Shown: positions 1-43,285 of the stretch, piece after piece
How positions within the stretch are numbered: position 1 is the first letter of the stretch
Layout: every line of letters begins with the position of its first letter
NCBI GenBank assembly: GCA_036443495.1
Contig: JAZFYL010000006.1
Span: 1 to 43,285 of the forward strand
From: Gemmatimonadales bacterium
Lineage (GTDB): Bacteria > Gemmatimonadota > Gemmatimonadetes > Gemmatimonadales > GWC2-71-9
Length of the DNA stretch: 43,285 nt
Reading direction: 5' to 3'
Notes under the pieces: generated by a model
The model's database searches: none
Seen by the model: the letters and a program-made list of their open reading frames with translations, nothing else
Told to the model about the DNA's origin: nothing
Position numbers and translations under genes: made by a program

Positions 1-590
1 CGTAACTCGAGGTCGATCTCGCCACCGGTCCAACCGCCAACGGCGCGGACTTCGCCGGTCACGACCAGCGTGTCGCCCGCGGTCATTCTGTCGGGTCCGC
101 GGACCCGTGTGACTGCGAGGGTGGGACCGCCGGTCCCGGGGAGCAGGTGCACCCCCACGTCGGCCATTAGTCCACGGGGCAGTTCCGCACCGTCGTCGAG
201 TTGCCCGTCGCTGACGATCTCGACCGTCCGACCCATCCCCAAGGCGCCCTGGAGCGTAGTGCGAAGCTGCGAGCGACCTCGCACGACCGGATCGGTGGCC
301 GGCCGGGCATCGCCGAAGTACAGCAGCTCTCCCACGGTGGCGAGCGAATCCGCCAACTGGCTGAACCTCGCCGAATCGCTCCGCATGCTGAGGGAGCCGT
401 CGAGCAGAATCACCGGCGACTCGGTGCCCCCTGGCGCGGGGCAACTCAGGTTGATCAAGAGGATGCCCAAACCGGCCCAGGCAAAGCTGCGGCACAGAAA
501 CGGAAGCCAGGCCCGCCGACCCAGACGTTCGATCCCGAAATAGGTGAGTGCGGCGGCTCCCACCGCCAGCAGAACGATTGCGAATGTCAT
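1..590 (-). CDS. Partial (3' end beyond the window) membrane protein with two N-terminal TM helices and a vWA-like domain
   Basis: My own minus-strand translation from the ATG at 590: MTFAIVLLAVGAAALTYFGIERLGRRAWLPFLCRSFAWAGLGILLINLS... then 'VILLDGSLSM', a DxSxS MIDAS-like motif. The frame stays open to position 1, so it is missing from the ORF track for lack of a stop. No Shine-Dalgarno sequence seen. Confidence 0.45.
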   Translation of the reverse strand, partial: MTFAIVLLAVGAAALTYFGIERLGRRAWLPFLCRSFAWAGLGILLINLSCPAPGGTESPVILLDGSLSMRSDSARFSQLADSLATVGELLYFGDARPATDPVVRGRSQLRTTLQGALGMGRTVEIVSDGQLDDGAELPRGLMADVGVHLLPGTGGPTLAVTRVRGPDRMTAGDTLVVTGEVRAVGGWTGGEIDLEL

Positions 591-617
591 GGGAGGAACA
601 GCCGCGGACGTGTCGGG

Positions 618-1865
618 TTACTCACCGACCTGGGCGAAGGATCCGGGAATCGTCGTATACAACTGCCGCTGCAGTCGTTGCCGTTCGGTCTCGAAAGCAT
701 CCCGATCCTGGTCCCCGATCGGATCACCGTTGCCGAAGTCCACGGCAAGCGGATTGCGAGGTCGGCCGTTGTCACGAAACTCGTAGTGAAGATGCGGGGC
801 CGTCGCCAGTCCAGTCATCCCGACGTAGCCCACGGTTTGGCCCTGGGTAACACGCGTCCCCACACGGAGGCTCCTGGCGAATCCGCTCAAATGCGCATAC
901 CGGGTGGTGATGCCGTTCTTGTGGCGCAATTCGACGAGGCGCCCATACCCCCCCGCCCAGCCTGCCCGGATCACCACGCCGTCGCCCGTCGCCATGACCG
1001 ACGTCCCCGCGTTGGCGGCGTAGTCGATGCCGACATGTTTCCGCATACTGCCCAGCACGGGATGGCGCCTGGCGTAGCTGAATCGCGAGGAGATGCGGCG
1101 GAATCGGACCGGGTATCGCAGGAAGGCCCGCCGCAACGACAATCCCTGGTCGTCGTAATATGCGAGCGAACTGTCGGCATGGGTAAAGCGGTACGCCGCC
1201 AGATTGTGCCCAGTAATGGTGAGGTCACTCGCCAGGATGCGGCCGAATCGAACCTTGCCTTCATCGGAGATTTCCCGCTCGACCAGCACCTGGAAGTAGT
1301 CGCCCGGACGAATGTCGCGCGTGAAATCCACGGTCCAGGCATAGATCTCGGCCAGTTCCCATGCCAATCGCGTGCGCTCGCCGCGGTTGAGTGTCGTGTC
1401 GGGAACCTTGTCGTCCAACGCCAAATAGAGCGAGTGATCGATGGCCCCTTCGAGCCGTACCACGTCTGGACGCCAGGCGATGGTGTCGATCGACGCCTCC
1501 CACGTACCACCGGCATACTGATAGCGCACGATGCGATCGGTATCGGGCCGCACGCGCACCTCGACCGGCGTCCCCTCGGGGAGTTCGAGGACGAACGTGA
1601 ATACCAGTCCTGCTCGGAGCCGGCGGGGATCGAGGGCCGTCTCGTTGACGAACTGCGTCAGGGCCAAGCCACTTACGCCGCGACGGTCGAACAGCTCGGA
1701 GATCGTCTCCCCCCATCGCAGGGTGTCGCTCACTGTTTCGAAGGCCCGTGTCACGACCACGGGCGGAGCCACCGGCAGTGGACTGGGACGCCGGATGACG
1801 ACGGCCCCGCCGATCACGATCACGGCGAAGCCGAAGAGTAGAATGGTGGTGCGTCGAGCCATCAA
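618..1865 (-). CDS. Membrane-anchored M23/LytM-family peptidoglycan endopeptidase (MepM-like)
   Basis: N-terminal TM 'TTILLFGFAVIVIGGAVVI'. M23 metal-binding motifs 'HVGIDYAA' (HxxxD) and 'APHLHYEF' (HxH). Its start overlaps the ftsZ stop (1862-1865). Confidence 0.85.
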   Translation of the reverse strand: MMARRTTILLFGFAVIVIGGAVVIRRPSPLPVAPPVVVTRAFETVSDTLRWGETISELFDRRGVSGLALTQFVNETALDPRRLRAGLVFTFVLELPEGTPVEVRVRPDTDRIVRYQYAGGTWEASIDTIAWRPDVVRLEGAIDHSLYLALDDKVPDTTLNRGERTRLAWELAEIYAWTVDFTRDIRPGDYFQVLVEREISDEGKVRFGRILASDLTITGHNLAAYRFTHADSSLAYYDDQGLSLRRAFLRYPVRFRRISSRFSYARRHPVLGSMRKHVGIDYAANAGTSVMATGDGVVIRAGWAGGYGRLVELRHKNGITTRYAHLSGFARSLRVGTRVTQGQTVGYVGMTGLATAPHLHYEFRDNGRPRNPLAVDFGNGDPIGDQDRDAFETERQRLQRQLYTTIPGSFAQVGE

Positions 1866-3007
1866 TCCATTTGCCGGCGGATAAACGTTGGGATCTCCAT
1901 CTCGGGGACTTCCCCGGCAGTATCGGACGTCTGCTGCGACGTCTGAGTTTCCGGCTTCGCCGTCTGTGCGGGTCCCGTGCTGGCCCGCCGCTGGGCCGGG
2001 AAACTCAGGATTCCCGCACTCCGGGATGCCGCTTCCCCGGTCACTTGTCTGTCAAAGCCGGTGGCGATGACGGTCACTCGCACCTCTCCCTCCATGGCCG
2101 GATCCGTGGCGGAGCCGAAGATGATCTCCGCCTCTTCGCCGGCGGCGTCATGGATAATCTCATTGATCTGGGTGGCCTCGCCGAGCGTGAGGTCCTCGCC
2201 GCCGGTGATGTTGATCAACACGCCGGTCGCCCCCGCAATGGAAACGTTGTCCAGCAACGGACTGGCAATTGCCTGCTGGGCCGCCTCCATCGCCCGGTTT
2301 TCGCCGCGGCCGACACCGGTCCCCATCAGGGCCGCCCCGCCGTTCTGCATGATGGTACGGACATCGGCGAAATCGACATTGATGATGCCGGTGGAGGTGA
2401 TCAGCGTAGCGATACCCTGGGTGGCGTGGAGCAGCACCTCATCTGCCTTCTTCAAGGCATCCTGGAAGGGTATCCCCTTCCCCACGACAGCCAGTAGCCG
2501 CTCGTTCGGTACCACGATCATGGTATCGACGTTCTTGCGCATCTCGGCAATGCCCATTTCGGCCTGCCGCATGCGCTTGCGACCCTCGAAGAGGAAGGGT
2601 TTGGTGACGATCCCCACTGTGAGAGCGCCGATGTCACGAGCCAGTTGGGCAATAATCGGCGCGGCGCCCGTCCCGGTGCCGCCACCCATACCGCATGTCA
2701 CGAACACCAGATCAGAGTTCTGGATGCAGTTCAGGACTTCATCCTTGTTCTCTTCGATCGCCTGGCGCCCGATCTCCGGGCGGGCGCCGGCACCGAGCCC
2801 GCGCGTCAACTTCTTCCCGATTTGTACCTTCATATCGGACTTCGAGTGACCCAAGGCCTGGGAATCGGTGTTCACCGAGATGAACTCGACTCCGCCCAAC
2901 CGTTCGTCGATCATCCGGTTGACAGCATTGCCACCACCACCACCGACGCCGACCACCTTCATGCGGGCGTTTTGCGCGCTCTGGTCGTCTTCCAGCTCGA
3001 AGATCAT
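1862..3007 (-). CDS. ftsZ: Cell division protein FtsZ
   Basis: 'KVVGVGGGGGNAVNRM' and the tubulin signature 'GMGGGTGTGAAPIIAQ'. I moved the start to the ATG at 3007 (MIFELEDD..., GAGAGG upstream) instead of the ORF-track 3115. Confidence 0.95.
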   Translation of the reverse strand: MIFELEDDQSAQNARMKVVGVGGGGGNAVNRMIDERLGGVEFISVNTDSQALGHSKSDMKVQIGKKLTRGLGAGARPEIGRQAIEENKDEVLNCIQNSDLVFVTCGMGGGTGTGAAPIIAQLARDIGALTVGIVTKPFLFEGRKRMRQAEMGIAEMRKNVDTMIVVPNERLLAVVGKGIPFQDALKKADEVLLHATQGIATLITSTGIINVDFADVRTIMQNGGAALMGTGVGRGENRAMEAAQQAIASPLLDNVSIAGATGVLINITGGEDLTLGEATQINEIIHDAAGEEAEIIFGSATDPAMEGEVRVTVIATGFDRQVTGEAASRSAGILSFPAQRRASTGPAQTAKPETQTSQQTSDTAGEVPEMEIPTFIRRQMD

Positions 3008-3035
3008 GACATGTCCTCTCAGGCCCGAATTACCG

Positions 3036-4286
3036 TCAGAAGAAATCCTGGAGCCACCGCTTGACAGGTCCCAACAGCTTTTCCACGGCGGGCGACCGGC
3101 GCCCACCGACCCCACTGAATCCGCTCAACGCTACTTGGTAGGCGCCGTACAAGACAAGCCCCGCGCCTACTGCCATGCGGGCCGATTCCACGCTGTCCGC
3201 CAAGCCCGTGAGCCGCTCCCCTGGAATGCCGACCCGGACGGGCATGGCAAAGACCTCACGGCCCAACTCTACCATGCCGGGGGCCAAGGCTCCACCACCA
3301 GTCAGAATCACCCCGGCGGGGAGTCGATCCTGGTACCCGGCCCTCGCGATTTCGTTGGACGCGAATTCGAGGATCTCCTGCATGCGCGCGTGCATGATGT
3401 GGGCGAGGACCCGGCGCTCAGCGGTGCGTTGGCCCTGTCCAGGGGTGCTTGGGAGATCGATAACCTCGTCATCGGCCACCATCGGCTCGTAGGCCGCCCC
3501 GTTGCGGCGTTTGAGACGCTCCGCATCCTGTTGGGTAACTTGCAGCCCCTGGACGATATCTCCCGTAACGTGCCCGCCGGCACATAACAACGATCCCGTG
3601 TGCCGGATCTTCCCACCGGAGAAGATGGACACATTGGTAGAGCCGCCTCCCAGATCGATCAAGGCACAGCCGAGATCGCGCTCGTCCGCCGTCAGCACCG
3701 CTCGCGACGCCGCCAGTGGCTCCAGAACGAACTCGCCCACGTGGTACCCGGCACGCTCGACGCATTTGCCGAGGTTCTGCAGAACGCTCGACAACACGGT
3801 CACCAGATAGACCTCAGCTTCCAGGCGCGATCCCGTCATACCGATGGGATCGCTGATGCCCGACTGCTGATCGATCAAGTAGTCCAACGGGATGCCGTGC
3901 AGCAACTCGTGGTCCTGCCCGAACGACACGTTCGAGGCCACGTCATTCACCCGCGCCACATCCTCCGTTCGGATTTCTTCACCCGTGACCGACACCACGC
4001 CGTGTGAGGTCCGACCAGCAACGTGTTCGCCCGCCACTCCCGCGTAAACGGTGTCGACTTCGAGCCCGGCCATGCGCTCCGCGTCTTTCATGGCCTTGGC
4101 GATGGCTCGCGTGGTTTCCTCGATGCCTCTTACAACCCCCCGGCGGATCCCCGAGTTGGCTTCGATTCCCACGCCCAGAATCCTGGCCTTGGTGTCCCGG
4201 GCATCGCCCGCCGCGTCGGCAATCACCGCAACCACCTTGGTGGATCCCAAATCCAGGCCCGCGACCAAACGCGGCGGGCCACTCAT
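3036..4286 (-). CDS. ftsA: Cell division protein FtsA (actin-like ATPase)
   Basis: 'VAGLDLGSTKVVAVIA', 'ALIDLGGGSTNVSIF', 'GVILTGGGALAPGM'. Lies between ftsQ and ftsZ. Confidence 0.93.
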   Translation of the reverse strand: MSGPPRLVAGLDLGSTKVVAVIADAAGDARDTKARILGVGIEANSGIRRGVVRGIEETTRAIAKAMKDAERMAGLEVDTVYAGVAGEHVAGRTSHGVVSVTGEEIRTEDVARVNDVASNVSFGQDHELLHGIPLDYLIDQQSGISDPIGMTGSRLEAEVYLVTVLSSVLQNLGKCVERAGYHVGEFVLEPLAASRAVLTADERDLGCALIDLGGGSTNVSIFSGGKIRHTGSLLCAGGHVTGDIVQGLQVTQQDAERLKRRNGAAYEPMVADDEVIDLPSTPGQGQRTAERRVLAHIMHARMQEILEFASNEIARAGYQDRLPAGVILTGGGALAPGMVELGREVFAMPVRVGIPGERLTGLADSVESARMAVGAGLVLYGAYQVALSGFSGVGGRRSPAVEKLLGPVKRWLQDFF

Positions 4287-4975
4287 GCCGGCCTCCGTCG
4301 GACGACCACCTGGTCTTCGAAGCGCCCGTCCAGCTCCCGAAACGGCCGGCCTTGCGACTCCAGATCCCGTTCCACGGCGACGATCGCACGGATTACCGCG
4401 GCGGTCGCATCCACCCGCAGCCAGATTCGTTCTCGGTCCAGGGTCAGCAATACATCGTCCTCAACCCGTCTCGCAGTGGAAACTCTGGCAAACAATACCG
4501 GATCGACCATGCGGATCCGGCCCAATAATCCGGCCGCGGCAGAATCAGGCGTTGCCAGCACCGGCAAATCCGGCGCTGAGCGGCTGGGATCGAACGGCAA
4601 GGCGATCCCCGCCGCGTCGATCAAAACCATCCGGCCTTCCCCGGGACTGAGGGCGACCGGTGTGGTTTCGTCAATAATAAGGCGCACCGTGCCGGGAAGC
4701 AGCCGTCGCACCGCTACAGCCGTGACGCCCGGCATCTCCGCCACCCGGTCCCGATTGTCATCCCACGGATCGAAAACACTGGCCGAGTCAGGGGCGGCAA
4801 AAGCATCCAGGATCGCGTCGGCCGGCAGGTACCGAACCCCAACCAACTCGATCCGGCGCAGCCGAAAGAAATCGACCCGGCGCAAACCGACGGGGACGAG
4901 AAACCACAGCGCCGCTGCCAACACCGCGCCGCCCACCGCCCACAACCCTAGCTTCAGGCCGGGTCGCGCAGCCAC
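4283..4975 (-). CDS. ftsQ: Cell division protein FtsQ (bitopic, POTRA domain)
   Basis: TM 'LGLWAVGGAVLAAALWFLV' followed by the POTRA-like 'FRLRRIELVGVRYLPADAILDA'. Conserved position upstream of ftsA, with a 4-nt overlap with ftsA. Confidence 0.75.
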   Translation of the reverse strand: MAARPGLKLGLWAVGGAVLAAALWFLVPVGLRRVDFFRLRRIELVGVRYLPADAILDAFAAPDSASVFDPWDDNRDRVAEMPGVTAVAVRRLLPGTVRLIIDETTPVALSPGEGRMVLIDAAGIALPFDPSRSAPDLPVLATPDSAAAGLLGRIRMVDPVLFARVSTARRVEDDVLLTLDRERIWLRVDATAAVIRAIVAVERDLESQGRPFRELDGRFEDQVVVRRRPA

Positions 4976-6327
4976 TGGACAAGTTCCCGCCCCACGCGGG
5001 TTACGTCGCCCGCGCCAAGCGTGAGAACGGCGTCCCCTGGCCGCAGGGTCTCGTAGACCTTCTGCTCCAGGAGGGCCCGATCCGGCTCGTATACCGTGTC
5101 GACGCCTGCCGCGCGCGCTGCCACCGCCACCCGTTCACCGGTAACGCCGTCGATGGGATCCTCTCTGGCGGCGTAGACGTCGGTAACCACCACTAGATCG
5201 GCTCCGGCCAACGCTGTCCCCAGGGCCTCGCTCTCCCGCTGTGTCCGGGAATAAAGGTGCGGTTGAAAGACCACGACCAGTCTCCGGCCGGGGAAGGCCT
5301 GCCGGGCGGCCTCCAGGACCGCCACGACCTCGGACGGATGGTGTGCATAGTCATCGACGAATCCGATCCCCTTGGCCTCACCCAACCGTTCAAACCGCCG
5401 GCCAACACCCGTGAATCCCCGCAGGGCCTCTCCCGCAACCTCAGGGTCGATGCCGAGCTGATGGGCCACGCCCAAAGCGGCCAGAGCATTACGAACGTTG
5501 TGGAGCCCAGGTACCTGCAACTCCAGCCGCAACTCCTGTCCTTCTGGCAGAGAGACCAAGCACCGGGTGCCTGTCTGAGTTTGCTCGACGTCGGAAGCCG
5601 AGATGTCCCCGCACTCTATGCCGAAGCTAACAATATGGTTTAGAAGACCAGCGCTAACACGTTTTGCACCAACATCTTCTGCGGAAACCACTACCCTGTC
5701 AGCTCGGTTGAGAAATGAGGTGAAGGCCGCTTCCATTCCCGCAACGGAACCGTATGTATCGAGGTGCTCCGCCTCCACGTTCGTGACGACCGACAGCCAT
5801 GGTGACAGCTCCAGGAAGGCGCGATCGTACTCATCGGCTTCCACCACATAGAGGTCTCCCGTCCCGAGCGTCGCGTTGCCACCCCATCCAGCGACCCGTC
5901 CCCCAGCGATTCCGGTAGGGGACAATCCCGCGCTTCGGAGAACCTCACACACCATGACGGTGGTGGTCGTCTTTCCGTGCGTTCCGGCGATGCCGACCAC
6001 CCTGCCACCCGCAACGAGCTCCGCCAGAGCCTTCTTGCGAGGGATGACAGGGATACCAGTCGCTTCGGCGTACTCGATTTCGGGGCTCGCCGCCGGGATG
6101 GCAGCAGACACCACGAGGGCCCTGGCGCCTTCCAGATGACTCGGGCCATGCCCCTCCACCACCTGTACCCCAATCTCCGTCAGATCTCCCGCACCCGATG
6201 TGTCTATGTCGCAGCCACTCACCGCCACGCCGCGGTGGCGGGCGACCAGAGCCAGGGCGCTCATCCCAGCTCCGGCCACCCCCATGAAATGCACATGTCC
6301 GGTATCCGAGGGGCTAAAAAGATCCAT
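4954..6327 (-). CDS. murC: UDP-N-acetylmuramate--L-alanine ligase MurC
   Basis: 'HFMGVAGAGMSALA', P-loop 'GIAGTHGKTTTT', 'DDYAHHPSE'. Confidence 0.93.
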   Translation of the reverse strand: MDLFSPSDTGHVHFMGVAGAGMSALALVARHRGVAVSGCDIDTSGAGDLTEIGVQVVEGHGPSHLEGARALVVSAAIPAASPEIEYAEATGIPVIPRKKALAELVAGGRVVGIAGTHGKTTTTVMVCEVLRSAGLSPTGIAGGRVAGWGGNATLGTGDLYVVEADEYDRAFLELSPWLSVVTNVEAEHLDTYGSVAGMEAAFTSFLNRADRVVVSAEDVGAKRVSAGLLNHIVSFGIECGDISASDVEQTQTGTRCLVSLPEGQELRLELQVPGLHNVRNALAALGVAHQLGIDPEVAGEALRGFTGVGRRFERLGEAKGIGFVDDYAHHPSEVVAVLEAARQAFPGRRLVVVFQPHLYSRTQRESEALGTALAGADLVVVTDVYAAREDPIDGVTGERVAVAARAAGVDTVYEPDRALLEQKVYETLRPGDAVLTLGAGDVTRVGRELVQWLRDPA

Positions 6328-6360
6328 CGTTGAGTCGGTGGAGATGCGCTAATGTAAACA

Positions 6361-6373
6361 AACTTCAGAAGTT
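6361..6373. repeat. 13-bp palindrome AACTTC-A-GAAGTT in the murG-murC spacer
   Basis: Read directly in the 60-nt, relatively AT-rich intergenic spacer 6328-6387. Function unknown. Confidence 0.5.
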
Positions 6374-6387
6374 GCGAAACCCAGCAC

Positions 6388-7479
6388 TCACCGGAGGAGC
6401 GTCAACAACTCCCTCGCGATGTCCACGGAGGCGGTGGGTCTTCCCCGTTCGTTGGCCGCAACCGACATCTCGATCCGGGCCTCGGGATCCTTGACCAACG
6501 AGTCGACTCGAGCGCCAAACCGCTCGGGGGTGAGGTCGGCCTGGGGCAGAAACCACGCGGCCCCGGACCTGGCCATCGCCTCAGCATTGCGGGTTTGATG
6601 GTTCCCGGCGGCGGTGGGGAGCGGAATCAGGATGCTGGGGAGGCCCCAGGCGCATAGCTCTGCGACCGTCACCGCACCGGCACGACAAACTGCCACGTGC
6701 GCCACCGCATAAGCCTCCGCCATCGGGTCGAGAAAGTCGAAGACCTGGACACCGGGCGGCCGGTGATAGTGGACAAACTCCGGGTGGGTCGTCCGCCCGG
6801 TGATCCAGAGAACGTTGAGCCCCTGCCCTCCTCCTCTGTCCAGCCAGGCAGCAACGGTCCGGTTGATGGCCAAGGACCCTTGGGAGCCCCCTGCCACCAG
6901 GACGGTGGACGTTTCTGAATCCAATCCAAACCGGGCTCTAGCAGCCTCGCGAATCGAAAATTCGGGGCGGGCGACCGGGTTGCCGGTGTCGAACACCAGC
7001 GTATTCCGCCCCGGACGGAGGTATTCCCTGGACTCCGGCAGTCCCAGGTAGAGATGTCGGGCTTTGGGGCTCAACCACTTCGTGGCGAGGCCAGGAATAG
7101 CGTTCTGCTCTTGGAGAGCCGTAGGGAGGCCCAGCCGCTGGCCGTACCAGACGACCGGGGCCGAGGCGTAACCTCCTGTGCCAAGCACAGCTACGGGCCG
7201 CTCCTCGGCAAACAGGGCCGCCAAGCGGCTCCGCAGCCGGAACAGGACGAGGGGCCAGCGTCCATTGCGCCACCACTGGCGGCGGTAGACAGGTTCACTG
7301 GGCAACAGGTAGTACCGGAAATCGCGCGTGGGCAGGATCTCCCGCTCCACGCCACGACGGCTTCCAATCAAGACCGGTTCCACGGAGGAATCGAGTTCAC
7401 TGACGGTTTGCGCCAGGGCGAGCGCCGGCATGAGATGCCCGCCGGTGCCACCGCCCGCGATGAAGAGTACCCGGCTCAT
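6388..7479 (-). CDS. murG: Lipid II-forming GlcNAc transferase MurG
   Basis: 'LFIAGGGTGGHLMPALALA' and 'CRAGAVTVAELCAWGLPSILIP'. Position in the dcw cluster. Confidence 0.93.
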   Translation of the reverse strand: MSRVLFIAGGGTGGHLMPALALAQTVSELDSSVEPVLIGSRRGVEREILPTRDFRYYLLPSEPVYRRQWWRNGRWPLVLFRLRSRLAALFAEERPVAVLGTGGYASAPVVWYGQRLGLPTALQEQNAIPGLATKWLSPKARHLYLGLPESREYLRPGRNTLVFDTGNPVARPEFSIREAARARFGLDSETSTVLVAGGSQGSLAINRTVAAWLDRGGGQGLNVLWITGRTTHPEFVHYHRPPGVQVFDFLDPMAEAYAVAHVAVCRAGAVTVAELCAWGLPSILIPLPTAAGNHQTRNAEAMARSGAAWFLPQADLTPERFGARVDSLVKDPEARIEMSVAANERGRPTASVDIARELLTLLR

Positions 7480-7486
7480 GGGGCGC

Positions 7487-8620
7487 TCACTTGCGCACGC
7501 GCCCCCGTTGTCGTCCCACGTTCACGAGGATTCCGGTGCCGACCAGAGCGAAGACGAGGCTGGTCCGGCCATCGGACATGAAGGGAAGCGGCAGGCCCGT
7601 TGTCGGCAGCAGGGCAAGGGTCACGCCCATGTGCAGGACGGCGGTGATTCCCACCGCCGCGGTCAGTCCGGCGGCCACGTAGGTACCGAAGCGGTCCTTC
7701 GCAGTCCTGGCGATTCGGAAGCCCAGCCACAGGAAGGTGGCGAACAACCCAACAACCACCACGAGGCCCAGGAACCCCCATTCTTCCCCGATGGCCGCAA
7801 AGAGGAAGTCCGAATAAGCGAACGGGAGGTAGCCCAGCTTTTGATGGCCCTGTCCGAAGCCGACCCCAAACAAGCCGCCCGCACCAACGCCCATCAATGA
7901 CTGGTTGATCTGATAGGCGGCCTCGACCGGGGGGTCACCTCGATTCAGGAACGTGAGTGCTCTGGCGATGCGGTAGTCCGCCGTGCCGATCTGCTGCACC
8001 ACCAGCAACACGCCGGCTATTCCTAGAAGCAGGAAGTGGCCCAGCTTGGCGCCGGCGGTGAACAGGACGATCCCCCCAAGCAGCGCCACCAGGGTGGCCA
8101 TGGACAGGTTGGGCTCGAGCAGAATGAGAAGCGACACCGATCCCAGCACGAGGAGGAAGGGCACGACCCCCTTGCCGAATTTTCGGATCATATCGCCCTT
8201 CTTGGCGGCCAACATGGCGCACCAGATCACGATGGTAAGCTTGGCCACCTCGGATGGCTGGAAACTGATCGGGCCGAAGTCTATCCACCTCCGAGCGCCG
8301 TTGCGAAGCGGGGCGATGTCGTGGGTGAACGGCAGCAGCGGAACCACCAGGAAAACGATGGTGACGGTCAGCAGGGGCCAGGCCCACCGTTGCCAAATGT
8401 GGTAGTCGATGCGAGCAACGATCGACAGCAACAGGCCGCCCACGACCGCGCCGGTGAACTGGCGGACGGCAAAACTGGCTCCGGTTTCCCCAGGGGCGAC
8501 GAAGCTCGACGCACTGTAGGTATTGGCGATGCCAAACGCCACCATGATGGCGGTGATGGTCAACAAGAGGCGGGTCTCCCAACGCAAATCCGCCTCAGCC
8601 GCGGCGTGCTTCGCGCTCAC
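7487..8620 (-). CDS. ftsW: SEDS-family peptidoglycan polymerase FtsW
   Basis: Multi-TM protein with 'FQPSEVAKLTIVIW', 'LEPNLSMA' and 'LPLPFMSDGRTS'. I propose the GTG at 8620, overlapping the murD stop (GTGA), giving 377 aa. The ORF-track N-terminal extension to 8848 overlaps murD. Confidence 0.85.
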   Translation of the reverse strand: MSAKHAAAEADLRWETRLLLTITAIMVAFGIANTYSASSFVAPGETGASFAVRQFTGAVVGGLLLSIVARIDYHIWQRWAWPLLTVTIVFLVVPLLPFTHDIAPLRNGARRWIDFGPISFQPSEVAKLTIVIWCAMLAAKKGDMIRKFGKGVVPFLLVLGSVSLLILLEPNLSMATLVALLGGIVLFTAGAKLGHFLLLGIAGVLLVVQQIGTADYRIARALTFLNRGDPPVEAAYQINQSLMGVGAGGLFGVGFGQGHQKLGYLPFAYSDFLFAAIGEEWGFLGLVVVVGLFATFLWLGFRIARTAKDRFGTYVAAGLTAAVGITAVLHMGVTLALLPTTGLPLPFMSDGRTSLVFALVGTGILVNVGRQRGRVRK

Positions 8621-9963
8621 ATCGCCTCCACCGCACGGCGGAACTCCGTGCCGCGCTCTTCGTAATTGGAGAACATGTCGAAGCTCGAGCACGCCGGGGA
8701 CAGCAGCACGGCGTCCCCTGGACGCGCCAACGTGCGAGCTCGTTCGATGACGTCCTCGAAACTCCCTTCGGTGTGAACCGGGACGATGTCGCCCAGATCC
8801 CTTACCACGAAGGGTTGCGCCTCGCCGAAAGCTACCACTGCCTGGCACCGTCCCAACGTCGGCGCCAATGAAGAATACGGGACTCCCTTGTGCCGGCCGC
8901 CCAGGAGCAACACGAATGGCTGATCCACCGCCGCGGTCGCCATGACCGTAGATCCTACGTTGGTGGCCTTCGAGTCGTTGATCCAGAGGACCCGATCCAC
9001 CGTGCGCACCGGCTCCAGGCGGTGGGCCAGCGGACGAAACGATGTCAGAGCCCGGCCCAGGGACTCGAGCGGGGCGCCTGCCGCCTGGGCCGCCAGGATG
9101 GCCGCCAGAGCATTGGACACGTTGTGCATGCCCAGCAGTCGGAGATCCGACCGTCGCAACACCTCGACGTCTCTGACCACCAGTGCCAGTATGTGGGGGT
9201 CATACCGGGCATCGGCTGGCCCTGACGTGCTGAAGGTCAAATGCCGCCCGGGAACCCCCTCCGCGACCCTGCTCACCTCAGGGTCGTCAGCGTTGATGAC
9301 CCATACGGAATCCACGGTGGCGTTTCGGAAGAGGTTCGCTTTATCCGCGTAGTACTGTTCGAGCGAATCGTAACGGTCGAGGTGATCTGGAACGAGGTTG
9401 GTGAAGATGCCGACGGCTGGGGCGAGGTGTGGAGCGTCGTGTAGCTGGAAGGACGATAACTCCACTACGACCCATCCCGGCGGATGTTCCTCGCCGGCGA
9501 CCAGGCTGAGCGGCAGCCCGATGTTGCCCGCCGCGACGGCGCCCACCCCCGTTTCGTGCAGCAGGTGCGCCACAAGTGCCGTGGTGGTGGTCTTCCCGTT
9601 CGTTCCCGTCACCCCCACGATCCGCGTCGAGGGGGGCAATGCGCGTGCCGCGACATCCACCTCGGCATACACGGGCGTACCCGCTTTCTTGGCGGCGAGG
9701 ATCGGGGATGCGGTCGGCGGAACCCCCGGCGACACCACCACCGCGATGGATGTGCCGATCCGTGCCAGGTCGTGGGTACCCAAATCCACTACCACGCCGT
9801 CGGCCTGGAGCGCCTCCACTGCGGAGTCCGCTATCGCGAGCGACTCGTCGGAGGCGTACACCTGGACACCATGCCGGGAGAGGAGGCCGGACACGGCCAC
9901 GCCACTTCGGCCGAGGCCGATGACAGCCACTTCCCTGCCGGCACCGATCCACTCGTCGAACAT
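8617..9963 (-). CDS. murD: UDP-MurNAc-L-Ala--D-Glu ligase MurD
   Basis: 'VAVIGLGRSGVAVSGLL', 'VGVTGTNGKTTTTAL', 'NDSKATNVGS'. Starts at the ATG at 9963 (MFDEWIGAG), a 1-nt overlap with the mraY stop. The 820-aa track ORF is a frame run-on. Confidence 0.9.
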   Translation of the reverse strand: MFDEWIGAGREVAVIGLGRSGVAVSGLLSRHGVQVYASDESLAIADSAVEALQADGVVVDLGTHDLARIGTSIAVVVSPGVPPTASPILAAKKAGTPVYAEVDVAARALPPSTRIVGVTGTNGKTTTTALVAHLLHETGVGAVAAGNIGLPLSLVAGEEHPPGWVVVELSSFQLHDAPHLAPAVGIFTNLVPDHLDRYDSLEQYYADKANLFRNATVDSVWVINADDPEVSRVAEGVPGRHLTFSTSGPADARYDPHILALVVRDVEVLRRSDLRLLGMHNVSNALAAILAAQAAGAPLESLGRALTSFRPLAHRLEPVRTVDRVLWINDSKATNVGSTVMATAAVDQPFVLLLGGRHKGVPYSSLAPTLGRCQAVVAFGEAQPFVVRDLGDIVPVHTEGSFEDVIERARTLARPGDAVLLSPACSSFDMFSNYEERGTEFRRAVEAM

Positions 9964-11090
9964 CACCGGATCTTGAGCGTCGACAGGGCAACGAGGGCGC
10001 AGACGATACCCACGATATAGAACCGGGTAACCACGGTCGTCTCCCGCCATCCAAGCTTCTCGAAGTGGTGGTGGAGCGGAGCCATCCGGAAAACCCTGTG
10101 CGCGTCGGCGTACTCCCTCCCCCGGGTTCGCTTGAACCACTTGTAGGTGCCTGTTTGGACCAACACCGAAGCCGTCTCGGCCGCGAATACTCCGCCGATG
10201 AGCAGGAGGAGAAATTCCGCCTTCAGGAGGATGGCGACTGTTCCCAGCGCGCCGCCGATTGCGAGGCTGCCGGTATCTCCCATGAACACCGTCGCCGGAT
10301 GAGCGTTGAACCAGAGGAAGCCGAGGCTGGCCCCCATCAAGGCAGCGCAGAAGATCGTCAATTCCCCCGCGCCAGGCAGGTAGAACAAGTTCAAGTACTG
10401 CGTCACGTCTACCCGTCCGAAGATGTAGGCGAAGATCCCGAACGCGGCGGCGGCGACCGCCGTCAGTCCGGTGGCAAGCCCATCGAGACCGTCCGTCAAA
10501 TTGACCGCGTTGGTGCTCCCAGTGATGACGAACGTGACGAAGAACACGAAGAGTGCCGGCGTGAAAACGACGACGACATATTTGAAGAAGGGGATGGTGG
10601 TCCCGCTGGCGGGCATGATCTCGGTCGACACGACGGGGTCGAAGATCAGAATGAGCCCCAGGACCAAGCCAAAGGTCGACTGACCCAGGAGTTTCCACTT
10701 GGCAACAAGACCCTGCGACTTTCCCTCGACGATCTTGAGGTAATCGTCCAGGAAGCCGATGGCGCCCATCCACAACGTGGCGAAGATCGCCACAAACACG
10801 AATCGGTTGTCCAGTCGAGCCCACAGAATCGTCGGCACCACGGTCGCCAGGATTATGATCAACCCGCCCATGGTGGGGGTGCCACGCTTTTCCTGGTGGC
10901 TGGCCGGGCCGTCGGCCCGGACCACCTGCCCCACTTTCCGGGCCTTTAGCTGAGCAATGATGGTCGGCCCGACCAAGAAGGCCAACAGCATGGCTGTCAC
11001 CATCGCGCCGGCCGCCCGGAAGCTGATGTAGTTGAACAGATTGAAAACGATATGGGTCGAACTGAGAGGGGCCAGCCAATAGTAGAACAT
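9963..11090 (-). CDS. mraY: Phospho-MurNAc-pentapeptide translocase MraY
   Basis: 'FLDDYLKIV', 'NAVNLTDGLDGLA', 'MGDTGSLAIGGALG', 'APLHHHFE'. Confidence 0.95.
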   Translation of the reverse strand: MFYYWLAPLSSTHIVFNLFNYISFRAAGAMVTAMLLAFLVGPTIIAQLKARKVGQVVRADGPASHQEKRGTPTMGGLIIILATVVPTILWARLDNRFVFVAIFATLWMGAIGFLDDYLKIVEGKSQGLVAKWKLLGQSTFGLVLGLILIFDPVVSTEIMPASGTTIPFFKYVVVVFTPALFVFFVTFVITGSTNAVNLTDGLDGLATGLTAVAAAAFGIFAYIFGRVDVTQYLNLFYLPGAGELTIFCAALMGASLGFLWFNAHPATVFMGDTGSLAIGGALGTVAILLKAEFLLLLIGGVFAAETASVLVQTGTYKWFKRTRGREYADAHRVFRMAPLHHHFEKLGWRETTVVTRFYIVGIVCALVALSTLKIR

Positions 11091-11096
11091 GGGGCC

Positions 11097-12455
11097 TCAG
11101 CCGTCGGTGAAGGAGTCGCGGTTCCGCAAGTACGGAAGTATACCTTCGAGCGCGACCCCCCGGGATGCCTTGAGCACGACCGTGTCATCGGGTTCGAGCA
11201 TGGGCGCCAGCGTCTGTCCCAGCGTGGCAACGTCTCCGGCGGTCACGAGACGGTCTCCCAAACGATCGGCCCAGGGCTCAAACGCGGCAACGAAGTCGCC
11301 TACCGCTCCAATCAGGTCTGGCCCGGACTCTACCAGTTCTCTTGCAACGGCAGCATGATACGCCGGCGCTTCCGCTCCCAGCTCTCGCATCGTCCCCACC
11401 ACCCAAACCAGTCGGCCGTTTCGCTGTATCGATCCCGCCAGACCGATCGCGGCTTGAAACGACTCCGGGTTGGCGTTGTAGCAATCATCGATGATGGTGA
11501 GGCCGGCCTCCCGGAAAACATCGCCGCGACCGGACGGGAGCCGAATGTCTTCCAGGGCTCCTGCGGCGGCGAGCGGATCGAGATCCAGTTCCCGGACCAT
11601 GGCCCAGGCGAGCATGGCATTGGCAGCCAGGTGACGCCCGGAAACCGGCAATCGGAAGCGGAGATGGTCGACCTGAACCGTCGCCCGGCCGGCAGCATCG
11701 TACTGCACCGCCGTGGGGTGGACATCCCCATCCTCGAGCCCGGCGGAGAGGACCCTGTGCGCCACTTCGGTCGCCCTGGAAGAGAGGTCGGGAGGTTCCC
11801 GCCCCACGACCACGAGCGGAACGTTTTCCGCCAATGCCAGTTTCTCCCGGAACACTCCTTCCAACGACCCGAACCCCTCCAGGTGCGCCGCGCCTACATT
11901 GGTGATGACCGCCACGGTCGGCTCGATGATTTCCCGGTACCGGCCGACTTCTCCCGGCACGCTAGCGCCGGCTTCGATCACCAGCGCTTCGGTATCGGCC
12001 GGCGCCCCTAGAATGGTGAGCGGGATGCCGATCAGGTTGTTGAGGTTCGCCGGAGTTTGGTGGGTCGCGTAGCGGGTACGGAGTACCGCCGCGATCATTT
12101 CCTTGGTACTGGTCTTCCCGTTGCTTCCCGTGACTGCCACGACCGGACCCGTGATTGACTGCCGGTGGTATCTTGCCAGTTCGCCCAACGCGTGGAGGGG
12201 ATCGTCCACCTCGACCAACGTTAGCCCCGGTACCGGAGGGGTTCCCGTTCGCACGACTGCCGCCGTGGCCCCCCGATCTCGCGCCGTTTCGAGGTGATCA
12301 TGTCCGTCGAACCGGGGGCCCTCGAGCGCGACGAACAGCGCACCCGGTGCCAACGTGCGTGTATCGGTGGAGATACTCGGGAAAGCCGCGGGCGGATCCA
12401 TCGCCGGCTCGGAAGTGCCCAACGCCCGGCGGACGAACTCCTCGGACCAAGCCAT
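11097..12455 (-). CDS. murF: UDP-MurNAc-tripeptide--D-Ala-D-Ala ligase MurF
   Basis: 'VAVTGSNGKTSTKEM' and 'IDDCYNANPES'. Lies between murE and mraY. Confidence 0.9.
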   Translation of the reverse strand: MAWSEEFVRRALGTSEPAMDPPAAFPSISTDTRTLAPGALFVALEGPRFDGHDHLETARDRGATAAVVRTGTPPVPGLTLVEVDDPLHALGELARYHRQSITGPVVAVTGSNGKTSTKEMIAAVLRTRYATHQTPANLNNLIGIPLTILGAPADTEALVIEAGASVPGEVGRYREIIEPTVAVITNVGAAHLEGFGSLEGVFREKLALAENVPLVVVGREPPDLSSRATEVAHRVLSAGLEDGDVHPTAVQYDAAGRATVQVDHLRFRLPVSGRHLAANAMLAWAMVRELDLDPLAAAGALEDIRLPSGRGDVFREAGLTIIDDCYNANPESFQAAIGLAGSIQRNGRLVWVVGTMRELGAEAPAYHAAVARELVESGPDLIGAVGDFVAAFEPWADRLGDRLVTAGDVATLGQTLAPMLEPDDTVVLKASRGVALEGILPYLRNRDSFTDG

Positions 12456-13906
12456 CAGGATCCGACCAGGTCTTGGACGATGGAGACCTCGTCGAACGGG
12501 TGACGCTCCTGTCCAATGATCTGGTAGGTCTCATGCCCCTTCCCGGCCAAGAGCACGGTATCCTCGCTTCGGGCCGCGTTCAGGGCCGCCTCAATCGCCT
12601 CCCGGCGATCGGTGATTCTGATGTGGCCGTCGGCCATTCCCTGTTCCACGTCATCGAGTATCGCCTCGGGATCCTCGGTCCGCGGATTGTCCGAAGTCAG
12701 AACCGGCAGGTCCGCCCACTCCGAAGCAATGCGACCCATGATCGGCCGCTTGCCTCGATCACGATCGCCGCCGCATCCGAACACGACTATCAGCCGGCCC
12801 CGGACGAGCGGTTTGAGCGATCGCAGGACCCTCTCGAGCGCGTCGGGCGTGTGGGCATAGTCCCGCAATACGGGGCACGGCCGTCCGCTGATCAAATCCA
12901 TACGCCCCGGCACCTGTGGCGCCGACTCCAACCGTCTGGCCACCGCTCCAATGTCCAGCCCGAGCGACAGGGCACACGCCGCGGCTCCCAGCGCATTGTG
13001 GACGTTGAACCCACCGAGAAGGGGCAAGGCGATGACCCGGGTACCGAAGTTCCCGGTCAGCTCGAAACGGCTGCCCGAGGAGTCCATGCTGAGATGGCCG
13101 GCTCGCACGTCGGCCTCGACCTCGATTCCGAACGTCACGACCCGGGGGGCGGACACATCGCCCCAGGAATCGTCGTCGCGATTCACGATCGCTACGCCGT
13201 CCGGGGCTAGGTAATCCGCCAGCCGGAGTTTGGCAGCCCGATAGGCCTCCATGGTCCCGTGATAGTCGAGATGATCGCGGCTCAGGTTGGTGAAGATCAC
13301 CGCGGCAAAGGTGAGCCCGTCCAGGCGACCCTGTTCGAGGCTGTGGGAGGAGGCCTCCAGCGCTACCGTGAGCGTCCCCCGGGCCACGAGGCTCGCGAGA
13401 GTGGCTTGGAGATCGACAGCCCCCGGTGTGGTGAGCAGGCCGGCACTCGACGGCACCGGTTCGCCCAATCCATCGAAGGCGCCGAGCGTGCCTATAGTAC
13501 CGACCGTTTCCCGTTCGTTCAGCAGGTGACGGACCAGTTGGATGGTCGTCGTCTTGCCATTCGTGCCGGTGATGCCAATGAGATCGAGCCGGTCGGCCGG
13601 CTTGCCGTACCACTCCTCGGCCAGGACGAGCGCCGCACGGCGGGCGTCATGCACCACCACCTCGGGGACCGTTGGGCTCACTCCCGGGCGCTCGACAACC
13701 ACAGCCGTGGCGCCCCGGCGCACGGCATCGTCGAGAAACCGATGACCATCGGTGTCGCTTCCGGGAACGGCTACGAAGACGTCGCCAACGGCCACGGTCC
13801 GACTGTCGGTCTGAACCCCGCTGATATCGGCCCCCGTGTCGGGACGGGACACGACGAGCCCTTCGCGTTGCAAAGCCGCGAGCATCTCCGGCCAGGTGAA
13901 CGACAT
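12455..13906 (-). CDS. murE: UDP-MurNAc-L-Ala-D-Glu--2,6-diaminopimelate ligase MurE
   Basis: 'IGITGTNGKTTT', 'DYAHTPDALE', 'FGCGGDRDRGKRP', 'TSDNPRTEDP'. Confidence 0.92.
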   Translation of the reverse strand: MSFTWPEMLAALQREGLVVSRPDTGADISGVQTDSRTVAVGDVFVAVPGSDTDGHRFLDDAVRRGATAVVVERPGVSPTVPEVVVHDARRAALVLAEEWYGKPADRLDLIGITGTNGKTTTIQLVRHLLNERETVGTIGTLGAFDGLGEPVPSSAGLLTTPGAVDLQATLASLVARGTLTVALEASSHSLEQGRLDGLTFAAVIFTNLSRDHLDYHGTMEAYRAAKLRLADYLAPDGVAIVNRDDDSWGDVSAPRVVTFGIEVEADVRAGHLSMDSSGSRFELTGNFGTRVIALPLLGGFNVHNALGAAACALSLGLDIGAVARRLESAPQVPGRMDLISGRPCPVLRDYAHTPDALERVLRSLKPLVRGRLIVVFGCGGDRDRGKRPIMGRIASEWADLPVLTSDNPRTEDPEAILDDVEQGMADGHIRITDRREAIEAALNAARSEDTVLLAGKGHETYQIIGQERHPFDEVSIVQDLVGS

Positions 13907-13907
13907 G

Positions 13908-15899
13908 TCAGTTGGTCCACACGATGACGGTCCGACCGACCCTCAACGATTCGCCTACTGCCGGCGCACTCTGGACGATGCGCTCTCCCACGCCCCGCAA
14001 CGATACCTGGTAGCCCTGCTGATGCAGCTGGCGCACGGCGTCCCGTATCCCCAGACCGATGACCCCGGGGACCCGGTGGACGGCTTTATCAGTCTCGGCC
14101 ACGGGCTCGGGCGGCCAGGAGCGGGCGATCGGGGACGAAGGTGGGGCCGGATCCGCCGTCAATCGCGCCCGCCCCGAGCTTGAAGCATCTACCCGTTCCC
14201 CGGAGGCGACGAGCCGCGAGCGATCGATGGCGATACGACGCGAGGCCAGCGCCTCGTTGAGCATCTGGCGGACGACCGGAGCCGCCACCTGCGAGCCGTA
14301 GTAGCCGCGCCGCGACCGGTCGACCTTGACGATCACCACCAACTGCGGGTCGTCGCCCGGAAAGAGGGCGGCGAAGGACGAGCGATGGGCATTGATGTAC
14401 CTACCACCTTCCGTTATCCGGGCGGTGCCGGTCTTGCCGGCGAGCTGATAGTTCTGCAGTTGCCCCCGTTCCCCGGTGCCCCCCTCCCCGACAGCGTCGC
14501 GCAGATAATGGAGCAACTCGCGGGCGATCTCCCCCGGTACCGCTCGCCGTATCGGTTCGGGTTGATGGCGATACACCACTTGGCCGTCCGGGTCCCGGAT
14601 CTCCTTCACCAGAGTTGGGGCGAGCAGGATCCCATCATTGGCAATCGCCCCATACGCCACCGCCAACTGCATGGGCGTCACGGAAAACTCGTACCCCATG
14701 GCGATACTGGCACGGCTCCCCCTGGATGGTCGCCATTCTTCGGGGTAGCGCAGACGGCCGCGGGACTCCGACGGGAATTCGATCCCGGTTGGGCTCCCGA
14801 AGCCAAACGCCCGGAGCGTCTGGTACTGCTCGACCGGGGTCAGCCGCTGTGACAACTTCGCCATGACGATGTTGCTGCTCACTTGCACCGCTTCAGCGAG
14901 GTTCAGAGTGCCTTCCTCTTGGTGAGAGTCCTCGATGATTCGCCAATGACTCGCCCTGGTGGGTTCCTCGACCAGCGGCATACGCCACCTTCCACCTTCG
15001 GCGCTCTCCCGTACCGATGAGTCCACCCGTTCCCAGAGCAACAAGGCCGCCGCGGTGAAGAGCTTTGCCGTCGATCCGGGTTCGAAGGTCGTGGTGATGG
15101 CGGACGGTGAAGCGGTGGCGCCACCGGCGGTCAGCGAGGCCACGGCCAGCAGTTCCCCGGTGGCAGGATCGAGAAAGACGACGTCGCCCGCGCTGGCCTC
15201 GAACCGCTCGATGACGCTTTCCAGCCCCCGTTCGGCGATGTCCTGGAGTTCAGCATCCAGAGTGAGGTAGATATCGAACCCCGCTATCGGCTCGTCGATC
15301 CGGCGCCCGGGCGACGGGTAGCGCCGGCCCCTCGAATCCCGCAACACGACCGCTTCCCCCGGCACTCCGGCCAACACCGAGTCGAGGTACAACTCCAACC
15401 CATCGGCCGCCCGCCCGTCGGCATCGAGTCTCCCGATGATCGGCCGGGCGAGTTCGGAGGAGGGGTGAAAGCGAAGCAGTTCCAGTTCCAGGTGGACGCC
15501 CGCCAGACCCCGCAGGGGCTCGACCTGGGAAGCCGTGTAGGGCCCGCGGTAGTAGAGCCAGGACCTGCCACTCCGAAGGTCGGCTCGCATGCGGCTGGTT
15601 GTGCGTTTGAGCTGGCGGGCCAACACCCGGGCGGTACTGTCGAGCGCCTGGACCTCACGAGGGGCCACCCCGATGTGATAGTACGCGTGGGTGATGGCCA
15701 GTGGCTCGCCGTGGCGGTCGAAAATGGTCCCCCGCCGTGCAGGAAGCTCCTCGCGAACCAGCAGTTGTGATTCGGACTTATCGGCCCAGCTGCGACCCTC
15801 GGCCAGTTGGATCTGCGCGGCCCGGAAAACAATCGCGGCCAAGGCCACACCGAAAAGAACTTCCAGGACACGAACCCGGTGGGCGGGCTTCACTTTCAC
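13908..15899 (-). CDS. ftsI: Class B penicillin-binding protein FtsI with a C-terminal PASTA-like domain
   Basis: N-terminal TM 'VLEVLFGVALAAIVF'. Transpeptidase motifs 'STAKLF' (SxxK), 'SSN' and 'KTGTA'. C-terminal 'VPGVIGLGIRDAVRQLHQQGYQVSLRGVGERIVQSAPAVGESLRVGRTVIVW' resembles PASTA. Confidence 0.9.
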   Translation of the reverse strand: MKVKPAHRVRVLEVLFGVALAAIVFRAAQIQLAEGRSWADKSESQLLVREELPARRGTIFDRHGEPLAITHAYYHIGVAPREVQALDSTARVLARQLKRTTSRMRADLRSGRSWLYYRGPYTASQVEPLRGLAGVHLELELLRFHPSSELARPIIGRLDADGRAADGLELYLDSVLAGVPGEAVVLRDSRGRRYPSPGRRIDEPIAGFDIYLTLDAELQDIAERGLESVIERFEASAGDVVFLDPATGELLAVASLTAGGATASPSAITTTFEPGSTAKLFTAAALLLWERVDSSVRESAEGGRWRMPLVEEPTRASHWRIIEDSHQEEGTLNLAEAVQVSSNIVMAKLSQRLTPVEQYQTLRAFGFGSPTGIEFPSESRGRLRYPEEWRPSRGSRASIAMGYEFSVTPMQLAVAYGAIANDGILLAPTLVKEIRDPDGQVVYRHQPEPIRRAVPGEIARELLHYLRDAVGEGGTGERGQLQNYQLAGKTGTARITEGGRYINAHRSSFAALFPGDDPQLVVIVKVDRSRRGYYGSQVAAPVVRQMLNEALASRRIAIDRSRLVASGERVDASSSGRARLTADPAPPSSPIARSWPPEPVAETDKAVHRVPGVIGLGIRDAVRQLHQQGYQVSLRGVGERIVQSAPAVGESLRVGRTVIVWTN

Positions 15900-16189
15900 G
15901 GCGCGTCCTCAAGATCCGGGAGAGTGAACAGCACGTACTCGCTGTCCGTTGGGCGTCGCAGACCCAACCGCCGTTCCACAAGCGGTACCAATACTGCCCG
16001 GCTCGAAGCCTGCCGCACCCGCCGAACAAGCTCCGCCTGTTTGGCCTCGAGAGTCAATCGGTCCTGCCGGAGTTGAGCAAGACGCCTGGCGCTACGGTAA
16101 CTGACGGTGTCACGAGCGATGACGACCCCGGCTACCACCAGGAACGCCACGAGCCACAGAAACACCCAGTGTCGCCCTTTAGGCTTCAT
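15896..16189 (-). CDS. ftsL: FtsL-like small bitopic division protein
   Basis: Start taken at MKPKGRHW (16189). TM 'VFLWLVAFLVVAGVVI' followed by the coiled-coil-like 'LAQLRQDRLTLEAKQAELVRRV'. Canonical position between rsmH and ftsI, with a 4-nt overlap with ftsI. Confidence 0.55.
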   Translation of the reverse strand: MKPKGRHWVFLWLVAFLVVAGVVIARDTVSYRSARRLAQLRQDRLTLEAKQAELVRRVRQASSRAVLVPLVERRLGLRRPTDSEYVLFTLPDLEDAP

Positions 16190-17090
16190 TCCCTGATACC
16201 TGAAAAATCCTGAGTTTGGCGCTCCGCGCCCGGGGGTTGGCCGCAACCTCCGCCTGCTCGGGCACGACGGGCTTACGTGGTATGGCCCGTCCCAGGGGCA
16301 CCCCGCGACAGGTACAGACCGGCTGGTGAGGCGGGCACACGCAGGATCGAGCCCATGAGTGGAATGCCTGTTTGACGATCCGATCCTCGCCTGAATGATA
16401 ACTGATCACCGCTAATCTCCCACAGGGGGAAAGCGAGTCCCGCATGCTCGGCAAGGCGGCCGCCAAGCCGGTGAGTTCGTCGTTGACGGCGATCCGGAGT
16501 GCCTGAAAGATGCGAGCGAAATCGGCCGGCCCCGAGCGTGGCCCCAGAACGGCCCGGACGGCGTTTACCAAATCATCGCTCGTGGCGAAGGCGTGGCGTT
16601 GCCGTCTTCGGTCGATTTCTCTGGCCATGCGCCGTGCTCTGCGTTCGTCAGCATAGTCGGCCAGGATGCGTTGCAGCTCCTCAACCGGGGCATCGTTCAG
16701 CCAGTCAGCGGCGCTTTGACCCGTGCCGTCCATCCGCATGTCCAGCGGCGATCCGGGGCGGAAGGTGAACCCGCGGTCCTCCTGGTCGAACTGCCGCGAG
16801 GAGACACCCAGATCCAGGAGGATGAAGTCGGGTCTGAAGCCCCGGATAGCCTCCAAAGCTTCCGGGTCGGCGTAGGAGGCCTGGATCAGCCGCACCTCAC
16901 GGCCGAGGCGCTCTCGGGCAACCGCGATTGCCGCGGGATCGCGATCAATCCCCAAGAGCTCGACACCCGGCCTCTCGAGGAGGGCTGCCGCATGCCCGCC
17001 ATCACCCACAGTGCCGTCGACCACACGACATGCTCCCTGGGCCTCAGCAACGACCCGCTCGACCAGGACCGGCTCATGATGCTCGGGCAT
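16179..17090 (-). CDS. rsmH: 16S rRNA m4C1402 methyltransferase RsmH (MraW)
   Basis: 'HEPVLVERVV', 'DGTVGDGGHA', 'LLDLGVSSRQFD', 'ISYHSGEDRIVK'. Starts at the ATG at 17090 (MPEHHEP) with GGGGAG upstream. The longer track ORF runs through a terminator. Confidence 0.9.
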   Translation of the reverse strand: MPEHHEPVLVERVVAEAQGACRVVDGTVGDGGHAAALLERPGVELLGIDRDPAAIAVARERLGREVRLIQASYADPEALEAIRGFRPDFILLDLGVSSRQFDQEDRGFTFRPGSPLDMRMDGTGQSAADWLNDAPVEELQRILADYADERRARRMAREIDRRRQRHAFATSDDLVNAVRAVLGPRSGPADFARIFQALRIAVNDELTGLAAALPSMRDSLSPCGRLAVISYHSGEDRIVKQAFHSWARSCVCPPHQPVCTCRGVPLGRAIPRKPVVPEQAEVAANPRARSAKLRIFQVSGNEA

Positions 17091-17113
17091 GGGCACTCCC
17101 CGGGGAGAACCCC

Positions 17114-17157
17114 ACAAAAAAGAGACACCCTGCGCTGGGGGCGAACAGGGTGTCTCT
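17114..17157 (-). terminator. Rho-independent terminator between tRNA-Asp and rsmH
   Basis: The minus-strand RNA reads AGAGACACCCUG-UUCGCCCCCAGCG-CAGGGUGUCUCU-UUUUUGU. That is a perfect 12-bp stem (17121-17132 / 17146-17157), a 13-nt loop and a U-tract (17116-17120). Confidence 0.75.
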
Positions 17158-17168
17158 CGAAGTTGCAA

Positions 17169-17243
17169 CGGGGCTGACGGGACTCGAACCCGCGACCTCC
17201 GCAGTGACAGTGCGGCACTCTAACCAAACTGAGCTACAGCCCC
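17169..17243 (-). tRNA. tRNA-Asp (anticodon GTC), CCA not encoded
   Basis: Hand-folded cloverleaf: acceptor GGGGCTG/CAGCCCC, D arm GCTC..GAGT, anticodon arm CCGCA-CTGTCAC-TGCGG, T arm GCGGG-TTCGAGT-CCCGT, discriminator G. Confidence 0.9.
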
Positions 17244-17297
17244 CGGTGTGGAGCACCGCAATATAGATGGGGAATCTGCGCGGAGAAACCCCTCTCG

Positions 17298-19037
17298 CTA
17301 TCGTCCCGACCCGCCGGAAGAGCCGTCACAGTAGGCGGTCAGCATCGAGGCGATCCGGGGTTTGTATTGCTCCACGTACCCCAGAAACGTCTCAACCTGC
17401 TCCGCGTTCGTTTCCTTGCCGAGGTGCAGTGCGGTCTCGGATTCCGTGATCAGGTCGTTCATCTGGCCGGCCATCTCGCAGGACTTTTGCTCCTCCGTCG
17501 GCTCATCGAGGGCCGCAGCCAACAGGAACGACGACAGCCCCAGCACGTAGTTCGCTGTTTGGGTAATCGGTGGCGAGTCATCCTGCACCAACCCGATGGC
17601 TGTCCGGGTTGCCAGGGCCGCGCCCTCTAGATCCTGCGGCGGTTGCAGGAGCGGGAGGGCCCCCGTGGTCAGAATCGCGGCCGAGTTCACTCGGTCGGTA
17701 TCGGTACCCTGCGCCACGGCAAACTCGATGAATGGAATGGCGTCGGGAACCCGCCGGGCCTCCATCAGTGCCTGGGCCGTGGCGAGCGCCGGCGTCACCG
17801 ACGTGGGGTCGAGTGCGTTGAGTCGCGCGGTGGTCACGATCGCGCTGTCCAGCTCCCCGGCCGTGACATAAGCGCCAGCCAACTGCTCGAGGAGGGTGAT
17901 GTTTTCCGGGTACTTCCTGACGCCGACCTCTGCCCAATGCATCAGGGCCACGGAGTCGGCCGCGGCATCGGCAAAGACCGTCACCTTCAGGAAGTAAGTC
18001 GAGTCGACCGAGGTCGAATCGATGTCGTAAATCGCGGCCAGGGCGGCCAAGGCTTCGGGGAATTCGCCCGCCACCGCGTGCGCGTTGGCCTTCAGATCGT
18101 AGAGGTCCGGGTTGTACGGATCGCGGGAGAGGCCTTCGTCGGCGATGGCCACGGCCGCGCCCGGACGCCCGTATTGGTTGAACAGCTTGATCGCCGATTC
18201 GCGCAGAGCCTGGTTGGTCGGTGCGACCAGCAACATCGCCTGGAACGCTTCGATCACCTTGTTGGTGTCCCCCAGGGACTCGTACTCTTCCGCCAGCATG
18301 GTGAAGGCGGGGAGGCTCAGTGGGTCTCCCTCAATGGCGCGATTGATGTGGGCGATGACTGAGTCCGAGGGCTCGCCGTCTTCCTTGCTGATCTGCGCCA
18401 GGCACATTTCGGCCAGACCCTGATTGGGCACCCGCTTGATGGCCTTCTCCGCGGCCCGTACAGCATCCCGCCGCTTGTCCGGGTTCATTAGGAGATCGGT
18501 GCACTGCTTCGCATCCTGGTAGGCCCGAATCGGGTCCTTGAAATCGTTAGCGAGTTCCTTGCCGAAATCTCCCAGGCTTTCACCGGACTCCTGCGTCTTC
18601 CGAATGACGTAGCCGGCATCGTCGTGCAACCCGGCAAACCGCGTTATGGCAAGGTAACGGCCGTCCTGTCGCCGGCTCATCATGGTGATGAACAGCGCTC
18701 GTGCGGCCATCTCCTGGGCGAAGCGGCGCGACACCGGAACGGTCAGAATGGCGTCCTGCGGGTAGCCCCAGACCTCGAGAGCGTCGTTCATCTGCTCTCG
18801 AGGAATAACCTGGAAGTTGCTACCGGCCACGCGGTCCATGCGGTCCCGCAGCGCCTCACCGACTTCCACCGACGCGGCGGAATCGGCAACAGCCCGGACG
18901 TAAGGGTTGGCTACAAAAATCTTTGGGGCGGCCCTGACCGCGCCTCCCCGCCCTGAACCGGACGGGATCTGGCTGGCCATTGGCGCCGCCAACACGGCGC
19001 TCAGCATCACGACGGAGAAGACGCGAGTCAATCGCAT
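17298..19037 (-). CDS. Secreted or periplasmic TPR-repeat protein
   Basis: Starts at the ATG at 19037 (MRLTRVFSVVMLSAVLAAPMASQ, signal-peptide-like, GGAGG upstream). Repeated TPR-like A/L/Y-rich helical units. The track ORF extension to 19289 runs through tRNA-Val. Confidence 0.75.
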   Translation of the reverse strand: MRLTRVFSVVMLSAVLAAPMASQIPSGSGRGGAVRAAPKIFVANPYVRAVADSAASVEVGEALRDRMDRVAGSNFQVIPREQMNDALEVWGYPQDAILTVPVSRRFAQEMAARALFITMMSRRQDGRYLAITRFAGLHDDAGYVIRKTQESGESLGDFGKELANDFKDPIRAYQDAKQCTDLLMNPDKRRDAVRAAEKAIKRVPNQGLAEMCLAQISKEDGEPSDSVIAHINRAIEGDPLSLPAFTMLAEEYESLGDTNKVIEAFQAMLLVAPTNQALRESAIKLFNQYGRPGAAVAIADEGLSRDPYNPDLYDLKANAHAVAGEFPEALAALAAIYDIDSTSVDSTYFLKVTVFADAAADSVALMHWAEVGVRKYPENITLLEQLAGAYVTAGELDSAIVTTARLNALDPTSVTPALATAQALMEARRVPDAIPFIEFAVAQGTDTDRVNSAAILTTGALPLLQPPQDLEGAALATRTAIGLVQDDSPPITQTANYVLGLSSFLLAAALDEPTEEQKSCEMAGQMNDLITESETALHLGKETNAEQVETFLGYVEQYKPRIASMLTAYCDGSSGGSGR

Positions 19038-19112
19038 TCCAACAACCTCCAGTGCAGCCAGCGGTCCCGCAGGGGCGGCACACGCTGCCAAGTATCTTTC
19101 AAGCCTACGCAG

Positions 19113-19187
19113 TGGGCGAAGAGGGATTCGAACCCCCGACTTCCTGCTTGTAAGGCAGGCGCTCTGAACCAACTGAGCTATTCGCCC
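19113..19187 (-). tRNA. tRNA-Val (anticodon TAC), CCA not encoded
   Basis: Hand-folded: acceptor GGGCGAA/TTCGCCC, D arm GCTC-AGTTGGTTCA-GAGC, anticodon arm CCTGC-CTTACAA-GCAGG, T arm GGGGG-TTCGAAT-CCCTC, discriminator A. Confidence 0.9.
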
Positions 19188-19255
19188 TGGTGGGTCCAGC
19201 CGCCGTTGATGGCTCATGCCGCCCCCCACAACAACGTACCTCTCTGCTCGAACCG

Positions 19256-19447
19256 TTACAGGGCAATTCCCAGCGGGAACAGTACGCAATACCCAAGAAC
19301 CAGCAGAACGGCCGCGGCGCTCGCGCTGCCAGCGCCAAGGAGGACGTAGCCCCCCACCAACGATATCACCGCGGCACTCAATAGCGCTATGTTGCGAGGC
19401 CCCAGCGGCGAACGCCGAGTGGGCACGGTAGGGGGCTGATCAGGCAT
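19256..19447 (-). CDS. Small (63 aa) two-TM membrane protein, function unknown
   Basis: 'NIALLSAAVISLVGGYVLLG' and 'AAAVLLVLGYCVLFPLGIAL' are hydrophobic helices. A promoter-like element lies directly upstream. No family recognised. Confidence 0.4.
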   Translation of the reverse strand: MPDQPPTVPTRRSPLGPRNIALLSAAVISLVGGYVLLGAGSASAAAVLLVLGYCVLFPLGIAL

Positions 19448-19455
19448 AAGCCTAG

Positions 19456-19484
19456 AGCTTAGTCACCGTCCCCACCCAGGTCAA
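19456..19484 (-). promoter_or_regulatory. Putative sigma-70-like promoter TTGACC-N17-TAAGCT, 8 nt upstream of the ATG at 19447
   Basis: On the minus strand, TTGACC (19484-19479), a 17-nt spacer, then TAAGCT (19461-19456). Only 'CTAGGCTT' separates the -10 element from the ATG, so the mRNA would be leaderless or nearly so. Confidence 0.3.
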
Positions 19485-19593
19485 GATTGGGCCGACCACT
19501 GGCCCATCCCCCTAAGTCCGCGTATCGCAGTCGCTTCCCACCTTCACCATGGCAACGGACGTGCCAAGGGCCTGGATCCGCACATCGAGCCGG

Positions 19594-20475
19594 TCACACA
19601 AGCTGGTCCTGGTCAGTCTCCGGAGAGTGTCCTTCCCCAGGGACAGTGTCAGCCGGGGCAATTCCGCTGCCTTCCTCCAGCCTCCAGTCGTCCGCCACCT
19701 CCCAGCCCTGATCCAGGGCCACCCGCCGTGGGAGGTCACGCCGACGCCGGTACCAGTGGGCGACGACGACGACACCGCCCAGGACGAGCCACATTCCCCC
19801 CGCCGCCAACCACGTGAGCCAGCCGTAACGCCGTTTCACGCTGGCGCGCCACATCGTATCGAACCGGTCGAGCGGGAACCCGGTGGTCGCGATCACGGCA
19901 GCTTCGAATCCGGTGCCTGCCCGGAGCCGTTGCAGCAGAGGAGCGAGGGTTCGGGAGGGATTCCGGTGCGCGAGCTCCACAACCGCGGACATGGCCAAGG
20001 CGTATGCCGAGGCGGCCGTATGTGATGAACCCCGCAGCGCGGCGTCGAGTTCACCCAAGGTCGGGACCCGGCCCCTGATGACCGCCAAGTTAAGGCCCCA
20101 GTTCTCGAGACGGCCGAACTCGCCCGCGGCCCATGCCGCATAGCCCTCGTCGAACCACAGCGGGACCCGCACGTCGACCGCCGCGTGCAAGGCAATGTGT
20201 GCCAGTTCATGCTGCAGGGTGGAGCGGATGGCGACGTCGTCCGCCCGCAAGACGATGGTCCCGGATCCCGGGAACGCCAGACCAACGCCCCACTGGGGAA
20301 CCTGGCCGCGAGACATGCGCGAGAATGTGACCTCGTCCGGCACGACGATGAGCCGCACGGGGCCCAGTTCTACGCGGCCGAGGGCCGGCCATTCAACCGG
20401 GGTGTCGGCGATCTCCGCCATCGCGATCGCCAGGTTCGCGTCGTTGGGCCAACTTACGACGGTGACCTTCCCCAC
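19594..20475 (-). CDS. HEXXH zinc metallopeptidase (gluzincin/MA-like) with a C-terminal TM anchor
   Basis: 'LQHELAHIALH' (HEXXH) followed by 'WFDEGYAAWAAGE' (candidate third ligand Glu). C-terminal TM 'WLTWLAAGGMWLVLGGVVVVAHW'. The start codon is uncertain (see findings). Confidence 0.7.
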   Translation of the reverse strand: MGKVTVVSWPNDANLAIAMAEIADTPVEWPALGRVELGPVRLIVVPDEVTFSRMSRGQVPQWGVGLAFPGSGTIVLRADDVAIRSTLQHELAHIALHAAVDVRVPLWFDEGYAAWAAGEFGRLENWGLNLAVIRGRVPTLGELDAALRGSSHTAASAYALAMSAVVELAHRNPSRTLAPLLQRLRAGTGFEAAVIATTGFPLDRFDTMWRASVKRRYGWLTWLAAGGMWLVLGGVVVVAHWYRRRRDLPRRVALDQGWEVADDWRLEEGSGIAPADTVPGEGHSPETDQDQLV

Positions 20476-20525
20476 TTGGGTGGTGATAGGGGTGGCGGGA
20501 GTTTGGAGGGCGAGAGCGATCAGGG

Positions 20526-21392
20526 CTACTCGGAGCGCGGGACGTCACCTCCTGAATCGACCAGCTCCAACAACTCCTGGCAGCGTTTCCCCCACGGGTT
20601 GAAACGATTGGCCTTGAAGCCGTCGGCCCAGGTCTGGCGCGCGGCCTCTTTCTCCCCAGAGAACCATTGGGCGCGCCCCAATTCGAAGTATGCTTCGATC
20701 AGGTTTGGTCCAAGATCGAGCGTCTTGGTGAGAAACGACAGCGCGTCCTCGTACATTTCGCGCTCGAGATACACCAGGCCCAGGTAGAAATGGGCGTAGA
20801 GTGTGGCCTTGCGGTCGTTGGCCAGACGAATCGCTTTCGAAAGGTGTTCGATCGCTTCGCCGAAGATGCGCTTCTTGAGACAGATATATCCCACATTGAT
20901 GCGGGCCAGGGAGTTCGCCGGCTCTTTCATGAGCACCTTGGAGAAAGTACCCAGGGCGTCGTCGTAGTCTTCGTTGAGCATTTGCGCCCACCCCAACAAG
21001 GAGCGCGCATGTGAATCGTCGGGGGCCAGGGCCAGGGCCTTGTTCAGAGCCTCAATGGCGCTGAGGTGATCGCCCAACGATATCAAGCTCCAACCCTTCT
21101 CGATGTAGGTCGACGCCCCGAGGTGGTCCGCGTGGACCGCGGGGCGAGCGCCGGTAAACTGGGGAGCCTGCGCGCCATCGGCAGCACCGGAGCGTTGTTT
21201 GTACCGCTCGACCAGCCCGCGGATGCCCTCTTTGACGTCCGCCAATTCGGACAACGCCCCATCGACCTCCTTGAAGTAGGCGATGATTTCCCGTTTCAAG
21301 GCTTCACGTTCGGCTTGCGAATCGGCCTGCTCCAGGCGCCGTTCGATGTCCGCGTGTCTGCCTCGCAGGGCGGCCAACCACGTTTCGGTCAT
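20526..21392 (-). CDS. Protein with an N-terminal coiled coil and C-terminal TPR repeats
   Basis: N-terminal heptad-like 'RRLEQADSQAEREALKREIIAYFKEVDGALSELADVKE'. TPR units such as 'SAIEALNKALALAPDDSHARSLLGWAQ' and 'EAIEHLSKAIRLAND'. Lies 5 nt downstream of cheW. Confidence 0.75.
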   Translation of the reverse strand: MTETWLAALRGRHADIERRLEQADSQAEREALKREIIAYFKEVDGALSELADVKEGIRGLVERYKQRSGAADGAQAPQFTGARPAVHADHLGASTYIEKGWSLISLGDHLSAIEALNKALALAPDDSHARSLLGWAQMLNEDYDDALGTFSKVLMKEPANSLARINVGYICLKKRIFGEAIEHLSKAIRLANDRKATLYAHFYLGLVYLEREMYEDALSFLTKTLDLGPNLIEAYFELGRAQWFSGEKEAARQTWADGFKANRFNPWGKRCQELLELVDSGGDVPRSE

Positions 21393-21397
21393 GTAAG

Positions 21398-21880
21398 CTA
21401 CGCCTCGCTGCCGGCCTTGGCCCCGGCATCGGTCAATTGCAGTCGTTCGGTTGAACTGAACAGCTTGCCCGCGTTGAGCATGACGACCGTATCCGAGTTG
21501 TGGGACAGTAGCCCGGCGATGTACTTCGCCGCGAGTCCACGCACCATTGCCGGCGGTGCGGTGATGGCACCGGCATCCAGACGATGGACCTCCTGCACAT
21601 GATCCACCAACACGCCTACCGGGTGGTCGTCGATGCGCAAGATGATCAGCCGGGTTTCGTCCCCGATGTCCGGCGTGAAACCGAGTCGTTTGCGGAGATC
21701 AACGACCGGGGCCATGCCGTCGTCGTACGGTATTACCCCTTCCAGAAACTCCGCCGCGTTAGGCAGCGAGGTTGGAGTCGCATACCGGAGAATGCGGTCC
21801 ACCTGGCCGATCTCAAACGCGAAGAGCTGGTCGCCGACGCTGAAGATGACTACCTGAATCTCGTCGCCGCTCGTCGTCAT
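21398..21880 (-). CDS. cheW: CheW-like coupling protein
   Basis: 'QVVIFSVGDQLFAFEIGQVDRILRY', 'LEGVIPYDDGMAPVVDLRKRLG' and 'RLIILRIDDHPVGVLVDHVQEV' fit the CheW-domain pattern. Confidence 0.85.
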   Translation of the reverse strand: MTTSGDEIQVVIFSVGDQLFAFEIGQVDRILRYATPTSLPNAAEFLEGVIPYDDGMAPVVDLRKRLGFTPDIGDETRLIILRIDDHPVGVLVDHVQEVHRLDAGAITAPPAMVRGLAAKYIAGLLSHNSDTVVMLNAGKLFSSTERLQLTDAGAKAGSEA

Positions 21881-22302
21881 GATGCCATTCCGCGCTCGAT
21901 GATGGTCGGAGCCAGGGCCGCAAGGTCGATGATTGGAATGAACAGACCGTCCCGCTGCACCACGCCCACCGCTCCGGGCATGTCGTGGTCATCGGGTAGC
22001 GGGCGTACGGCATCGGTCGTGACTTCCACCGCGTGATCCACTTCCAAACAGATGCGCCGGCCATCCAAGGTTGCGACCACCGCCATCTCACCGAGGGCGC
22101 TGGGACAACCGCCACCATCCAGCGCCGCCCCCAAGTGAAAGACGGGAACCAGTCTCCCCCGTACCGGGATGACCCCACGCAAGGCGGGCGCGGTCGAAGG
22201 TACCGCGAAGGGCACTACCATATCGATAACTTCGATGAGCGGGTCCATGGCCAGCCCCACGTGCTTTTCTCCCGCCTGCACCAGCAGGAATCGGCTGTCC
22301 AT
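21877..22302 (-). CDS. Divergent CheW-like protein
   Basis: 'FLLVQAGEKHVGLAMDPLIEV', 'LRGVIPVRGRLVPVFHLGAAL', 'ICLEVDHAVEV', 'LFIPIIDLAAL'. 4-nt overlap with the downstream cheW. Confidence 0.7.
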   Translation of the reverse strand: MDSRFLLVQAGEKHVGLAMDPLIEVIDMVVPFAVPSTAPALRGVIPVRGRLVPVFHLGAALDGGGCPSALGEMAVVATLDGRRICLEVDHAVEVTTDAVRPLPDDHDMPGAVGVVQRDGLFIPIIDLAALAPTIIERGMAS

Positions 22303-22305
22303 CGG

Positions 22306-23385
22306 TCAACGTCCCGGCAGCGAGGCGAGCCAGGCGCTGGCCTCCGCGCCCAGGCGGTCGATGCCTAAGACCTCGTCTACTGCCCCAATCTCCACGGCCG
22401 CTTTCGGCATGCCGTAAATCGTCGCGCTCTCCTTGCTCTGAGCCATCCCGTACCCCCCAGCTCGGTGAATGGCCGCCAACCCCTCCGCACCATCCCGGCC
22501 CAATCCGGTCAGCACCATCCCCAAGGCCCGGTCGCCAAACACCGCCGCGACCGAATGAAAGAGCGGATCGGCCGCCGGGCGCACCCCCCATACCGTCGGC
22601 TCCTGGTTCAACACCAAGTGGGGACCGTCAGGGCCAAGTTCCACCTGCATATGATAATCGCCCGGGGCGATGTACGCCGTGTCGGTCGCGAGTGGCACCC
22701 GTTCACCACCTTCGACGACCTTGAGTCCGCTCTGTCCGTCAAGTCGCTCGGCCAGGCTCCTGGTAAACTTGGGCGGCATATGCTGGGCGATCACCACTGC
22801 GGCATCGTGCCCTGAAGAAATCCGGGGCAGGACTTCGGCCAACGCTCGCGGACCACCGGTGGACGCTGCGATTGCGAGGCAGCAGGTCGGCCGGCCGGGA
22901 ACGGCGAACAGCGGCTCAATGGCACCCACCGCGGGGCGCTGTGGCCGGGCGAGTACCGGGAGCCGATTCAGCTCCGCCGTTGCCGCGGCTTCGAGTGCCG
23001 CCAAGAGTCGGTCCGCGAACCTGTTCCTCGCGATCTCGGTGCGGTCCTCTTCCTTGGCGACCAGTTCGACCGCGCCTAGTTCGAGGGCACGGATGGCTGC
23101 GGCCGTCCCCTGCCCTGCGTAAGCACTCACCACGATGACCGGGCGGGGCAATTCCGACATGATGTAACCGATGGCCCCAAGGCCATCCAGTTCGGGCATC
23201 TCCAGATCCATGGTAATGAGATCCGGCATGAACTTGTGCAGTTTCTTGAGGGCGTCGGCTCCGTTTCGAGCGGTCGCGACGACCCGGAACCGGCCCGACG
23301 CGTCAATCACGGAACTCAGCAGCCGGCGGAAAAAGGGGCTGTCGTCGACCACCAGGACGGTGGGGCGGTCAGATACGCTCAACAC
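22306..23385 (-). CDS. cheB: Chemotaxis methylesterase/response regulator CheB
   Basis: REC domain ('[14 protein letters not shown]', '[13 protein letters not shown]') plus a methylesterase domain ('[11 protein letters not shown]', '[11 protein letters not shown]', '[11 protein letters not shown]'). Confidence 0.93.
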
Positions 23386-23854
23386 CGGTACGGACCGAGC
23401 TCACCTCCACCACACCGGAATCGACGTGAAGCCGGACCGTACGACCGAAGTCACCGCCCACGGCTTCGCCCACGATCGGTATCCGATGGGCTCCCAGTGT
23501 TTTTTGGGTCGATATGATGTTGCGTTCGCCCATCTGGATCGCCCCCGAAGCCAGCATGGCGAACATCGACGCTCCCCCAATCAGTCGGGCAGTAATCCGT
23601 CTAGGGCTGGCGCCCAACTCCGCCATTTCTTCCAGCATGGCCGGGATCGCGGTCTGGGGGAACTTTCGAAGGTTGGCGCCGCGCCTGGCCAGCGACGGGG
23701 TCGGGAGGAGAATGTGGGCCAGACCACCAACCTGAATTTTGGGATCGTGCAGGACCACCGCGACGCAGCTACCGAGCCCATAGGTCACCAGGACATCGCC
23801 GGCACATCCAACTCGGAAGTCGGCGACTTTGACCACCACGTCGTCGGCGTCCAT
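23369..23854 (-). CDS. cheD: Chemoreceptor glutamine deamidase CheD
   Basis: Starts at the ATG at 23854 ([10 protein letters not shown]), a 1-nt overlap with the cheR stop. '[14 protein letters not shown]', 'GGLAHILLP', 'LIGGASMF'. Confidence 0.88.
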
Positions 23855-24672
23855 CAAGCCACCTGGTAGATACGCTCGCGAACATCGAGCAGAGTGAAGC
23901 GCTTCTGGGCTTCGCCGAACATCGTTTCGACTTTTCCCAACACGAGAGCGCCATCGTCGGACAGGACATCCGCGAACACGGTGAACAACTGGAGCTGCGT
24001 GGGGCGATCGAAATAGATGACGACGTTGCGACACACGATCAGATCGTACGATGAGTGGAGCGGAGGATCCCGGATGAGATCGAGCTGCCGCACGTGGACC
24101 AGCGACCGGAGCCGCGGGACGACCTCATACTCTTCCCCGATGGGGCGACAATACTCGTCGCGGTGAAGCGCGGGGGCTTCATCGAACGCCGAGGCGGGAT
24201 ACCGGCCCGCTTCGGCGCGCGCCAGGCACTCGCGGTCGATGTCCGTCGCATCGATATGGACCCGATCCAGCCAGTGGCGACGGCCAAGCCGCTCCGACTG
24301 GTCGGCGAACAACATGGCCAGGGTGTGCGGCTCTTCGCCGGAGGCGCAGCCGGCGCTCCACACGCGGACATGCCCCTCACGTGCCTGGAACAAGGCCGGG
24401 AGGATGGTATCCGCCAGGCTCTCCCAAGTCTCCCGATTGCGATAGAACCGGGTCACGTTGATGGTCAGGGTGTCCTTGAGATGCTGGTACTCGTCCGGCC
24501 TTTCTCCGAGCAGCGACTGATACGCCTTGTAGGTGTGGACCCCGCAGGCGCGCATCCGGACGGCAATCCTCCGGCGCAGGCACTTTTGTTTGTATGCGTG
24601 CAACGCCAGGCCGGCAGCCTGGGAGATGGTCTGCGTCAACGCCTGGAAGCTGGCTTCATCGCCGGCGTTCAT
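23854..24672 (-). CDS. cheR: Chemotaxis protein methyltransferase CheR
   Basis: 'TINVTRFYRN', SAM-binding 'VWSAGCASGEEPHTLAMLF', 'YDLIVCRNVVIYFD'. Confidence 0.92.
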   Translation of the reverse strand: MNAGDEASFQALTQTISQAAGLALHAYKQKCLRRRIAVRMRACGVHTYKAYQSLLGERPDEYQHLKDTLTINVTRFYRNRETWESLADTILPALFQAREGHVRVWSAGCASGEEPHTLAMLFADQSERLGRRHWLDRVHIDATDIDRECLARAEAGRYPASAFDEAPALHRDEYCRPIGEEYEVVPRLRSLVHVRQLDLIRDPPLHSSYDLIVCRNVVIYFDRPTQLQLFTVFADVLSDDGALVLGKVETMFGEAQKRFTLLDVRERIYQVA

Positions 24673-26285
24673 CCGGCATTTTCCAGCATGTCGAGGTTGG
24701 CCCGAGCGAGTTGGTGTCCCGCGTTCAGCGTTGTCGCCCGCTTCCAGTATCCCTGGGCCCGCTCCCGATCGTTCCGTTTATAGGCCAGGTTCCCCAGTTT
24801 GAAGTACAGGTCGTCCCCCAAATCGGGGCTCAGTTTTGCCGCCCGCTCATACGAGGAATGGGCTTCATCGTAGTTCCCCGCACGATAGAACAGGTCGCCG
24901 AGGTTCTTGGAGATCTGCGGGATCGTGGGTTCCTGTTCGAAGGCTTTCCGCAACACCTGCTGGGCCTCGGGTACCGATCCTGCAACTTCGAGGAGCACGG
25001 CGAAGTTGTTGGCCAACACCGCCTGTTCCGGGTGGGCCTTCACCGCTTCGGCTGCGAGATCGCGGGCTGCATCGTGGTCCCCTTCCCCGGTGTGGGCCAG
25101 CGTCATGGCCCAATACCAGACGGCCGGCGGCGTACGATCGCCGAGCAGCTCCCTCGCCCTGGCCAGCCGCCCCGCGGCCACGCTGAAATCGTCTTGCTTG
25201 AGGGCCACGACCCCCCATCCGATCATGGCTCGGGGATCATCACGGGCCCGGCCGACGGCGTCGGCAAAGGTCGCTTCGGCCTCCTCCAGCCGGCCCATAC
25301 GCTCAAGGGCATATCCGAGATTGTGGAGTGCGCCCGGGCGGGGACCGCCCCGCTCCACCGCAAGCTCGAAGTGTTTGACTGCTTCCTCCCAGCGGGCCTG
25401 CTTGAGTGCGATGAGCCCCAGGTAGAAGGGTGCGCTGCCTTCCGACGGTCGCAATTCCGCAACCCGGCGGAACTCCCGCAGCCCCTCTTCCAACATGTCC
25501 GTCTTGTAGAACGCGATACCGAGGTTGCGGTGTTCTTCTACTCGCGCCTCGTTCACCCGGGGCGCCTCGCGAGTACTCGATGTTCCCACCCGCTGTACGA
25601 ACCCCGCGGTGATCAACCCGTAGAGCGCCTTGCCCAAATCGAACTCGGCGAGTCCGCTCTCCTCGAGCAGTTGGTCCACGTCGCGCTCGCCGTCGAGGTG
25701 ACAGAGGATCTGCTTCTGTTCCGGCGAAAGAGCGACTTCAGCCGAATCCAGGCGTTCCTGATCGACCGCGAAGATCAGGTCGAACGAGGGGACCTTCTTC
25801 TCGATGAGGCTCCACTCGTCGACCCGGCGGGCGCCCTCCAGCAACAGCGATTGCGGGTTGATCGCCACGACCATATCCTGCTCTGGTTGGACGCCAGCTT
25901 CGAAGTTGAAGGTCCCGGCGTGCCAGGTGAACAGGAAATACACGGCTTCTTCGATTTGCAGCCGTATGTATTCCTCCAACTCGGAGCGCTCGATCACCCC
26001 TTGCTCAACGAGAATCTCTCCGAGTTTCTTGTCGCGGAAGTTGCCCTGCAGCTCGAGGGCCTCGGTTTGCTGCTCGGTGGTGATGCGGCCGCTGGCGACC
26101 AGGATATCGCCCAGCCGATCGCGACGGTTCACGATCGAGGCGTAGCTGATGAGCCCCTCATCGAAGTAGATGTATCCGAAGTTCTGGCGGTCGGCCACCG
26201 CCAGGCAGCCGGTCTTCTTCCCCAAGGACAGTAGCTGAATGACGTCGGGGAGGCTCGCTTCCTTCAGGCTGCCTTTGATCGCCAT
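24669..26285 (-). CDS. PATAN/DUF4388-like N-terminal domain fused to TPR repeats (paralog 1)
   Basis: Start taken at the ATG at 26285 ([30 protein letters not shown]...YFDEG), which matches the DUF4388/PATAN signature as I remember it. It includes a helical insert ('RLGDILVASGRITTEQQTEALE...KLGEILVEQGVIERSELEEYI'). The C-terminal half is TPR ('EGLREFRRVAELRPSEGSAPFYLGLIAL' and others). Confidence 0.8.
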   Translation of the reverse strand: MAIKGSLKEASLPDVIQLLSLGKKTGCLAVADRQNFGYIYFDEGLISYASIVNRRDRLGDILVASGRITTEQQTEALELQGNFRDKKLGEILVEQGVIERSELEEYIRLQIEEAVYFLFTWHAGTFNFEAGVQPEQDMVVAINPQSLLLEGARRVDEWSLIEKKVPSFDLIFAVDQERLDSAEVALSPEQKQILCHLDGERDVDQLLEESGLAEFDLGKALYGLITAGFVQRVGTSSTREAPRVNEARVEEHRNLGIAFYKTDMLEEGLREFRRVAELRPSEGSAPFYLGLIALKQARWEEAVKHFELAVERGGPRPGALHNLGYALERMGRLEEAEATFADAVGRARDDPRAMIGWGVVALKQDDFSVAAGRLARARELLGDRTPPAVWYWAMTLAHTGEGDHDAARDLAAEAVKAHPEQAVLANNFAVLLEVAGSVPEAQQVLRKAFEQEPTIPQISKNLGDLFYRAGNYDEAHSSYERAAKLSPDLGDDLYFKLGNLAYKRNDRERAQGYWKRATTLNAGHQLARANLDMLENAG

Positions 26286-28315
26286 CAGCGCCACTCCTCG
26301 ATAACCCGACCGCCCGCGTCGGGCCATGTCCAGATCATCTTCTCGCGACTTCGCGGTCCACCGGCAGTCGGTGCCACGATACCGCTGGACCGTACCCGTC
26401 GGCGGTCACTGGGGCGTTTGCTGGGCGGACCCTCGAGGATCTCCCGAGCGAGCGCTGCCGAGGGCACGAGTTCCTGGACCTCGGCGGCGGTGAGCACGCG
26501 CTGCACCAAACCATGCAGGCTGCGCACTGATTCCACCGGACGGCTCGCCAGGTAGGCCGACAACTCGGCATCCTCGAGATCGAGTTTGGCCCGCAACAGG
26601 CGGGCGGCCACTTCCTGGCGAATTTCCCGTTCCGGAGGCGGCAACTCGACCACCAGTCCTCCCTCGAGTCTGGTCAGGAGCCGCGGCTCCACCCCAGTGA
26701 GCTCCGCCAGCGGCACGGTGGAGGTAAAGACCATTTGCCGCTCATCGGCCAGGAACTTGTTGAACAGGATGAACAGCATCTCCTGGGTGCGGTCTTTGTT
26801 AGCCACGAGGTGGACATCGTCGAGCAGAAAGGCACTGGCGTTTTCGTAGCGGGCCCGCCACTGGGTGACGCGCTCGTTGTCGACGGCATCAATCAGTTCG
26901 GCGATGAAATCGTGCGCATCGAGGCAGGCGACCCTGCTGCCCGCCTCCTTGGCCAGCTCGTTGCCGATACCGTGAAGGAGGTGCGTTTTCCCCCGACCGC
27001 TGCCACCGATGATGACCAGGGGGTTGTAGCGAACCCCTGGCTCCTCCGTCACGGCCAGGCCGCTCCGGAGGGCGACCCGATTGCCGCCGCTTTCGAAGAG
27101 TTCTTCCAATTTCCACAGGGGTGACGGGCCTGGCGGAGGCGTCGTCCCCGCCCTCGCCTCGGCGACGAGCCCCTCGGCAACCGCAACCTTATCAGGGTCA
27201 CGGAAGACCGCCGACCCGGCCACAGCGGATTCCATCTCCTCCGCCTCGTGGGCAAGGGCCTGGAGCCGGCCAACGTCGGTCTCAAAGGCCTCCAGCACGG
27301 ATTCGAGATCATCGGAGAGTTCGCCCTCGAGCAACAGTTCGAGCCGGGTGGTACGGTACCCCTCCCCTTCCCAGCGCATGATGGCCGCCGCCACCTTGGA
27401 TCGCCACGACTCGACCTGGTCCGAGACAGTGGCAACTACCTCAGACAGGAAGCTCCCGAATTCGTCGCCGAGGTTCGTTTCTTCGTCCCCCTCTTCGGCA
27501 GTCGCGACCGCCGGCGCTTCCGTCGCGCCCGACTCTTGCTGAGTTTCGTCCCCGACAGGCAACGTCGTCGCACGATCGATCGCTTGGGGGACCCCCGGTA
27601 TGTTCTTCAGGAAGGCGACCGCCTCGATAGCGCCGATGGGCGTATCGGAGACCGCCTGCTGCGCAATGAGGCGGTTTAGCGCGCCGATCAACTCACGCAC
27701 GTTGGTGAACTGCAACCCGGCCACCGCGTCGACGACATCCTTGTCGAATGTCACGTCCCGCTCCTGAGCCCGCCGTGCCAGAATGGCCGCACGGGTCTCG
27801 TAGTCCGGGGTGGCGATGTCCACGACGAGCCCACCGGCGAAGCGCCGAATCAACCGGTCGTCCAGGGCTTCGATGTCCACCGGGGGACGGTCGCTGGTCA
27901 GAACGATCTGGCGCTGCTCGGTTTGCATCACGTCGGTGAGGCGGATGAGTTCCGCCTGCATCTCCCGGCGGTGCGCCAGAAACTGCACGTCGTCCAACAG
28001 CAATAAGTCTGCGTCGCCCACGTGCCGGCGGTAGGCCTCCCCCTGCCCAGCCGCCACAGCGGTATGGAACGCCTCGACGAAATCATCCAGGGTGAGATAC
28101 TCGACCCGAAGATTCGAGTTGATTTCCAGCGCCCGGTGTCCGATCGCCATGAGCAGATGGGTTTTGCCCAGGCCCGGATCGGCGTAGACGAACAGGGGGT
28201 TGTAGCCCGTGCCGGGAGACTCGGCCACACTGCGGGCGGCGGTCACGGCCAGCCGATTCGCGGCACCCACGACCATACTGTCGAACCTGAAGTACGGATG
28301 GAGGTGATCGCTCAC
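26285..28315 (-). CDS. Tandem double DnaA-type AAA+ ATPase with no DnaA domain I and no DNA-binding domain IV
   Basis: Module 1: '[15 protein letters not shown]', Walker A '[10 protein letters not shown]', Walker B 'LLLLDDVQF', 'VLTSDRPP', '[19 protein letters not shown]', '[12 protein letters not shown]'. Module 2: '[13 protein letters not shown]', '[11 protein letters not shown]', 'FLLDDVHLV', 'VFTSTVP', '[19 protein letters not shown]', '[12 protein letters not shown]'. An acidic linker of about 190 aa separates them. The GTG start overlaps the mglA stop (GTGA). Confidence 0.85.
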
Positions 28316-28914
28316 GATAGACTTTCTCCAGACGCCAGCCTCTTGAGTACCAGCTCCGACACGCCTTTGAGGGTCTCGAACACCCCGGCTCCGTGCAGGC
28401 AGTCGGCGGAGTAGCTGCGAACCGCTCGAAAGTTCAGGGCCTCATCCAGCTCGTCGTGGCTCATGACCAGATCCGCGGGCAGGTCCTGCTTATTGTACTG
28501 ATACACCAACGGCAACGTCCGAATATCGATTCCGTGATCCAGGAGATTCTCCTGCAGATTCTGGAGGCTCTCCAGATTTTCGTCGAACCGACGGGCCTGG
28601 CTATCCGCCACGAAGACCACGCCGTCGGCCCCCTGCAATACGAGCTTGCGGGTTGCGTTGTAATAGACTTGCCCGGGAACCGTGTAGAGTTGGAAGCGGG
28701 TCGTGAAGCCCGAGATGCTTCCGAGGTCGATCGGCAGGAAATCGAAGAACAACGTGCGATCGGATTGCGTGGCCAAGGATACCATCTTGCCGCGGCGGTC
28801 TTCCGGCACCCGGCCGAAAATGTACTGCAAGTTGCTCGTCTTGCCCGACCGGCCCGGACCGTAGTATACGATCTTGCAGGTGATTTCCCTCGAGGTGAAG
28901 TTGACGAGTGACAT
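28312..28914 (-). CDS. mglA: Ras-like small GTPase MglA
   Basis: Near-colinear with Myxococcus MglA as I recall it: '[25 protein letters not shown]', '[10 protein letters not shown]', '[10 protein letters not shown]', '[10 protein letters not shown]', 'QYNKQDLP', 'GVFETLK'. Confidence 0.93.
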
Positions 28915-28919
28915 TGCGG

Positions 28920-29381
28920 CTACCGTCCGAATAGCGAGCGCAGGCTGGAATGCAGTTCGTGCTCGAAGTCCTGGGCCAACACTGCCCCCCTCGGCTCATC
29001 CGCCGGAGCGGCGGCCACCAATTCCGCTATCATGCGATCGAAAAATAGCCGTACCACCCCGAACGTCGTGTCGCGCCCGAACACCACCAGTCCAATCCAC
29101 CGCCCGACGGGCGTGTCAAAACCGGAGAGGAACATTCCCTGGTCCATCCCCTGGTGAGACATCGCCTGAAAGCGAGACACACCCAGCACGCGCGCAAGCT
29201 CTTCCGTCGAGGATATGATGCCGGCCCCAAGAGCCGCGGCCGACATGACATCGAACGCCCGGGTAAACCCATGCTGGGCGACCACCTGCCCCGAACTCGT
29301 CATGAGCAGAGTGAGACGGGCTTCCGACTCGGTCAGAAAGGTCGCGAGTGGACGCTCCACCCAAGGTTCCAGGGCGCGCAT
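28920..29381 (-). CDS. mglB: MglB-like Roadblock/LC7 protein (probable MglA GAP)
   Basis: Starts at the ATG at 29381 ([12 protein letters not shown]). '[16 protein letters not shown]...[24 protein letters not shown]...[13 protein letters not shown]...[26 protein letters not shown]' parallels MglB. Lies 5 nt upstream of mglA. Confidence 0.8.
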
Positions 29382-29731
29382 TACCCCAACCGTCCCACCG
29401 CCTGGAGCATCTCGATTCGCGTGAGTCCGGCATTCACCTGACCATCTCCCACGGCCACCAGCAGCAACTCCGGGCCTGCGGGAACCACCAAAAGTGCTCC
29501 TGCGGAGGCCTGGAGGTGGAAAAAGGTCGGGGCGGCATAGCCTGTCGCATCGATTGCCGTCCCCAGTCGCCGGGTCAGGGACGCCGCCAGCGCGGCGATG
29601 GCGTCGCCGGGGACACCCTCCATGAGAGACTCCGCCACGATGAGGCCGTCCTCGGCAGAGACGACCATGGCGCCCGATATGCCTCTGAGGCGGGTGATCG
29701 GCTCGAGGGTAGCTTCGTACCCGCCGTTCAT
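29381..29731 (-). CDS. Roadblock/LC7-domain protein (second paralog)
   Basis: Starts at the ATG at 29731 (MNGGYEATLEPITRLRGISGAMVVSAEDGLIVAES...DAIAALAASL...LLVVPAGPELLLVAVGDGQVNAGLTRIEM), a typical Roadblock pattern. The ATGA overlaps the upstream gene, and there is a 1-nt overlap with mglB. Confidence 0.65.
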   Translation of the reverse strand: MNGGYEATLEPITRLRGISGAMVVSAEDGLIVAESLMEGVPGDAIAALAASLTRRLGTAIDATGYAAPTFFHLQASAGALLVVPAGPELLLVAVGDGQVNAGLTRIEMLQAVGRLG

Positions 29732-30585
29732 GTGAGTGACTCCATCCACTGATTCGCGGCCTCTGAGGCACGCACGCTCAGGGCGGCCAATCGCCCCAGC
29801 GGCACGCTTGACGCCCGTGCCACCAGGAGGATGGTATCGGCAGTCGGCGCCACCAGATGAAAGTTCCCGTCCGGGGCTTGGACCGTCAGGCTCTCCCAAG
29901 CTCCCATTTCGAGCAGTTTGGTAGCGCGGGAGGCCTCACGGGACACACCGGCGAGGTAGGCGGCGACGCGGTCAGCGACGTCGAGTCCGTCAGGCGATTG
30001 CAGTCCACCCCCTAGCCGCCGGCCCTGGGCATCCACCAGCAGGAGTCCGTCTTCCGCCCCCTCGAATCCCACGAAGACGGCCGGCATCTCGAGTTCGGCC
30101 TCTGTCTCCGCCGCGTCCGGAACCGGTTCAGCGACCGGCTCTTGAGCCAGCACGGGTGGGGCGGGGCTCTCCCCTGCCGCCTCACCCAGCCCTTCCCGGA
30201 CGCGGGCGATGGCTGCAGCGATCCCTTCGTCGTCCGGCATGACCTCCCGGGCCTGTTCGAGGTGTTCCTGGGCTTTCGGCAGTTCTCCGGCGACGAAGTA
30301 AAGGAAACCGATCCCTTTGTGGGCACCCGCGTGCCCAGGGTCGAGGCGGAGTGCAATGCCCCACTCGTCGAAGGCAACCTCGAAGTCACCGCAGTCACCG
30401 AGAATCCTGGCGTAGAGGTCGTGGGCATCGGCCAGATCCGGATAGCGGGACAATCCCGCCACGGCCACCTTCTGCGCCGAGGCCAACTGCCTGCGACGGC
30501 GCAGCGCCTCTCCCAAGGGCAGAAACACCAAGCTGGTCGGATCGGCCGCCAGCTGGGATGTCATGACTCGGATGTCTTCAGTCAT
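29728..30585 (-). CDS. TPR (N-terminal) fused to a Roadblock/LC7-like domain (C-terminal)
   Basis: TPR-like 'AHDLYARILGDCGDFEVAFDEWGIALRLDPGHAGAHKGIGFLYFVAGELPKAQEHLEQA'. A Pro/Ala/Glu linker follows. C-terminal 'DGLLLVDAQGRRLGG...VADRVAAYLAGVSREASRATKLLEMGAWESLTVQAPDGNFHLVAP..DTILLVARASSVPLGRL' is Roadblock-like. Confidence 0.65.
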   Translation of the reverse strand: MTEDIRVMTSQLAADPTSLVFLPLGEALRRRRQLASAQKVAVAGLSRYPDLADAHDLYARILGDCGDFEVAFDEWGIALRLDPGHAGAHKGIGFLYFVAGELPKAQEHLEQAREVMPDDEGIAAAIARVREGLGEAAGESPAPPVLAQEPVAEPVPDAAETEAELEMPAVFVGFEGAEDGLLLVDAQGRRLGGGLQSPDGLDVADRVAAYLAGVSREASRATKLLEMGAWESLTVQAPDGNFHLVAPTADTILLVARASSVPLGRLAALSVRASEAANQWMESLT

Positions 30586-31726
30586 GCCGTTCTTGCATTG
30601 CCTCTTCCAGCACCAGAGCCGCTTCGAGGTAGCGTGTTACAGCCTCCGTGTGGCCCTTCTCGTGTGGATTGCGCCCGGGTAACTCCAGCCACTGCTGCCA
30701 CACCAACCCTGCCTCCGCGAATTCCCCGGCCCCCACCAGGGCCACACCCAGCAGGCGATAGCCCATCGCCAACTCGGAGTCCAACTCCACGGCATCCCGC
30801 AGAGTCTCCACCGCTTCGGCAAACCGGTTGGCTGCCACTAGCACCCGACCCAAGATCAGGTAGGCGACGCTGTCATCAGGATAGCCCGCGACCGCATCGC
30901 GAGCAGTGTCCTCGGCCGCCCCCACATCAGCGACCGATAGGTGATCCTCGGTTCGCGCCACCAAGACCGCCAATTCTCGATCTTCGGCCTGCGTCACGGC
31001 GGTCTTGGGATCCTCAATGACGATAATACCGGCCGAGGCCAACCCGAAGAGAACCTTGGCGACCTCGAATTCCGAGCGTCCCAATTGGTCGGCGATCTCT
31101 CGAACATCGGCCTCACCGCCGACCGCGGACAGGAGGGCCCACTCGTCCGGTAGCAAATCAATTACGGCGGGCCCATTGCCATCACCGGCATTGAGCCTCG
31201 GTACGACCCCGAGGTGTGGAATCTTGGACTCGAATCGGCTCCACTCGTCGATTCGCCTCGCAGCCTCCATGAGCAGCGACTCGGTGGGGATCCGATAGTG
31301 TGCCTCTGCGGGAGACTGCCCCGGCTCACTTTCCTCGAAGGAGAAATAGCCTTCCGACCAACTCATGAGCTCGAAGATGACTTCTTCGACTTGATCACTG
31401 ATCTGTCGGTCGAGCTCTTTCCGTGATATCGCCCCGATTTCCACCAACAACTCGCCGAGGCGCTGGCCATCGCGACTCGCCTGCATGTCGACAGCGCGGT
31501 TGACGTCGTCGGCACTGACCTTACCAGACCTGATAAGCAGCGATCCGAGCGGATGGGGGTTGCTCTTGATTTCCGCTCCGACCACGGCGCCACCCTCGAA
31601 GTAGACCGTGCCGTCGTTCTGCCGGAGGTCGGAGGTCACGACGAGGACACCAGTCTTCCGCCCCAGGTCGAGTAACTGGAACACATCGTGAATGTGCAGT
31701 TCCTTCAGCGGGCCTTCGATCGTCAC
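30578..31726 (-). CDS. PATAN/DUF4388-like N-terminal domain fused to TPR repeats (paralog 2)
   Basis: 'MTIEGPLKELHIHDVFQLLDLGRKTGVLVV...VYFEGG' plus a helical insert ('PLGSLLIRSGKVSADDVNRAVDMQ...RLGELLVEIGAISRKELDRQISDQVEEV'). C-terminal TPR units ('SVAYLILGRVLVAANRFAEAVETLRDAVELDSE'). Confidence 0.8.
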   Translation of the reverse strand: MTIEGPLKELHIHDVFQLLDLGRKTGVLVVTSDLRQNDGTVYFEGGAVVGAEIKSNPHPLGSLLIRSGKVSADDVNRAVDMQASRDGQRLGELLVEIGAISRKELDRQISDQVEEVIFELMSWSEGYFSFEESEPGQSPAEAHYRIPTESLLMEAARRIDEWSRFESKIPHLGVVPRLNAGDGNGPAVIDLLPDEWALLSAVGGEADVREIADQLGRSEFEVAKVLFGLASAGIIVIEDPKTAVTQAEDRELAVLVARTEDHLSVADVGAAEDTARDAVAGYPDDSVAYLILGRVLVAANRFAEAVETLRDAVELDSELAMGYRLLGVALVGAGEFAEAGLVWQQWLELPGRNPHEKGHTEAVTRYLEAALVLEEAMQERHD

Positions 31727-31729
31727 GAC

Positions 31730-34414
31730 TTACCCGGACGTTTCAAGGAAGATGTGAGCCAGATCCTTGGCCGACCGTAGCTGCGCTCTGGCACGCTGGG
31801 CGTATTCGCTCGCGGGATCCAGCATGATGACTCGCTGCCAGGCACCCATGGCATCGTCGTATTCCTTGGCCGTCAGCTTGATCGTCCCGATGTGGAACAA
31901 CGCCGCCAAGTGGTCGGGCTCGAACCGCAGGATGCGCTCGAGTGCATGGCGCGCCTCGGCTTTCCTGCCGTCCTCGATCAGTACTTCCGCCAAGAGCATC
32001 AGGGCATCGAATTCGTAGGGATCCAGCGCCAGCCAATCGACCAGCAGGTGCACCGCGGCACGACTCGATTCCTGCTCTTTCAGCAAGCGGGCAAGCGCCA
32101 GGGTCGCTTCGACGTAGGTCGGCAGAAGGTTCAGCGCCTTCTCGTAGGCCAGCCGAGCACCGGTGTAGTTCTGCCGAGCCTGTTCCAACCCACCCAGCTC
32201 GAACCAGACCTGCACCAGCCCGGAATCGAGCTGCAGTGCCGCCTGGTAGGCCTCCAGCGCGCCATCAAAGTCGCCCAGATGGGTCGCCACCTTGGCCTGC
32301 AATTGAGAGAGATCCGGTCTACCCGGGGCCAGCAGCTGAGCCTGCTTGAGATGGTCCAGGGCCGGCACCGGTTGTCCCAGCGCCAGCCTGGCCTGGGCAC
32401 ACGCCACGAGGCCCTCGACATCATCGCGGGAACGCCGGGCCAGCTCTTCCACGAGGCCGCCGGCTTCCTCGGGACGCCCCAGGGCCAGTAACGCGCGGAC
32501 CTCGCCGCGCAGCGCCTCGGTCTCCTCGGGATCATGCTCGCGGCTGCTGCGGTAGCGTTCCAAGGCCTCGCCGTAGAACCCGCGCTTCATGAAAATGTCG
32601 CCCAGCAGAACATTGGCCTTGACGCGTGAGGCCCCTCGCGCAACCGCTCGATTCAATTCCGCCGTTGCCAGCTCCAGCAAGCCCTTGTCGATGTAGTCTC
32701 GGGCCAGAACGTACGGCGCGTTGACATCGGCGACGGCATCCTCCGGCTCGGGTTCCGGAACGAGTTCGGCAAAGATGTCGTCCAGCACACCTTCGTCGAG
32801 TGTGAAGGCATCCCCGATCTCCTCGCCAGCGACATCGCCCGACAGCTCGGGCACGATGCTGATCGTCGGGTCTTCGTACTGCAGGTCGATTGTGAGACTG
32901 AATTTCTGGGGCACGTAGTAGGCTTCGAGTTCCAGAGCACGCTTGGTTTCGCGCAGGGCACCGTCGAAGTCTCCCAGCTGGCTCAGGGTGAAGCTCAGGT
33001 TGTAGTGGGCCGGGGCATGGTTTGGATCCGCCTCCACCGAGCGGGCGAAGGCGTTCTTGGCGTCGGAGAAGCGCTTCAACTCCATCAGCACCATTCCCAC
33101 TCCGTTCCAGGCGATCGCGTTAGCCGGGGTATCGGCGAGGATCTGCCTGTAGGCCTCCAGCGCCGGCTGAAAACGTTTGTGCTGGAAGAGTTCCAACGCC
33201 AAGTTGAGCTTGGCCGCCACCACCTGACGGTTGCTCTCGACTGCCGTCCGAAACGCCTTCAACGCGTCCTCGGGGTCCTCCTGGTCGGCCAGCAGCACCC
33301 CGAGATTGTTCCAGGCCAAGGCGTACCGGGAATCGTGAGAGATGGCATTCTCGTAAGACACTCGGGCCAGTTCCCGCTGTCCGGCCTGGTGCAAACAGAC
33401 GCCCCGTTCGTTCCACAACTTGGGAGAATCTTCGAATTCACGGACCAGCGAATCGTAAAGGTTGAGCGCCGCACTGAAGTCGTGCCGGAGCAGATCCACC
33501 TCGGCAATGGCCTCCAGGACCAGGCGCCTCTCTTCGCCACTGTCCAGGGCGAGCCGGTACTCCCGGAGAGCCTCGGCGAAGTATCCCTTCTGCCGGAATG
33601 CGAGGCCGAGGTTGTAGTGCGCCAAGGCCCTTCCTTCAGCGATCTGCGGCCGTTTGTGGTCCCCCTCTTTGTCTTCCGGCCGTCTGTCGGTGCCTGAGGT
33701 GAGCGTCAGGTTGGCCTGTGCCCGGGCCAAGGTGGGATTCAGTTGCACGGCACGTCGGGTGGCCGCCCGGGCATCTTCGTGGAGGCCCATGTCGCCATAG
33801 ACGAAAGCCACCAGGTAGTGCGCGTCGGCGTATTCGGGGTTGAGCTTGATTGCCGCCTTCAGTTCATCCAACGCCTGCTCGTTCAGGCCTCGATTATAGA
33901 GGGCTTCGCCATGGTAGAACCGCGCCAGGGAACTCTGGGGCTCGATCCGGCACGCTTCCTCAAACCAATCCGAAGCGGCCTCGACCTGGCCGCGCGCCTT
34001 TTCAGCCATCCCCAGTTGAATGATGGTCGGCGTATCGTGGGGCTGGCGGGACAACAAAGCATCGAACTCGGCGATGGCTTCGTCATAGTGACCCAGTGAG
34101 GCGTAGGCCCGGCCGAGTTTCCACCGGGCCTCATGGTCCTCCGGTTGCTCCCGCAGTTTTTCCTGGAGGCCCGCTACGAGGGAATCGTAATACCCGGACG
34201 AGGTATAGGCGGCCTCCAGGTTGTCCTGGGCCACCTGCATCTTGGGGTCCAATTCGAGGGCACGCGTGAACTCGGCAATGGCCTCGGGGATGAGTCGCTT
34301 CTGATAGTAGAGAACGCCCAGGTTGTTGTGGGCACCGGCGTCGGATGGATCGATACGATCGGCAAAGGAGCGGAGGACCGCTAAATCGCGTTCCGAGATC
34401 GCCGAGACAGCCAT
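31730..34414 (-). CDS. Large (894 aa) all-TPR protein
   Basis: Starts at the ATG at 34414 (MAVSAISERDLAVL), 4 nt after the cheC stop. Contains many consecutive canonical TPR units, for example 'AHNNLGVLYYQKRLIPEAIAEFTRALELDPK' and 'ALAWNNLGVLLADQEDPEDALKAFRTAVESN'. Confidence 0.8.
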   Translation of the reverse strand: MAVSAISERDLAVLRSFADRIDPSDAGAHNNLGVLYYQKRLIPEAIAEFTRALELDPKMQVAQDNLEAAYTSSGYYDSLVAGLQEKLREQPEDHEARWKLGRAYASLGHYDEAIAEFDALLSRQPHDTPTIIQLGMAEKARGQVEAASDWFEEACRIEPQSSLARFYHGEALYNRGLNEQALDELKAAIKLNPEYADAHYLVAFVYGDMGLHEDARAATRRAVQLNPTLARAQANLTLTSGTDRRPEDKEGDHKRPQIAEGRALAHYNLGLAFRQKGYFAEALREYRLALDSGEERRLVLEAIAEVDLLRHDFSAALNLYDSLVREFEDSPKLWNERGVCLHQAGQRELARVSYENAISHDSRYALAWNNLGVLLADQEDPEDALKAFRTAVESNRQVVAAKLNLALELFQHKRFQPALEAYRQILADTPANAIAWNGVGMVLMELKRFSDAKNAFARSVEADPNHAPAHYNLSFTLSQLGDFDGALRETKRALELEAYYVPQKFSLTIDLQYEDPTISIVPELSGDVAGEEIGDAFTLDEGVLDDIFAELVPEPEPEDAVADVNAPYVLARDYIDKGLLELATAELNRAVARGASRVKANVLLGDIFMKRGFYGEALERYRSSREHDPEETEALRGEVRALLALGRPEEAGGLVEELARRSRDDVEGLVACAQARLALGQPVPALDHLKQAQLLAPGRPDLSQLQAKVATHLGDFDGALEAYQAALQLDSGLVQVWFELGGLEQARQNYTGARLAYEKALNLLPTYVEATLALARLLKEQESSRAAVHLLVDWLALDPYEFDALMLLAEVLIEDGRKAEARHALERILRFEPDHLAALFHIGTIKLTAKEYDDAMGAWQRVIMLDPASEYAQRARAQLRSAKDLAHIFLETSG

Positions 34415-34418
34415 TGCC

Positions 34419-35039
34419 TCAGCCGAGACGGATAGCGTCGAAGATCGCGCGGAGAGACGCCAGGTCGGGCAGGAGTAAGAAGTGAGCCGAGACCTGGTCT
34501 TGCGCCTCCTCGAAATGGAATCGGGTTTCGACACACAAGACGAAATCCCGGTCGCTTCCAAAGGTGAGGTATGTGGACGTCAACACGGCCGCTGCGTAGT
34601 CCACGACCAAGCTCGGGACTGACGGCACCAGCATCATTCCCAGGAAGTCGCTCAACGCGTTCAGGTAGGCGCTACTGAGAATGTTGCCCACTTCCTTGAG
34701 CCCGGATTCTTCCATTTCGCCCAATGTCGTGGTCGTGCCGACGGGCCGGCGCATGATCAGATCGCACACCCTGTGCGCGCCCTCGGAGGGGAACATCAGC
34801 AGCGTCCGCCCGGTCAGGTCTCCCATCATCTGCATGAGGACCGCTGCAATGACGTCGTCGGGGTCACCCAACACAGCCGCCACTTCCTCCAGGGGGGTGA
34901 CGTTCACAGTGGGGACGTTGATCATGATCTTCCGATCAACCATCTGCGAGAGAGCGGTCGCCGCGTGGCCCGCGCCGATGTTCGCCACTTCCCGCAAGGC
35001 GTCCAATTGCAGTGGTTCGAGGTCCCGCACGTCGTCCAT
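34419..35039 (-). CDS. cheC: CheC-type CheY-P phosphatase
   Basis: Starts at the ATG at 35039 (MDDVRDLEPLQ). Has two E-x2-N active-site motifs, 'DALREVANIGAGHAATALS' and 'SGLKEVGNILSSAYLNALS'. Confidence 0.8.
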   Translation of the reverse strand: MDDVRDLEPLQLDALREVANIGAGHAATALSQMVDRKIMINVPTVNVTPLEEVAAVLGDPDDVIAAVLMQMMGDLTGRTLLMFPSEGAHRVCDLIMRRPVGTTTTLGEMEESGLKEVGNILSSAYLNALSDFLGMMLVPSVPSLVVDYAAAVLTSTYLTFGSDRDFVLCVETRFHFEEAQDQVSAHFLLLPDLASLRAIFDAIRLG

Positions 35040-35049
35040 CACGCCTCCA

Positions 35050-36930
35050 CTAGACCAAGGCCGCGGCGTCGAGAATGAGCGCCGGTGTGCCATCCGCCAG
35101 GATAGTAGCCCCGCTGAAATAGGGTGGCATTCCCCGGGGCGGATCGAACGGCTCCACCACAATTTCCATCTGTCCCAGCAGGGCGTCAACAAGAAGCGCG
35201 GAGCGCCGCTCCCCGACCTCCAGGATCACACACGGCCGGCGGTCCGGCACATGATTGCCCTTCTGGCCCACCACGGTCCGTAGATCGGCGGTGCTCAGGA
35301 CCTCGTCCCGCAAGACGACCGAATCCCGGTCATGGACCTCGGCGCGGGTCTGCTCGTTGTACTCGACCGTTTCGGCCACGAAGGCCATCGGTAAGACGTA
35401 CCGCTCATCGCCCGCCTGGGCCAGCAATGCCCTAAAGATAACGAGCGTCAGGGGCAGCCGGAGAACGAAAGTCGTGCCTTGCCCCAACTCGGACTGAATA
35501 GCCACGGAGCCGCCCAGGCCGCGGAGCTTCGTCAGCACGACGTCGATACCCACGCCACGCCCCGACACACTGGTCACCGCCTTGGCAGTGCTGAACCCGG
35601 AACGGCCGAGCACCTGGAGCAGGAGGTCGTCGTCCAATGCTTCGACGTCGTCGGGCACCGCTCCGGCATCCCGTGCCTTGGCCAAAACAGCCCCCCGGTC
35701 GATGCCCCGACCGTCGTCCTCGATCCGGAATACAACGCTGTCACGCTCGCGCATACAGCTGATGGTCAACCGCCCCTCTGCCGGTTTGCCTGCCGCGGCA
35801 CGTTCCTCACTCGACTCGATGCCGTGATCGACAGCGTTTCGCAACAGGTGAAGGACGGGATCGCCGATCTCATCCAGCAGGGAACGGTCGACCTCGATGT
35901 CGCCACCCTCCACGGTCAGGGTCACGCGCTTGCCCAGCTCCCTGGCGAGATCACGCACCGCCCGCGGGAACCGGTCGAACACCTGCCAGACCGGAGTCAT
36001 CCTGGCACCGATGACCTCGGTCTGAATGTCTGTGACCAGACGGTTGATCCGGGTACTCAGACCGGCGATTTCGCTTTCGGGATCCTTGGCCGTGAGTTCG
36101 ATCAACCGATTCCTGGCGACCACCAATTCGCCGACGTGGTTCATCAGCAGGTCCAGGCGCCGCCGATCGATACGGATCATGTTGTGGGCGCGCCGAACGG
36201 CCTCCTCGCCGGCGGTGGGCCCTCGGCCCCGGGCGTCGTCACCGATGACGACTTGGTCGACATCGCCAGCCGATCGAATGGCCTCCTCCACCGCACTGTC
36301 GGGCCGGGTGGTCTCCAGCCAAAAAGAAATCGTCCCGGCAAACCCCTCGTGCTCGAGGGTCTCCCTGGATGGCTCCAGGTCGTCGACTATGCCCAGTTTC
36401 TCGACCTGGGCCAGGACGATCATGGCCCGGACCCCGGGCATGGCGGCGGCCCCATCGATGGTGACCCGCACGGGTCGGCTCTTGGCGCTGCGACTCCGTT
36501 TGCGATCTGGTGGGCCACCCGGCGATGCCGGTAGGGGCATCTCGGCGGTCCCGGGAGCCGGCACGATGGCATCGAGTCGCTGCCCCACGTCGCTGAAGTC
36601 GAGGGACTCGTCGTTCCCCGCAGCGGCCGGTTCTACGCCCCCATCCAGGCCGTCAACCGCTTCGGTCAGGATATCCACCAGGGCGGTGTTTGGCGGCAGC
36701 GCCCCACTCCGCACCTGCTCGAGCACGTTCTCCGCGCGGTGGGCCAAGTCGGTGATGTGGGCGTACCCCATCATCGCGGCCATACTCTTGATGGTGTGCA
36801 TGGCCCGGAACAAGGCGTTTAGGGCATCCGGGTCGGCTGGATTCCGTTCTAGTTGAGCCAGATGCTGGTTGCAGGTCCCGAGATGTTCCCGGCTTTCACT
36901 GAGGAAGAGTGCTGCGTACCGGGCGTCCAT
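35050..36930 (-). CDS. cheA: Chemotaxis histidine kinase CheA
   Basis: Hpt 'LFRAMHTIKSMAAMMG'. Dimerisation region 'IRIDRRRLDLLMNHVGELVVARNRL'. HATPase 'LLRNAVDHGIE', 'DDGRGID', 'SGRGVGIDVV'. C-terminal CheW-like 'ALLAQAGDERYVLPMAFV'. Confidence 0.93.
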   Translation of the reverse strand: MDARYAALFLSESREHLGTCNQHLAQLERNPADPDALNALFRAMHTIKSMAAMMGYAHITDLAHRAENVLEQVRSGALPPNTALVDILTEAVDGLDGGVEPAAAGNDESLDFSDVGQRLDAIVPAPGTAEMPLPASPGGPPDRKRSRSAKSRPVRVTIDGAAAMPGVRAMIVLAQVEKLGIVDDLEPSRETLEHEGFAGTISFWLETTRPDSAVEEAIRSAGDVDQVVIGDDARGRGPTAGEEAVRRAHNMIRIDRRRLDLLMNHVGELVVARNRLIELTAKDPESEIAGLSTRINRLVTDIQTEVIGARMTPVWQVFDRFPRAVRDLARELGKRVTLTVEGGDIEVDRSLLDEIGDPVLHLLRNAVDHGIESSEERAAAGKPAEGRLTISCMRERDSVVFRIEDDGRGIDRGAVLAKARDAGAVPDDVEALDDDLLLQVLGRSGFSTAKAVTSVSGRGVGIDVVLTKLRGLGGSVAIQSELGQGTTFVLRLPLTLVIFRALLAQAGDERYVLPMAFVAETVEYNEQTRAEVHDRDSVVLRDEVLSTADLRTVVGQKGNHVPDRRPCVILEVGERRSALLVDALLGQMEIVVEPFDPPRGMPPYFSGATILADGTPALILDAAALV

Positions 36931-36934
36931 GGAG

Positions 36935-37297
36935 TTATCCGAGCACGCGCTGGACGGCCTCGAGGACTCGGGACGGCTGGAAGGGCTTGACGACGAAGTC
37001 CTTGGCGCCGGCTTGAATGGCCTCCACGACGAGGGCCTGCTGCCCCATCGCGCTGCACATGAGGACCTTGGCCTCGGGATCCTTTTGGCAGATCTCGCGT
37101 ACCGCCTCGATGCCTCCCATATCGGGCATCACGATGTCCATGGTCACGAGGTCGGGCTTGAGTTGATCGTAGCGTTCAACCGCTTCCACGCCGGTTTCGG
37201 CCTCGCCGATGATTTCGAATCCCGCTTGGGTGAGGATGTCGCTGATCATGGTTCGCATGAAGATGGCATCATCGCACACGAGCACGGTGTGACTCAC
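36935..37297 (-). CDS. cheY: Single-domain response regulator CheY
   Basis: 'VLVCDDAIFMR', 'LVTMDIVMPDMGG', 'VLMCSAMG', 'DFVVKPF'. GTG start with GGAGG 7 nt upstream. Confidence 0.92.
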   Translation of the reverse strand: MSHTVLVCDDAIFMRTMISDILTQAGFEIIGEAETGVEAVERYDQLKPDLVTMDIVMPDMGGIEAVREICQKDPEAKVLMCSAMGQQALVVEAIQAGAKDFVVKPFQPSRVLEAVQRVLG

Positions 37298-37348
37298 GAA
37301 GCGTCCTCCAACAATTCAGGCGAGCAGTTCTACGGGGACCTACTGACC

Positions 37349-37786
37349 TCAGGTTCCCATAATGGGCCGCAGCAACTCTTCGAGATCGAGGATCACGAAC
37401 GGGGCTTCCTGATGCCAACCCATCGCCTTCACGATGCGGGCATCGACTCCCGGAAGCGCCTCCCGATTCTCCACCTCGGCCAACGGGACAGCTACCAGAT
37501 CGACGACACGCCCCACGAGCAGGCCGCAACGCCGATCGAACACCTCCAATACCACCACAGCGCCTTCGTGAGCCGGATTCGGCTCCAGATCCAGCAGCCG
37601 GTGCGCGTCCACCACCGTAAGTAGCGCGCCTCGGATATTAACCAAGCCGTCAACAGAGGGTGGCGCGCCAGGCAGGCGGGTGGCCGGCATCGGTGACAGC
37701 ACCTCTCGCGTCACTTCGGCCGGCACGGCGCAGACCAAGCTACCAATTTCACAAACGAGGACCCGCTCCGCAGCTACACTAGGCAT
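37349..37786 (-). CDS. cheW: CheW coupling protein
   Basis: Start taken at the ATG at 37786 (MPSVAAERVLVCEIGSLVCAVPAEVTREV). 'VDGLVNIRGALLTVVDAHRLL', 'CGLLVGRVVDLV'. Overlaps the rluD stop by 8 nt. The alternative start at 37831 is less likely. Confidence 0.8.
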   Translation of the reverse strand: MPSVAAERVLVCEIGSLVCAVPAEVTREVLSPMPATRLPGAPPSVDGLVNIRGALLTVVDAHRLLDLEPNPAHEGAVVVLEVFDRRCGLLVGRVVDLVAVPLAEVENREALPGVDARIVKAMGWHQEAPFVILDLEELLRPIMGT

Positions 37787-38786
37787 GTCTATTAAAGAAC
37801 CGAAGATACCGAAGGGGCTCCTGTGGGGCAACTCGATCCGGTGGAGTCAGCGACGATTCGAGCGCCGGCCAAAGATCGCCGGGCCACTCGGCACGAAAAT
37901 CCAGCAAGGCGTCGGTCACCGGGTGCCGAAACTCCAGACGCGCTGCGTGCAAAGCCTGGCGGGGCGTCCGACGCTCGATCGTCTCCGCTTGCCGCCTCCC
38001 GACCCCCGACATTCGCCGGCTCCCGCCGGCACCATAGACCGGATCTCCCACCACCGGATGCCCGACATGGGCCAGGTGGACGCGGATTTGGTGTGTCCGA
38101 CCCGTATCGAGCTCGATCCGGAGCAACTCGGTGACCGTGAACCGCGCCACGACCGCAATCCGCGTCCGTGCCTCCCGCCCGTCAACCGCAACCACCATGC
38201 GCTTCCGATCCCTCGTATGGCGCGCAATGGGCGCGTCGACGAGCAGCGCCTCGGTGTCGAAGTGCCCCCACGTTAGCGCCGCGTAGGTCCGTCTGATGCG
38301 ACGGTCGCTCAGGGCGCGGGACAGTCGACGGTGGGCAATATCCGTCTTGGCCACCAACATCAGGCCAGAGGTGTCCCGATCCAGTCGGTGAACGATGCCC
38401 GGACGGCCCTCTGCCCCACCCGCCAATGTCGTCCCGCGTGCCACCAGGGCGTTGACCAAGGTGTCATCCCAGTGGCCCGGGGCCGGATGGACCACCAGTC
38501 CGGCAGGTTTTTCGATGACGGCCAGATCGTCATCTTCGTAGACGACGGTCAGCGGGATGTCCGCCGGGGCCAGAGTCCGTGGCGGATCGACTTCCGGGTA
38601 GGTCAGGCTGACCTGATCGCCCCGCTGCAACACACGGGACGCCCGTGCCGTCGTGCCGTTCACTGCGACATGCTTGCCAGCGATCAGGCGAGCCGCCGCC
38701 GTTCGCGACAAAGCGAGCTGATCGGCCAGATAGCGATCGAGCCGCTCTGAGTCAGCCAGGACGGTGAATTCCACCGCGTGGACCAC
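37779..38786 (-). CDS. rluD: 23S rRNA pseudouridine synthase, RluD family
   Basis: S4 domain 'RLDRYLADQLALSRTAAARLI', catalytic 'HRLDRDTSGLMLVAK', 'GRTHQIRVHLA'. Start proposed at the GTG at 38786, just after the lspA stop. 38774 is an alternative. Confidence 0.85.
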   Translation of the reverse strand: MVHAVEFTVLADSERLDRYLADQLALSRTAAARLIAGKHVAVNGTTARASRVLQRGDQVSLTYPEVDPPRTLAPADIPLTVVYEDDDLAVIEKPAGLVVHPAPGHWDDTLVNALVARGTTLAGGAEGRPGIVHRLDRDTSGLMLVAKTDIAHRRLSRALSDRRIRRTYAALTWGHFDTEALLVDAPIARHTRDRKRMVVAVDGREARTRIAVVARFTVTELLRIELDTGRTHQIRVHLAHVGHPVVGDPVYGAGGSRRMSGVGRRQAETIERRTPRQALHAARLEFRHPVTDALLDFRAEWPGDLWPALESSLTPPDRVAPQEPLRYLRFFNRHA

Positions 38787-38803
38787 GGCTCGGTCGGCCT
38801 GTG

Positions 38804-39313
38804 TTAGGGGACCGAAGGCGATTCGCTGCGGCTCGTTCCGGTGTCCTCCCGCCACAACGAAATCGCCAAAGCGATAGCGCCCAGGCTGACGGCGATGTCG
38901 GCCACATTGAAGGTGGGCCAACGCATCGTGCCAATGCCGAAGTCGAGGAAGTCGACGACGCCTTGGGGGCTGCGGAGGCGATCGATGAGGTTCCCCGCGG
39001 CGCCCCCGGTCACCAGGCCCAGCGCCAATTGTCGGAACCAGTCCCCGGCAGGAGCACTACGGGACATGCGATATAACACCACCACCGCAACGATCGCGAT
39101 CGCAAAGAAGATCCAACGCGAATAGGGGCCTACGTGGAGCCCGAACGCCGCACCCGGGTTGTAGACCAGCCGGAGTTGCACGTACTCCCCCACTATCCGG
39201 CTACCTGTCGTCCGCAACAGAGTCGCTTCTGCGACCAGTTTCGTGGCGAAGTCTACCAGAACGACACTCAACGCTGTCGCCCAATACAGGCTGCGCTCAG
39301 CGTCGCTCGTCAT
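38804..39313 (-). CDS. lspA: Lipoprotein signal peptidase II
   Basis: Starts at the ATG at 39313 (MTSDAERSLYW). 'YNPGAAFG', 'GGAAGNLIDR', 'PTFNVADIAV'. Confidence 0.88.
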   Translation of the reverse strand: MTSDAERSLYWATALSVVLVDFATKLVAEATLLRTTGSRIVGEYVQLRLVYNPGAAFGLHVGPYSRWIFFAIAIVAVVVLYRMSRSAPAGDWFRQLALGLVTGGAAGNLIDRLRSPQGVVDFLDFGIGTMRWPTFNVADIAVSLGAIALAISLWREDTGTSRSESPSVP

Positions 39314-39680
39314 CCTCTTCCTGTTCCTTGCAGGTGATGCACAAGCGGGCGTGGGGCAAGGCGTCCAGCCGCTCGAAGGTGATCCCCTTATTGCAGTTGT
39401 GGCACTTCCCGAAGGTTGCCGGGCTGGCGTAGAGCCGCCGGAGCGCCTGGTCCACGTGCCACAGGTAGCGACCCTCTTTCGAGGCCATGAGGAACTGCTT
39501 CTCCCGTTCCATGGCATCGGTACCCTGATCAGCCATATGGAACGAGTATGACGACAGGTCGCCGTCGGATGCCTGGAGCGTGGACGAGAAGGATTCGCTG
39601 TAGGTGCCGAGTTCCTTCATGACCCTATCCCTCTCCTCGAGAAGACGTTTCTCCAGGTGTGTCCGTTGTTTCTTGTTCAT
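39297..39680 (-). CDS. DksA/TraR-family C4 zinc-finger protein
   Basis: N-terminal coiled coil 'LEKRLLEERDRVMKEL' and C-terminal 'CHNCNKGITFERLDALPHARLCITC' (CxxC-N17-CxxC). Confidence 0.8.
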   Translation of the reverse strand: MNKKQRTHLEKRLLEERDRVMKELGTYSESFSSTLQASDGDLSSYSFHMADQGTDAMEREKQFLMASKEGRYLWHVDQALRRLYASPATFGKCHNCNKGITFERLDALPHARLCITCKEQEEDDERR

Positions 39681-39716
39681 ACGTTCATCCGTTGGTGGGG
39701 TCCGCTAGGGACCTCG

Positions 39717-42700
39717 CTATTCGTATCGTCGCAGGCCTACTGTCACCATGGCCCCATCGATGCCGACCTCTTCCTGCAGGTCCGGGTCCTCGGCCAGCTG
39801 GCCCAAGTCCAGGCGCCGGGCCAAGGTCTCCCCCGAGACGAACTCCCGGTGGGCATCTACGGCACTCAGCACATTTTCAGCCCCATCGAGGCTGAGAGCA
39901 ATCCGCGTAGTGTAATCGTACCCCGCCTGTTTCCGCAGGCGCTGAATCCGATGGACCACCTCCCGCGCGACGCCCTCCTGCTTGAGGACATCGCTCAGGT
40001 CTGGGTCGAGGGCGGCGACAAATGGCCCGCTCGACTGGACGTGCCACTCGCTGGCCACGTCCCGCTCGACCACCACATCCTCGGGAAGATACTCGATTCG
40101 CTCACCATCCACCTCCAGACCAGCCGGGCGCCCCTCCTCCAGGTCCCGCAGCTGGTCGGCTGACAATCGACTCGTCGCCTTGGCGACGGCCGGGGTCTGT
40201 TTGCCGTACCGCTTCCCCAGAGACCGGTAATTCGGCTTGGCGCGGAGGCGCACGAGCGCGGCATCGGACTCGACCAATTCGATGGCCTTGACGTTCACTT
40301 CCCGCTGGATCAAGGGGAACAGTTGCCGGAAGGTGTCCCGCGGCACGCTGGCGGGCACCGCGACTTGCATCCGCGCCACGGGCTGCCTCACGCGCAGATT
40401 GGCCTCCTCCCGTCCGGCCCGTGCCAGCGACGACACCTGCCGGGCGGCGTCCATCGCTGACTCCAATTGTTCGTCCCGTGGCCCTCCCGGCTCCGGGAAT
40501 GGGGCGAGGTGCACCGACCCACCGGTCAGGGATCGATGAATCCAGTCGCTCGCGAACGGTGCCGCCGGCGCCAACAGCCTGCTTACCGTCACCAGCGCCC
40601 GGTACAAAGCATCCAGCGCTACCGGGTCCGCGGTGGAGTCCGGCGCCCAGAAACGTTGCCGGTTCACGCGCACGTACCAATTCGAAAGATCGTCGACCAC
40701 GAATTCCATCAGCGCCCGGATACCAGCGGTAACATCATAGGCCGACCAGGTCTCGTACACTCGGTCGATCGTCGCTTGGAGCCGGCTTTCGAGCCAACGG
40801 TCGATCAAGGTACGATCGCCCGGGCGCTCCCCCGGCTGCCACTCTCCGGCATACAGGGCGAAGAACCGATACGTGTTCTTCAAGGTGTCGAAAAAGCCGC
40901 CCGCCACCTCCGGAATGGCCCGCATGTCGAATCGCTTGGGCAACCACACCTGGCTCGAGGCCAACAAGTATACGCGGACGGTATCGGCACCGAAGCGTTC
41001 GATAGTATCCCAGGGATCAACGACGTTGCCCCTGCTCTTCGACATCTTCTGGCCTTCGGCGTCGAGCACGAGTTCGTTGACCACCACGTTCCGATAGGCC
41101 TCGCTGTCGAACGCCGTGGTGGCGATGGCCAGGAGCGAGTAGAACCACCCGCGAGTCTGATCTACGCCCTCGCAGATGAAATCCGCAGGGAAGTGCTGCT
41201 CGAACTGCTCGGCATTCTCAAAGGGATAGTGCCACTGGGCGTAGGGCATCGCCCCGGAGTCGAACCAGGTATCGATCACTTCTGGCGTACGGCGCATGGT
41301 GCCACCGCAGTCACAAGCCCACGTGTAGTCATCGATGTATGGTTTGTGGGGATCGAAATCACCGGGTAACGGCCGACCCCATCGGTCCTGCAACTCCTGA
41401 TAACTGGCGATGACGGTGACGTGGTCCGGCTCTGCATCGCAGACCCACACGGGCAGCGGCGTCCCCCAGTAGCGGTCACGGGACAGCGCCCAATCTACGT
41501 TGTTCTCCAGCCACTCACCGAACCGGCCTCGTCCGACCTCGGGCGGATGCCACCCCACGGTGTCATTGAGCGCCAACATGCGATCCTTGACGGAGGAGGT
41601 TCGCACGAACCACGAGTCGCGCGCGAAGTAGATGAGCGGACTCCGGCAGCGCCAGCAGTGTGGGTAGGTGTGTGTGTGCGGGCGAGTCAGATGCCAACGG
41701 CCATCCTGCTTGAGCCGCTGGATGATGCGATCGTTGGTCTCCTTGGCGGTGACGAGTTCGCCTTCGATCTCTTGCCAATCGGTTCCTTGGAAGGTGCCGT
41801 CGGCAGCCACCGGACGGATCATGGCCAAACCATGTTCCCGACCCGCGGCGTGGTCGTCGGCGCCGAAGGCCGGCGCGATGTGCACCATCCCCGAACCGTC
41901 ATCCGCCGAGACGAATGGGGCGGCGATGACCACACGCGAGGCTGCGTCTACGGGCAAGGCGGAGATCTCGAGCGGCCGCACATAGGTCTGCCCCACCAGT
42001 TCACGCCCGGGGAAGGTGCGAAGGGGCTCGTGGTCGGCGAACGACGCGGCACCCTTCGCTGCCGACACGGGCAGGTCCGCGCGGGCCGTCGCCAGGATGT
42101 ACTTCGTGCCATCGATGTCGTATTCGCCGTATTCGAGGTCGGGATTCACCGCGACGGCCACGTTGGAAACCAGCGTCCATGGCGTCGTGGTCCACACCAC
42201 CAGGACCCGCGTGGGATCATCGGCGAGGGGGAAAGTGACGTAGATGGAATTCGTGGTGACGGTCTCGTAGCCCAGCGCCAGTTCGTGGCTCGACAGCACG
42301 GTGCCACACCGGGGACAGTAGGGCAGCACCCGGTGCCCACGATAAAGGAGGCCCTTGTCGTACAGTTGCCCAAGCACCCACCAGACGCTCTCGATGTACT
42401 CGTTGGTGCAGGTGATGTAGGGGCTGTCGTAATCGAGCCAATAGCCAATTCGATCCGAAAGGCGCTCCCATTCGGACTGGTACTTGAACACGCTCTCCCG
42501 GCAGAGCGCGTTGAACTCCGCCACACCGTACGATTCGATGCCGCGCTTGTCTTTCAAGTCGAGTTGCTTCTCGACCTCGATCTCCACCGGCAAACCGTGG
42601 GCGTCCCATCCGGCGATCCGGGTGACATCTCGACCCTGCATCGTCTGAAACCGGCAGAAATGATCCTTGATGGCGCGCGAAAAGACGTGGTGGATTCCCG

Positions 42701-42860
42701 GCCGGCCATTGGCGGTCGGGGGACCTTCGTAGAACACGAAGGGTTCCCCGCCCCTCGTGGCTTCCATCGTCTGGCGGAACAGCCCTTCCGATTGCCACCG
42801 CTCGAGCACGGTTTGTTCGAGGGCGCTCGCGTCACCTTCGGGCCAACTGGGAAAGCTCAT
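39717..42860 (-). CDS. ileS: Isoleucyl-tRNA synthetase (long form, probably type 2)
   Basis: HIGH region 'PPTANGRPGIHHVFSR', 'KMSKSRGN', editing-domain 'TTPWTL'. Length 1047 aa. Confidence 0.95.
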   Translation of the reverse strand: MSFPSWPEGDASALEQTVLERWQSEGLFRQTMEATRGGEPFVFYEGPPTANGRPGIHHVFSRAIKDHFCRFQTMQGRDVTRIAGWDAHGLPVEIEVEKQLDLKDKRGIESYGVAEFNALCRESVFKYQSEWERLSDRIGYWLDYDSPYITCTNEYIESVWWVLGQLYDKGLLYRGHRVLPYCPRCGTVLSSHELALGYETVTTNSIYVTFPLADDPTRVLVVWTTTPWTLVSNVAVAVNPDLEYGEYDIDGTKYILATARADLPVSAAKGAASFADHEPLRTFPGRELVGQTYVRPLEISALPVDAASRVVIAAPFVSADDGSGMVHIAPAFGADDHAAGREHGLAMIRPVAADGTFQGTDWQEIEGELVTAKETNDRIIQRLKQDGRWHLTRPHTHTYPHCWRCRSPLIYFARDSWFVRTSSVKDRMLALNDTVGWHPPEVGRGRFGEWLENNVDWALSRDRYWGTPLPVWVCDAEPDHVTVIASYQELQDRWGRPLPGDFDPHKPYIDDYTWACDCGGTMRRTPEVIDTWFDSGAMPYAQWHYPFENAEQFEQHFPADFICEGVDQTRGWFYSLLAIATTAFDSEAYRNVVVNELVLDAEGQKMSKSRGNVVDPWDTIERFGADTVRVYLLASSQVWLPKRFDMRAIPEVAGGFFDTLKNTYRFFALYAGEWQPGERPGDRTLIDRWLESRLQATIDRVYETWSAYDVTAGIRALMEFVVDDLSNWYVRVNRQRFWAPDSTADPVALDALYRALVTVSRLLAPAAPFASDWIHRSLTGGSVHLAPFPEPGGPRDEQLESAMDAARQVSSLARAGREEANLRVRQPVARMQVAVPASVPRDTFRQLFPLIQREVNVKAIELVESDAALVRLRAKPNYRSLGKRYGKQTPAVAKATSRLSADQLRDLEEGRPAGLEVDGERIEYLPEDVVVERDVASEWHVQSSGPFVAALDPDLSDVLKQEGVAREVVHRIQRLRKQAGYDYTTRIALSLDGAENVLSAVDAHREFVSGETLARRLDLGQLAEDPDLQEEVGIDGAMVTVGLRRYE

Positions 42861-42876
42861 CGCTGTTCGATCTTCC

Positions 42877-43285
42877 TCATGCCATTACTTCGACCACGCG
42901 GGTCACCAACTGCGTCAGCGACGGCTCGGCCCGCTGGGCGACGCCAATGATCCGCTCCAGGCTGACCGGTTCCAACATGTCGGGCAGACATTGGTCCGTG
43001 ATGATGGAGACCCCCAACACGCGCATCCCGGCGTGGTTGGCAACCACCACTTCAGGGACCGTGGACATCCCCACCACGTCACAACCCAGGGTTCGCAGCA
43101 TGCGATACTCGGCTCGTGTCTCCAGGTTCGGCCCCGGGACTGCGACGTATACGCCCTCGCGCAGCGTCATCTGCAGGTCGAGGGCCGCCTGCCGGGAGAG
43201 GGCCCGCAATTCTCCATCGTAGGGCTAGGACATGTAAGGGAACCGGGGACCCAGCGAGACGTCGTTGGGGCCGACAAGTGGGCTG
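42877..43285 (-). pseudogene. Purine nucleoside phosphorylase (PunA/MTAP-type family), 5' end outside the window, interrupted by an in-frame TAG at 43225-43227
   Basis: My translation across the stop is ...SPLVGPNDVSLGPRFPYMS*PYDGELRALSRQ... followed by 'GVYVAVPGPNLETRAEYRMLRTLGCDVVGMSTVPEVVVANHAGMRVLGVSIITD'. The conserved PNP block is continuous in one frame on both sides of the TAG. Confidence 0.55.

Follow-up and report, generated by a model that had tools for sequence, protein, structure and literature searches.

The window examined here, the whole 43,285-nucleotide stretch of DNA that was analysed, contains 18 consecutive minus-strand genes (20526-37786, from the ORF listing and the choice of start codons), which are tentatively read as a chemosensory-to-MglA polarity device built around a new ATPase/PATAN core, most likely serving type IV pili. 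With equal caution, the train may be regarded as a Gemmatimonadota-specific operon in which three modules are held in a single translationally coupled unit. The first would comprise the phosphorelay and adaptation enzymes (CheA, three CheW, CheY, CheC, CheD, CheR and CheB), and the second the MglA switch with MglB, two further Roadblock proteins, TPR proteins and one PATAN-TPR protein. The third would be a never-separating pair, in which a tandem DnaA-domain-III ATPase is accompanied by another PATAN-TPR protein (PATAN-TPR2) with an MshEN-type c-di-GMP motif.

The 18 genes and the identities proposed for them in an earlier sequence-only reading were borne out by the ORF listing and by Pfam and NCBIfam profiles, against which every identity held for all 18 proteins, the Pfam match of MglB being weak. 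Spacing measurement likewise confirmed that the widest gap is the 51 nt between cheW1 and cheY, and that start and stop codons overlap at nine junctions, with the quoted sequences all present at the named positions: GTGA at 28312-28315, ATGA at 29728-29731, and 1-nt overlaps (TGATG or TAATG) at 26285, 29381 and 23854. The start of cheW1 is ambiguous, since an ATG at 37786 gives 145 aa and a TTG at 37831 gives 160 aa. Upstream lies the housekeeping pseudouridine synthase gene rluD (37779-38921, minus strand; Pfam PseudoU_synth_2 and S4), whose 3' end overlaps cheW1 by 8 nt (median -8 nt in 95 related loci); the overlap occurs in about 90% of more than 100 species-level Gemmatimonadota genomes. 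The upstream boundary of the unit can thus not be placed at cheW1. The unit probably starts at or before lspA-rluD, and rluD probably shares its transcript. Module junctions are equally tight, with medians of 4 nt for cheC/large TPR (111 loci), -4 nt for PATAN-TPR2/cheR (134 loci) and -4 nt for mglA/DnaA-like (more than 100 genomes). Spacing is looser at the downstream edge, where the small TPR gene and the MA-peptidase gene are separated by a median of 53 nt and in every locus by more than 30 nt, and neighbouring non-train junctions always measure at least 44 nt. Judged from gene spacing, the train would form a single, co-translated transcript.

The gene order and its tight junctions recur in more than 100 species-level Gemmatimonadota genomes, among orthologs down to 35-60% identity, and this conservation is therefore far beyond chance; the order is not unique to the present genome, as the sequence-only reading had allowed it might be. 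The system was found in one phylum only, where a single chromosomal site exists in three states: the full train, a che-less version, and the ATPase with its PATAN-TPR partner. All che genes are missing in one variant that keeps the MglA module (L204), cheY is the sole che gene kept in two others (L048 and L133), and the ATPase/PATAN-TPR2 pair stands alone at about 42 loci, mostly in Longimicrobiales genomes. As these variants occupy the same site, the modules are separable, and the description of the Che-MglA link as hard-wired was too strong. This minimal pair is retained where MglA and che are missing, and its place is invariably between rluD and the dcw region. The proximity of the train to the dcw cluster is itself conserved, yet it is weak evidence for a role in division, because the entire ileS-lspA-rluD...pepMA-TPR-mraW backbone around the train is conserved. 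The middle section had been thought to lack any characterised counterpart. This stands for the AAA+ gene and the full architecture, which no paper in the searched literature describes, but PATAN-MglB-MglA neighbourhoods have been catalogued before, for example as 'PATAN>MglA>-PATAN>' at G. aurantiaca GAU_1409. What was not found in that literature is the embedding in che genes and the DnaA-like partner.

The che genes, like all those listed below, lie on the minus strand. At the upstream end are found cheW1 (37349-37786; Pfam CheW 84.8 bits), coding for a CheW-like coupling protein, and cheY (36935-37297; Pfam Response_reg 107.6 bits), coding for a single-domain response regulator. The latter is better conserved than any other gene of the train, at 78-92% identity across the phylum, with D9, D10, D54, S82 and K104 invariant in 95 orthologs. 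The five-domain histidine kinase gene cheA (35050-36930) shows Hpt, P2, dimerisation, HATPase_c and CheW-like domains in Pfam, and the Hpt His45 is shared by all 101 orthologs. It is followed by cheC (34419-35039), of the CheY-P phosphatase family (Pfam CheC 78 bits in two stretches). The remaining che genes lie beyond the ATPase/PATAN pair: the methyltransferase gene cheR (23854-24672; Pfam CheR 162 bits and CheR_N), whose start overlaps the PATAN-TPR2 stop as ATGA, cheD (23369-23854; Pfam CheD 88 bits), cheB (22306-23385; CheB_methylest 199 bits and Response_reg), coding for a methylesterase with a receiver domain, cheW2 (21877-22302; Pfam CheW 59 bits) and cheW3 (21398-21880; 96 bits). The least conserved gene of the train is cheW2, which goes undetected in some relatives. 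No MCP gene occurs in the train, a point that the sequence-only reading left unmentioned, and the receptors for its CheA are presumably encoded elsewhere.

The polarity switch is encoded by mglA (28312-28914; 200 aa), whose product, a Ras-like polarity GTPase, aligns over its full length with M. xanthus MglA (5ymx; 246 bits, E 2e-72). About 144 of 147 orthologs preserve the P-loop, Arg53, Thr78, Gln82 and NKxD, and by these sequence features it is a bona fide MglA. The neighbouring mglB-like Roadblock gene (28920-29381; 153 aa) has best PDB matches that are all MglB (M. xanthus 6h5b at E 6e-9, and also T. thermophilus MglB), with profile scores below cutoff (NCBIfam MglB 37 bits, Pfam Robl_LC7 18.4 bits); its product is presumed to be the GAP of MglA. 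Two further genes code for a stand-alone Roadblock/LC7 protein (29381-29731; 116 aa; Robl_LC7 36.7 bits), whose top PDB matches are Roadblock proteins, and for a TPR-Roadblock fusion (29728-30585; 285 aa), which has TPR_19 and TPR_2 above cutoff and Robl_LC7 at 19.4 bits, under the cutoff of 23, and whose gene position is conserved in relatives. A large TPR protein of 894 aa (31730-34414) carries at least 10 repeats of Pfam TPR families and may serve MglA as an effector or scaffold. The coupled unit ends with the gene for a small TPR protein (20526-21392; 288 aa; Pfam TPR families) with 60-86% identity across the phylum.

The ATPase (26285-28315; 676 aa; Pfam Bac_DnaA 293 bits in two stretches) matches the DnaA profile at positions 102-337 only, DnaA domains I, II and IV being absent by profile coverage. 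AF2 models were examined for it and for PATAN-TPR2. From the N-terminus, an AAA+ module, a disordered linker, a four-helix middle domain (about aa 285-390) and a second AAA+ module follow one another, and the protein ends in a conserved tail motif. The nearest relative of the N half is domain III of B. subtilis DnaA, no Hda-type clamp-binding motif was seen at the N-terminus on sequence inspection, and the family splits into many 50%-identity clusters. The 147 full loci retain the two ATP sites and the two arginine fingers. Where the minimal pair stands alone, the C half of the ATPase lacks Walker A, Walker B and sensor II and the N half lacks the B-motif arginine, but the arginine finger of the decayed second site survives, Arg545 and Arg549 each being kept in 40 of 40. 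This decay of the C-half site is confined to loci that have lost the MglA and che modules, which ties the second ATP site to those modules. The constant partner of the ATPase, adjoining it in every locus type, is PATAN-TPR2 (24669-26285; 538 aa; Pfam DUF4388 124 bits and TPR). Both PATAN proteins carry a predicted MshEN-type c-di-GMP motif. In PATAN-TPR2 the MshE-related NCBIfam c-di-GMP_motif scores 43.6 bits (cutoff 38), and R57-L-G59...Q80 with K/R87-L-G89...Q110 is nearly invariant in 184 orthologs. In PATAN-TPR1 (30578-31726; 382 aa; DUF4388 115 bits) it scores 39.7 bits against the same cutoff, with the Arg of motif I changed to Pro in 98 of 132 orthologs and motif II intact.

The polarity-device reading is supported by the domain identities, by the conserved active sites of MglA, CheY, CheA and the ATPase, by the stepwise loss of whole modules at one site, by the conserved order with module junctions of 4 nt or less and a looser downstream boundary, and by a c-di-GMP motif that is above its curated cutoff and nearly invariant. 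In the mechanism proposed, in which we infer all interactions among the train proteins as well as the output, CheA would be controlled by receptor arrays, and CheC would reset CheY~P. The targets of CheY~P would be met in trans, either the PATAN-TPR proteins or the Roadblock/MglB GAP complex, so that CheY and PATAN-TPR might be the PATAN-REC regulators of cyanobacteria in split form. This input would decide where MglA-GTP accumulates, and MglA-GTP with the TPR scaffolds would recruit or activate machinery at the pole, for which the type IV pilus motor (PilB/PilC) is the most probable candidate. Bound to PATAN-TPR2, the DnaA-like ATPase might act as an ATP-dependent oligomeric switch or scaffold, its C-terminal tail perhaps docking into the TPR domain of that partner, and c-di-GMP could provide a second input via the PATAN insert.

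Several observations point to pili. A Synechocystis PATAN domain binds PilB1 and PilC, and the PATAN insert resembles the PilB N-terminus; MglA and the TPR protein SgmX are reported to stimulate pili in M. xanthus (PMC7519303). Two genomes of the sister phylum Ca. Fermentibacteria contain MshEN-DnaA-III fusions between pilD and pilB-pilT-pilC, and genes for PilT, PilT/U and a GspE/PulE ATPase are present in G. phototrophica. The latter species also has a second CheA (RS15835), located away from the train and reported as the one co-induced with flagellar genes, and a separate flagellar Che pathway therefore probably exists there. The pilus reading is nevertheless weakened, because no pil genes lie within 10 kb of the train at 219 Gemmatimonadota loci, twitching motility is not known to have been reported for the phylum, and a TPR-DnaA-III fusion on an unrelated metagenome contig adjoins mreB-mreC-rodA rather than pili. 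Moreover, CheA and CheY look F1-type (best NCBIfam matches CheA_Halo, at 390 bits vs 313 bits for the E. coli type, and CheY_Halo), with CheC and CheD alongside, and such a set usually drives flagella or archaella.

The F1-like kinase and the strongly conserved CheY would also fit a module that, much as ParC/ParP do inside Vibrio che operons, or FlhF/FlhG, places or partitions the chemoreceptor array itself or the single polar flagellum at the pole, with Che performing ordinary flagellar chemotaxis. Gemmatimonas cells do bear one polar flagellum, positioning ATPases are known in Vibrio and Pseudomonas che operons, and here the module sits mid-operon, flanked by cheC and cheR, in a unit that has three cheW genes and has kept its coupling. 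This explanation is quite unlikely, given that it is the other CheA of G. phototrophica that responds with the flagellar genes, that the MglA module occurs without che in L204 and the pair alone at some 42 loci, that positioning of arrays or flagella is not known for any of the characterised homologs (MglA, PATAN, MshEN), and that ParA-like or FlhF/FlhG-like proteins are absent here by Pfam annotation. In a highly improbable reading, the polarity module was inserted in an ancestral che operon and kept by inertia, the modules being functionally unconnected. The modules are indeed lost independently of each other, and the window is wholly co-directional and syntenic across the phylum, so that order alone could reflect descent; yet the module junctions remain overlapping or within 4 nt despite protein divergence to 35-50% identity, and the second nucleotide site of the ATPase decays only where MglA and che are gone.

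Unlikely, too, is a primary role of the ATPase and PATAN-TPR2 as a cell-cycle or morphogenesis regulator, acting on DnaA and the origin or on the choice of division plane or pole, into which MglA and Che would feed polarity and environmental signals. Its appeal lies in the N half of the ATPase, the closest relative of DnaA domain III, with Walker A and B, sensor II, box VII arginines and the ssDNA-contact (B-motif) arginine retained, in the mreB-mreC-rodA context, and in the persistence of the pair, the most durable part of the train, always between ileS-lspA-rluD and the mraW-ftsZ cluster. In Gemmatimonadota, moreover, the division plane is unusually placed and cells bear spherical appendages at the poles; L. 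terrae lacks the appendages, and its order typically has the minimal pair only. However, the ATPase has neither the DNA-binding domain IV nor domain I nor a clamp-binding motif of the Hda type, the minimal pair has lost the B-motif arginine, the Fermentibacteria context is a pilus cluster, and adjacency to dcw may be passive within a backbone conserved as a whole.

The polarity device thus remains the preferred reading, and in Gemmatimonadota the operon probably directs a surface machine at the pole, for instance type IV pili. Because the minimal pair outlasts MglA and che, its ATPase/PATAN core may serve a process other than motility.

All 18 consecutive minus-strand genes described in the sequence-only reading are present as open reading frames with sensible start codons, spanning positions 20526 to 37786, and the identities assigned to them there were confirmed throughout by Pfam and NCBIfam. 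The largest gap of 51 nt, the nine overlapping junctions and the overlap sequences quoted in that reading were likewise found in the window. The train opens with cheW (cheW1), cheY, a five-domain cheA, cheC and a gene for an 894-aa TPR protein. Its middle section encodes a PATAN(DUF4388)-TPR protein (PATAN-TPR1), a TPR-Roadblock fusion, a Roadblock protein, a divergent MglB, MglA, a 676-aa protein with two Bac_DnaA domains and a second PATAN-TPR protein (PATAN-TPR2), and it closes with cheR, cheD, cheB, two more cheW genes and the gene for a 288-aa TPR protein. The stop of rluD overlaps the start of cheW1 by 8 nt, and the coupled unit thus extends farther upstream than had been proposed. The remainder of the window is co-directional housekeeping DNA, comprising ileS-lspA-rluD upstream and an MA-type peptidase, a TPR protein and mraW...ftsA-ftsZ downstream; nearly every real gene of positions 1-43285, from ileS to ftsZ and an M23 peptidase, lies on the minus strand. 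The backbone ileS-lspA-rluD ... MA-peptidase-TPR-mraW-dcw is kept across the phylum, the train being a variable insert within it. In Firmicutes, ileS-lspA-rluD likewise neighbours the dcw/divIVA region. A promoter and terminator scan gave no sigma-70-like site and only weak intragenic hairpins, a consensus scan of this kind being uninformative for this phylum.

The Pfam architectures of the chemosensory proteins comprise a CheA with a phosphorylatable Hpt His45, CheW and a CheY with a phospho-acceptor Asp; His45 of CheA and residues D9, D10, D54, S82 and K104 of CheY are invariant in all orthologs compared. CheA carries a single Hpt and no REC domain, and thus lacks the receiver fusion and multiple Hpt domains that are hallmarks of the Frz and Tfp types, while the best NCBIfam models for both CheA and CheY are archaeal/F1-type. 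No MCP domain was detected in any of the 18 train genes or in the flanking genes scanned; since CheR, CheB and CheD are present, the receptors are presumably encoded elsewhere. The possibility that the train is the sole, flagellar Che pathway of these bacteria was rejected, because Gemmatimonas phototrophica possesses a second CheA (RS15835), away from its train, which is reported to be induced together with flagellar genes (PMC9862903). CheY (36935-37297) retains 78-92% identity between genomes where most of the remaining train proteins show 35-65%, and in two loci (L048 and L133) it is kept at 63-81% identity although cheA has been lost. This conservation and retention suggest that CheY may have partners beyond CheA.

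The encoded MglA aligns with M. xanthus MglA (5ymx) over residues 1-196 (246 bits, E 2e-72) and also with that of T. thermophilus. It has the features of the MglA family of group 1 Ras-like GTPases: the P-loop, the intrinsic Arg53, Thr78 (replacing the Asp of Ras), the catalytic Gln82 and the NKxD motif, all of which are found both in the window and in about 144 of 147 orthologs. The best PDB matches of the gene directly upstream of mglA are all MglB structures (E 6e-9); because its family-model scores fall below the curated cutoffs, this Roadblock protein is regarded as a divergent MglB. The TPR proteins of the train are likely effectors of MglA.

The DnaA-like ATPase (26285..28315, minus strand) covers only positions 102-337 of the DnaA profile, twice. 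Domains I, II and IV are absent, with no Bac_DnaA_C match, such that domain III is shared with the replication initiator while its domain I and the DnaA-box-binding HTH of domain IV are missing. The N-terminal half is closest to domain III of B. subtilis DnaA (Foldseek target-normalised TM-score of 0.92 to 8bv3), and the Walker A and B motifs, sensors I and II and the box VII arginine finger are conserved. In the AlphaFold (AF2) model (mean pLDDT 78.6), two AAA+ modules are accompanied by a middle domain of four helices that is specific to the family (about residues 285-390), the C-terminal tail is disordered and no other folded domain is seen; the pTM of 0.41 renders the relative orientation of the domains unreliable. 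The same N-mid-C layout occurs in most full-length proteins among the best 150 matches of an exhaustive search of 50%-identity cluster representatives, at identities down to about 33%. DnaA and its regulatory paralog Hda share the initiator-clade AAA+ fold of domain III, yet the train protein differs from both in having two domain-III copies per chain with the helical domain between them, and in being always paired with a PATAN-TPR gene. Its gene also lies away from the true dnaA (RS00010 in G. phototrophica). Hda bears an N-terminal clamp-binding motif of the QL[SD]LF/QLxLPL type; inspection of the N-terminus of the ATPase revealed no such motif, and the protein is set apart from Hda both by its tandem architecture and by its TIGR03420 score of 151.5 against a cutoff of 194.8. 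The tail (window 26285-26420, the last ~45 codons) is predicted to be disordered, with pLDDT below 50, but carries residues invariant family-wide (...REKxxWxWP...R.IEEWR at the C-terminus), even in the minimal Longimicrobiales form that retains only the ATPase and PATAN-TPR2. It resembles a docking peptide, which might bind the TPR domain of the partner.

Both PATAN-TPR proteins match DUF4388 (115 and 124 bits), the PATAN domain that PatA-type regulators carry, but they end in TPR repeats instead of a C-terminal receiver, and neither has a Response_reg match. Foldseek searches with the model of PATAN-TPR2 returned TPR proteins only. In the alpha-helical PATAN insert of each protein, the MshE-related c-di-GMP motif NF053729 of NCBIfam scores above its curated cutoff, at aa 57-110 of PATAN-TPR2 (24669-26285) and aa 59-112 of PATAN-TPR1 (30578-31726), both on the minus strand. 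The tandem 24-residue RLGxx(L/V/I)(L/V/I)xxG...Q motifs that define the MshEN type are thus present. Across 184 orthologs of PATAN-TPR2, the R/K-L-G...Q hallmark residues hardly vary in either repeat; in PATAN-TPR1, the Arg of motif I is mostly Pro. That the PATAN insert resembles the N-terminal part of the ATPases of pili and secretion systems has already been noted in the literature, and no report of c-di-GMP binding by PATAN was found in the literature searched. Given the above-cutoff motif and its near-invariant hallmark residues, the PATAN proteins may be regarded as candidate c-di-GMP receptors.

Three scans of genome collections, for which the DnaA-like protein and distant relatives of it served as seeds, returned 219 loci. 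The alignment of 15 distant ATPase relatives used in scanning proved too diverse, and narrower alignment sets were employed; word-indexed protein searches with the ATPase and PATAN-TPR2 matched close Gemmatimonadota orthologs, which served for the alignments. As judged from the best 80 loci of each pattern-based scan, the loci are confined to Gemmatimonadota (Gemmatimonadales, Gemmatimonas and Longimicrobiales), barring a few labelled "uncultured bacterium" and two short or odd contigs. The latter, labelled Acidimicrobiia (L003) and Solirubrobacterales (L099), carry typical Gemmatimonadota versions of the train, and L099 equals a Gemmatimonadales contig (L100) in every reported measure, namely length, match coordinates, identity and gene order. 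Both are probably binning errors in public assemblies.

In synteny maps built with tblastn, the 18-gene order recurs on every contig of sufficient length. A census of locus types covered 117 loci spanning rluD to the peptidase gene, a few contigs being entered twice, such that the counts are slightly inflated. All 18 genes occur in 55 of these loci, and about 14 more are complete but for cheW2 or cheW3, both poorly conserved, or the like. Only the DnaA-like gene and PATAN-TPR2 are found in 42 or 43, one (L204, with its ORFs checked) contains the whole MglA/TPR/PATAN/ATPase block with no che gene, and three (L048, L116 and L133) have partly lost the che set. Junction lengths in the train are likewise conserved: median distances are 4 nt from cheC to the TPR gene (91% at 30 nt or less), -4 nt from PATAN-TPR2 to cheR (95%), -4 nt from mglA to the ATPase gene (100%) and -1 nt from the latter to PATAN-TPR2 (96%). 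Beyond the train, the medians are 53 nt from the small TPR gene to the peptidase gene and 144 nt from there to the next TPR gene, with 0% at 30 nt or less in both cases, and at the upstream edge the median from rluD to cheW1 is -8 nt (95 loci). The train proteins have diverged to 35-60% identity across these loci, and the retention of short junctions despite this divergence argues for selection on co-expression rather than mere inheritance of gene order.

The minimal form is most simply explained as a reduction of the full train, a direction that we infer from the presence of full trains in both major orders. One otherwise minimal locus (L173) retains a Roadblock/MglB-like gene (9561-9989) directly upstream of the DnaA-like gene and may be an intermediate in the reduction series. 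In minimal loci L142-L186, L197 and L210 (for example L168, 9992-15501), a receiver-domain protein of ~270 aa, 27-35% identical to CheY, follows the peptidase gene downstream of PATAN-TPR2; none was detected at that position in full-train loci.

The reduced loci differ from the others in the ATPase itself. Walker A, Walker B, sensor II and the box VII arginine finger are kept in both halves of the protein in 147 mglA-containing loci. In 40 minimal-type loci the N-terminal half is fully intact, whereas in the C-terminal half Walker A is gone (its Lys replaced by Ala, Gly or Pro), as are Walker B (HG in place of DD) and sensor II, yet Arg545 and Arg549 persist in 40/40. Such a residue pattern is the signature of a putative asymmetric AAA+ pseudo-dimer, in which one half would serve mainly as arginine-finger donor. 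It implies that the ATPase and PATAN-TPR2 may form a self-sufficient core, and the confinement of the decay to minimal loci implies that the second nucleotide site would be needed only together with the MglA and che modules. It is possible, albeit doubtful, that the tandem DnaA-III protein represents a new class of ATP-driven switch or scaffold, recruited from a replication initiator to polarity or pilus control and obligately paired with a PATAN-TPR protein that senses c-di-GMP. A basal cycle would be run by the first ATP site of the tandem protein, to which the second half would contribute its arginine finger in trans, and the second site, maintained only with the MglA and Che inputs, would integrate both.

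Cultured strains carry a shorter train. In G. phototrophica it lies at NZ_CP011454 1873383-1886675 (PMC9862903 supplement), where cheW (RS07755) and a regulator (RS07760) come first, followed by a DUF4388 gene (RS07780), with only four genes between the latter and cheB (RS07805) (PMC9862903). This agrees with locus L202 and with the entry "PATAN>MglA>-PATAN>" for G. aurantiaca GAU_1409 (Wuichet and Sogaard-Andersen 2014, Table S2). In the Gemmatimonas short train (L202), the next gene after PATAN-TPR1 encodes a longer MglA (229 aa in G. aurantiaca). This train has none of the three Roadblock genes and no cheR, and an MglB-MglA pair is found at another site (GAU_1115).

The Frz-MglA/MglB system of M. 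xanthus, with MglC and RomR-RomX, has in common with the train a Che-type pathway coupled to MglA, a Roadblock GAP and extra Roadblock paralogs, and its TPR effector for type IV pili, SgmX, parallels the likely role of the TPR proteins. The train, however, is one coupled operon as opposed to separate loci, its CheA has no receiver fusion, its regulator is a plain CheY and it contains no FrzCD-like receptor. The RomR/RomX partners of the M. xanthus-type polarity module were not seen in the 43-kb window, and the two PATAN-TPR proteins and the tandem ATPase have no Frz/Mgl counterpart. Cyanobacterial Tax/Pix operons similarly place a PATAN gene inside a che-like operon beside CheY, and their PatA-type (PATAN-REC) regulators, which bind PilB1 and PilC, share the alpha-helical insert related to the N-terminus of PilB. 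Their PATAN is fused to the receiver, whereas that of the train is fused to TPR repeats with the receiver as a separate CheY, and MglA, MglB and the ATPase are absent from them. The Streptomyces conservon (CvnA-D) combines an MglA-like GTPase and a Roadblock protein with a membrane histidine kinase and a DUF742 protein; Pfam detected neither a CvnA-type kinase nor a DUF742 protein in the train, whose MglA is group 1-like and not of group 2. The PATAN-MglB-MglA neighbourhoods are already known, with the same adjacency in Chloroflexi, Chlorobi and Aquificae (Makarova et al. 2006; Wuichet and Sogaard-Andersen 2014, Table S2). In these surveys the neighbourhoods are called variable, in contrast to the conserved 18-gene unit described here, the che and DnaA-like genes are not flagged, and the latter appears as an unnamed "-". 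No description of the che embedding or of the DnaA-like/PATAN pair was found in the literature searched, most subscription journals lying outside the search, and the tandem DnaA-III ATPase with its PATAN-TPR partner appears to be an undescribed component family.

The train may well be a polarity device connecting a chemosensory pathway to MglA in the service of a polar surface machine, with type IV pili as the most probable such machine, a reading that is preferred here with some reserve. Phosphorylated CheY would target the PATAN-TPR or Roadblock proteins, in the manner of a PatA-type regulator split in two, the active pole would be marked by MglA-GTP and TPR scaffolds, and the complex of the ATPase and PATAN-TPR2 would serve as a scaffold that depends on ATP and possibly on c-di-GMP; we infer each of these interactions. 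The characterised homologs, by analogy, suggest type IV pili: in Synechocystis, PATAN domains bind PilB1 and PilC and suffice to reverse phototaxis, and in M. xanthus pilus formation is stimulated by MglA and the TPR protein SgmX (PMC7519303). Distant relatives of the ATPase offer a further clue. Two giant cluster representatives consist of MshEN, DnaA-III, a coiled coil of about 1300 aa and a further DnaA-III, and another joins TPR to DnaA-III; such fusions combine in a single polypeptide modules that the window distributes over two proteins, the ATPase and its PATAN-TPR partner. The giants belong to two genomes of Ca. Fermentibacteria, as part of three consecutive MshEN/DnaA-III genes between pilD and pilB-pilT-pilC. 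The pilus cluster there (L220, 3397-22556, and L221, 5104-15342) runs from pilD to a tonB_C-like gene, pilB, pilT and pilC in an order conserved in the two species, and includes a 1993-aa MshEN/DnaA-III protein with two DnaA-III modules as well as an MshEN-only protein. Two-copy DnaA-III modules and an MshEN-type module are thus common to both systems, but in Ca. Fermentibacteria the MshEN sits on the ATPase itself with a huge coiled-coil spacer, rather than on a PATAN partner, and no MglA or che genes are nearby. G. phototrophica itself encodes PilT, PilT/U and a GspE/PulE ATPase (PMC9862903).

Several observations count against a pilus role, namely that no pil gene lies within 10 kb of any Gemmatimonadota locus, that the Che proteins are F1-like by NCBIfam, that the minimal pair is always near the division cluster, and that a TPR-DnaA-III fusion stands beside mreB-mreC-rodA in an unrelated low-GC contig. 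The last came from a metagenome scan with the TPR-DnaA-III fusion, which retrieved mostly ordinary dnaA and five full-length loci, one of them beside mreBCD-rodA. On that contig (Ga0315274_10001004, GC 33%; L228, 7662-16352), a 1365-aa protein of ~1100 aa of TPR repeats and one DnaA-III ATPase is encoded just upstream of a SHOCT protein and mreB-mreC-rodA, a context unlike that of the pilus cluster. A cell-cycle or morphogenesis role of the DnaA-like core, supplied with motility-type inputs, is considered unlikely. Budding was rejected as a rationale for a polarity system, since a 2024 time-lapse study found the "buds" of Gemmatimonadota to be inert appendages and the cells to divide by fission; as a weaker point, the biology of the poles and division plane in this phylum is unusual. 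The positioning of a chemoreceptor array or flagellum, in the manner of ParC/ParP, would be another use for such a device and seems rather improbable. ParC/ParP array-positioning genes sit inside the che operons of Vibrio and Pseudomonas, and a nucleotide-dependent module of positioning type amid a che operon is common to both arrangements. The families are unrelated, however, a ParA-type ATPase and a CheW-like ParP being opposed to MglA, Roadblock, PATAN and DnaA-like proteins. That the modules are functionally unrelated neighbours is very unlikely in view of their conserved coupling and of the decay of the second ATP site, which is correlated with the absence of the other modules.

The link from a chemosensory pathway to the MglA switch remains under debate in Myxococcus, in which the parts are dispersed. 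In the present case, the operon of a single phylum provides a whole candidate parts list, comprising the Che proteins with CheY, MglA, MglB, extra Roadblock proteins, TPR effectors and PATAN, and its natural deletion variants reveal dependencies among these parts. It also exposes a large, uncharacterised family of tandem DnaA-III ATPases with a PATAN-TPR partner, which suggests that the ATPase module of a replication initiator has been reused outside replication, and it marks PATAN domains, from their motif content, as possible c-di-GMP receptors. Gemmatimonadota are abundant in soil, yet their cell biology is poorly understood, with puzzling polar appendages and division patterns; cultured strains carrying a variant of the train give direct experimental access to it.

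Follow-up and report, generated by a model that had tools for sequence, protein, structure and literature searches.

DnaA2x, a tandem DnaA-type AAA+ protein lacking a detectable DNA-binding domain, is linked to a PATAN-TPR gene in Gemmatimonadota

To our knowledge, nearly all that is known of DnaA-type AAA+ domains concerns the initiation of replication and the control of this step. In the DnaA relative Hda, the arginine finger acts on the ATP site of another AAA+ protein. Dead nucleotide sites combined with active arginine fingers are also encountered in ORC/Cdc6 and in clamp loaders, which are multi-subunit DNA-loading machines. In the field of cell polarity and pili, gene neighbourhoods associating PATAN domains with MglA/MglB have been described (PMC4316618), and binding of PATAN domains to the pilus motor PilB1 and to PilC has been reported in Synechocystis (bioRxiv 10.1101/2021.06.11.447907). 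Here we analyzed 43,285 nucleotides from a Gemmatimonadales bacterium (this whole stretch is called the window below), where a protein built of two DnaA-type modules is encoded between mglA and a PATAN-TPR gene. We found no paper dealing with such a tandem protein, for which we propose the name DnaA2x.

Architecture and family of DnaA2x

The DnaA2x gene starts with a GTG codon and encodes 676 residues; this start is backed by our alignment, in which orthologues have their first residue at the same position. It overlaps the mglA stop codon in the sequence GTGA, with GGAG 10 nt upstream. At the other end, the DnaA2x stop and the ATG of the PATAN-TPR gene share one nucleotide (TGATG), so that the true start of the latter is 26285 and not 26327. 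A 676-residue tandem DnaA protein coupled to mglA, as read in a first-pass annotation of this DNA, is thus what the reading frame, the two modules and the GTGA overlap display. The protein is organized as follows:

26285..28315, minus strand, DnaA2x, tandem DnaA-type AAA+ protein (reading frame, two PF00308 matches, orthologues)
27599..28315, minus strand, module 1, complete DnaA domain III, residues 1-239 (Bac_DnaA, 171.9 bits)
27467..27598, minus strand, variable acidic linker, residues 240-283 (length and sequence vary in alignment A1; pLDDT below 50 over 242-283)
27122..27466, minus strand, middle domain, residues 284-398 (alignments A1 and A2; helices with pLDDT 72-92)
26426..27121, minus strand, module 2, second DnaA domain III, residues 399-630 (Bac_DnaA, 126.3 bits)
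26285..26425, minus strand, basic tail, residues 631-676 and stop codon, ending in a conserved 23-residue peptide

The Pfam profile Bac_DnaA (PF00308) matches twice, since residues 1-241 and 385-676 taken alone reach the two scores listed above, and the whole protein scores 293.5 bits for a cut-off of 23, the level of a generic 'DnaA/Hda family protein', which is also the NCBI name of the orthologues. On the same two pieces IstB_IS21 gives 42.6 and 36.2 bits. The best Foldseek matches are DnaA domain III structures (TM 0.93); in the Foldseek structural alignment, module 1 is about 40% identical to domain III of Bacillus subtilis DnaA (sequence match to 8bv3, E = 8.5e-53). Between the two modules, identity amounts to 30% (E = 3e-32). 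These bit scores and the Foldseek result support the assignment of both modules to the DnaA branch rather than to IstB, DnaC or Hda, and another AAA+ clade, the outcome that would have gone against the first reading, was not seen. The dedicated NCBIfam profiles likewise stay below their cut-offs for the IstB helper (NF038214, 106 for 200, with no transposase nearby), the DnaC helper (NF005931, 31.7 for 357) and Hda (TIGR03420, 151.5 for 194.8).

The NCBIfam DnaA profile TIGR00362 aligns only over its positions 102-337 of 437, and the alignment with B. subtilis DnaA starts at residue 110 of the latter, which places the first residue of DnaA2x at the start of domain III, as had been noticed at first pass. 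Neither DnaA_N (PF11638) nor Bac_DnaA_C (PF08299) nor any other DNA-binding family was detected by Pfam at E<=10 in the modules, the linker or the tail; domains I and IV are therefore missing, as had been proposed, and no DNA-binding domain hides in the linker or tail at this threshold. Inspection by eye of the 13-residue N-terminus did not reveal a clamp-binding motif of the Hda type (QL[SD]LF-like) either, in agreement with the first description and with the TIGR03420 score.

The motifs that had been quoted for the two modules all lie where they had been placed, and the alignment with Escherichia coli DnaA agrees. Module 1 carries Walker A K51/T52, Walker B D108/D109, sensor I D142, box VII R154/R158 and sensor II R207, and module 2 carries K443/T444, D499/D500, box VII R545/R549 and R598. 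Along a nearly gap-free alignment, both modules retain the E. coli residues K178, D235/D236, R281, R285, L290 and R334, and both possess the initiator-type helical insert. The AID-1 residue of E. coli, R227, is replaced by G100 in module 1 and by E491 in module 2. In the H and B motifs, the E. coli residues that contact single-stranded DNA have their equivalents in module 2 (I475, K507 and R509); module 1 has His and Glu at the H and B positions.

Two types of DnaA2x could be compared at these positions. In the Gemmatimonadales type, the catalytic and arginine-finger residues of both modules are kept in 60-63 of 63 sequences. In the Longimicrobiales type (n = 118), module 1 is intact, its key residues being at or near invariance, and module 2 has no Walker A (GKT), Walker B (DD changed to HG) or sensor II; it nevertheless retains R545 and R549 in all 118 sequences. 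This decay of module 2 with its arginines kept, beside an intact module 1, suggests that the arginine finger of module 2 acts on the ATP site of module 1. A pseudo-dimer with the arginine finger in trans had been envisaged in the first-pass annotation; the asymmetric decay brings it indirect support, and the AlphaFold2 model (pTM 0.47) is unreliable as to how the modules are placed with respect to each other. In the Longimicrobiales type, the module 1 arginine finger R158 is also invariant despite the dead site of module 2, which a simple closed pseudo-dimer fails to account for. This invariance may point to higher oligomers or to an action on another protein, for example DnaA.

The acidic linker of about 190 residues described at first between the modules is indeed acidic, but it is not a simple linker. 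A variable segment of about 45 residues, predicted to be disordered, is followed by a family-specific domain of about 115 residues that is conserved, helical and acidic (net charge about -11). Its motifs are DEFGxFLSEV, WR, a 16-residue block and FRDPD, and it has no Pfam match at E<=10 except for a sub-threshold ABC_tran_CTD (E = 0.099). The tail, disordered in the AlphaFold2 model and basic (pI 11.7), carries a motif that had been overlooked, SSGIVAP...EKMVWxWPDxGDRIxEEWR. W664, P665, R670, E673, W675 and R676 are invariant in alignment A1, and in both orders W664 and P665 hardly vary. The family can be summarized by the pattern DEFGxFL..WR..RWxxEGxRTxRLExLL..FRDPD followed by the C-terminal EKxVWxWP..DRxxEE (alignments A1, A2 and A4). 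As a whole, DnaA2x has a pI of 4.8 and the family a mean net charge of -20, which argues against DNA binding.

Gene neighbourhood and distribution

In the window, DnaA2x is surrounded by the following genes:

19594..21392, minus strand, TPR protein and Peptidase_MA_2 protein (the peptidase also neighbours the core pair in Longimicrobiales loci L087 and L089)
21398..24672, minus strand, CheR, CheD, CheB and two CheW, downstream of PATAN-TPR (synteny)
24669..26285, minus strand, PATAN (DUF4388) protein with MshEN-like c-di-GMP motif and C-terminal TPRs (PF14332, 4.5e-36)
28312..28914, minus strand, mglA, 200 residues (Myxococcus xanthus MglA 5ymx, E = 2e-72, full length)
28920..29381, minus strand, weak Roadblock/LC7-like protein, 153 residues (PF03259, E = 0.0018, 18.4 bits, below the cut-off of 23)
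29381..29731, minus strand, Roadblock/LC7 (MglB-like) protein, 116 residues (PF03259, 3.6e-09)
29728..30585, minus strand, TPR-Roadblock fusion (TPR families; Robl_LC7, E = 9e-4; kept in related loci)
30578..31726, minus strand, second PATAN-TPR protein (PF14332, 2.6e-33)
31730..34561, minus strand, large TPR protein, start uncertain (many TPR families; position kept in related loci)
34419..36930, minus strand, CheC-like phosphatase and CheA (gene order as in locus L001)

CheY and CheW follow further upstream by synteny with L001, and the weak 153-residue Roadblock-like gene has orthologues in L001 and L005. The c-di-GMP motif of the PATAN-TPR protein, of the MshEN type, scores 43.5 bits with NF053729 (cut-off 38). 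No RomR/RomX-type gene was seen in the window, and no MCP gene in the cluster.

DnaA2x is found throughout the phylum Gemmatimonadota, with 391 species genomes matching the middle-domain patterns, and the presence of full-length orthologues in hundreds of genomes means that the tandem architecture is not due to chance. A PATAN-TPR gene lies directly downstream in 61 of 61 loci, mostly with the 1-nt overlap; this is also the case in the Longimicrobiales loci L086, L087 and L089, and a PATAN(-TPR) gene adjoins DnaA2x in L002 too. Of 77 Gemmatimonadales-type loci, at least 71 have mglA directly before DnaA2x, the two genes typically sharing 4 nt, and mglA is the upstream neighbour of DnaA2x in that branch only. 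Longimicrobiales show the order ileS-rluD-[DnaA2x]-PATAN/TPR-peptidase, with no che, mglA or Roadblock gene within the recovered contigs of 3.7 to 16 kb, and in a third small group, che, TPR and adjacent PATAN genes occur in loci from which mglA is absent. The frame ileS-rluD-[DnaA2x-PATAN/TPR]-peptidase MA is common to both orders, and only in Gemmatimonadales (mglA/Roadblock) do che and mgl genes flank the pair on both sides. Across the same loci, MglA is 78-90% identical, versus 47-75% for DnaA2x. The constant partner of DnaA2x is the PATAN-TPR gene and not mglA, and the first proposal of a scaffold, switch or timer for the MglA GTPase module is not supported in the form given.

DnaA2x has the ileS-rluD region on one side and the dcw division cluster on the other. 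The window contains no match to a DnaA box where 3.1 are expected and no dnaN, and its cumulative GC skew is monotonic, without a switch; the DnaA2x locus is thus not oriC. A sole dnaA homologue sitting at the origin would also have spoken against the first reading; such a location is not observed, the neighbours being mglA and PATAN-TPR. In Gemmatimonadetes, a dnaA-dnaN-recF-gyrB operon context has been reported (PMC5109545), which indirectly supports the existence of a separate canonical dnaA. Elsewhere, giant proteins combining MshEN and Bac_DnaA domains are found inside a type IV pilus gene cluster, and a TPR-Bac_DnaA fusion also exists.

Possible roles of DnaA2x

DnaA2x has no detectable DNA-binding domain and does not lie at the origin. 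It clearly serves some purpose different from DnaA-box-dependent initiation, and the earlier idea of a repurposed DnaA-like ATPase is supported. We propose, with even confidence, that DnaA2x is an ATP-controlled switch or scaffold working with a PATAN-TPR partner across Gemmatimonadota, and not a replication initiator. The two modules would pack like adjacent protomers of a DnaA oligomer, and the ATP site of module 1 would be completed by R549 from box VII of module 2. By binding and hydrolysing ATP there, the protein would set its conformation or its oligomeric state, and in Gemmatimonadales the live module 2 site could bring an additional step. Partners may be bound through the middle domain and the WxWP...EEWR peptide, the latter perhaps docking on the TPRs of the PATAN-TPR protein. 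Judging from the neighbours and from analogy, the output could be the spatial control of a polar machine (type IV pili, polarity or division-site events). The unit would, in Gemmatimonadales, be wired into a Che-like pathway and an MglA/Roadblock module, whose genes are built around it and translationally coupled.

One could wonder whether DnaA2x is rather a regulator of the replication cycle, forming hetero-oligomers with DnaA and acting by capping, titration or Hda-like stimulation of ATP hydrolysis, so as to couple replication to division or motility. The closeness of module 1 to DnaA domain III, the presence in both modules of the oligomerization residues R281, R285 and L290, the module 1 arginine finger that persists where the module 2 site is dead and the vicinity of the dcw cluster all go in this direction. 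We nevertheless consider this role unlikely, given the missing clamp motif, the Hda profile score under its cut-off and the lack of conservation of the AID-1 arginine; besides, the invariant genetic link is to PATAN-TPR and to no replication gene, and closeness to dcw may be plain synteny. A dedicated accessory of MglA, for instance a nucleotide-dependent effector, exchange factor or timer, would fit the GTGA overlap, the recurrent upstream mglA, the close orthology of the latter with M. xanthus MglA and the three Roadblock genes just upstream. Such a role is improbable too for a protein that occurs without mglA both in the Longimicrobiales contigs and in the third, che-containing group, and that diverges much more than MglA across the same loci.

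An ATPase assembling on single-stranded DNA or RNA into ATP-dependent filaments, such as might serve nucleoid anchoring or pilus-linked DNA uptake, appears very unlikely: the H and B residues kept in module 2, the basic tail and the MshEN-fused relatives of the pilus cluster would be in line with it, but they must be set against the strong acidity of the protein and of its middle domain, the His and Glu of module 1 and the lack of any detectable DNA-binding domain. As for a functionless remnant, either a decaying dnaA duplicate or an IstB-like transposition helper, its only arguments are the weak IstB_IS21 matches and the DnaA label in public sources. A full-length protein with intact motifs in hundreds of species and fixed synteny, IstB scores that fall far short of the DnaA scores and of the IstB cut-offs alike, and a neighbourhood free of transposase genes leave it next to no credit; judged on conservation, it is effectively refuted.

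A bolder version of the switch or scaffold with PATAN-TPR can be formulated. A DnaA module would have been taken out of replication altogether to become the ATP-driven core of an unrecognized cytoplasmic signalling unit, formed with PATAN-TPR, setting polarity, type IV pilus or division-site activity and integrating Che and MglA in Gemmatimonadales; in its boldest form, the free arginine finger would still contact DnaA, so that replication state would be tied directly, at the molecular level, to polarity or division. We regard this version as rather doubtful. A phylum-wide DnaA-type family without DNA-binding part, with ATPase and arginine-finger machinery retained and locked to PATAN-TPR, would already widen the known roles of the clade. 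Its place at the centre of a Che/MglA cluster in one order makes DnaA2x a candidate for a missing component of MglA/PATAN polarity systems outside Myxococcota. The Longimicrobiales variants, with a dead module 2 site and a kept arginine finger, constitute a natural experiment that makes the proposed mechanism directly testable. On a practical level, many public annotations read 'chromosomal replication initiator protein DnaA', a label that may misdirect the prediction of origins and the rotation of Gemmatimonadota genomes to dnaA.

Comparison with known systems

DnaA2x resembles DnaA by the Walker A and B, sensor I and II, box VII arginines and helical insert of both modules, with a TM of 0.93 on 8bv3. 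It differs from DnaA in having no domain I, no domain II linker and no DnaA-box-binding domain IV; instead, each chain, acidic overall, comprises two AAA+ modules together with the helical middle domain, itself acidic, and the conserved peptide of the C-terminus, and its gene is not beside dnaN and has no DnaA boxes nearby. Like Hda and HdaA, it is a DnaA-family AAA+ protein without DNA-binding domain, whereas Hda is a single module with an N-terminal clamp motif, about 20% identical to DnaA2x in the case of E. coli. The presence of two AAA+ modules per polypeptide is shared with p97/Cdc48, NSF and ClpB, hence their listing by Foldseek; these proteins belong to another AAA+ clade, with an rmsd above 20 Å, a TM of about 0.25 and a PF00004 score of 38 bits against 293 for Bac_DnaA.

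A parallel can also be drawn with the MglA/MglB and Frz system of Myxococcus and with the PATAN regulators of type IV pili in cyanobacteria (PixG/PixE/PatA), as the window assembles MglA, Roadblock, Che and two PATAN genes in the same orientation. Neither the MglA/MglB-Frz nor the PATAN-pilus systems, as described, contain a DnaA-type ATPase. Finally, the Longimicrobiales proteins recall ORC/Cdc6 and the clamp loaders, in that the module 2 site is lost, its arginine finger kept and the neighbouring site live. The difference is that DnaA2x joins its two units into a single chain and is associated with signalling genes.

Architecture of the tandem protein

The ORF at 26285..28315 on the minus strand of the window encodes 676 aa, and we refer to its product as DnaA2x. 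The first-pass annotation had proposed that this protein carries two complete sets of DnaA-type motifs, that it begins at DnaA domain III and that it lacks a DNA-binding domain, and our analysis supports all three points. When the pieces were scored separately against Pfam, two Bac_DnaA (PF00308) domains were found: aa 1-241 scored 171.9 bits and aa 385-676 scored 126.3 bits, against only 42.6 and 36.2 bits for IstB_IS21 on the same pieces; the modules are thus DnaA-type and not IstB. Neither DnaA_N, Bac_DnaA_C nor any DNA-binding family was detected in this Pfam check, even at E<=10. The alignment with the NCBIfam DnaA model is limited to model positions 102-337 and that with Bacillus subtilis DnaA begins at residue 110, so that the start of DnaA2x corresponds to the start of domain III. 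In a nearly gap-free alignment with Escherichia coli DnaA, the equivalents of K178, D235/D236, R281, R285, L290 and R334 are kept in both modules; we take K178 to belong to Walker A, D235/D236 to Walker B, R281/R285 to box VII and R334 to sensor II. In the same alignment, R227 is not conserved; at the V211 and R245 positions, module 1 carries His/Glu and module 2 Ile/Arg. Pairwise comparison of the modules gives 30% identity, and the AlphaFold2 model of DnaA2x superimposes, with a TM-score of 0.93, on domain III of B. subtilis DnaA.

The modules had been thought to be separated by one acidic linker of about 190 aa. The acidity stands, with a mean net charge of about -11 for the middle domain, but the single linker does not. 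According to the family alignments and the AlphaFold2 model, a stretch variable in length and sequence and predicted to be disordered (aa 240-283) is followed by a conserved helical domain (aa 284-398), whose motifs are DEFGxFLSEV, WR, [16 protein letters not shown] and FRDPD. Modeled alone by AlphaFold2 without an alignment, this middle domain reached a pLDDT of 67.8 and a pTM of 0.36, a quality insufficient for searching by fold; it is helical in the full-length model, whose inter-domain geometry is unreliable (pTM 0.47). The tail after module 2 is basic and disordered and ends with EKMVWxWPDxGDRIxEEWR-COOH, a highly conserved peptide. Overall, the protein has an acidic pI of 4.8, the mean net charge across the family being -20.

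A clue to the mechanism comes from the decay of one module. Of the 63 Gemmatimonadales-type sequences, 60-63 retain in both modules the Lys/Thr of Walker A, the DD of Walker B, the two arginines of box VII and that of sensor II. In the Longimicrobiales-type sequences (n=118), module 1 is preserved just as well; in module 2, GKT and sensor II are gone and HG replaces DD, yet its box VII arginines R545 and R549 are kept in 118/118. Loss of the nucleotide pocket with retention of the arginine finger would be expected if the finger of module 2 served to complete the ATP site of module 1. We thus infer that the two modules could behave like neighbouring protomers of a DnaA oligomer. The finger of module 1, R158, is also invariant in Longimicrobiales-type sequences, which would be compatible with higher-order oligomers or with an action on another AAA+ protein.

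Genomic position and neighbours

The surroundings of DnaA2x in the window, all on one strand, comprise a che/mgl cluster wedged between ileS-rluD and a complete dcw cluster:

618-19289 and 37779-42860, minus strand: the two flanks, the dcw cluster (mraW, ftsI, murE, murF, mraY, murD, ftsW, murG, murC, ftsA, ftsZ, then an M23 peptidase gene) and ileS-rluD
21398-24672 and 34419-37700, minus strand: Che cluster (CheA, three CheW, CheY, CheC, CheR, CheB, CheD)
24669-26285, minus strand: PATAN (DUF4388)-TPR gene
26285-28315, minus strand: DnaA2x
28312-28914, minus strand: mglA
28920-30585, minus strand: three consecutive Roadblock/LC7-type genes immediately preceding mglA, which encode a fusion of TPR and Roadblock, a Roadblock protein of 116 aa and a weakly Roadblock-like protein of 153 aa

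Ahead of mraW, we noticed no ORF of mraZ size in the window. No gene for a methyl-accepting chemotaxis protein was found in the window or in the syntenic loci, so that the receptor for CheR, CheB and CheD must be encoded elsewhere or be unconventional.

The GTG start of DnaA2x overlaps the mglA stop codon (GTGA), with a GGAG 10 nt upstream, and its stop codon shares one base (TGATG) with the ATG of the PATAN-TPR gene, whose product begins with MAIKGSL from position 26285. With overlaps at both ends of DnaA2x, the three genes are arranged for translational coupling.

No DnaA box with at most one mismatch occurs in the window (3.1 expected), dnaN is absent from it, and the cumulative GC skew runs monotonically. 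The locus is not an origin and DnaA2x is probably not the initiator. In Gemmatimonadetes, a dnaA-dnaN-recF-gyrB operon context has been described (PMC5109545), an indirect hint that this genome may also carry a canonical dnaA.

The whole gene order is conserved across Gemmatimonadales-type loci, namely rluD-cheW-cheY-cheA-cheC-TPR-PATAN/TPR-TPR/Roadblock-Roadblock-Roadblock-like-mglA-DnaA2x upstream, and DnaA2x-PATAN/TPR-cheR-cheD-cheB-cheW-cheW-TPR-peptidase MA-TPR-mraW downstream. By strict criteria mglA directly precedes DnaA2x in 71/77 of these loci, and a separate locus comparison places it upstream in the remaining six as well. PATAN-TPR directly follows DnaA2x in 61/61 loci, in most with the same 1-nt overlap as in the window. 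Longimicrobiales-type loci read (divIVA...)ileS-rluD-DnaA2x-PATAN/TPR-peptidase MA; genes of the che, Roadblock and mglA kinds are missing from the fetched stretches. Comparison of these orders reveals a frame common to both groups, ileS-rluD-[DnaA2x-PATAN/TPR]-peptidase MA, the pair being flanked on both sides by che and mgl genes only in Gemmatimonadales. The small third branch shows cheW-cheY-cheA-AAA-cheW-cheC-TPR-PATAN-DnaA2x, without mglA. Altogether, the invariant partner of DnaA2x is the PATAN protein. Across loci L001-L085, MglA is 78-90% identical to the window copy versus 47-75% for DnaA2x; DnaA2x thus evolves much faster than the GTPase with which it is coupled.

Family distribution and database labels

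A search of 5.8 billion proteins with DnaA2x returned thousands of matches, the best 120 of which are full-length tandem proteins. Where NCBI names them, it is as "DnaA/Hda family protein [Gemmatimonadales bacterium]"; many tandem proteins carry the JGI/IMG label "chromosomal replication initiator protein DnaA", which is wrong and could misdirect the prediction of origins in Gemmatimonadota. Database names for the family are only generic or wrong. When representatives at 50% identity were scanned exhaustively with HMMER, dozens of clusters of full-length proteins emerged, the most distant at about 34% identity, which have the middle domain and the C-terminal peptide in common. Names from Longimicrobiales occur in a second branch, whose module 2 differs, and labels such as "Candidatus Cloacimonetes bacterium 4572_55" or "Gemmatimonadetes bacterium" in the third. 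No named cluster member comes from a cultured strain.

Among one genome per GTDB species, the middle-domain patterns matched 391 genomes, a set biased towards Gemmatimonadales-type members by the narrower alignment used (A4). Virtually all of the top 80 are MAGs of Gemmatimonadota, and three oddly labelled genomes on short contigs are probably mis-binned: L006, L022 and L068 show a typical Gemmatimonadota-type locus in MAGs labelled Acidimicrobiia, Solirubrobacterales and Bacillota. L022 also looks identical to L023 (both 4,070 bp, with equal match position, identity, E-value and tblastn offsets) under another phylum label, again probably a binning error.

Two database proteins were set aside. 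P0248 (357 aa), a candidate Gemmatimonadota DnaA with domain I, joins this domain and an alphaproteobacterial-looking domain III start to sequence of the DnaA2x module 1 type, and is probably a chimeric metagenome assembly. P0191, considered as a canonical dnaA, is a mis-started fragment.

Possible function and relation to known systems

The best explanation, which we would back about as readily as doubt, is that DnaA2x could be an ATP-controlled pseudo-dimeric switch or scaffold paired with the PATAN-TPR protein. In Gemmatimonadales this unit would be wired to the Che pathway and to MglA/Roadblock, and its output could be polarity, type IV pili or division-site events. Residues 71-122 of the window PATAN-TPR protein match NCBIfam NF053729, an MshE-related cyclic-di-GMP-binding motif (43.5 bits for a cut-off of 38), so that the unit may respond to c-di-GMP.

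One would also wonder whether DnaA2x is an Hda-like regulator of the genuine DnaA, a reading we find unlikely. R158 leaves room for a contact of this kind. Mean identity to Hda is about 20% for either module, versus 34% (module 1) and 28% (module 2) to canonical DnaA and 27% between the modules in this set; a neighbour-joining tree of the modules with DnaA, Hda and DnaC gave no support above 0.22 for any grouping (200 bootstraps), so that the mean identities are its usable outcome. No more probable is a dedicated MglA accessory: the proposed tie to the GTPase module holds in Gemmatimonadales (at least 71/77 loci) but not in Longimicrobiales-type and third-branch loci, where no mglA was seen in the fetched stretches, and the MglA link is real but lineage-specific. 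A nucleic-acid-binding filament seems to us slightly less likely again. As to a functionless duplicate or an IstB-like helper, scores and conservation led us to reject both the decaying-duplicate and the IstB/transposon readings, and we grant them practically no weight.

As the first-pass annotation had anticipated, our literature search found no published description of this family, of a tandem DnaA-module protein in a Che/Mgl context, or of any DnaA-type ATPase associated with PATAN, MglA or Che genes. While the fold and family of the modules are already known, what is new is their tandem arrangement, together with the additional domain, the C-terminal peptide and the constant signalling neighbourhood.

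Distant relatives include 1.9-kaa proteins with an N-terminal MshEN and two Bac_DnaA modules, whose genes belong to a type IV pilus cluster that also holds prepilin peptidase, PilB, PilT, PilC and PilS. In locus L090 (GCA_030620115.1, 2359-13973), several MshEN + Bac_DnaA fusions of 398, 983 and 1990 aa lie in a type IV pilus gene cluster and represent another, larger type of DnaA-type ATPase that is not an initiator. Two further proteins are P0242 (876 aa), with many TPR repeats fused to a single Bac_DnaA module, and P0181 (673 aa), where two DnaA modules appear, by eye in alignment A2, to precede a domain IV-like helix-turn-helix; the latter protein would be a tandem DnaA retaining DNA binding. 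By analogy, the MshEN and TPR fusions would point the same way as the context of DnaA2x.

A parallel can be drawn with Synechocystis, where PilB1 and PilC of the pilus motor are binding partners of PATAN domains; the helical insertion of PATAN resembles the MshEN/GspE_N repeat (bioRxiv 10.1101/2021.06.11.447907). An earlier study recorded PATAN genes close to mglA/mglB, but no DnaA-like gene with them (PMC4316618). The likeness of the DnaA2x model to p97-type tandem AAA+ proteins is only nominal (rmsd >20 A), and whereas the Myxococcus system has a single MglB, the window encodes three Roadblock/LC7-type proteins.

Follow-up and report, generated by a model that had tools for sequence, protein, structure and literature searches.

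The stretch of DNA analysed here (43,285 nucleotides, referred to as the window) comes from a marine-sediment Gemmatimonadota bacterium and carries three different Roadblock-fold genes directly upstream of mglA, which encodes the polarity GTPase. We hold with about even confidence that these four genes lie at the heart of a Gemmatimonadota-wide GTPase switch module embedded in a chemotaxis operon, with a mechanism that we infer. The presence of MglA and three Roadblock proteins inside a che operon across the phylum would amount to the wiring of two known signalling systems. An MglA/three-Roadblock set within a che operon was not found described in the literature.

Gene layout and conservation of the core

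The four-gene core occupies positions 28312-30585 of the window, on the minus strand, and comprises, in the order of transcription:

29728-30585, minus strand: TPR-Roadblock fusion, 285 aa
29381-29731, minus strand: minimal Roadblock/LC7 protein, 116 aa
28920-29381, minus strand: mglB, 153 aa
28312-28914, minus strand: mglA, Group-1 MglA small GTPase, 200 aa

The first-pass annotation had described four back-to-back genes with overlaps of 1-4 nt or a 5-nt gap, and the same coordinates and junctions were read in the window sequence. The fusion gene and the gene of the 116-aa protein share an ATGA (4-nt overlap), the latter meets mglB in a TAATG (1-nt overlap), and 5 nt separate mglB from mglA. 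At the borders of the core, the upstream PATAN gene and the fusion gene share 8 nt, and the stop codon of mglA is overlapped by the GTG start of the downstream AAA+ gene (GTGA). The four core genes are translationally coupled.

The same core order and junctions recur in around 80 species-level genomes. The ATGA junction between the fusion and minimal Roadblock genes is kept in 75 of 80 loci, the junction before mglB is -4 or -1 across the 80-locus set, the mglB-mglA gap measures 2-5 nt in 78 of 79 loci, and the mglA/AAA+ junction is -4 in all 68 loci; the PATAN/fusion junction is also conserved. MglA is 76-90% identical across 80 loci. This recurrence, combined with a low median dN/dS (0.08-0.13), indicates that the arrangement is not due to chance; the core genes are co-conserved and under purifying selection. 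The fusion and minimal Roadblock genes adjoin in every case. Two divergent loci, L083 and L087, encode the fusion, the minimal Roadblock protein and MglA in a cluster devoid of MglB, so that the cluster can do without MglB; these loci are seen over 12-15 kb, and an mglB gene could lie elsewhere in the genome.

The GTPase and its three Roadblock-fold neighbours

The MglA protein aligns with M. xanthus MglA (PDB 5ymx) over residues 1-196 (E=2e-72). Its P-loop (GPGRSGKT, 19-26), NKQD motif (141-144), intrinsic Arg53 and T78-VPG-Q82 segment (78-82) are all present. The protein is a full Group-1 MglA, with a catalytic Arg53 and Gln82 of its own. The MglB-contact residues of the hydrophobic beta2 (L55, F56, F57 and F59) are retained, as in the M. 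xanthus and T. thermophilus MglA-MglB systems, with which it also shares all the Group-1 hallmarks and an mglB gene immediately upstream.

The 153-aa product of the gene before mglA is a genuine MglB. Its single sequence matches PDB MglB 6h5b (E=6e-9) and the family profile matches M. xanthus MglB (E=1.5e-14); the NCBIfam MglB model is hit at E=3e-9, under the cutoff of that model, and Pfam Robl_LC7 is matched by 24 of 28 orthologues. The C-terminal helix region of the known MglBs is also found here, with a conserved motif (VLAxDFExEL..SL..LFGR). The alpha2 patch consists of S57, an Ala in the majority of orthologues, and E61, the latter near-invariant at the second patch position, where Myxococcus has Gly (G68) and Thermus Ala (A72). 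Given this Glu, the MglB-MglA interface may differ from that of the solved complexes.

Two more Roadblock proteins precede MglB, unlike in M. xanthus and T. thermophilus. The 116-aa protein has a Roadblock fold, and so has the C-terminal part of the 285-aa fusion. The former scores 36.7 bits against Pfam Robl_LC7 (gathering cutoff 23 bits), and its family profile matches PDB 7f8m, a Robl_LC7 domain protein (E=2e-11), dynein roadblock (E=7e-5) and MglB (E=1e-3). By these profile matches, it is nearer to generic or dynein-type Roadblocks than to MglB. The fusion can be divided into three parts:

30172-30585, minus strand: N-terminal TPR domain, aa 1-138, eight helices (Pfam TPR, AF2, Foldseek TPR matches)
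30049-30171, minus strand: Pro/Ala/Glu-rich linker of variable length, around aa 139-179 (alignment and AF2)
29728-30048, minus strand: C-terminal Roadblock/MglB-like domain, around aa 180-285

The Pfam TPR matches cover roughly residues 24-128, and the invariant alignment columns of this strongly conserved domain include FLPLGEAL, AFDEW and HxGxxKGxGFLY. The AlphaFold2 (AF2) model of the fusion has a mean pLDDT of 88, falling below 50 in linker residues 139-165; in L082 and L083, two of the divergent loci, the linker exceeds 100 aa. The C-terminal domain displays a beta-beta-alpha-beta-beta-beta topology followed by a long C-terminal helix, and the N-terminal alpha1 helix is absent from the model. 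In this copy, Robl_LC7 is matched at 19.4 bits (E=9e-4), under the Pfam cutoff; the fold is supported by the orthologues (43 of 45 match at E<=0.01, the best at 1e-8), by the profile of the domain, whose best match is MglB (T. thermophilus 1j3w, E=4e-5), and by Foldseek (M. xanthus MglB 6hjm, E=1.3e-5, TM 0.73). The four protein identities proposed in the first-pass annotation were therefore right, with all three Roadblock assignments passing profile or fold tests, and the set of three Roadblock-fold proteins before MglA is indeed richer than the classical mglBA pair.

Pairwise hhalign comparison of the three Roadblock domains gives E=5e-5 for the fusion and the minimal Roadblock protein, which are mutual closest relatives among the three, and 0.0035 and 0.025 for the other pairs. 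In sequence terms, the three domains are ancient, very divergent paralogues and do not stem from a recent expansion of MglB. In profile searches, neither the 116-aa protein nor the fusion showed sequence similarity to any PDB chain named MglC.

An arginine on alpha2 of the fusion, R220, is invariant in 45 orthologues and also retained in the four divergent cluster loci examined for it (L082, L083, L087 and L088). Its position is equivalent to A72 of T. thermophilus MglB. The A68R/A72R double mutant of the Thermus protein has a 10-fold lower affinity for MglA and has been described as unable to stimulate GTPase activity (PMC3199381). Because the invariant R220 sits at the A72-equivalent position, the fusion is unlikely to act as a canonical MglB-like GAP.

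The che operon and its insert

The core genes form the middle of an eight-gene insert within an 18-gene che operon, colinear in every sufficiently long locus across more than 80 Gemmatimonadota species; the first-pass annotation had covered the core of this larger unit alone. The host operon is of the Thermotoga/Bacillus type (CheW-CheY-CheA-CheC ... CheR-CheD-CheB-CheW-CheW), with the insert between its two halves:

34419-37831, minus strand: upstream che half (Pfam, ORFs)
37349-37831, minus strand: CheW (Pfam)
36935-37297, minus strand: CheY (Pfam; T. maritima CheY, E=9e-50)
35050-36930, minus strand: CheA, with a P2 domain and no fused receiver (Pfam)
stop at 34419, minus strand: CheC, around 206 aa (Pfam; Thermotogales CheC model, E=1.4e-54)
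31730-34414, minus strand: large all-TPR protein, around 894 aa if the start is the ATG at 34414, listed ORF to 34561 (Pfam)
30578-31726, minus strand: PATAN (DUF4388)-TPR protein, 382 aa (Pfam DUF4388, E=2.6e-33)
26285-28315, minus strand: tandem DnaA-like AAA+ ATPase, 676 aa (Pfam Bac_DnaA in two stretches, E=6e-88; AF2)
24669-26285, minus strand: second PATAN-TPR protein, around 538 aa if the start is the ATG at 26285, listed ORF to 26327 (Pfam DUF4388, E=4.5e-36)
20526-24672, minus strand: downstream che half (Pfam, ORFs, synteny)
23854-24672, minus strand: CheR (Pfam)
23369-24034 (ORF), minus strand: CheD (Pfam)
22306-23385, minus strand: CheB (Pfam)
21877-22302, minus strand: first CheW of this half (Pfam)
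21398-21880, minus strand: second CheW of this half (Pfam)
20526-21392, minus strand: TPR protein at the downstream end (Pfam)

The large TPR protein has generic TPR matches only in NCBIfam, and its orthologue in locus L001 measures 897 aa. Both PATAN-TPR proteins exceed the cutoff of NCBIfam NF053729 (39.7 bits for the 382-aa protein and 43.5 bits for the second, cutoff 38), with an MshEN-type c-di-GMP-binding motif, located in the 382-aa protein inside the PATAN insertion. The AAA+ protein matches B. subtilis DnaA (PDB 8bv3, E=8.5e-53) and consists of two DnaA domain-III modules without the DNA-binding domain IV, both of which keep the Walker A and B, sensor and Arg-finger motifs; its gene is always within the cluster. 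No chemoreceptor gene is present in the che operon, RomR, RomX and RomY were not seen in the cluster, and flagellar genes were detected neither in the window nor in the flanks of any locus.

Candidate mechanism and known systems

In the switch module that we favour, an MglB dimer would serve MglA as its GAP, like its Thermus and Myxococcus counterparts. The fusion would work together with the minimal Roadblock protein as an obligate pair, most probably a heterodimer of Roadblocks judging by adjacency and relatedness, which would scaffold or regulate the MglA/MglB cycle rather than act as a canonical GAP. These two genes are adjacent, encode closest relatives and persist in the MglB-less loci L083 and L087, an observation consistent with pairing. 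The conserved TPR arm would link the switch to the two PATAN-TPR proteins, the large TPR protein and the DnaA-like ATPase, and through this assembly the flanking CheA/CheY pathway could control the nucleotide state or the location of MglA. The module would drive a polar or motility apparatus. We favour type IV pili, given that cyanobacterial PATAN domains bind PilB and PilC (PilB1 and PilC; bioRxiv 10.1101/2021.06.11.447907). However, the output could be flagellar, since the che genes (CheY, CheC, CheD) resemble the flagellar Thermotoga/Bacillus type.

It is possible, albeit rather unlikely, that the fusion/minimal-Roadblock heterodimer is instead a direct catalytic regulator of MglA (GAP or GEF), comparable to the eukaryotic longin/Roadblock regulators of small GTPases, with the alpha2 Arg contacting MglA and MglB as a second, partly redundant factor. 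The MglB-less loci fit equally well with such a pair acting directly on MglA. The invariance of R220 on the face by which MglB contacts MglA and the best match of the fusion C-terminal profile to MglB point the same way. Nevertheless, an external Arg finger is unneeded, as Arg53 and Gln82 are already present in the Group-1 MglA, Thermus MglB binds less well with Arg at these alpha2 positions, the alpha1 helix is missing from the fusion model, and the short view of the MglB-less loci leaves room for MglB elsewhere.

It seems quite unlikely that the insert serves flagellar chemotaxis, with the module positioning or partitioning receptor arrays or the flagellum at the pole in the manner of ParC/ParP or FlhF/FlhG, rather than being a Frz-like switch for surface-motility reversal. 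The che composition (CheA with a P2 domain, CheC, CheD) and a CheY very close to that of T. maritima, 85-92% conserved across 80 loci, would suit this role, and flagella have been described in Gemmatimonas aurantiaca. Against it stand the lack of flagellar genes in the window and all locus flanks and the functions on record for MglA and PATAN, namely type IV pili and gliding; no precedent for MglA acting on chemoreceptor arrays was found. Regulation of the tandem AAA+ ATPase, and not of MglA, by the extra Roadblocks is very improbable. The invariable GTGA coupling of the ATPase gene to mglA, its constant presence and its intact motifs are compatible with this idea, as is the proposal, as cited in PMC4316618, that the Roadblock superfamily are NTPase regulators (Koonin and Aravind 2000). 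However, Roadblock genes upstream of mglA occupy the classic mglB position, and neither a known action of Roadblocks on an AAA+ ATPase nor a literature link between MglA and DnaA-like proteins was found.

More than one Roadblock gene coupled to a single mglA is known from Group 3 and a small subset of Group 1, where two coupled MglB homologues occur (Wuichet and Sogaard-Andersen 2014), and those systems likewise include a single Roadblock in the co-evolving MglB clade. The present module differs in its 1:3 ratio, TPR fusion, fixed order and che context. That study lists for Gemmatimonas aurantiaca only 'MglB>MglA>' (GAU_1115) and 'PATAN>MglA>-PATAN>' (GAU_1409), and does not describe the present MglA/three-Roadblock arrangement; the occurrence of PATAN genes near Group-1 mglA is already on record (PMC4316618). 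MglC of M. xanthus is a Roadblock-fold protein with no GAP activity (PMC7949163, PMC9481161). Like MglC and the co-GAP RomY, the extra proteins would modulate the MglA/MglB cycle, although here the accessory genes share an operon with mglBA and one is fused to TPR repeats.

In eukaryotes, several Roadblock-type domains heterodimerise into a small-GTPase platform in Ragulator/Rag and in longin or Roadblock regulators, a possible parallel to the present set. The sequence relationship is limited to the fold that they share, and MglA itself lacks a Roadblock domain.

The logic of a Che-type pathway feeding a small-GTPase polarity switch would be that of M. xanthus Frz acting on MglA. In contrast to Frz, CheA lacks a fused receiver, the che genes are Thermotoga-like and there is no FrzCD-like receptor, FrzZ, FrzX or RomR; the link is a physical one, within one operon, whereas in Myxococcus mglBA lies apart from frz and romR (PMC4316618). 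In Bdellovibrio, the TPR protein Bd2492 binds MglA directly, within a hub that includes a c-di-GMP receptor (MglA-Bd2492-RomR-CdgA; PMC3983030), a likeness to the TPR and c-di-GMP-motif proteins found here; however, Bdellovibrio is devoid of MglB, the hub genes are not beside mglA and there is no Roadblock fusion. Finally, the cyanobacterial Tax/Pix systems also encode PATAN proteins in che-like operons, with the PATAN domain as an output binding to PilB1 and PilC, but in those PATAN-CheY proteins the domain is joined to a receiver, whereas here it is fused to TPR repeats and accompanied by MglA, the Roadblocks and the AAA+ ATPase.

A GTPase core with three Roadblock proteins

The core of the locus consists of four genes on the minus strand, and their coordinates, read again from the window sequence, are exactly those of the first-pass annotation:

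29728-30585, minus strand: TPR-Roadblock fusion, 285 aa
29381-29731, minus strand: minimal Roadblock protein, 116 aa
28920-29381, minus strand: MglB, 153 aa
28312-28914, minus strand: MglA, 200 aa

The tight junctions described there were also recovered, with ATGA joining the fusion and the minimal Roadblock genes, TAATG before mglB and a 5-nt gap before mglA. Longer open reading frames for the two middle genes (172 and 283 aa) were rejected as upstream extensions in GC-rich sequence; orthologues of the minimal Roadblock protein are 111-121 aa long and those of MglB mostly 151-158 aa (median 156), with the same overlapping starts.

MglA matches the PDB entries of M. xanthus MglA (E=2e-72) and T. 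thermophilus MglA (2e-67) over its full length. It is a small single-domain GTPase of 200 aa, with the P-loop GPGRSGKT at residues 19-26 and NKQD at 141-144. Group-1 MglA proteins are recognized by an intrinsic Arg53 in G2 and by a G3 motif that reads TVPGQ instead of DxxGQ (PMC4316618). Alignment to PDB MglA places R53 in SDRTLFFDF and T78-V-P-G-Q82 in G3, and the identity of the protein and all the motifs reported at first reading (P-loop, the Arg in DRTLFFDF, the Gln of TVPGQ, NKQD) stand. The hydrophobic β2 residues L55, F56, F57 and F59, which in the Thermus complex make up the interface with MglB (PMC3199381), are also present.

The 153-aa product, previously called MglB-like, is a true MglB. 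Its single sequence matches PDB MglB with E=6e-9, and a profile of 28 orthologues reaches M. xanthus MglB at E=1.5e-14 and T. thermophilus MglB at 4e-9. Pfam Robl_LC7 is matched by 24 of these 28 orthologues, the window copy scoring 18.4 bits, under the GA of 23. The gene lies well within four genes of mglA, the intervening gap being 5 nt in the window and 2-5 nt in 78 of 79 related loci in other genomes. The last 20 residues are among the most conserved of the protein and are read as the putative MglB C-terminal helix. The α2 patch is built of small hydrophobic residues in the reference proteins (A68/A72 in T. thermophilus, A64/G68 in M. xanthus); by sequence alignment only, it corresponds here to S57, where 90% or more of the orthologues have Ala, and to the near-invariant E61, which is Ser in L082, one of four divergent versions of the locus.

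The minimal Roadblock protein scores 36.7 bits with Pfam PF03259, above the gathering cutoff of 23, and its family profile matches PDB 7f8m with E=2e-11. The nearest relatives of the family are 7f8m and dynein-type Roadblocks, not MglB; a literature search on 7F8M yielded nothing relevant. Failure to assign the 29381-29731 product to Roadblock/LC7 had been set beforehand as a refuting result, and both Pfam and the family profile make the assignment.

In the fusion, TPR repeats precede the Roadblock domain. The AlphaFold2 model (mean pLDDT 88) contains eight helices over residues 3-138, a stretch of low confidence at 139-165 and a C-terminal domain (~180-285) with a beta-beta-alpha-beta-beta-beta order followed by a long helix. 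The α1 helix of the complete canonical Roadblock core is absent from this model, in which the domain begins at strand 180-185 and residues 166-179 are coil. The C-terminus of the window protein scores 19.4 bits with Robl_LC7 (PF03259), just under GA; among 45 orthologues, 43 match at E<=0.01, the best with 1e-8. The profile built from this domain reaches T. thermophilus MglB with E=4e-5, and Foldseek aligns it with M. xanthus MglB (E=1.3e-5, TM 0.73). Orthologue matches, profile and fold together identify the C-terminus of the 29728-30585 product as a Roadblock domain, as had been proposed. Between its TPR and Roadblock parts the fusion has a linker of about 40 residues, which lengthens to more than 100 low-complexity residues in the divergent L082, L083 and L088, whose fusion proteins are 338-410 aa long.

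Pairwise BLAST among the three Roadblock domains is not significant. With hhalign, the 116-aa family aligns with the fusion domain at E=5e-5, and MglB aligns with each of them at 0.0035 and 0.025, all with low probabilities. To judge from these comparisons, the three domains are old paralogues; a recent mglB duplication as the source of the extra Roadblocks is ruled out by the non-significant BLAST and the weak hhalign values (5e-5 to 0.025). An MglC-like accessory Roadblock would be related to M. xanthus MglC in sequence or structure, bind MglB and RomR and lack GAP activity. Neither extra family matched a PDB chain named MglC at E<=10. M. xanthus MglC is itself less than 9% identical to MglB (bioRxiv 10.1101/2020.08.27.270058), so the lack of a sequence match says little about kinship with MglC.

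The main contact in the Thermus MglA-MglB complex is made through the α2 helices of MglB, and the T. thermophilus MglB double mutant A68R/A72R showed 10-fold lower MglA binding and was described as incapable of GTPase stimulation (PMC3199381). In the alignment, the equivalent positions of the fusion are occupied by R216, a site with R, K, Q or H among orthologues, and by R220, the latter invariant in 45 fusion orthologues and kept in the divergent L082, L083, L087 and L088. Since arginines at these positions cripple Thermus MglB, we infer that the fusion would bind MglA in a way other than MglB does. A salt bridge between E61 of MglB and R220 of the fusion across the α2 faces was considered and dropped: R220 stays constant everywhere while E61 becomes Ser in L082, so the two do not covary.

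In two of the divergent loci, L083 and L087, the minimal Roadblock gene is followed by mglA with no mglB between them, the fusion gene being present as well. No MglB-like sequence was found in the 15 kb of L087, from which CheR is also missing. MglB is present in approximately 84 of the 86 loci examined. The constant element is therefore the pair formed by the fusion and the minimal Roadblock, not MglB.

The surrounding chemosensory array and its DnaA-like member

The core lies in an array of 18 genes, all on the minus strand, in the order CheW, CheY, CheA, CheC, TPR (~894 aa), PATAN-TPR (382 aa), fusion, minimal Roadblock, MglB, MglA, tandem AAA+ (676 aa), PATAN-TPR (~538 aa), CheR, CheD, CheB, CheW, CheW and TPR (288 aa). 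The eight genes from the large TPR protein to the second PATAN-TPR protein form an insert nested among the che genes. The array and its flanks comprise, besides the core:

37779-42860, minus strand: upstream housekeeping flank (IleRS, DksA-type zinc-finger protein, signal peptidase II, pseudouridine synthase)
20526-37831, minus strand: complete che set (CheW, CheY, CheA, CheC, CheR, CheD, CheB and two more CheW; Pfam)
30578-31726, minus strand: PATAN (DUF4388)-TPR protein, 382 aa (DUF4388 115 bits against a cutoff of 25; NF053729 39.7 against 38)
26285-28315, minus strand: tandem DnaA-like AAA+ protein, 676 aa, two DnaA domain-III modules (Pfam, PDB, AF2)
24669-26285, minus strand: PATAN (DUF4388)-TPR protein, ~538 aa (DUF4388 124 bits against 25; NF053729 43.5 against 38)
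13908-17168, minus strand: farther downstream, start of a cell-division/cell-wall cluster (MraW, FtsI-type PBP), peptidase MA-family protein and 663-aa TPR protein

Gaps of at most ~50 nt and many starts overlapping stops suggest that the array is one operon. The sequence is matched by sediment and marine DNA metagenomes and by no RNA runs, so co-transcription is deduced from gene spacing. No promoter-like site turned up when the cluster was scanned, and the terminator-like hairpins detected were weak and lay within genes. Long plus-strand reading frames run antisense to real genes in 24000-34000, such as 24594-26234 (546 aa) opposite a PATAN-TPR gene; they were rejected as genes, having the low-complexity Arg/Pro/Gly-rich translations typical of artefacts in 64% GC DNA.

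CheA has the domain order Hpt-P2-dimerisation-HATPase-CheW, with no receiver, and the Thermotoga/Bacillus-type (F1-like) gene set CheA(P2)-CheW-CheY-CheB-CheR-CheC-CheD is complete. CheY matches Thermotoga maritima CheY with E=9e-50, and CheC matches a Thermotogales CheC model with E=1.4e-54, below that model's cutoff. The che part is thus of the Thermotoga/Bacillus flagellar type as classified by gene composition. CheR, CheB and CheD act on receptors, and despite their presence no receptor gene occurs in the cluster.

Both PATAN-TPR proteins carry tandem RLGxxLLxxGxI...L...Q repeats, a predicted MshEN-type c-di-GMP-binding motif that passes the NCBIfam cutoff. The 382-aa protein also has weak winged-helix-like matches (TrmB, HVO_A0114) at residues 193-242.

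The first module of the tandem AAA+ protein is close to domain III of B. subtilis DnaA (E=8.5e-53), and the Walker A and B, sensor and Arg-finger motifs are retained in both modules. DNA-binding domain IV was not found with Pfam. The model joins the modules through an acidic, disordered segment and a helical region (285-388); the tail is modelled with low confidence and yet contains invariant Trp and Arg residues, in a conserved C-terminal motif SGIV...SREKxxWxWP. Databases label the protein "DnaA/Hda family" or, often, chromosomal replication initiator. The initiator annotation is probably wrong, and the protein is probably a "DnaA" paralogue without any part in replication. Its start overlaps the mglA stop (GTGA) in 68 of 68 related loci. 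Nothing else in the locus is as unexpected as this fixed coupling, and a literature search found no paper linking MglA with DnaA-like proteins.

A candidate route from Che signalling to MglA

To our knowledge, the chemosensory route to an MglA polarity switch has been worked out in Myxococcus only. The connectors of that system (RomR, FrzX, FrzZ, MglC, RomY) are encoded at separate places in the genome and are largely lineage-specific. The Myxococcus link between Che and MglA is genetic, its genes being dispersed (PMC4316618). In the present locus, one putative operon, kept intact across the phylum, carries MglA and MglB together with a full che pathway and an unvarying group of candidate connectors: two extra Roadblocks, three TPR-containing proteins (two of them PATAN-TPR) and the tandem DnaA-like ATPase. 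This provides a short, defined list of proteins with which to test Che-to-GTPase coupling. The gene set of Frz-type polarity control (an FrzCD-type receptor, the CheA-CheY fusion FrzE, FrzZ/FrzX and RomR) is not that of the cluster, whose CheA lacks a receiver and which has no receptor or dual-receiver gene.

Several Roadblock genes beside one mglA have been described as 1:2 systems, including a small Group 1 subset in which only one Roadblock copy co-evolves with MglA (PMC4316618). For Gemmatimonas aurantiaca, the entries of that survey are only 'MglB>MglA>' and 'PATAN>MglA>-PATAN>' (GAU_1409) (PMC4316618), the second of which may or may not be the present cluster. Multiple Roadblocks per mglA are known; in the literature searched, no description was found of the 1:3 set, the TPR-Roadblock fusion, the che-operon nesting or the DnaA-like partner, and no paper was found that describes mglA inside a che operon.

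The identities of the proteins, their coupling, their co-conservation and the selection on them are established observations. As to function, in the preferred reading MglB would act as the GAP of MglA, and the pair, probably a Roadblock heterodimer, would scaffold or regulate the MglA/MglB cycle. The conserved TPR arm of the fusion could recruit other proteins of the insert, and the switch would be under the control of the flanking CheA/CheY pathway. TPR proteins bind MglA directly in Bdellovibrio, in a hub that includes a receptor for c-di-GMP (PMC3983030). Synechocystis PATAN domains bind PilB1 and PilC, motor proteins of the pilus, and are found in che-like operons (bioRxiv 10.1101/2021.06.11.447907), and PATAN genes near Group-1 mglA have already been noted (PMC4316618).

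The variants without MglB favour a different role for the pair, which may act catalytically on MglA. The whole module may also serve a flagellar system, for instance in polar positioning, a reading favoured by the type of the che genes; no flagellar genes were found in any flank seen. Less probably, the Roadblocks act on the AAA+ ATPase. It seems unlikely, if conceivable, that the pair is a bacterial counterpart of the heterodimeric Roadblock/longin GTPase regulators, its invariant α2 Arg acting directly on MglA, and that with the tandem AAA+ protein and the predicted c-di-GMP-sensing PATAN-TPR proteins it makes up a previously unknown machine that turns CheY phosphorylation into a GTPase polarity switch, in the role of Myxococcus RomR/RomX/FrzX. 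The locus offers two natural experiments: a Roadblock domain that carries arginines where MglB has its MglA-binding surface, and clusters devoid of MglB. It also draws attention to a 'DnaA' paralogue whose routine annotation is probably wrong.

Conservation and distribution of the locus

Hundreds of full-length relatives of the fusion were found, and all those with organism names are annotated as Gemmatimonadales or Gemmatimonadetes. A scan of reference genomes seeded with the single 285-aa sequence gave no match and an alignment-based scan was required, which returned 215 loci with one genome per species, the best 80 being nearly all Gemmatimonadota MAGs. Scans with Gemmatimonadaceae-like seeds gave MAGs only, and no locus of a cultured Gemmatimonas was found. 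A search of 1.84 billion representatives with a profile of the fusion's Roadblock domain collected only 306 clusters; in nearly every case the domain is C-terminal, in proteins of 250-460 aa.

Gene order and orientation, compared by tblastn with all 18 window proteins, are the same in every sufficiently long locus except L014 and L017. These two come from Gemmatimonadales species and have the complete insert and CheD, but no CheR, no CheB and neither of the two downstream CheW genes. The ATGA junction between the fusion and minimal Roadblock genes occurs in 75 of 80 loci, beside the GTGA that follows mglA in all 68. Pairwise dN/dS has a median of 0.13 in the fusion, 0.11 in the minimal Roadblock and 0.08 in MglB; the values are rough because dS is near 0.6-0.9.

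Every related locus has the same upstream flank, an argument for vertical inheritance of the cluster rather than a mobile island. Divergent members that could be placed in context have the same cluster and the same neighbouring housekeeping genes. Three loci are labelled Acidimicrobiia (L005), Rokubacteria (L041) and Myxococcales (L051); as the cluster in them is the same and its identities are typical, these labels are probably binning errors in MAGs. CheY, at 85-92% identity among the best 80 of the 215 loci, shows the highest conservation in the array.
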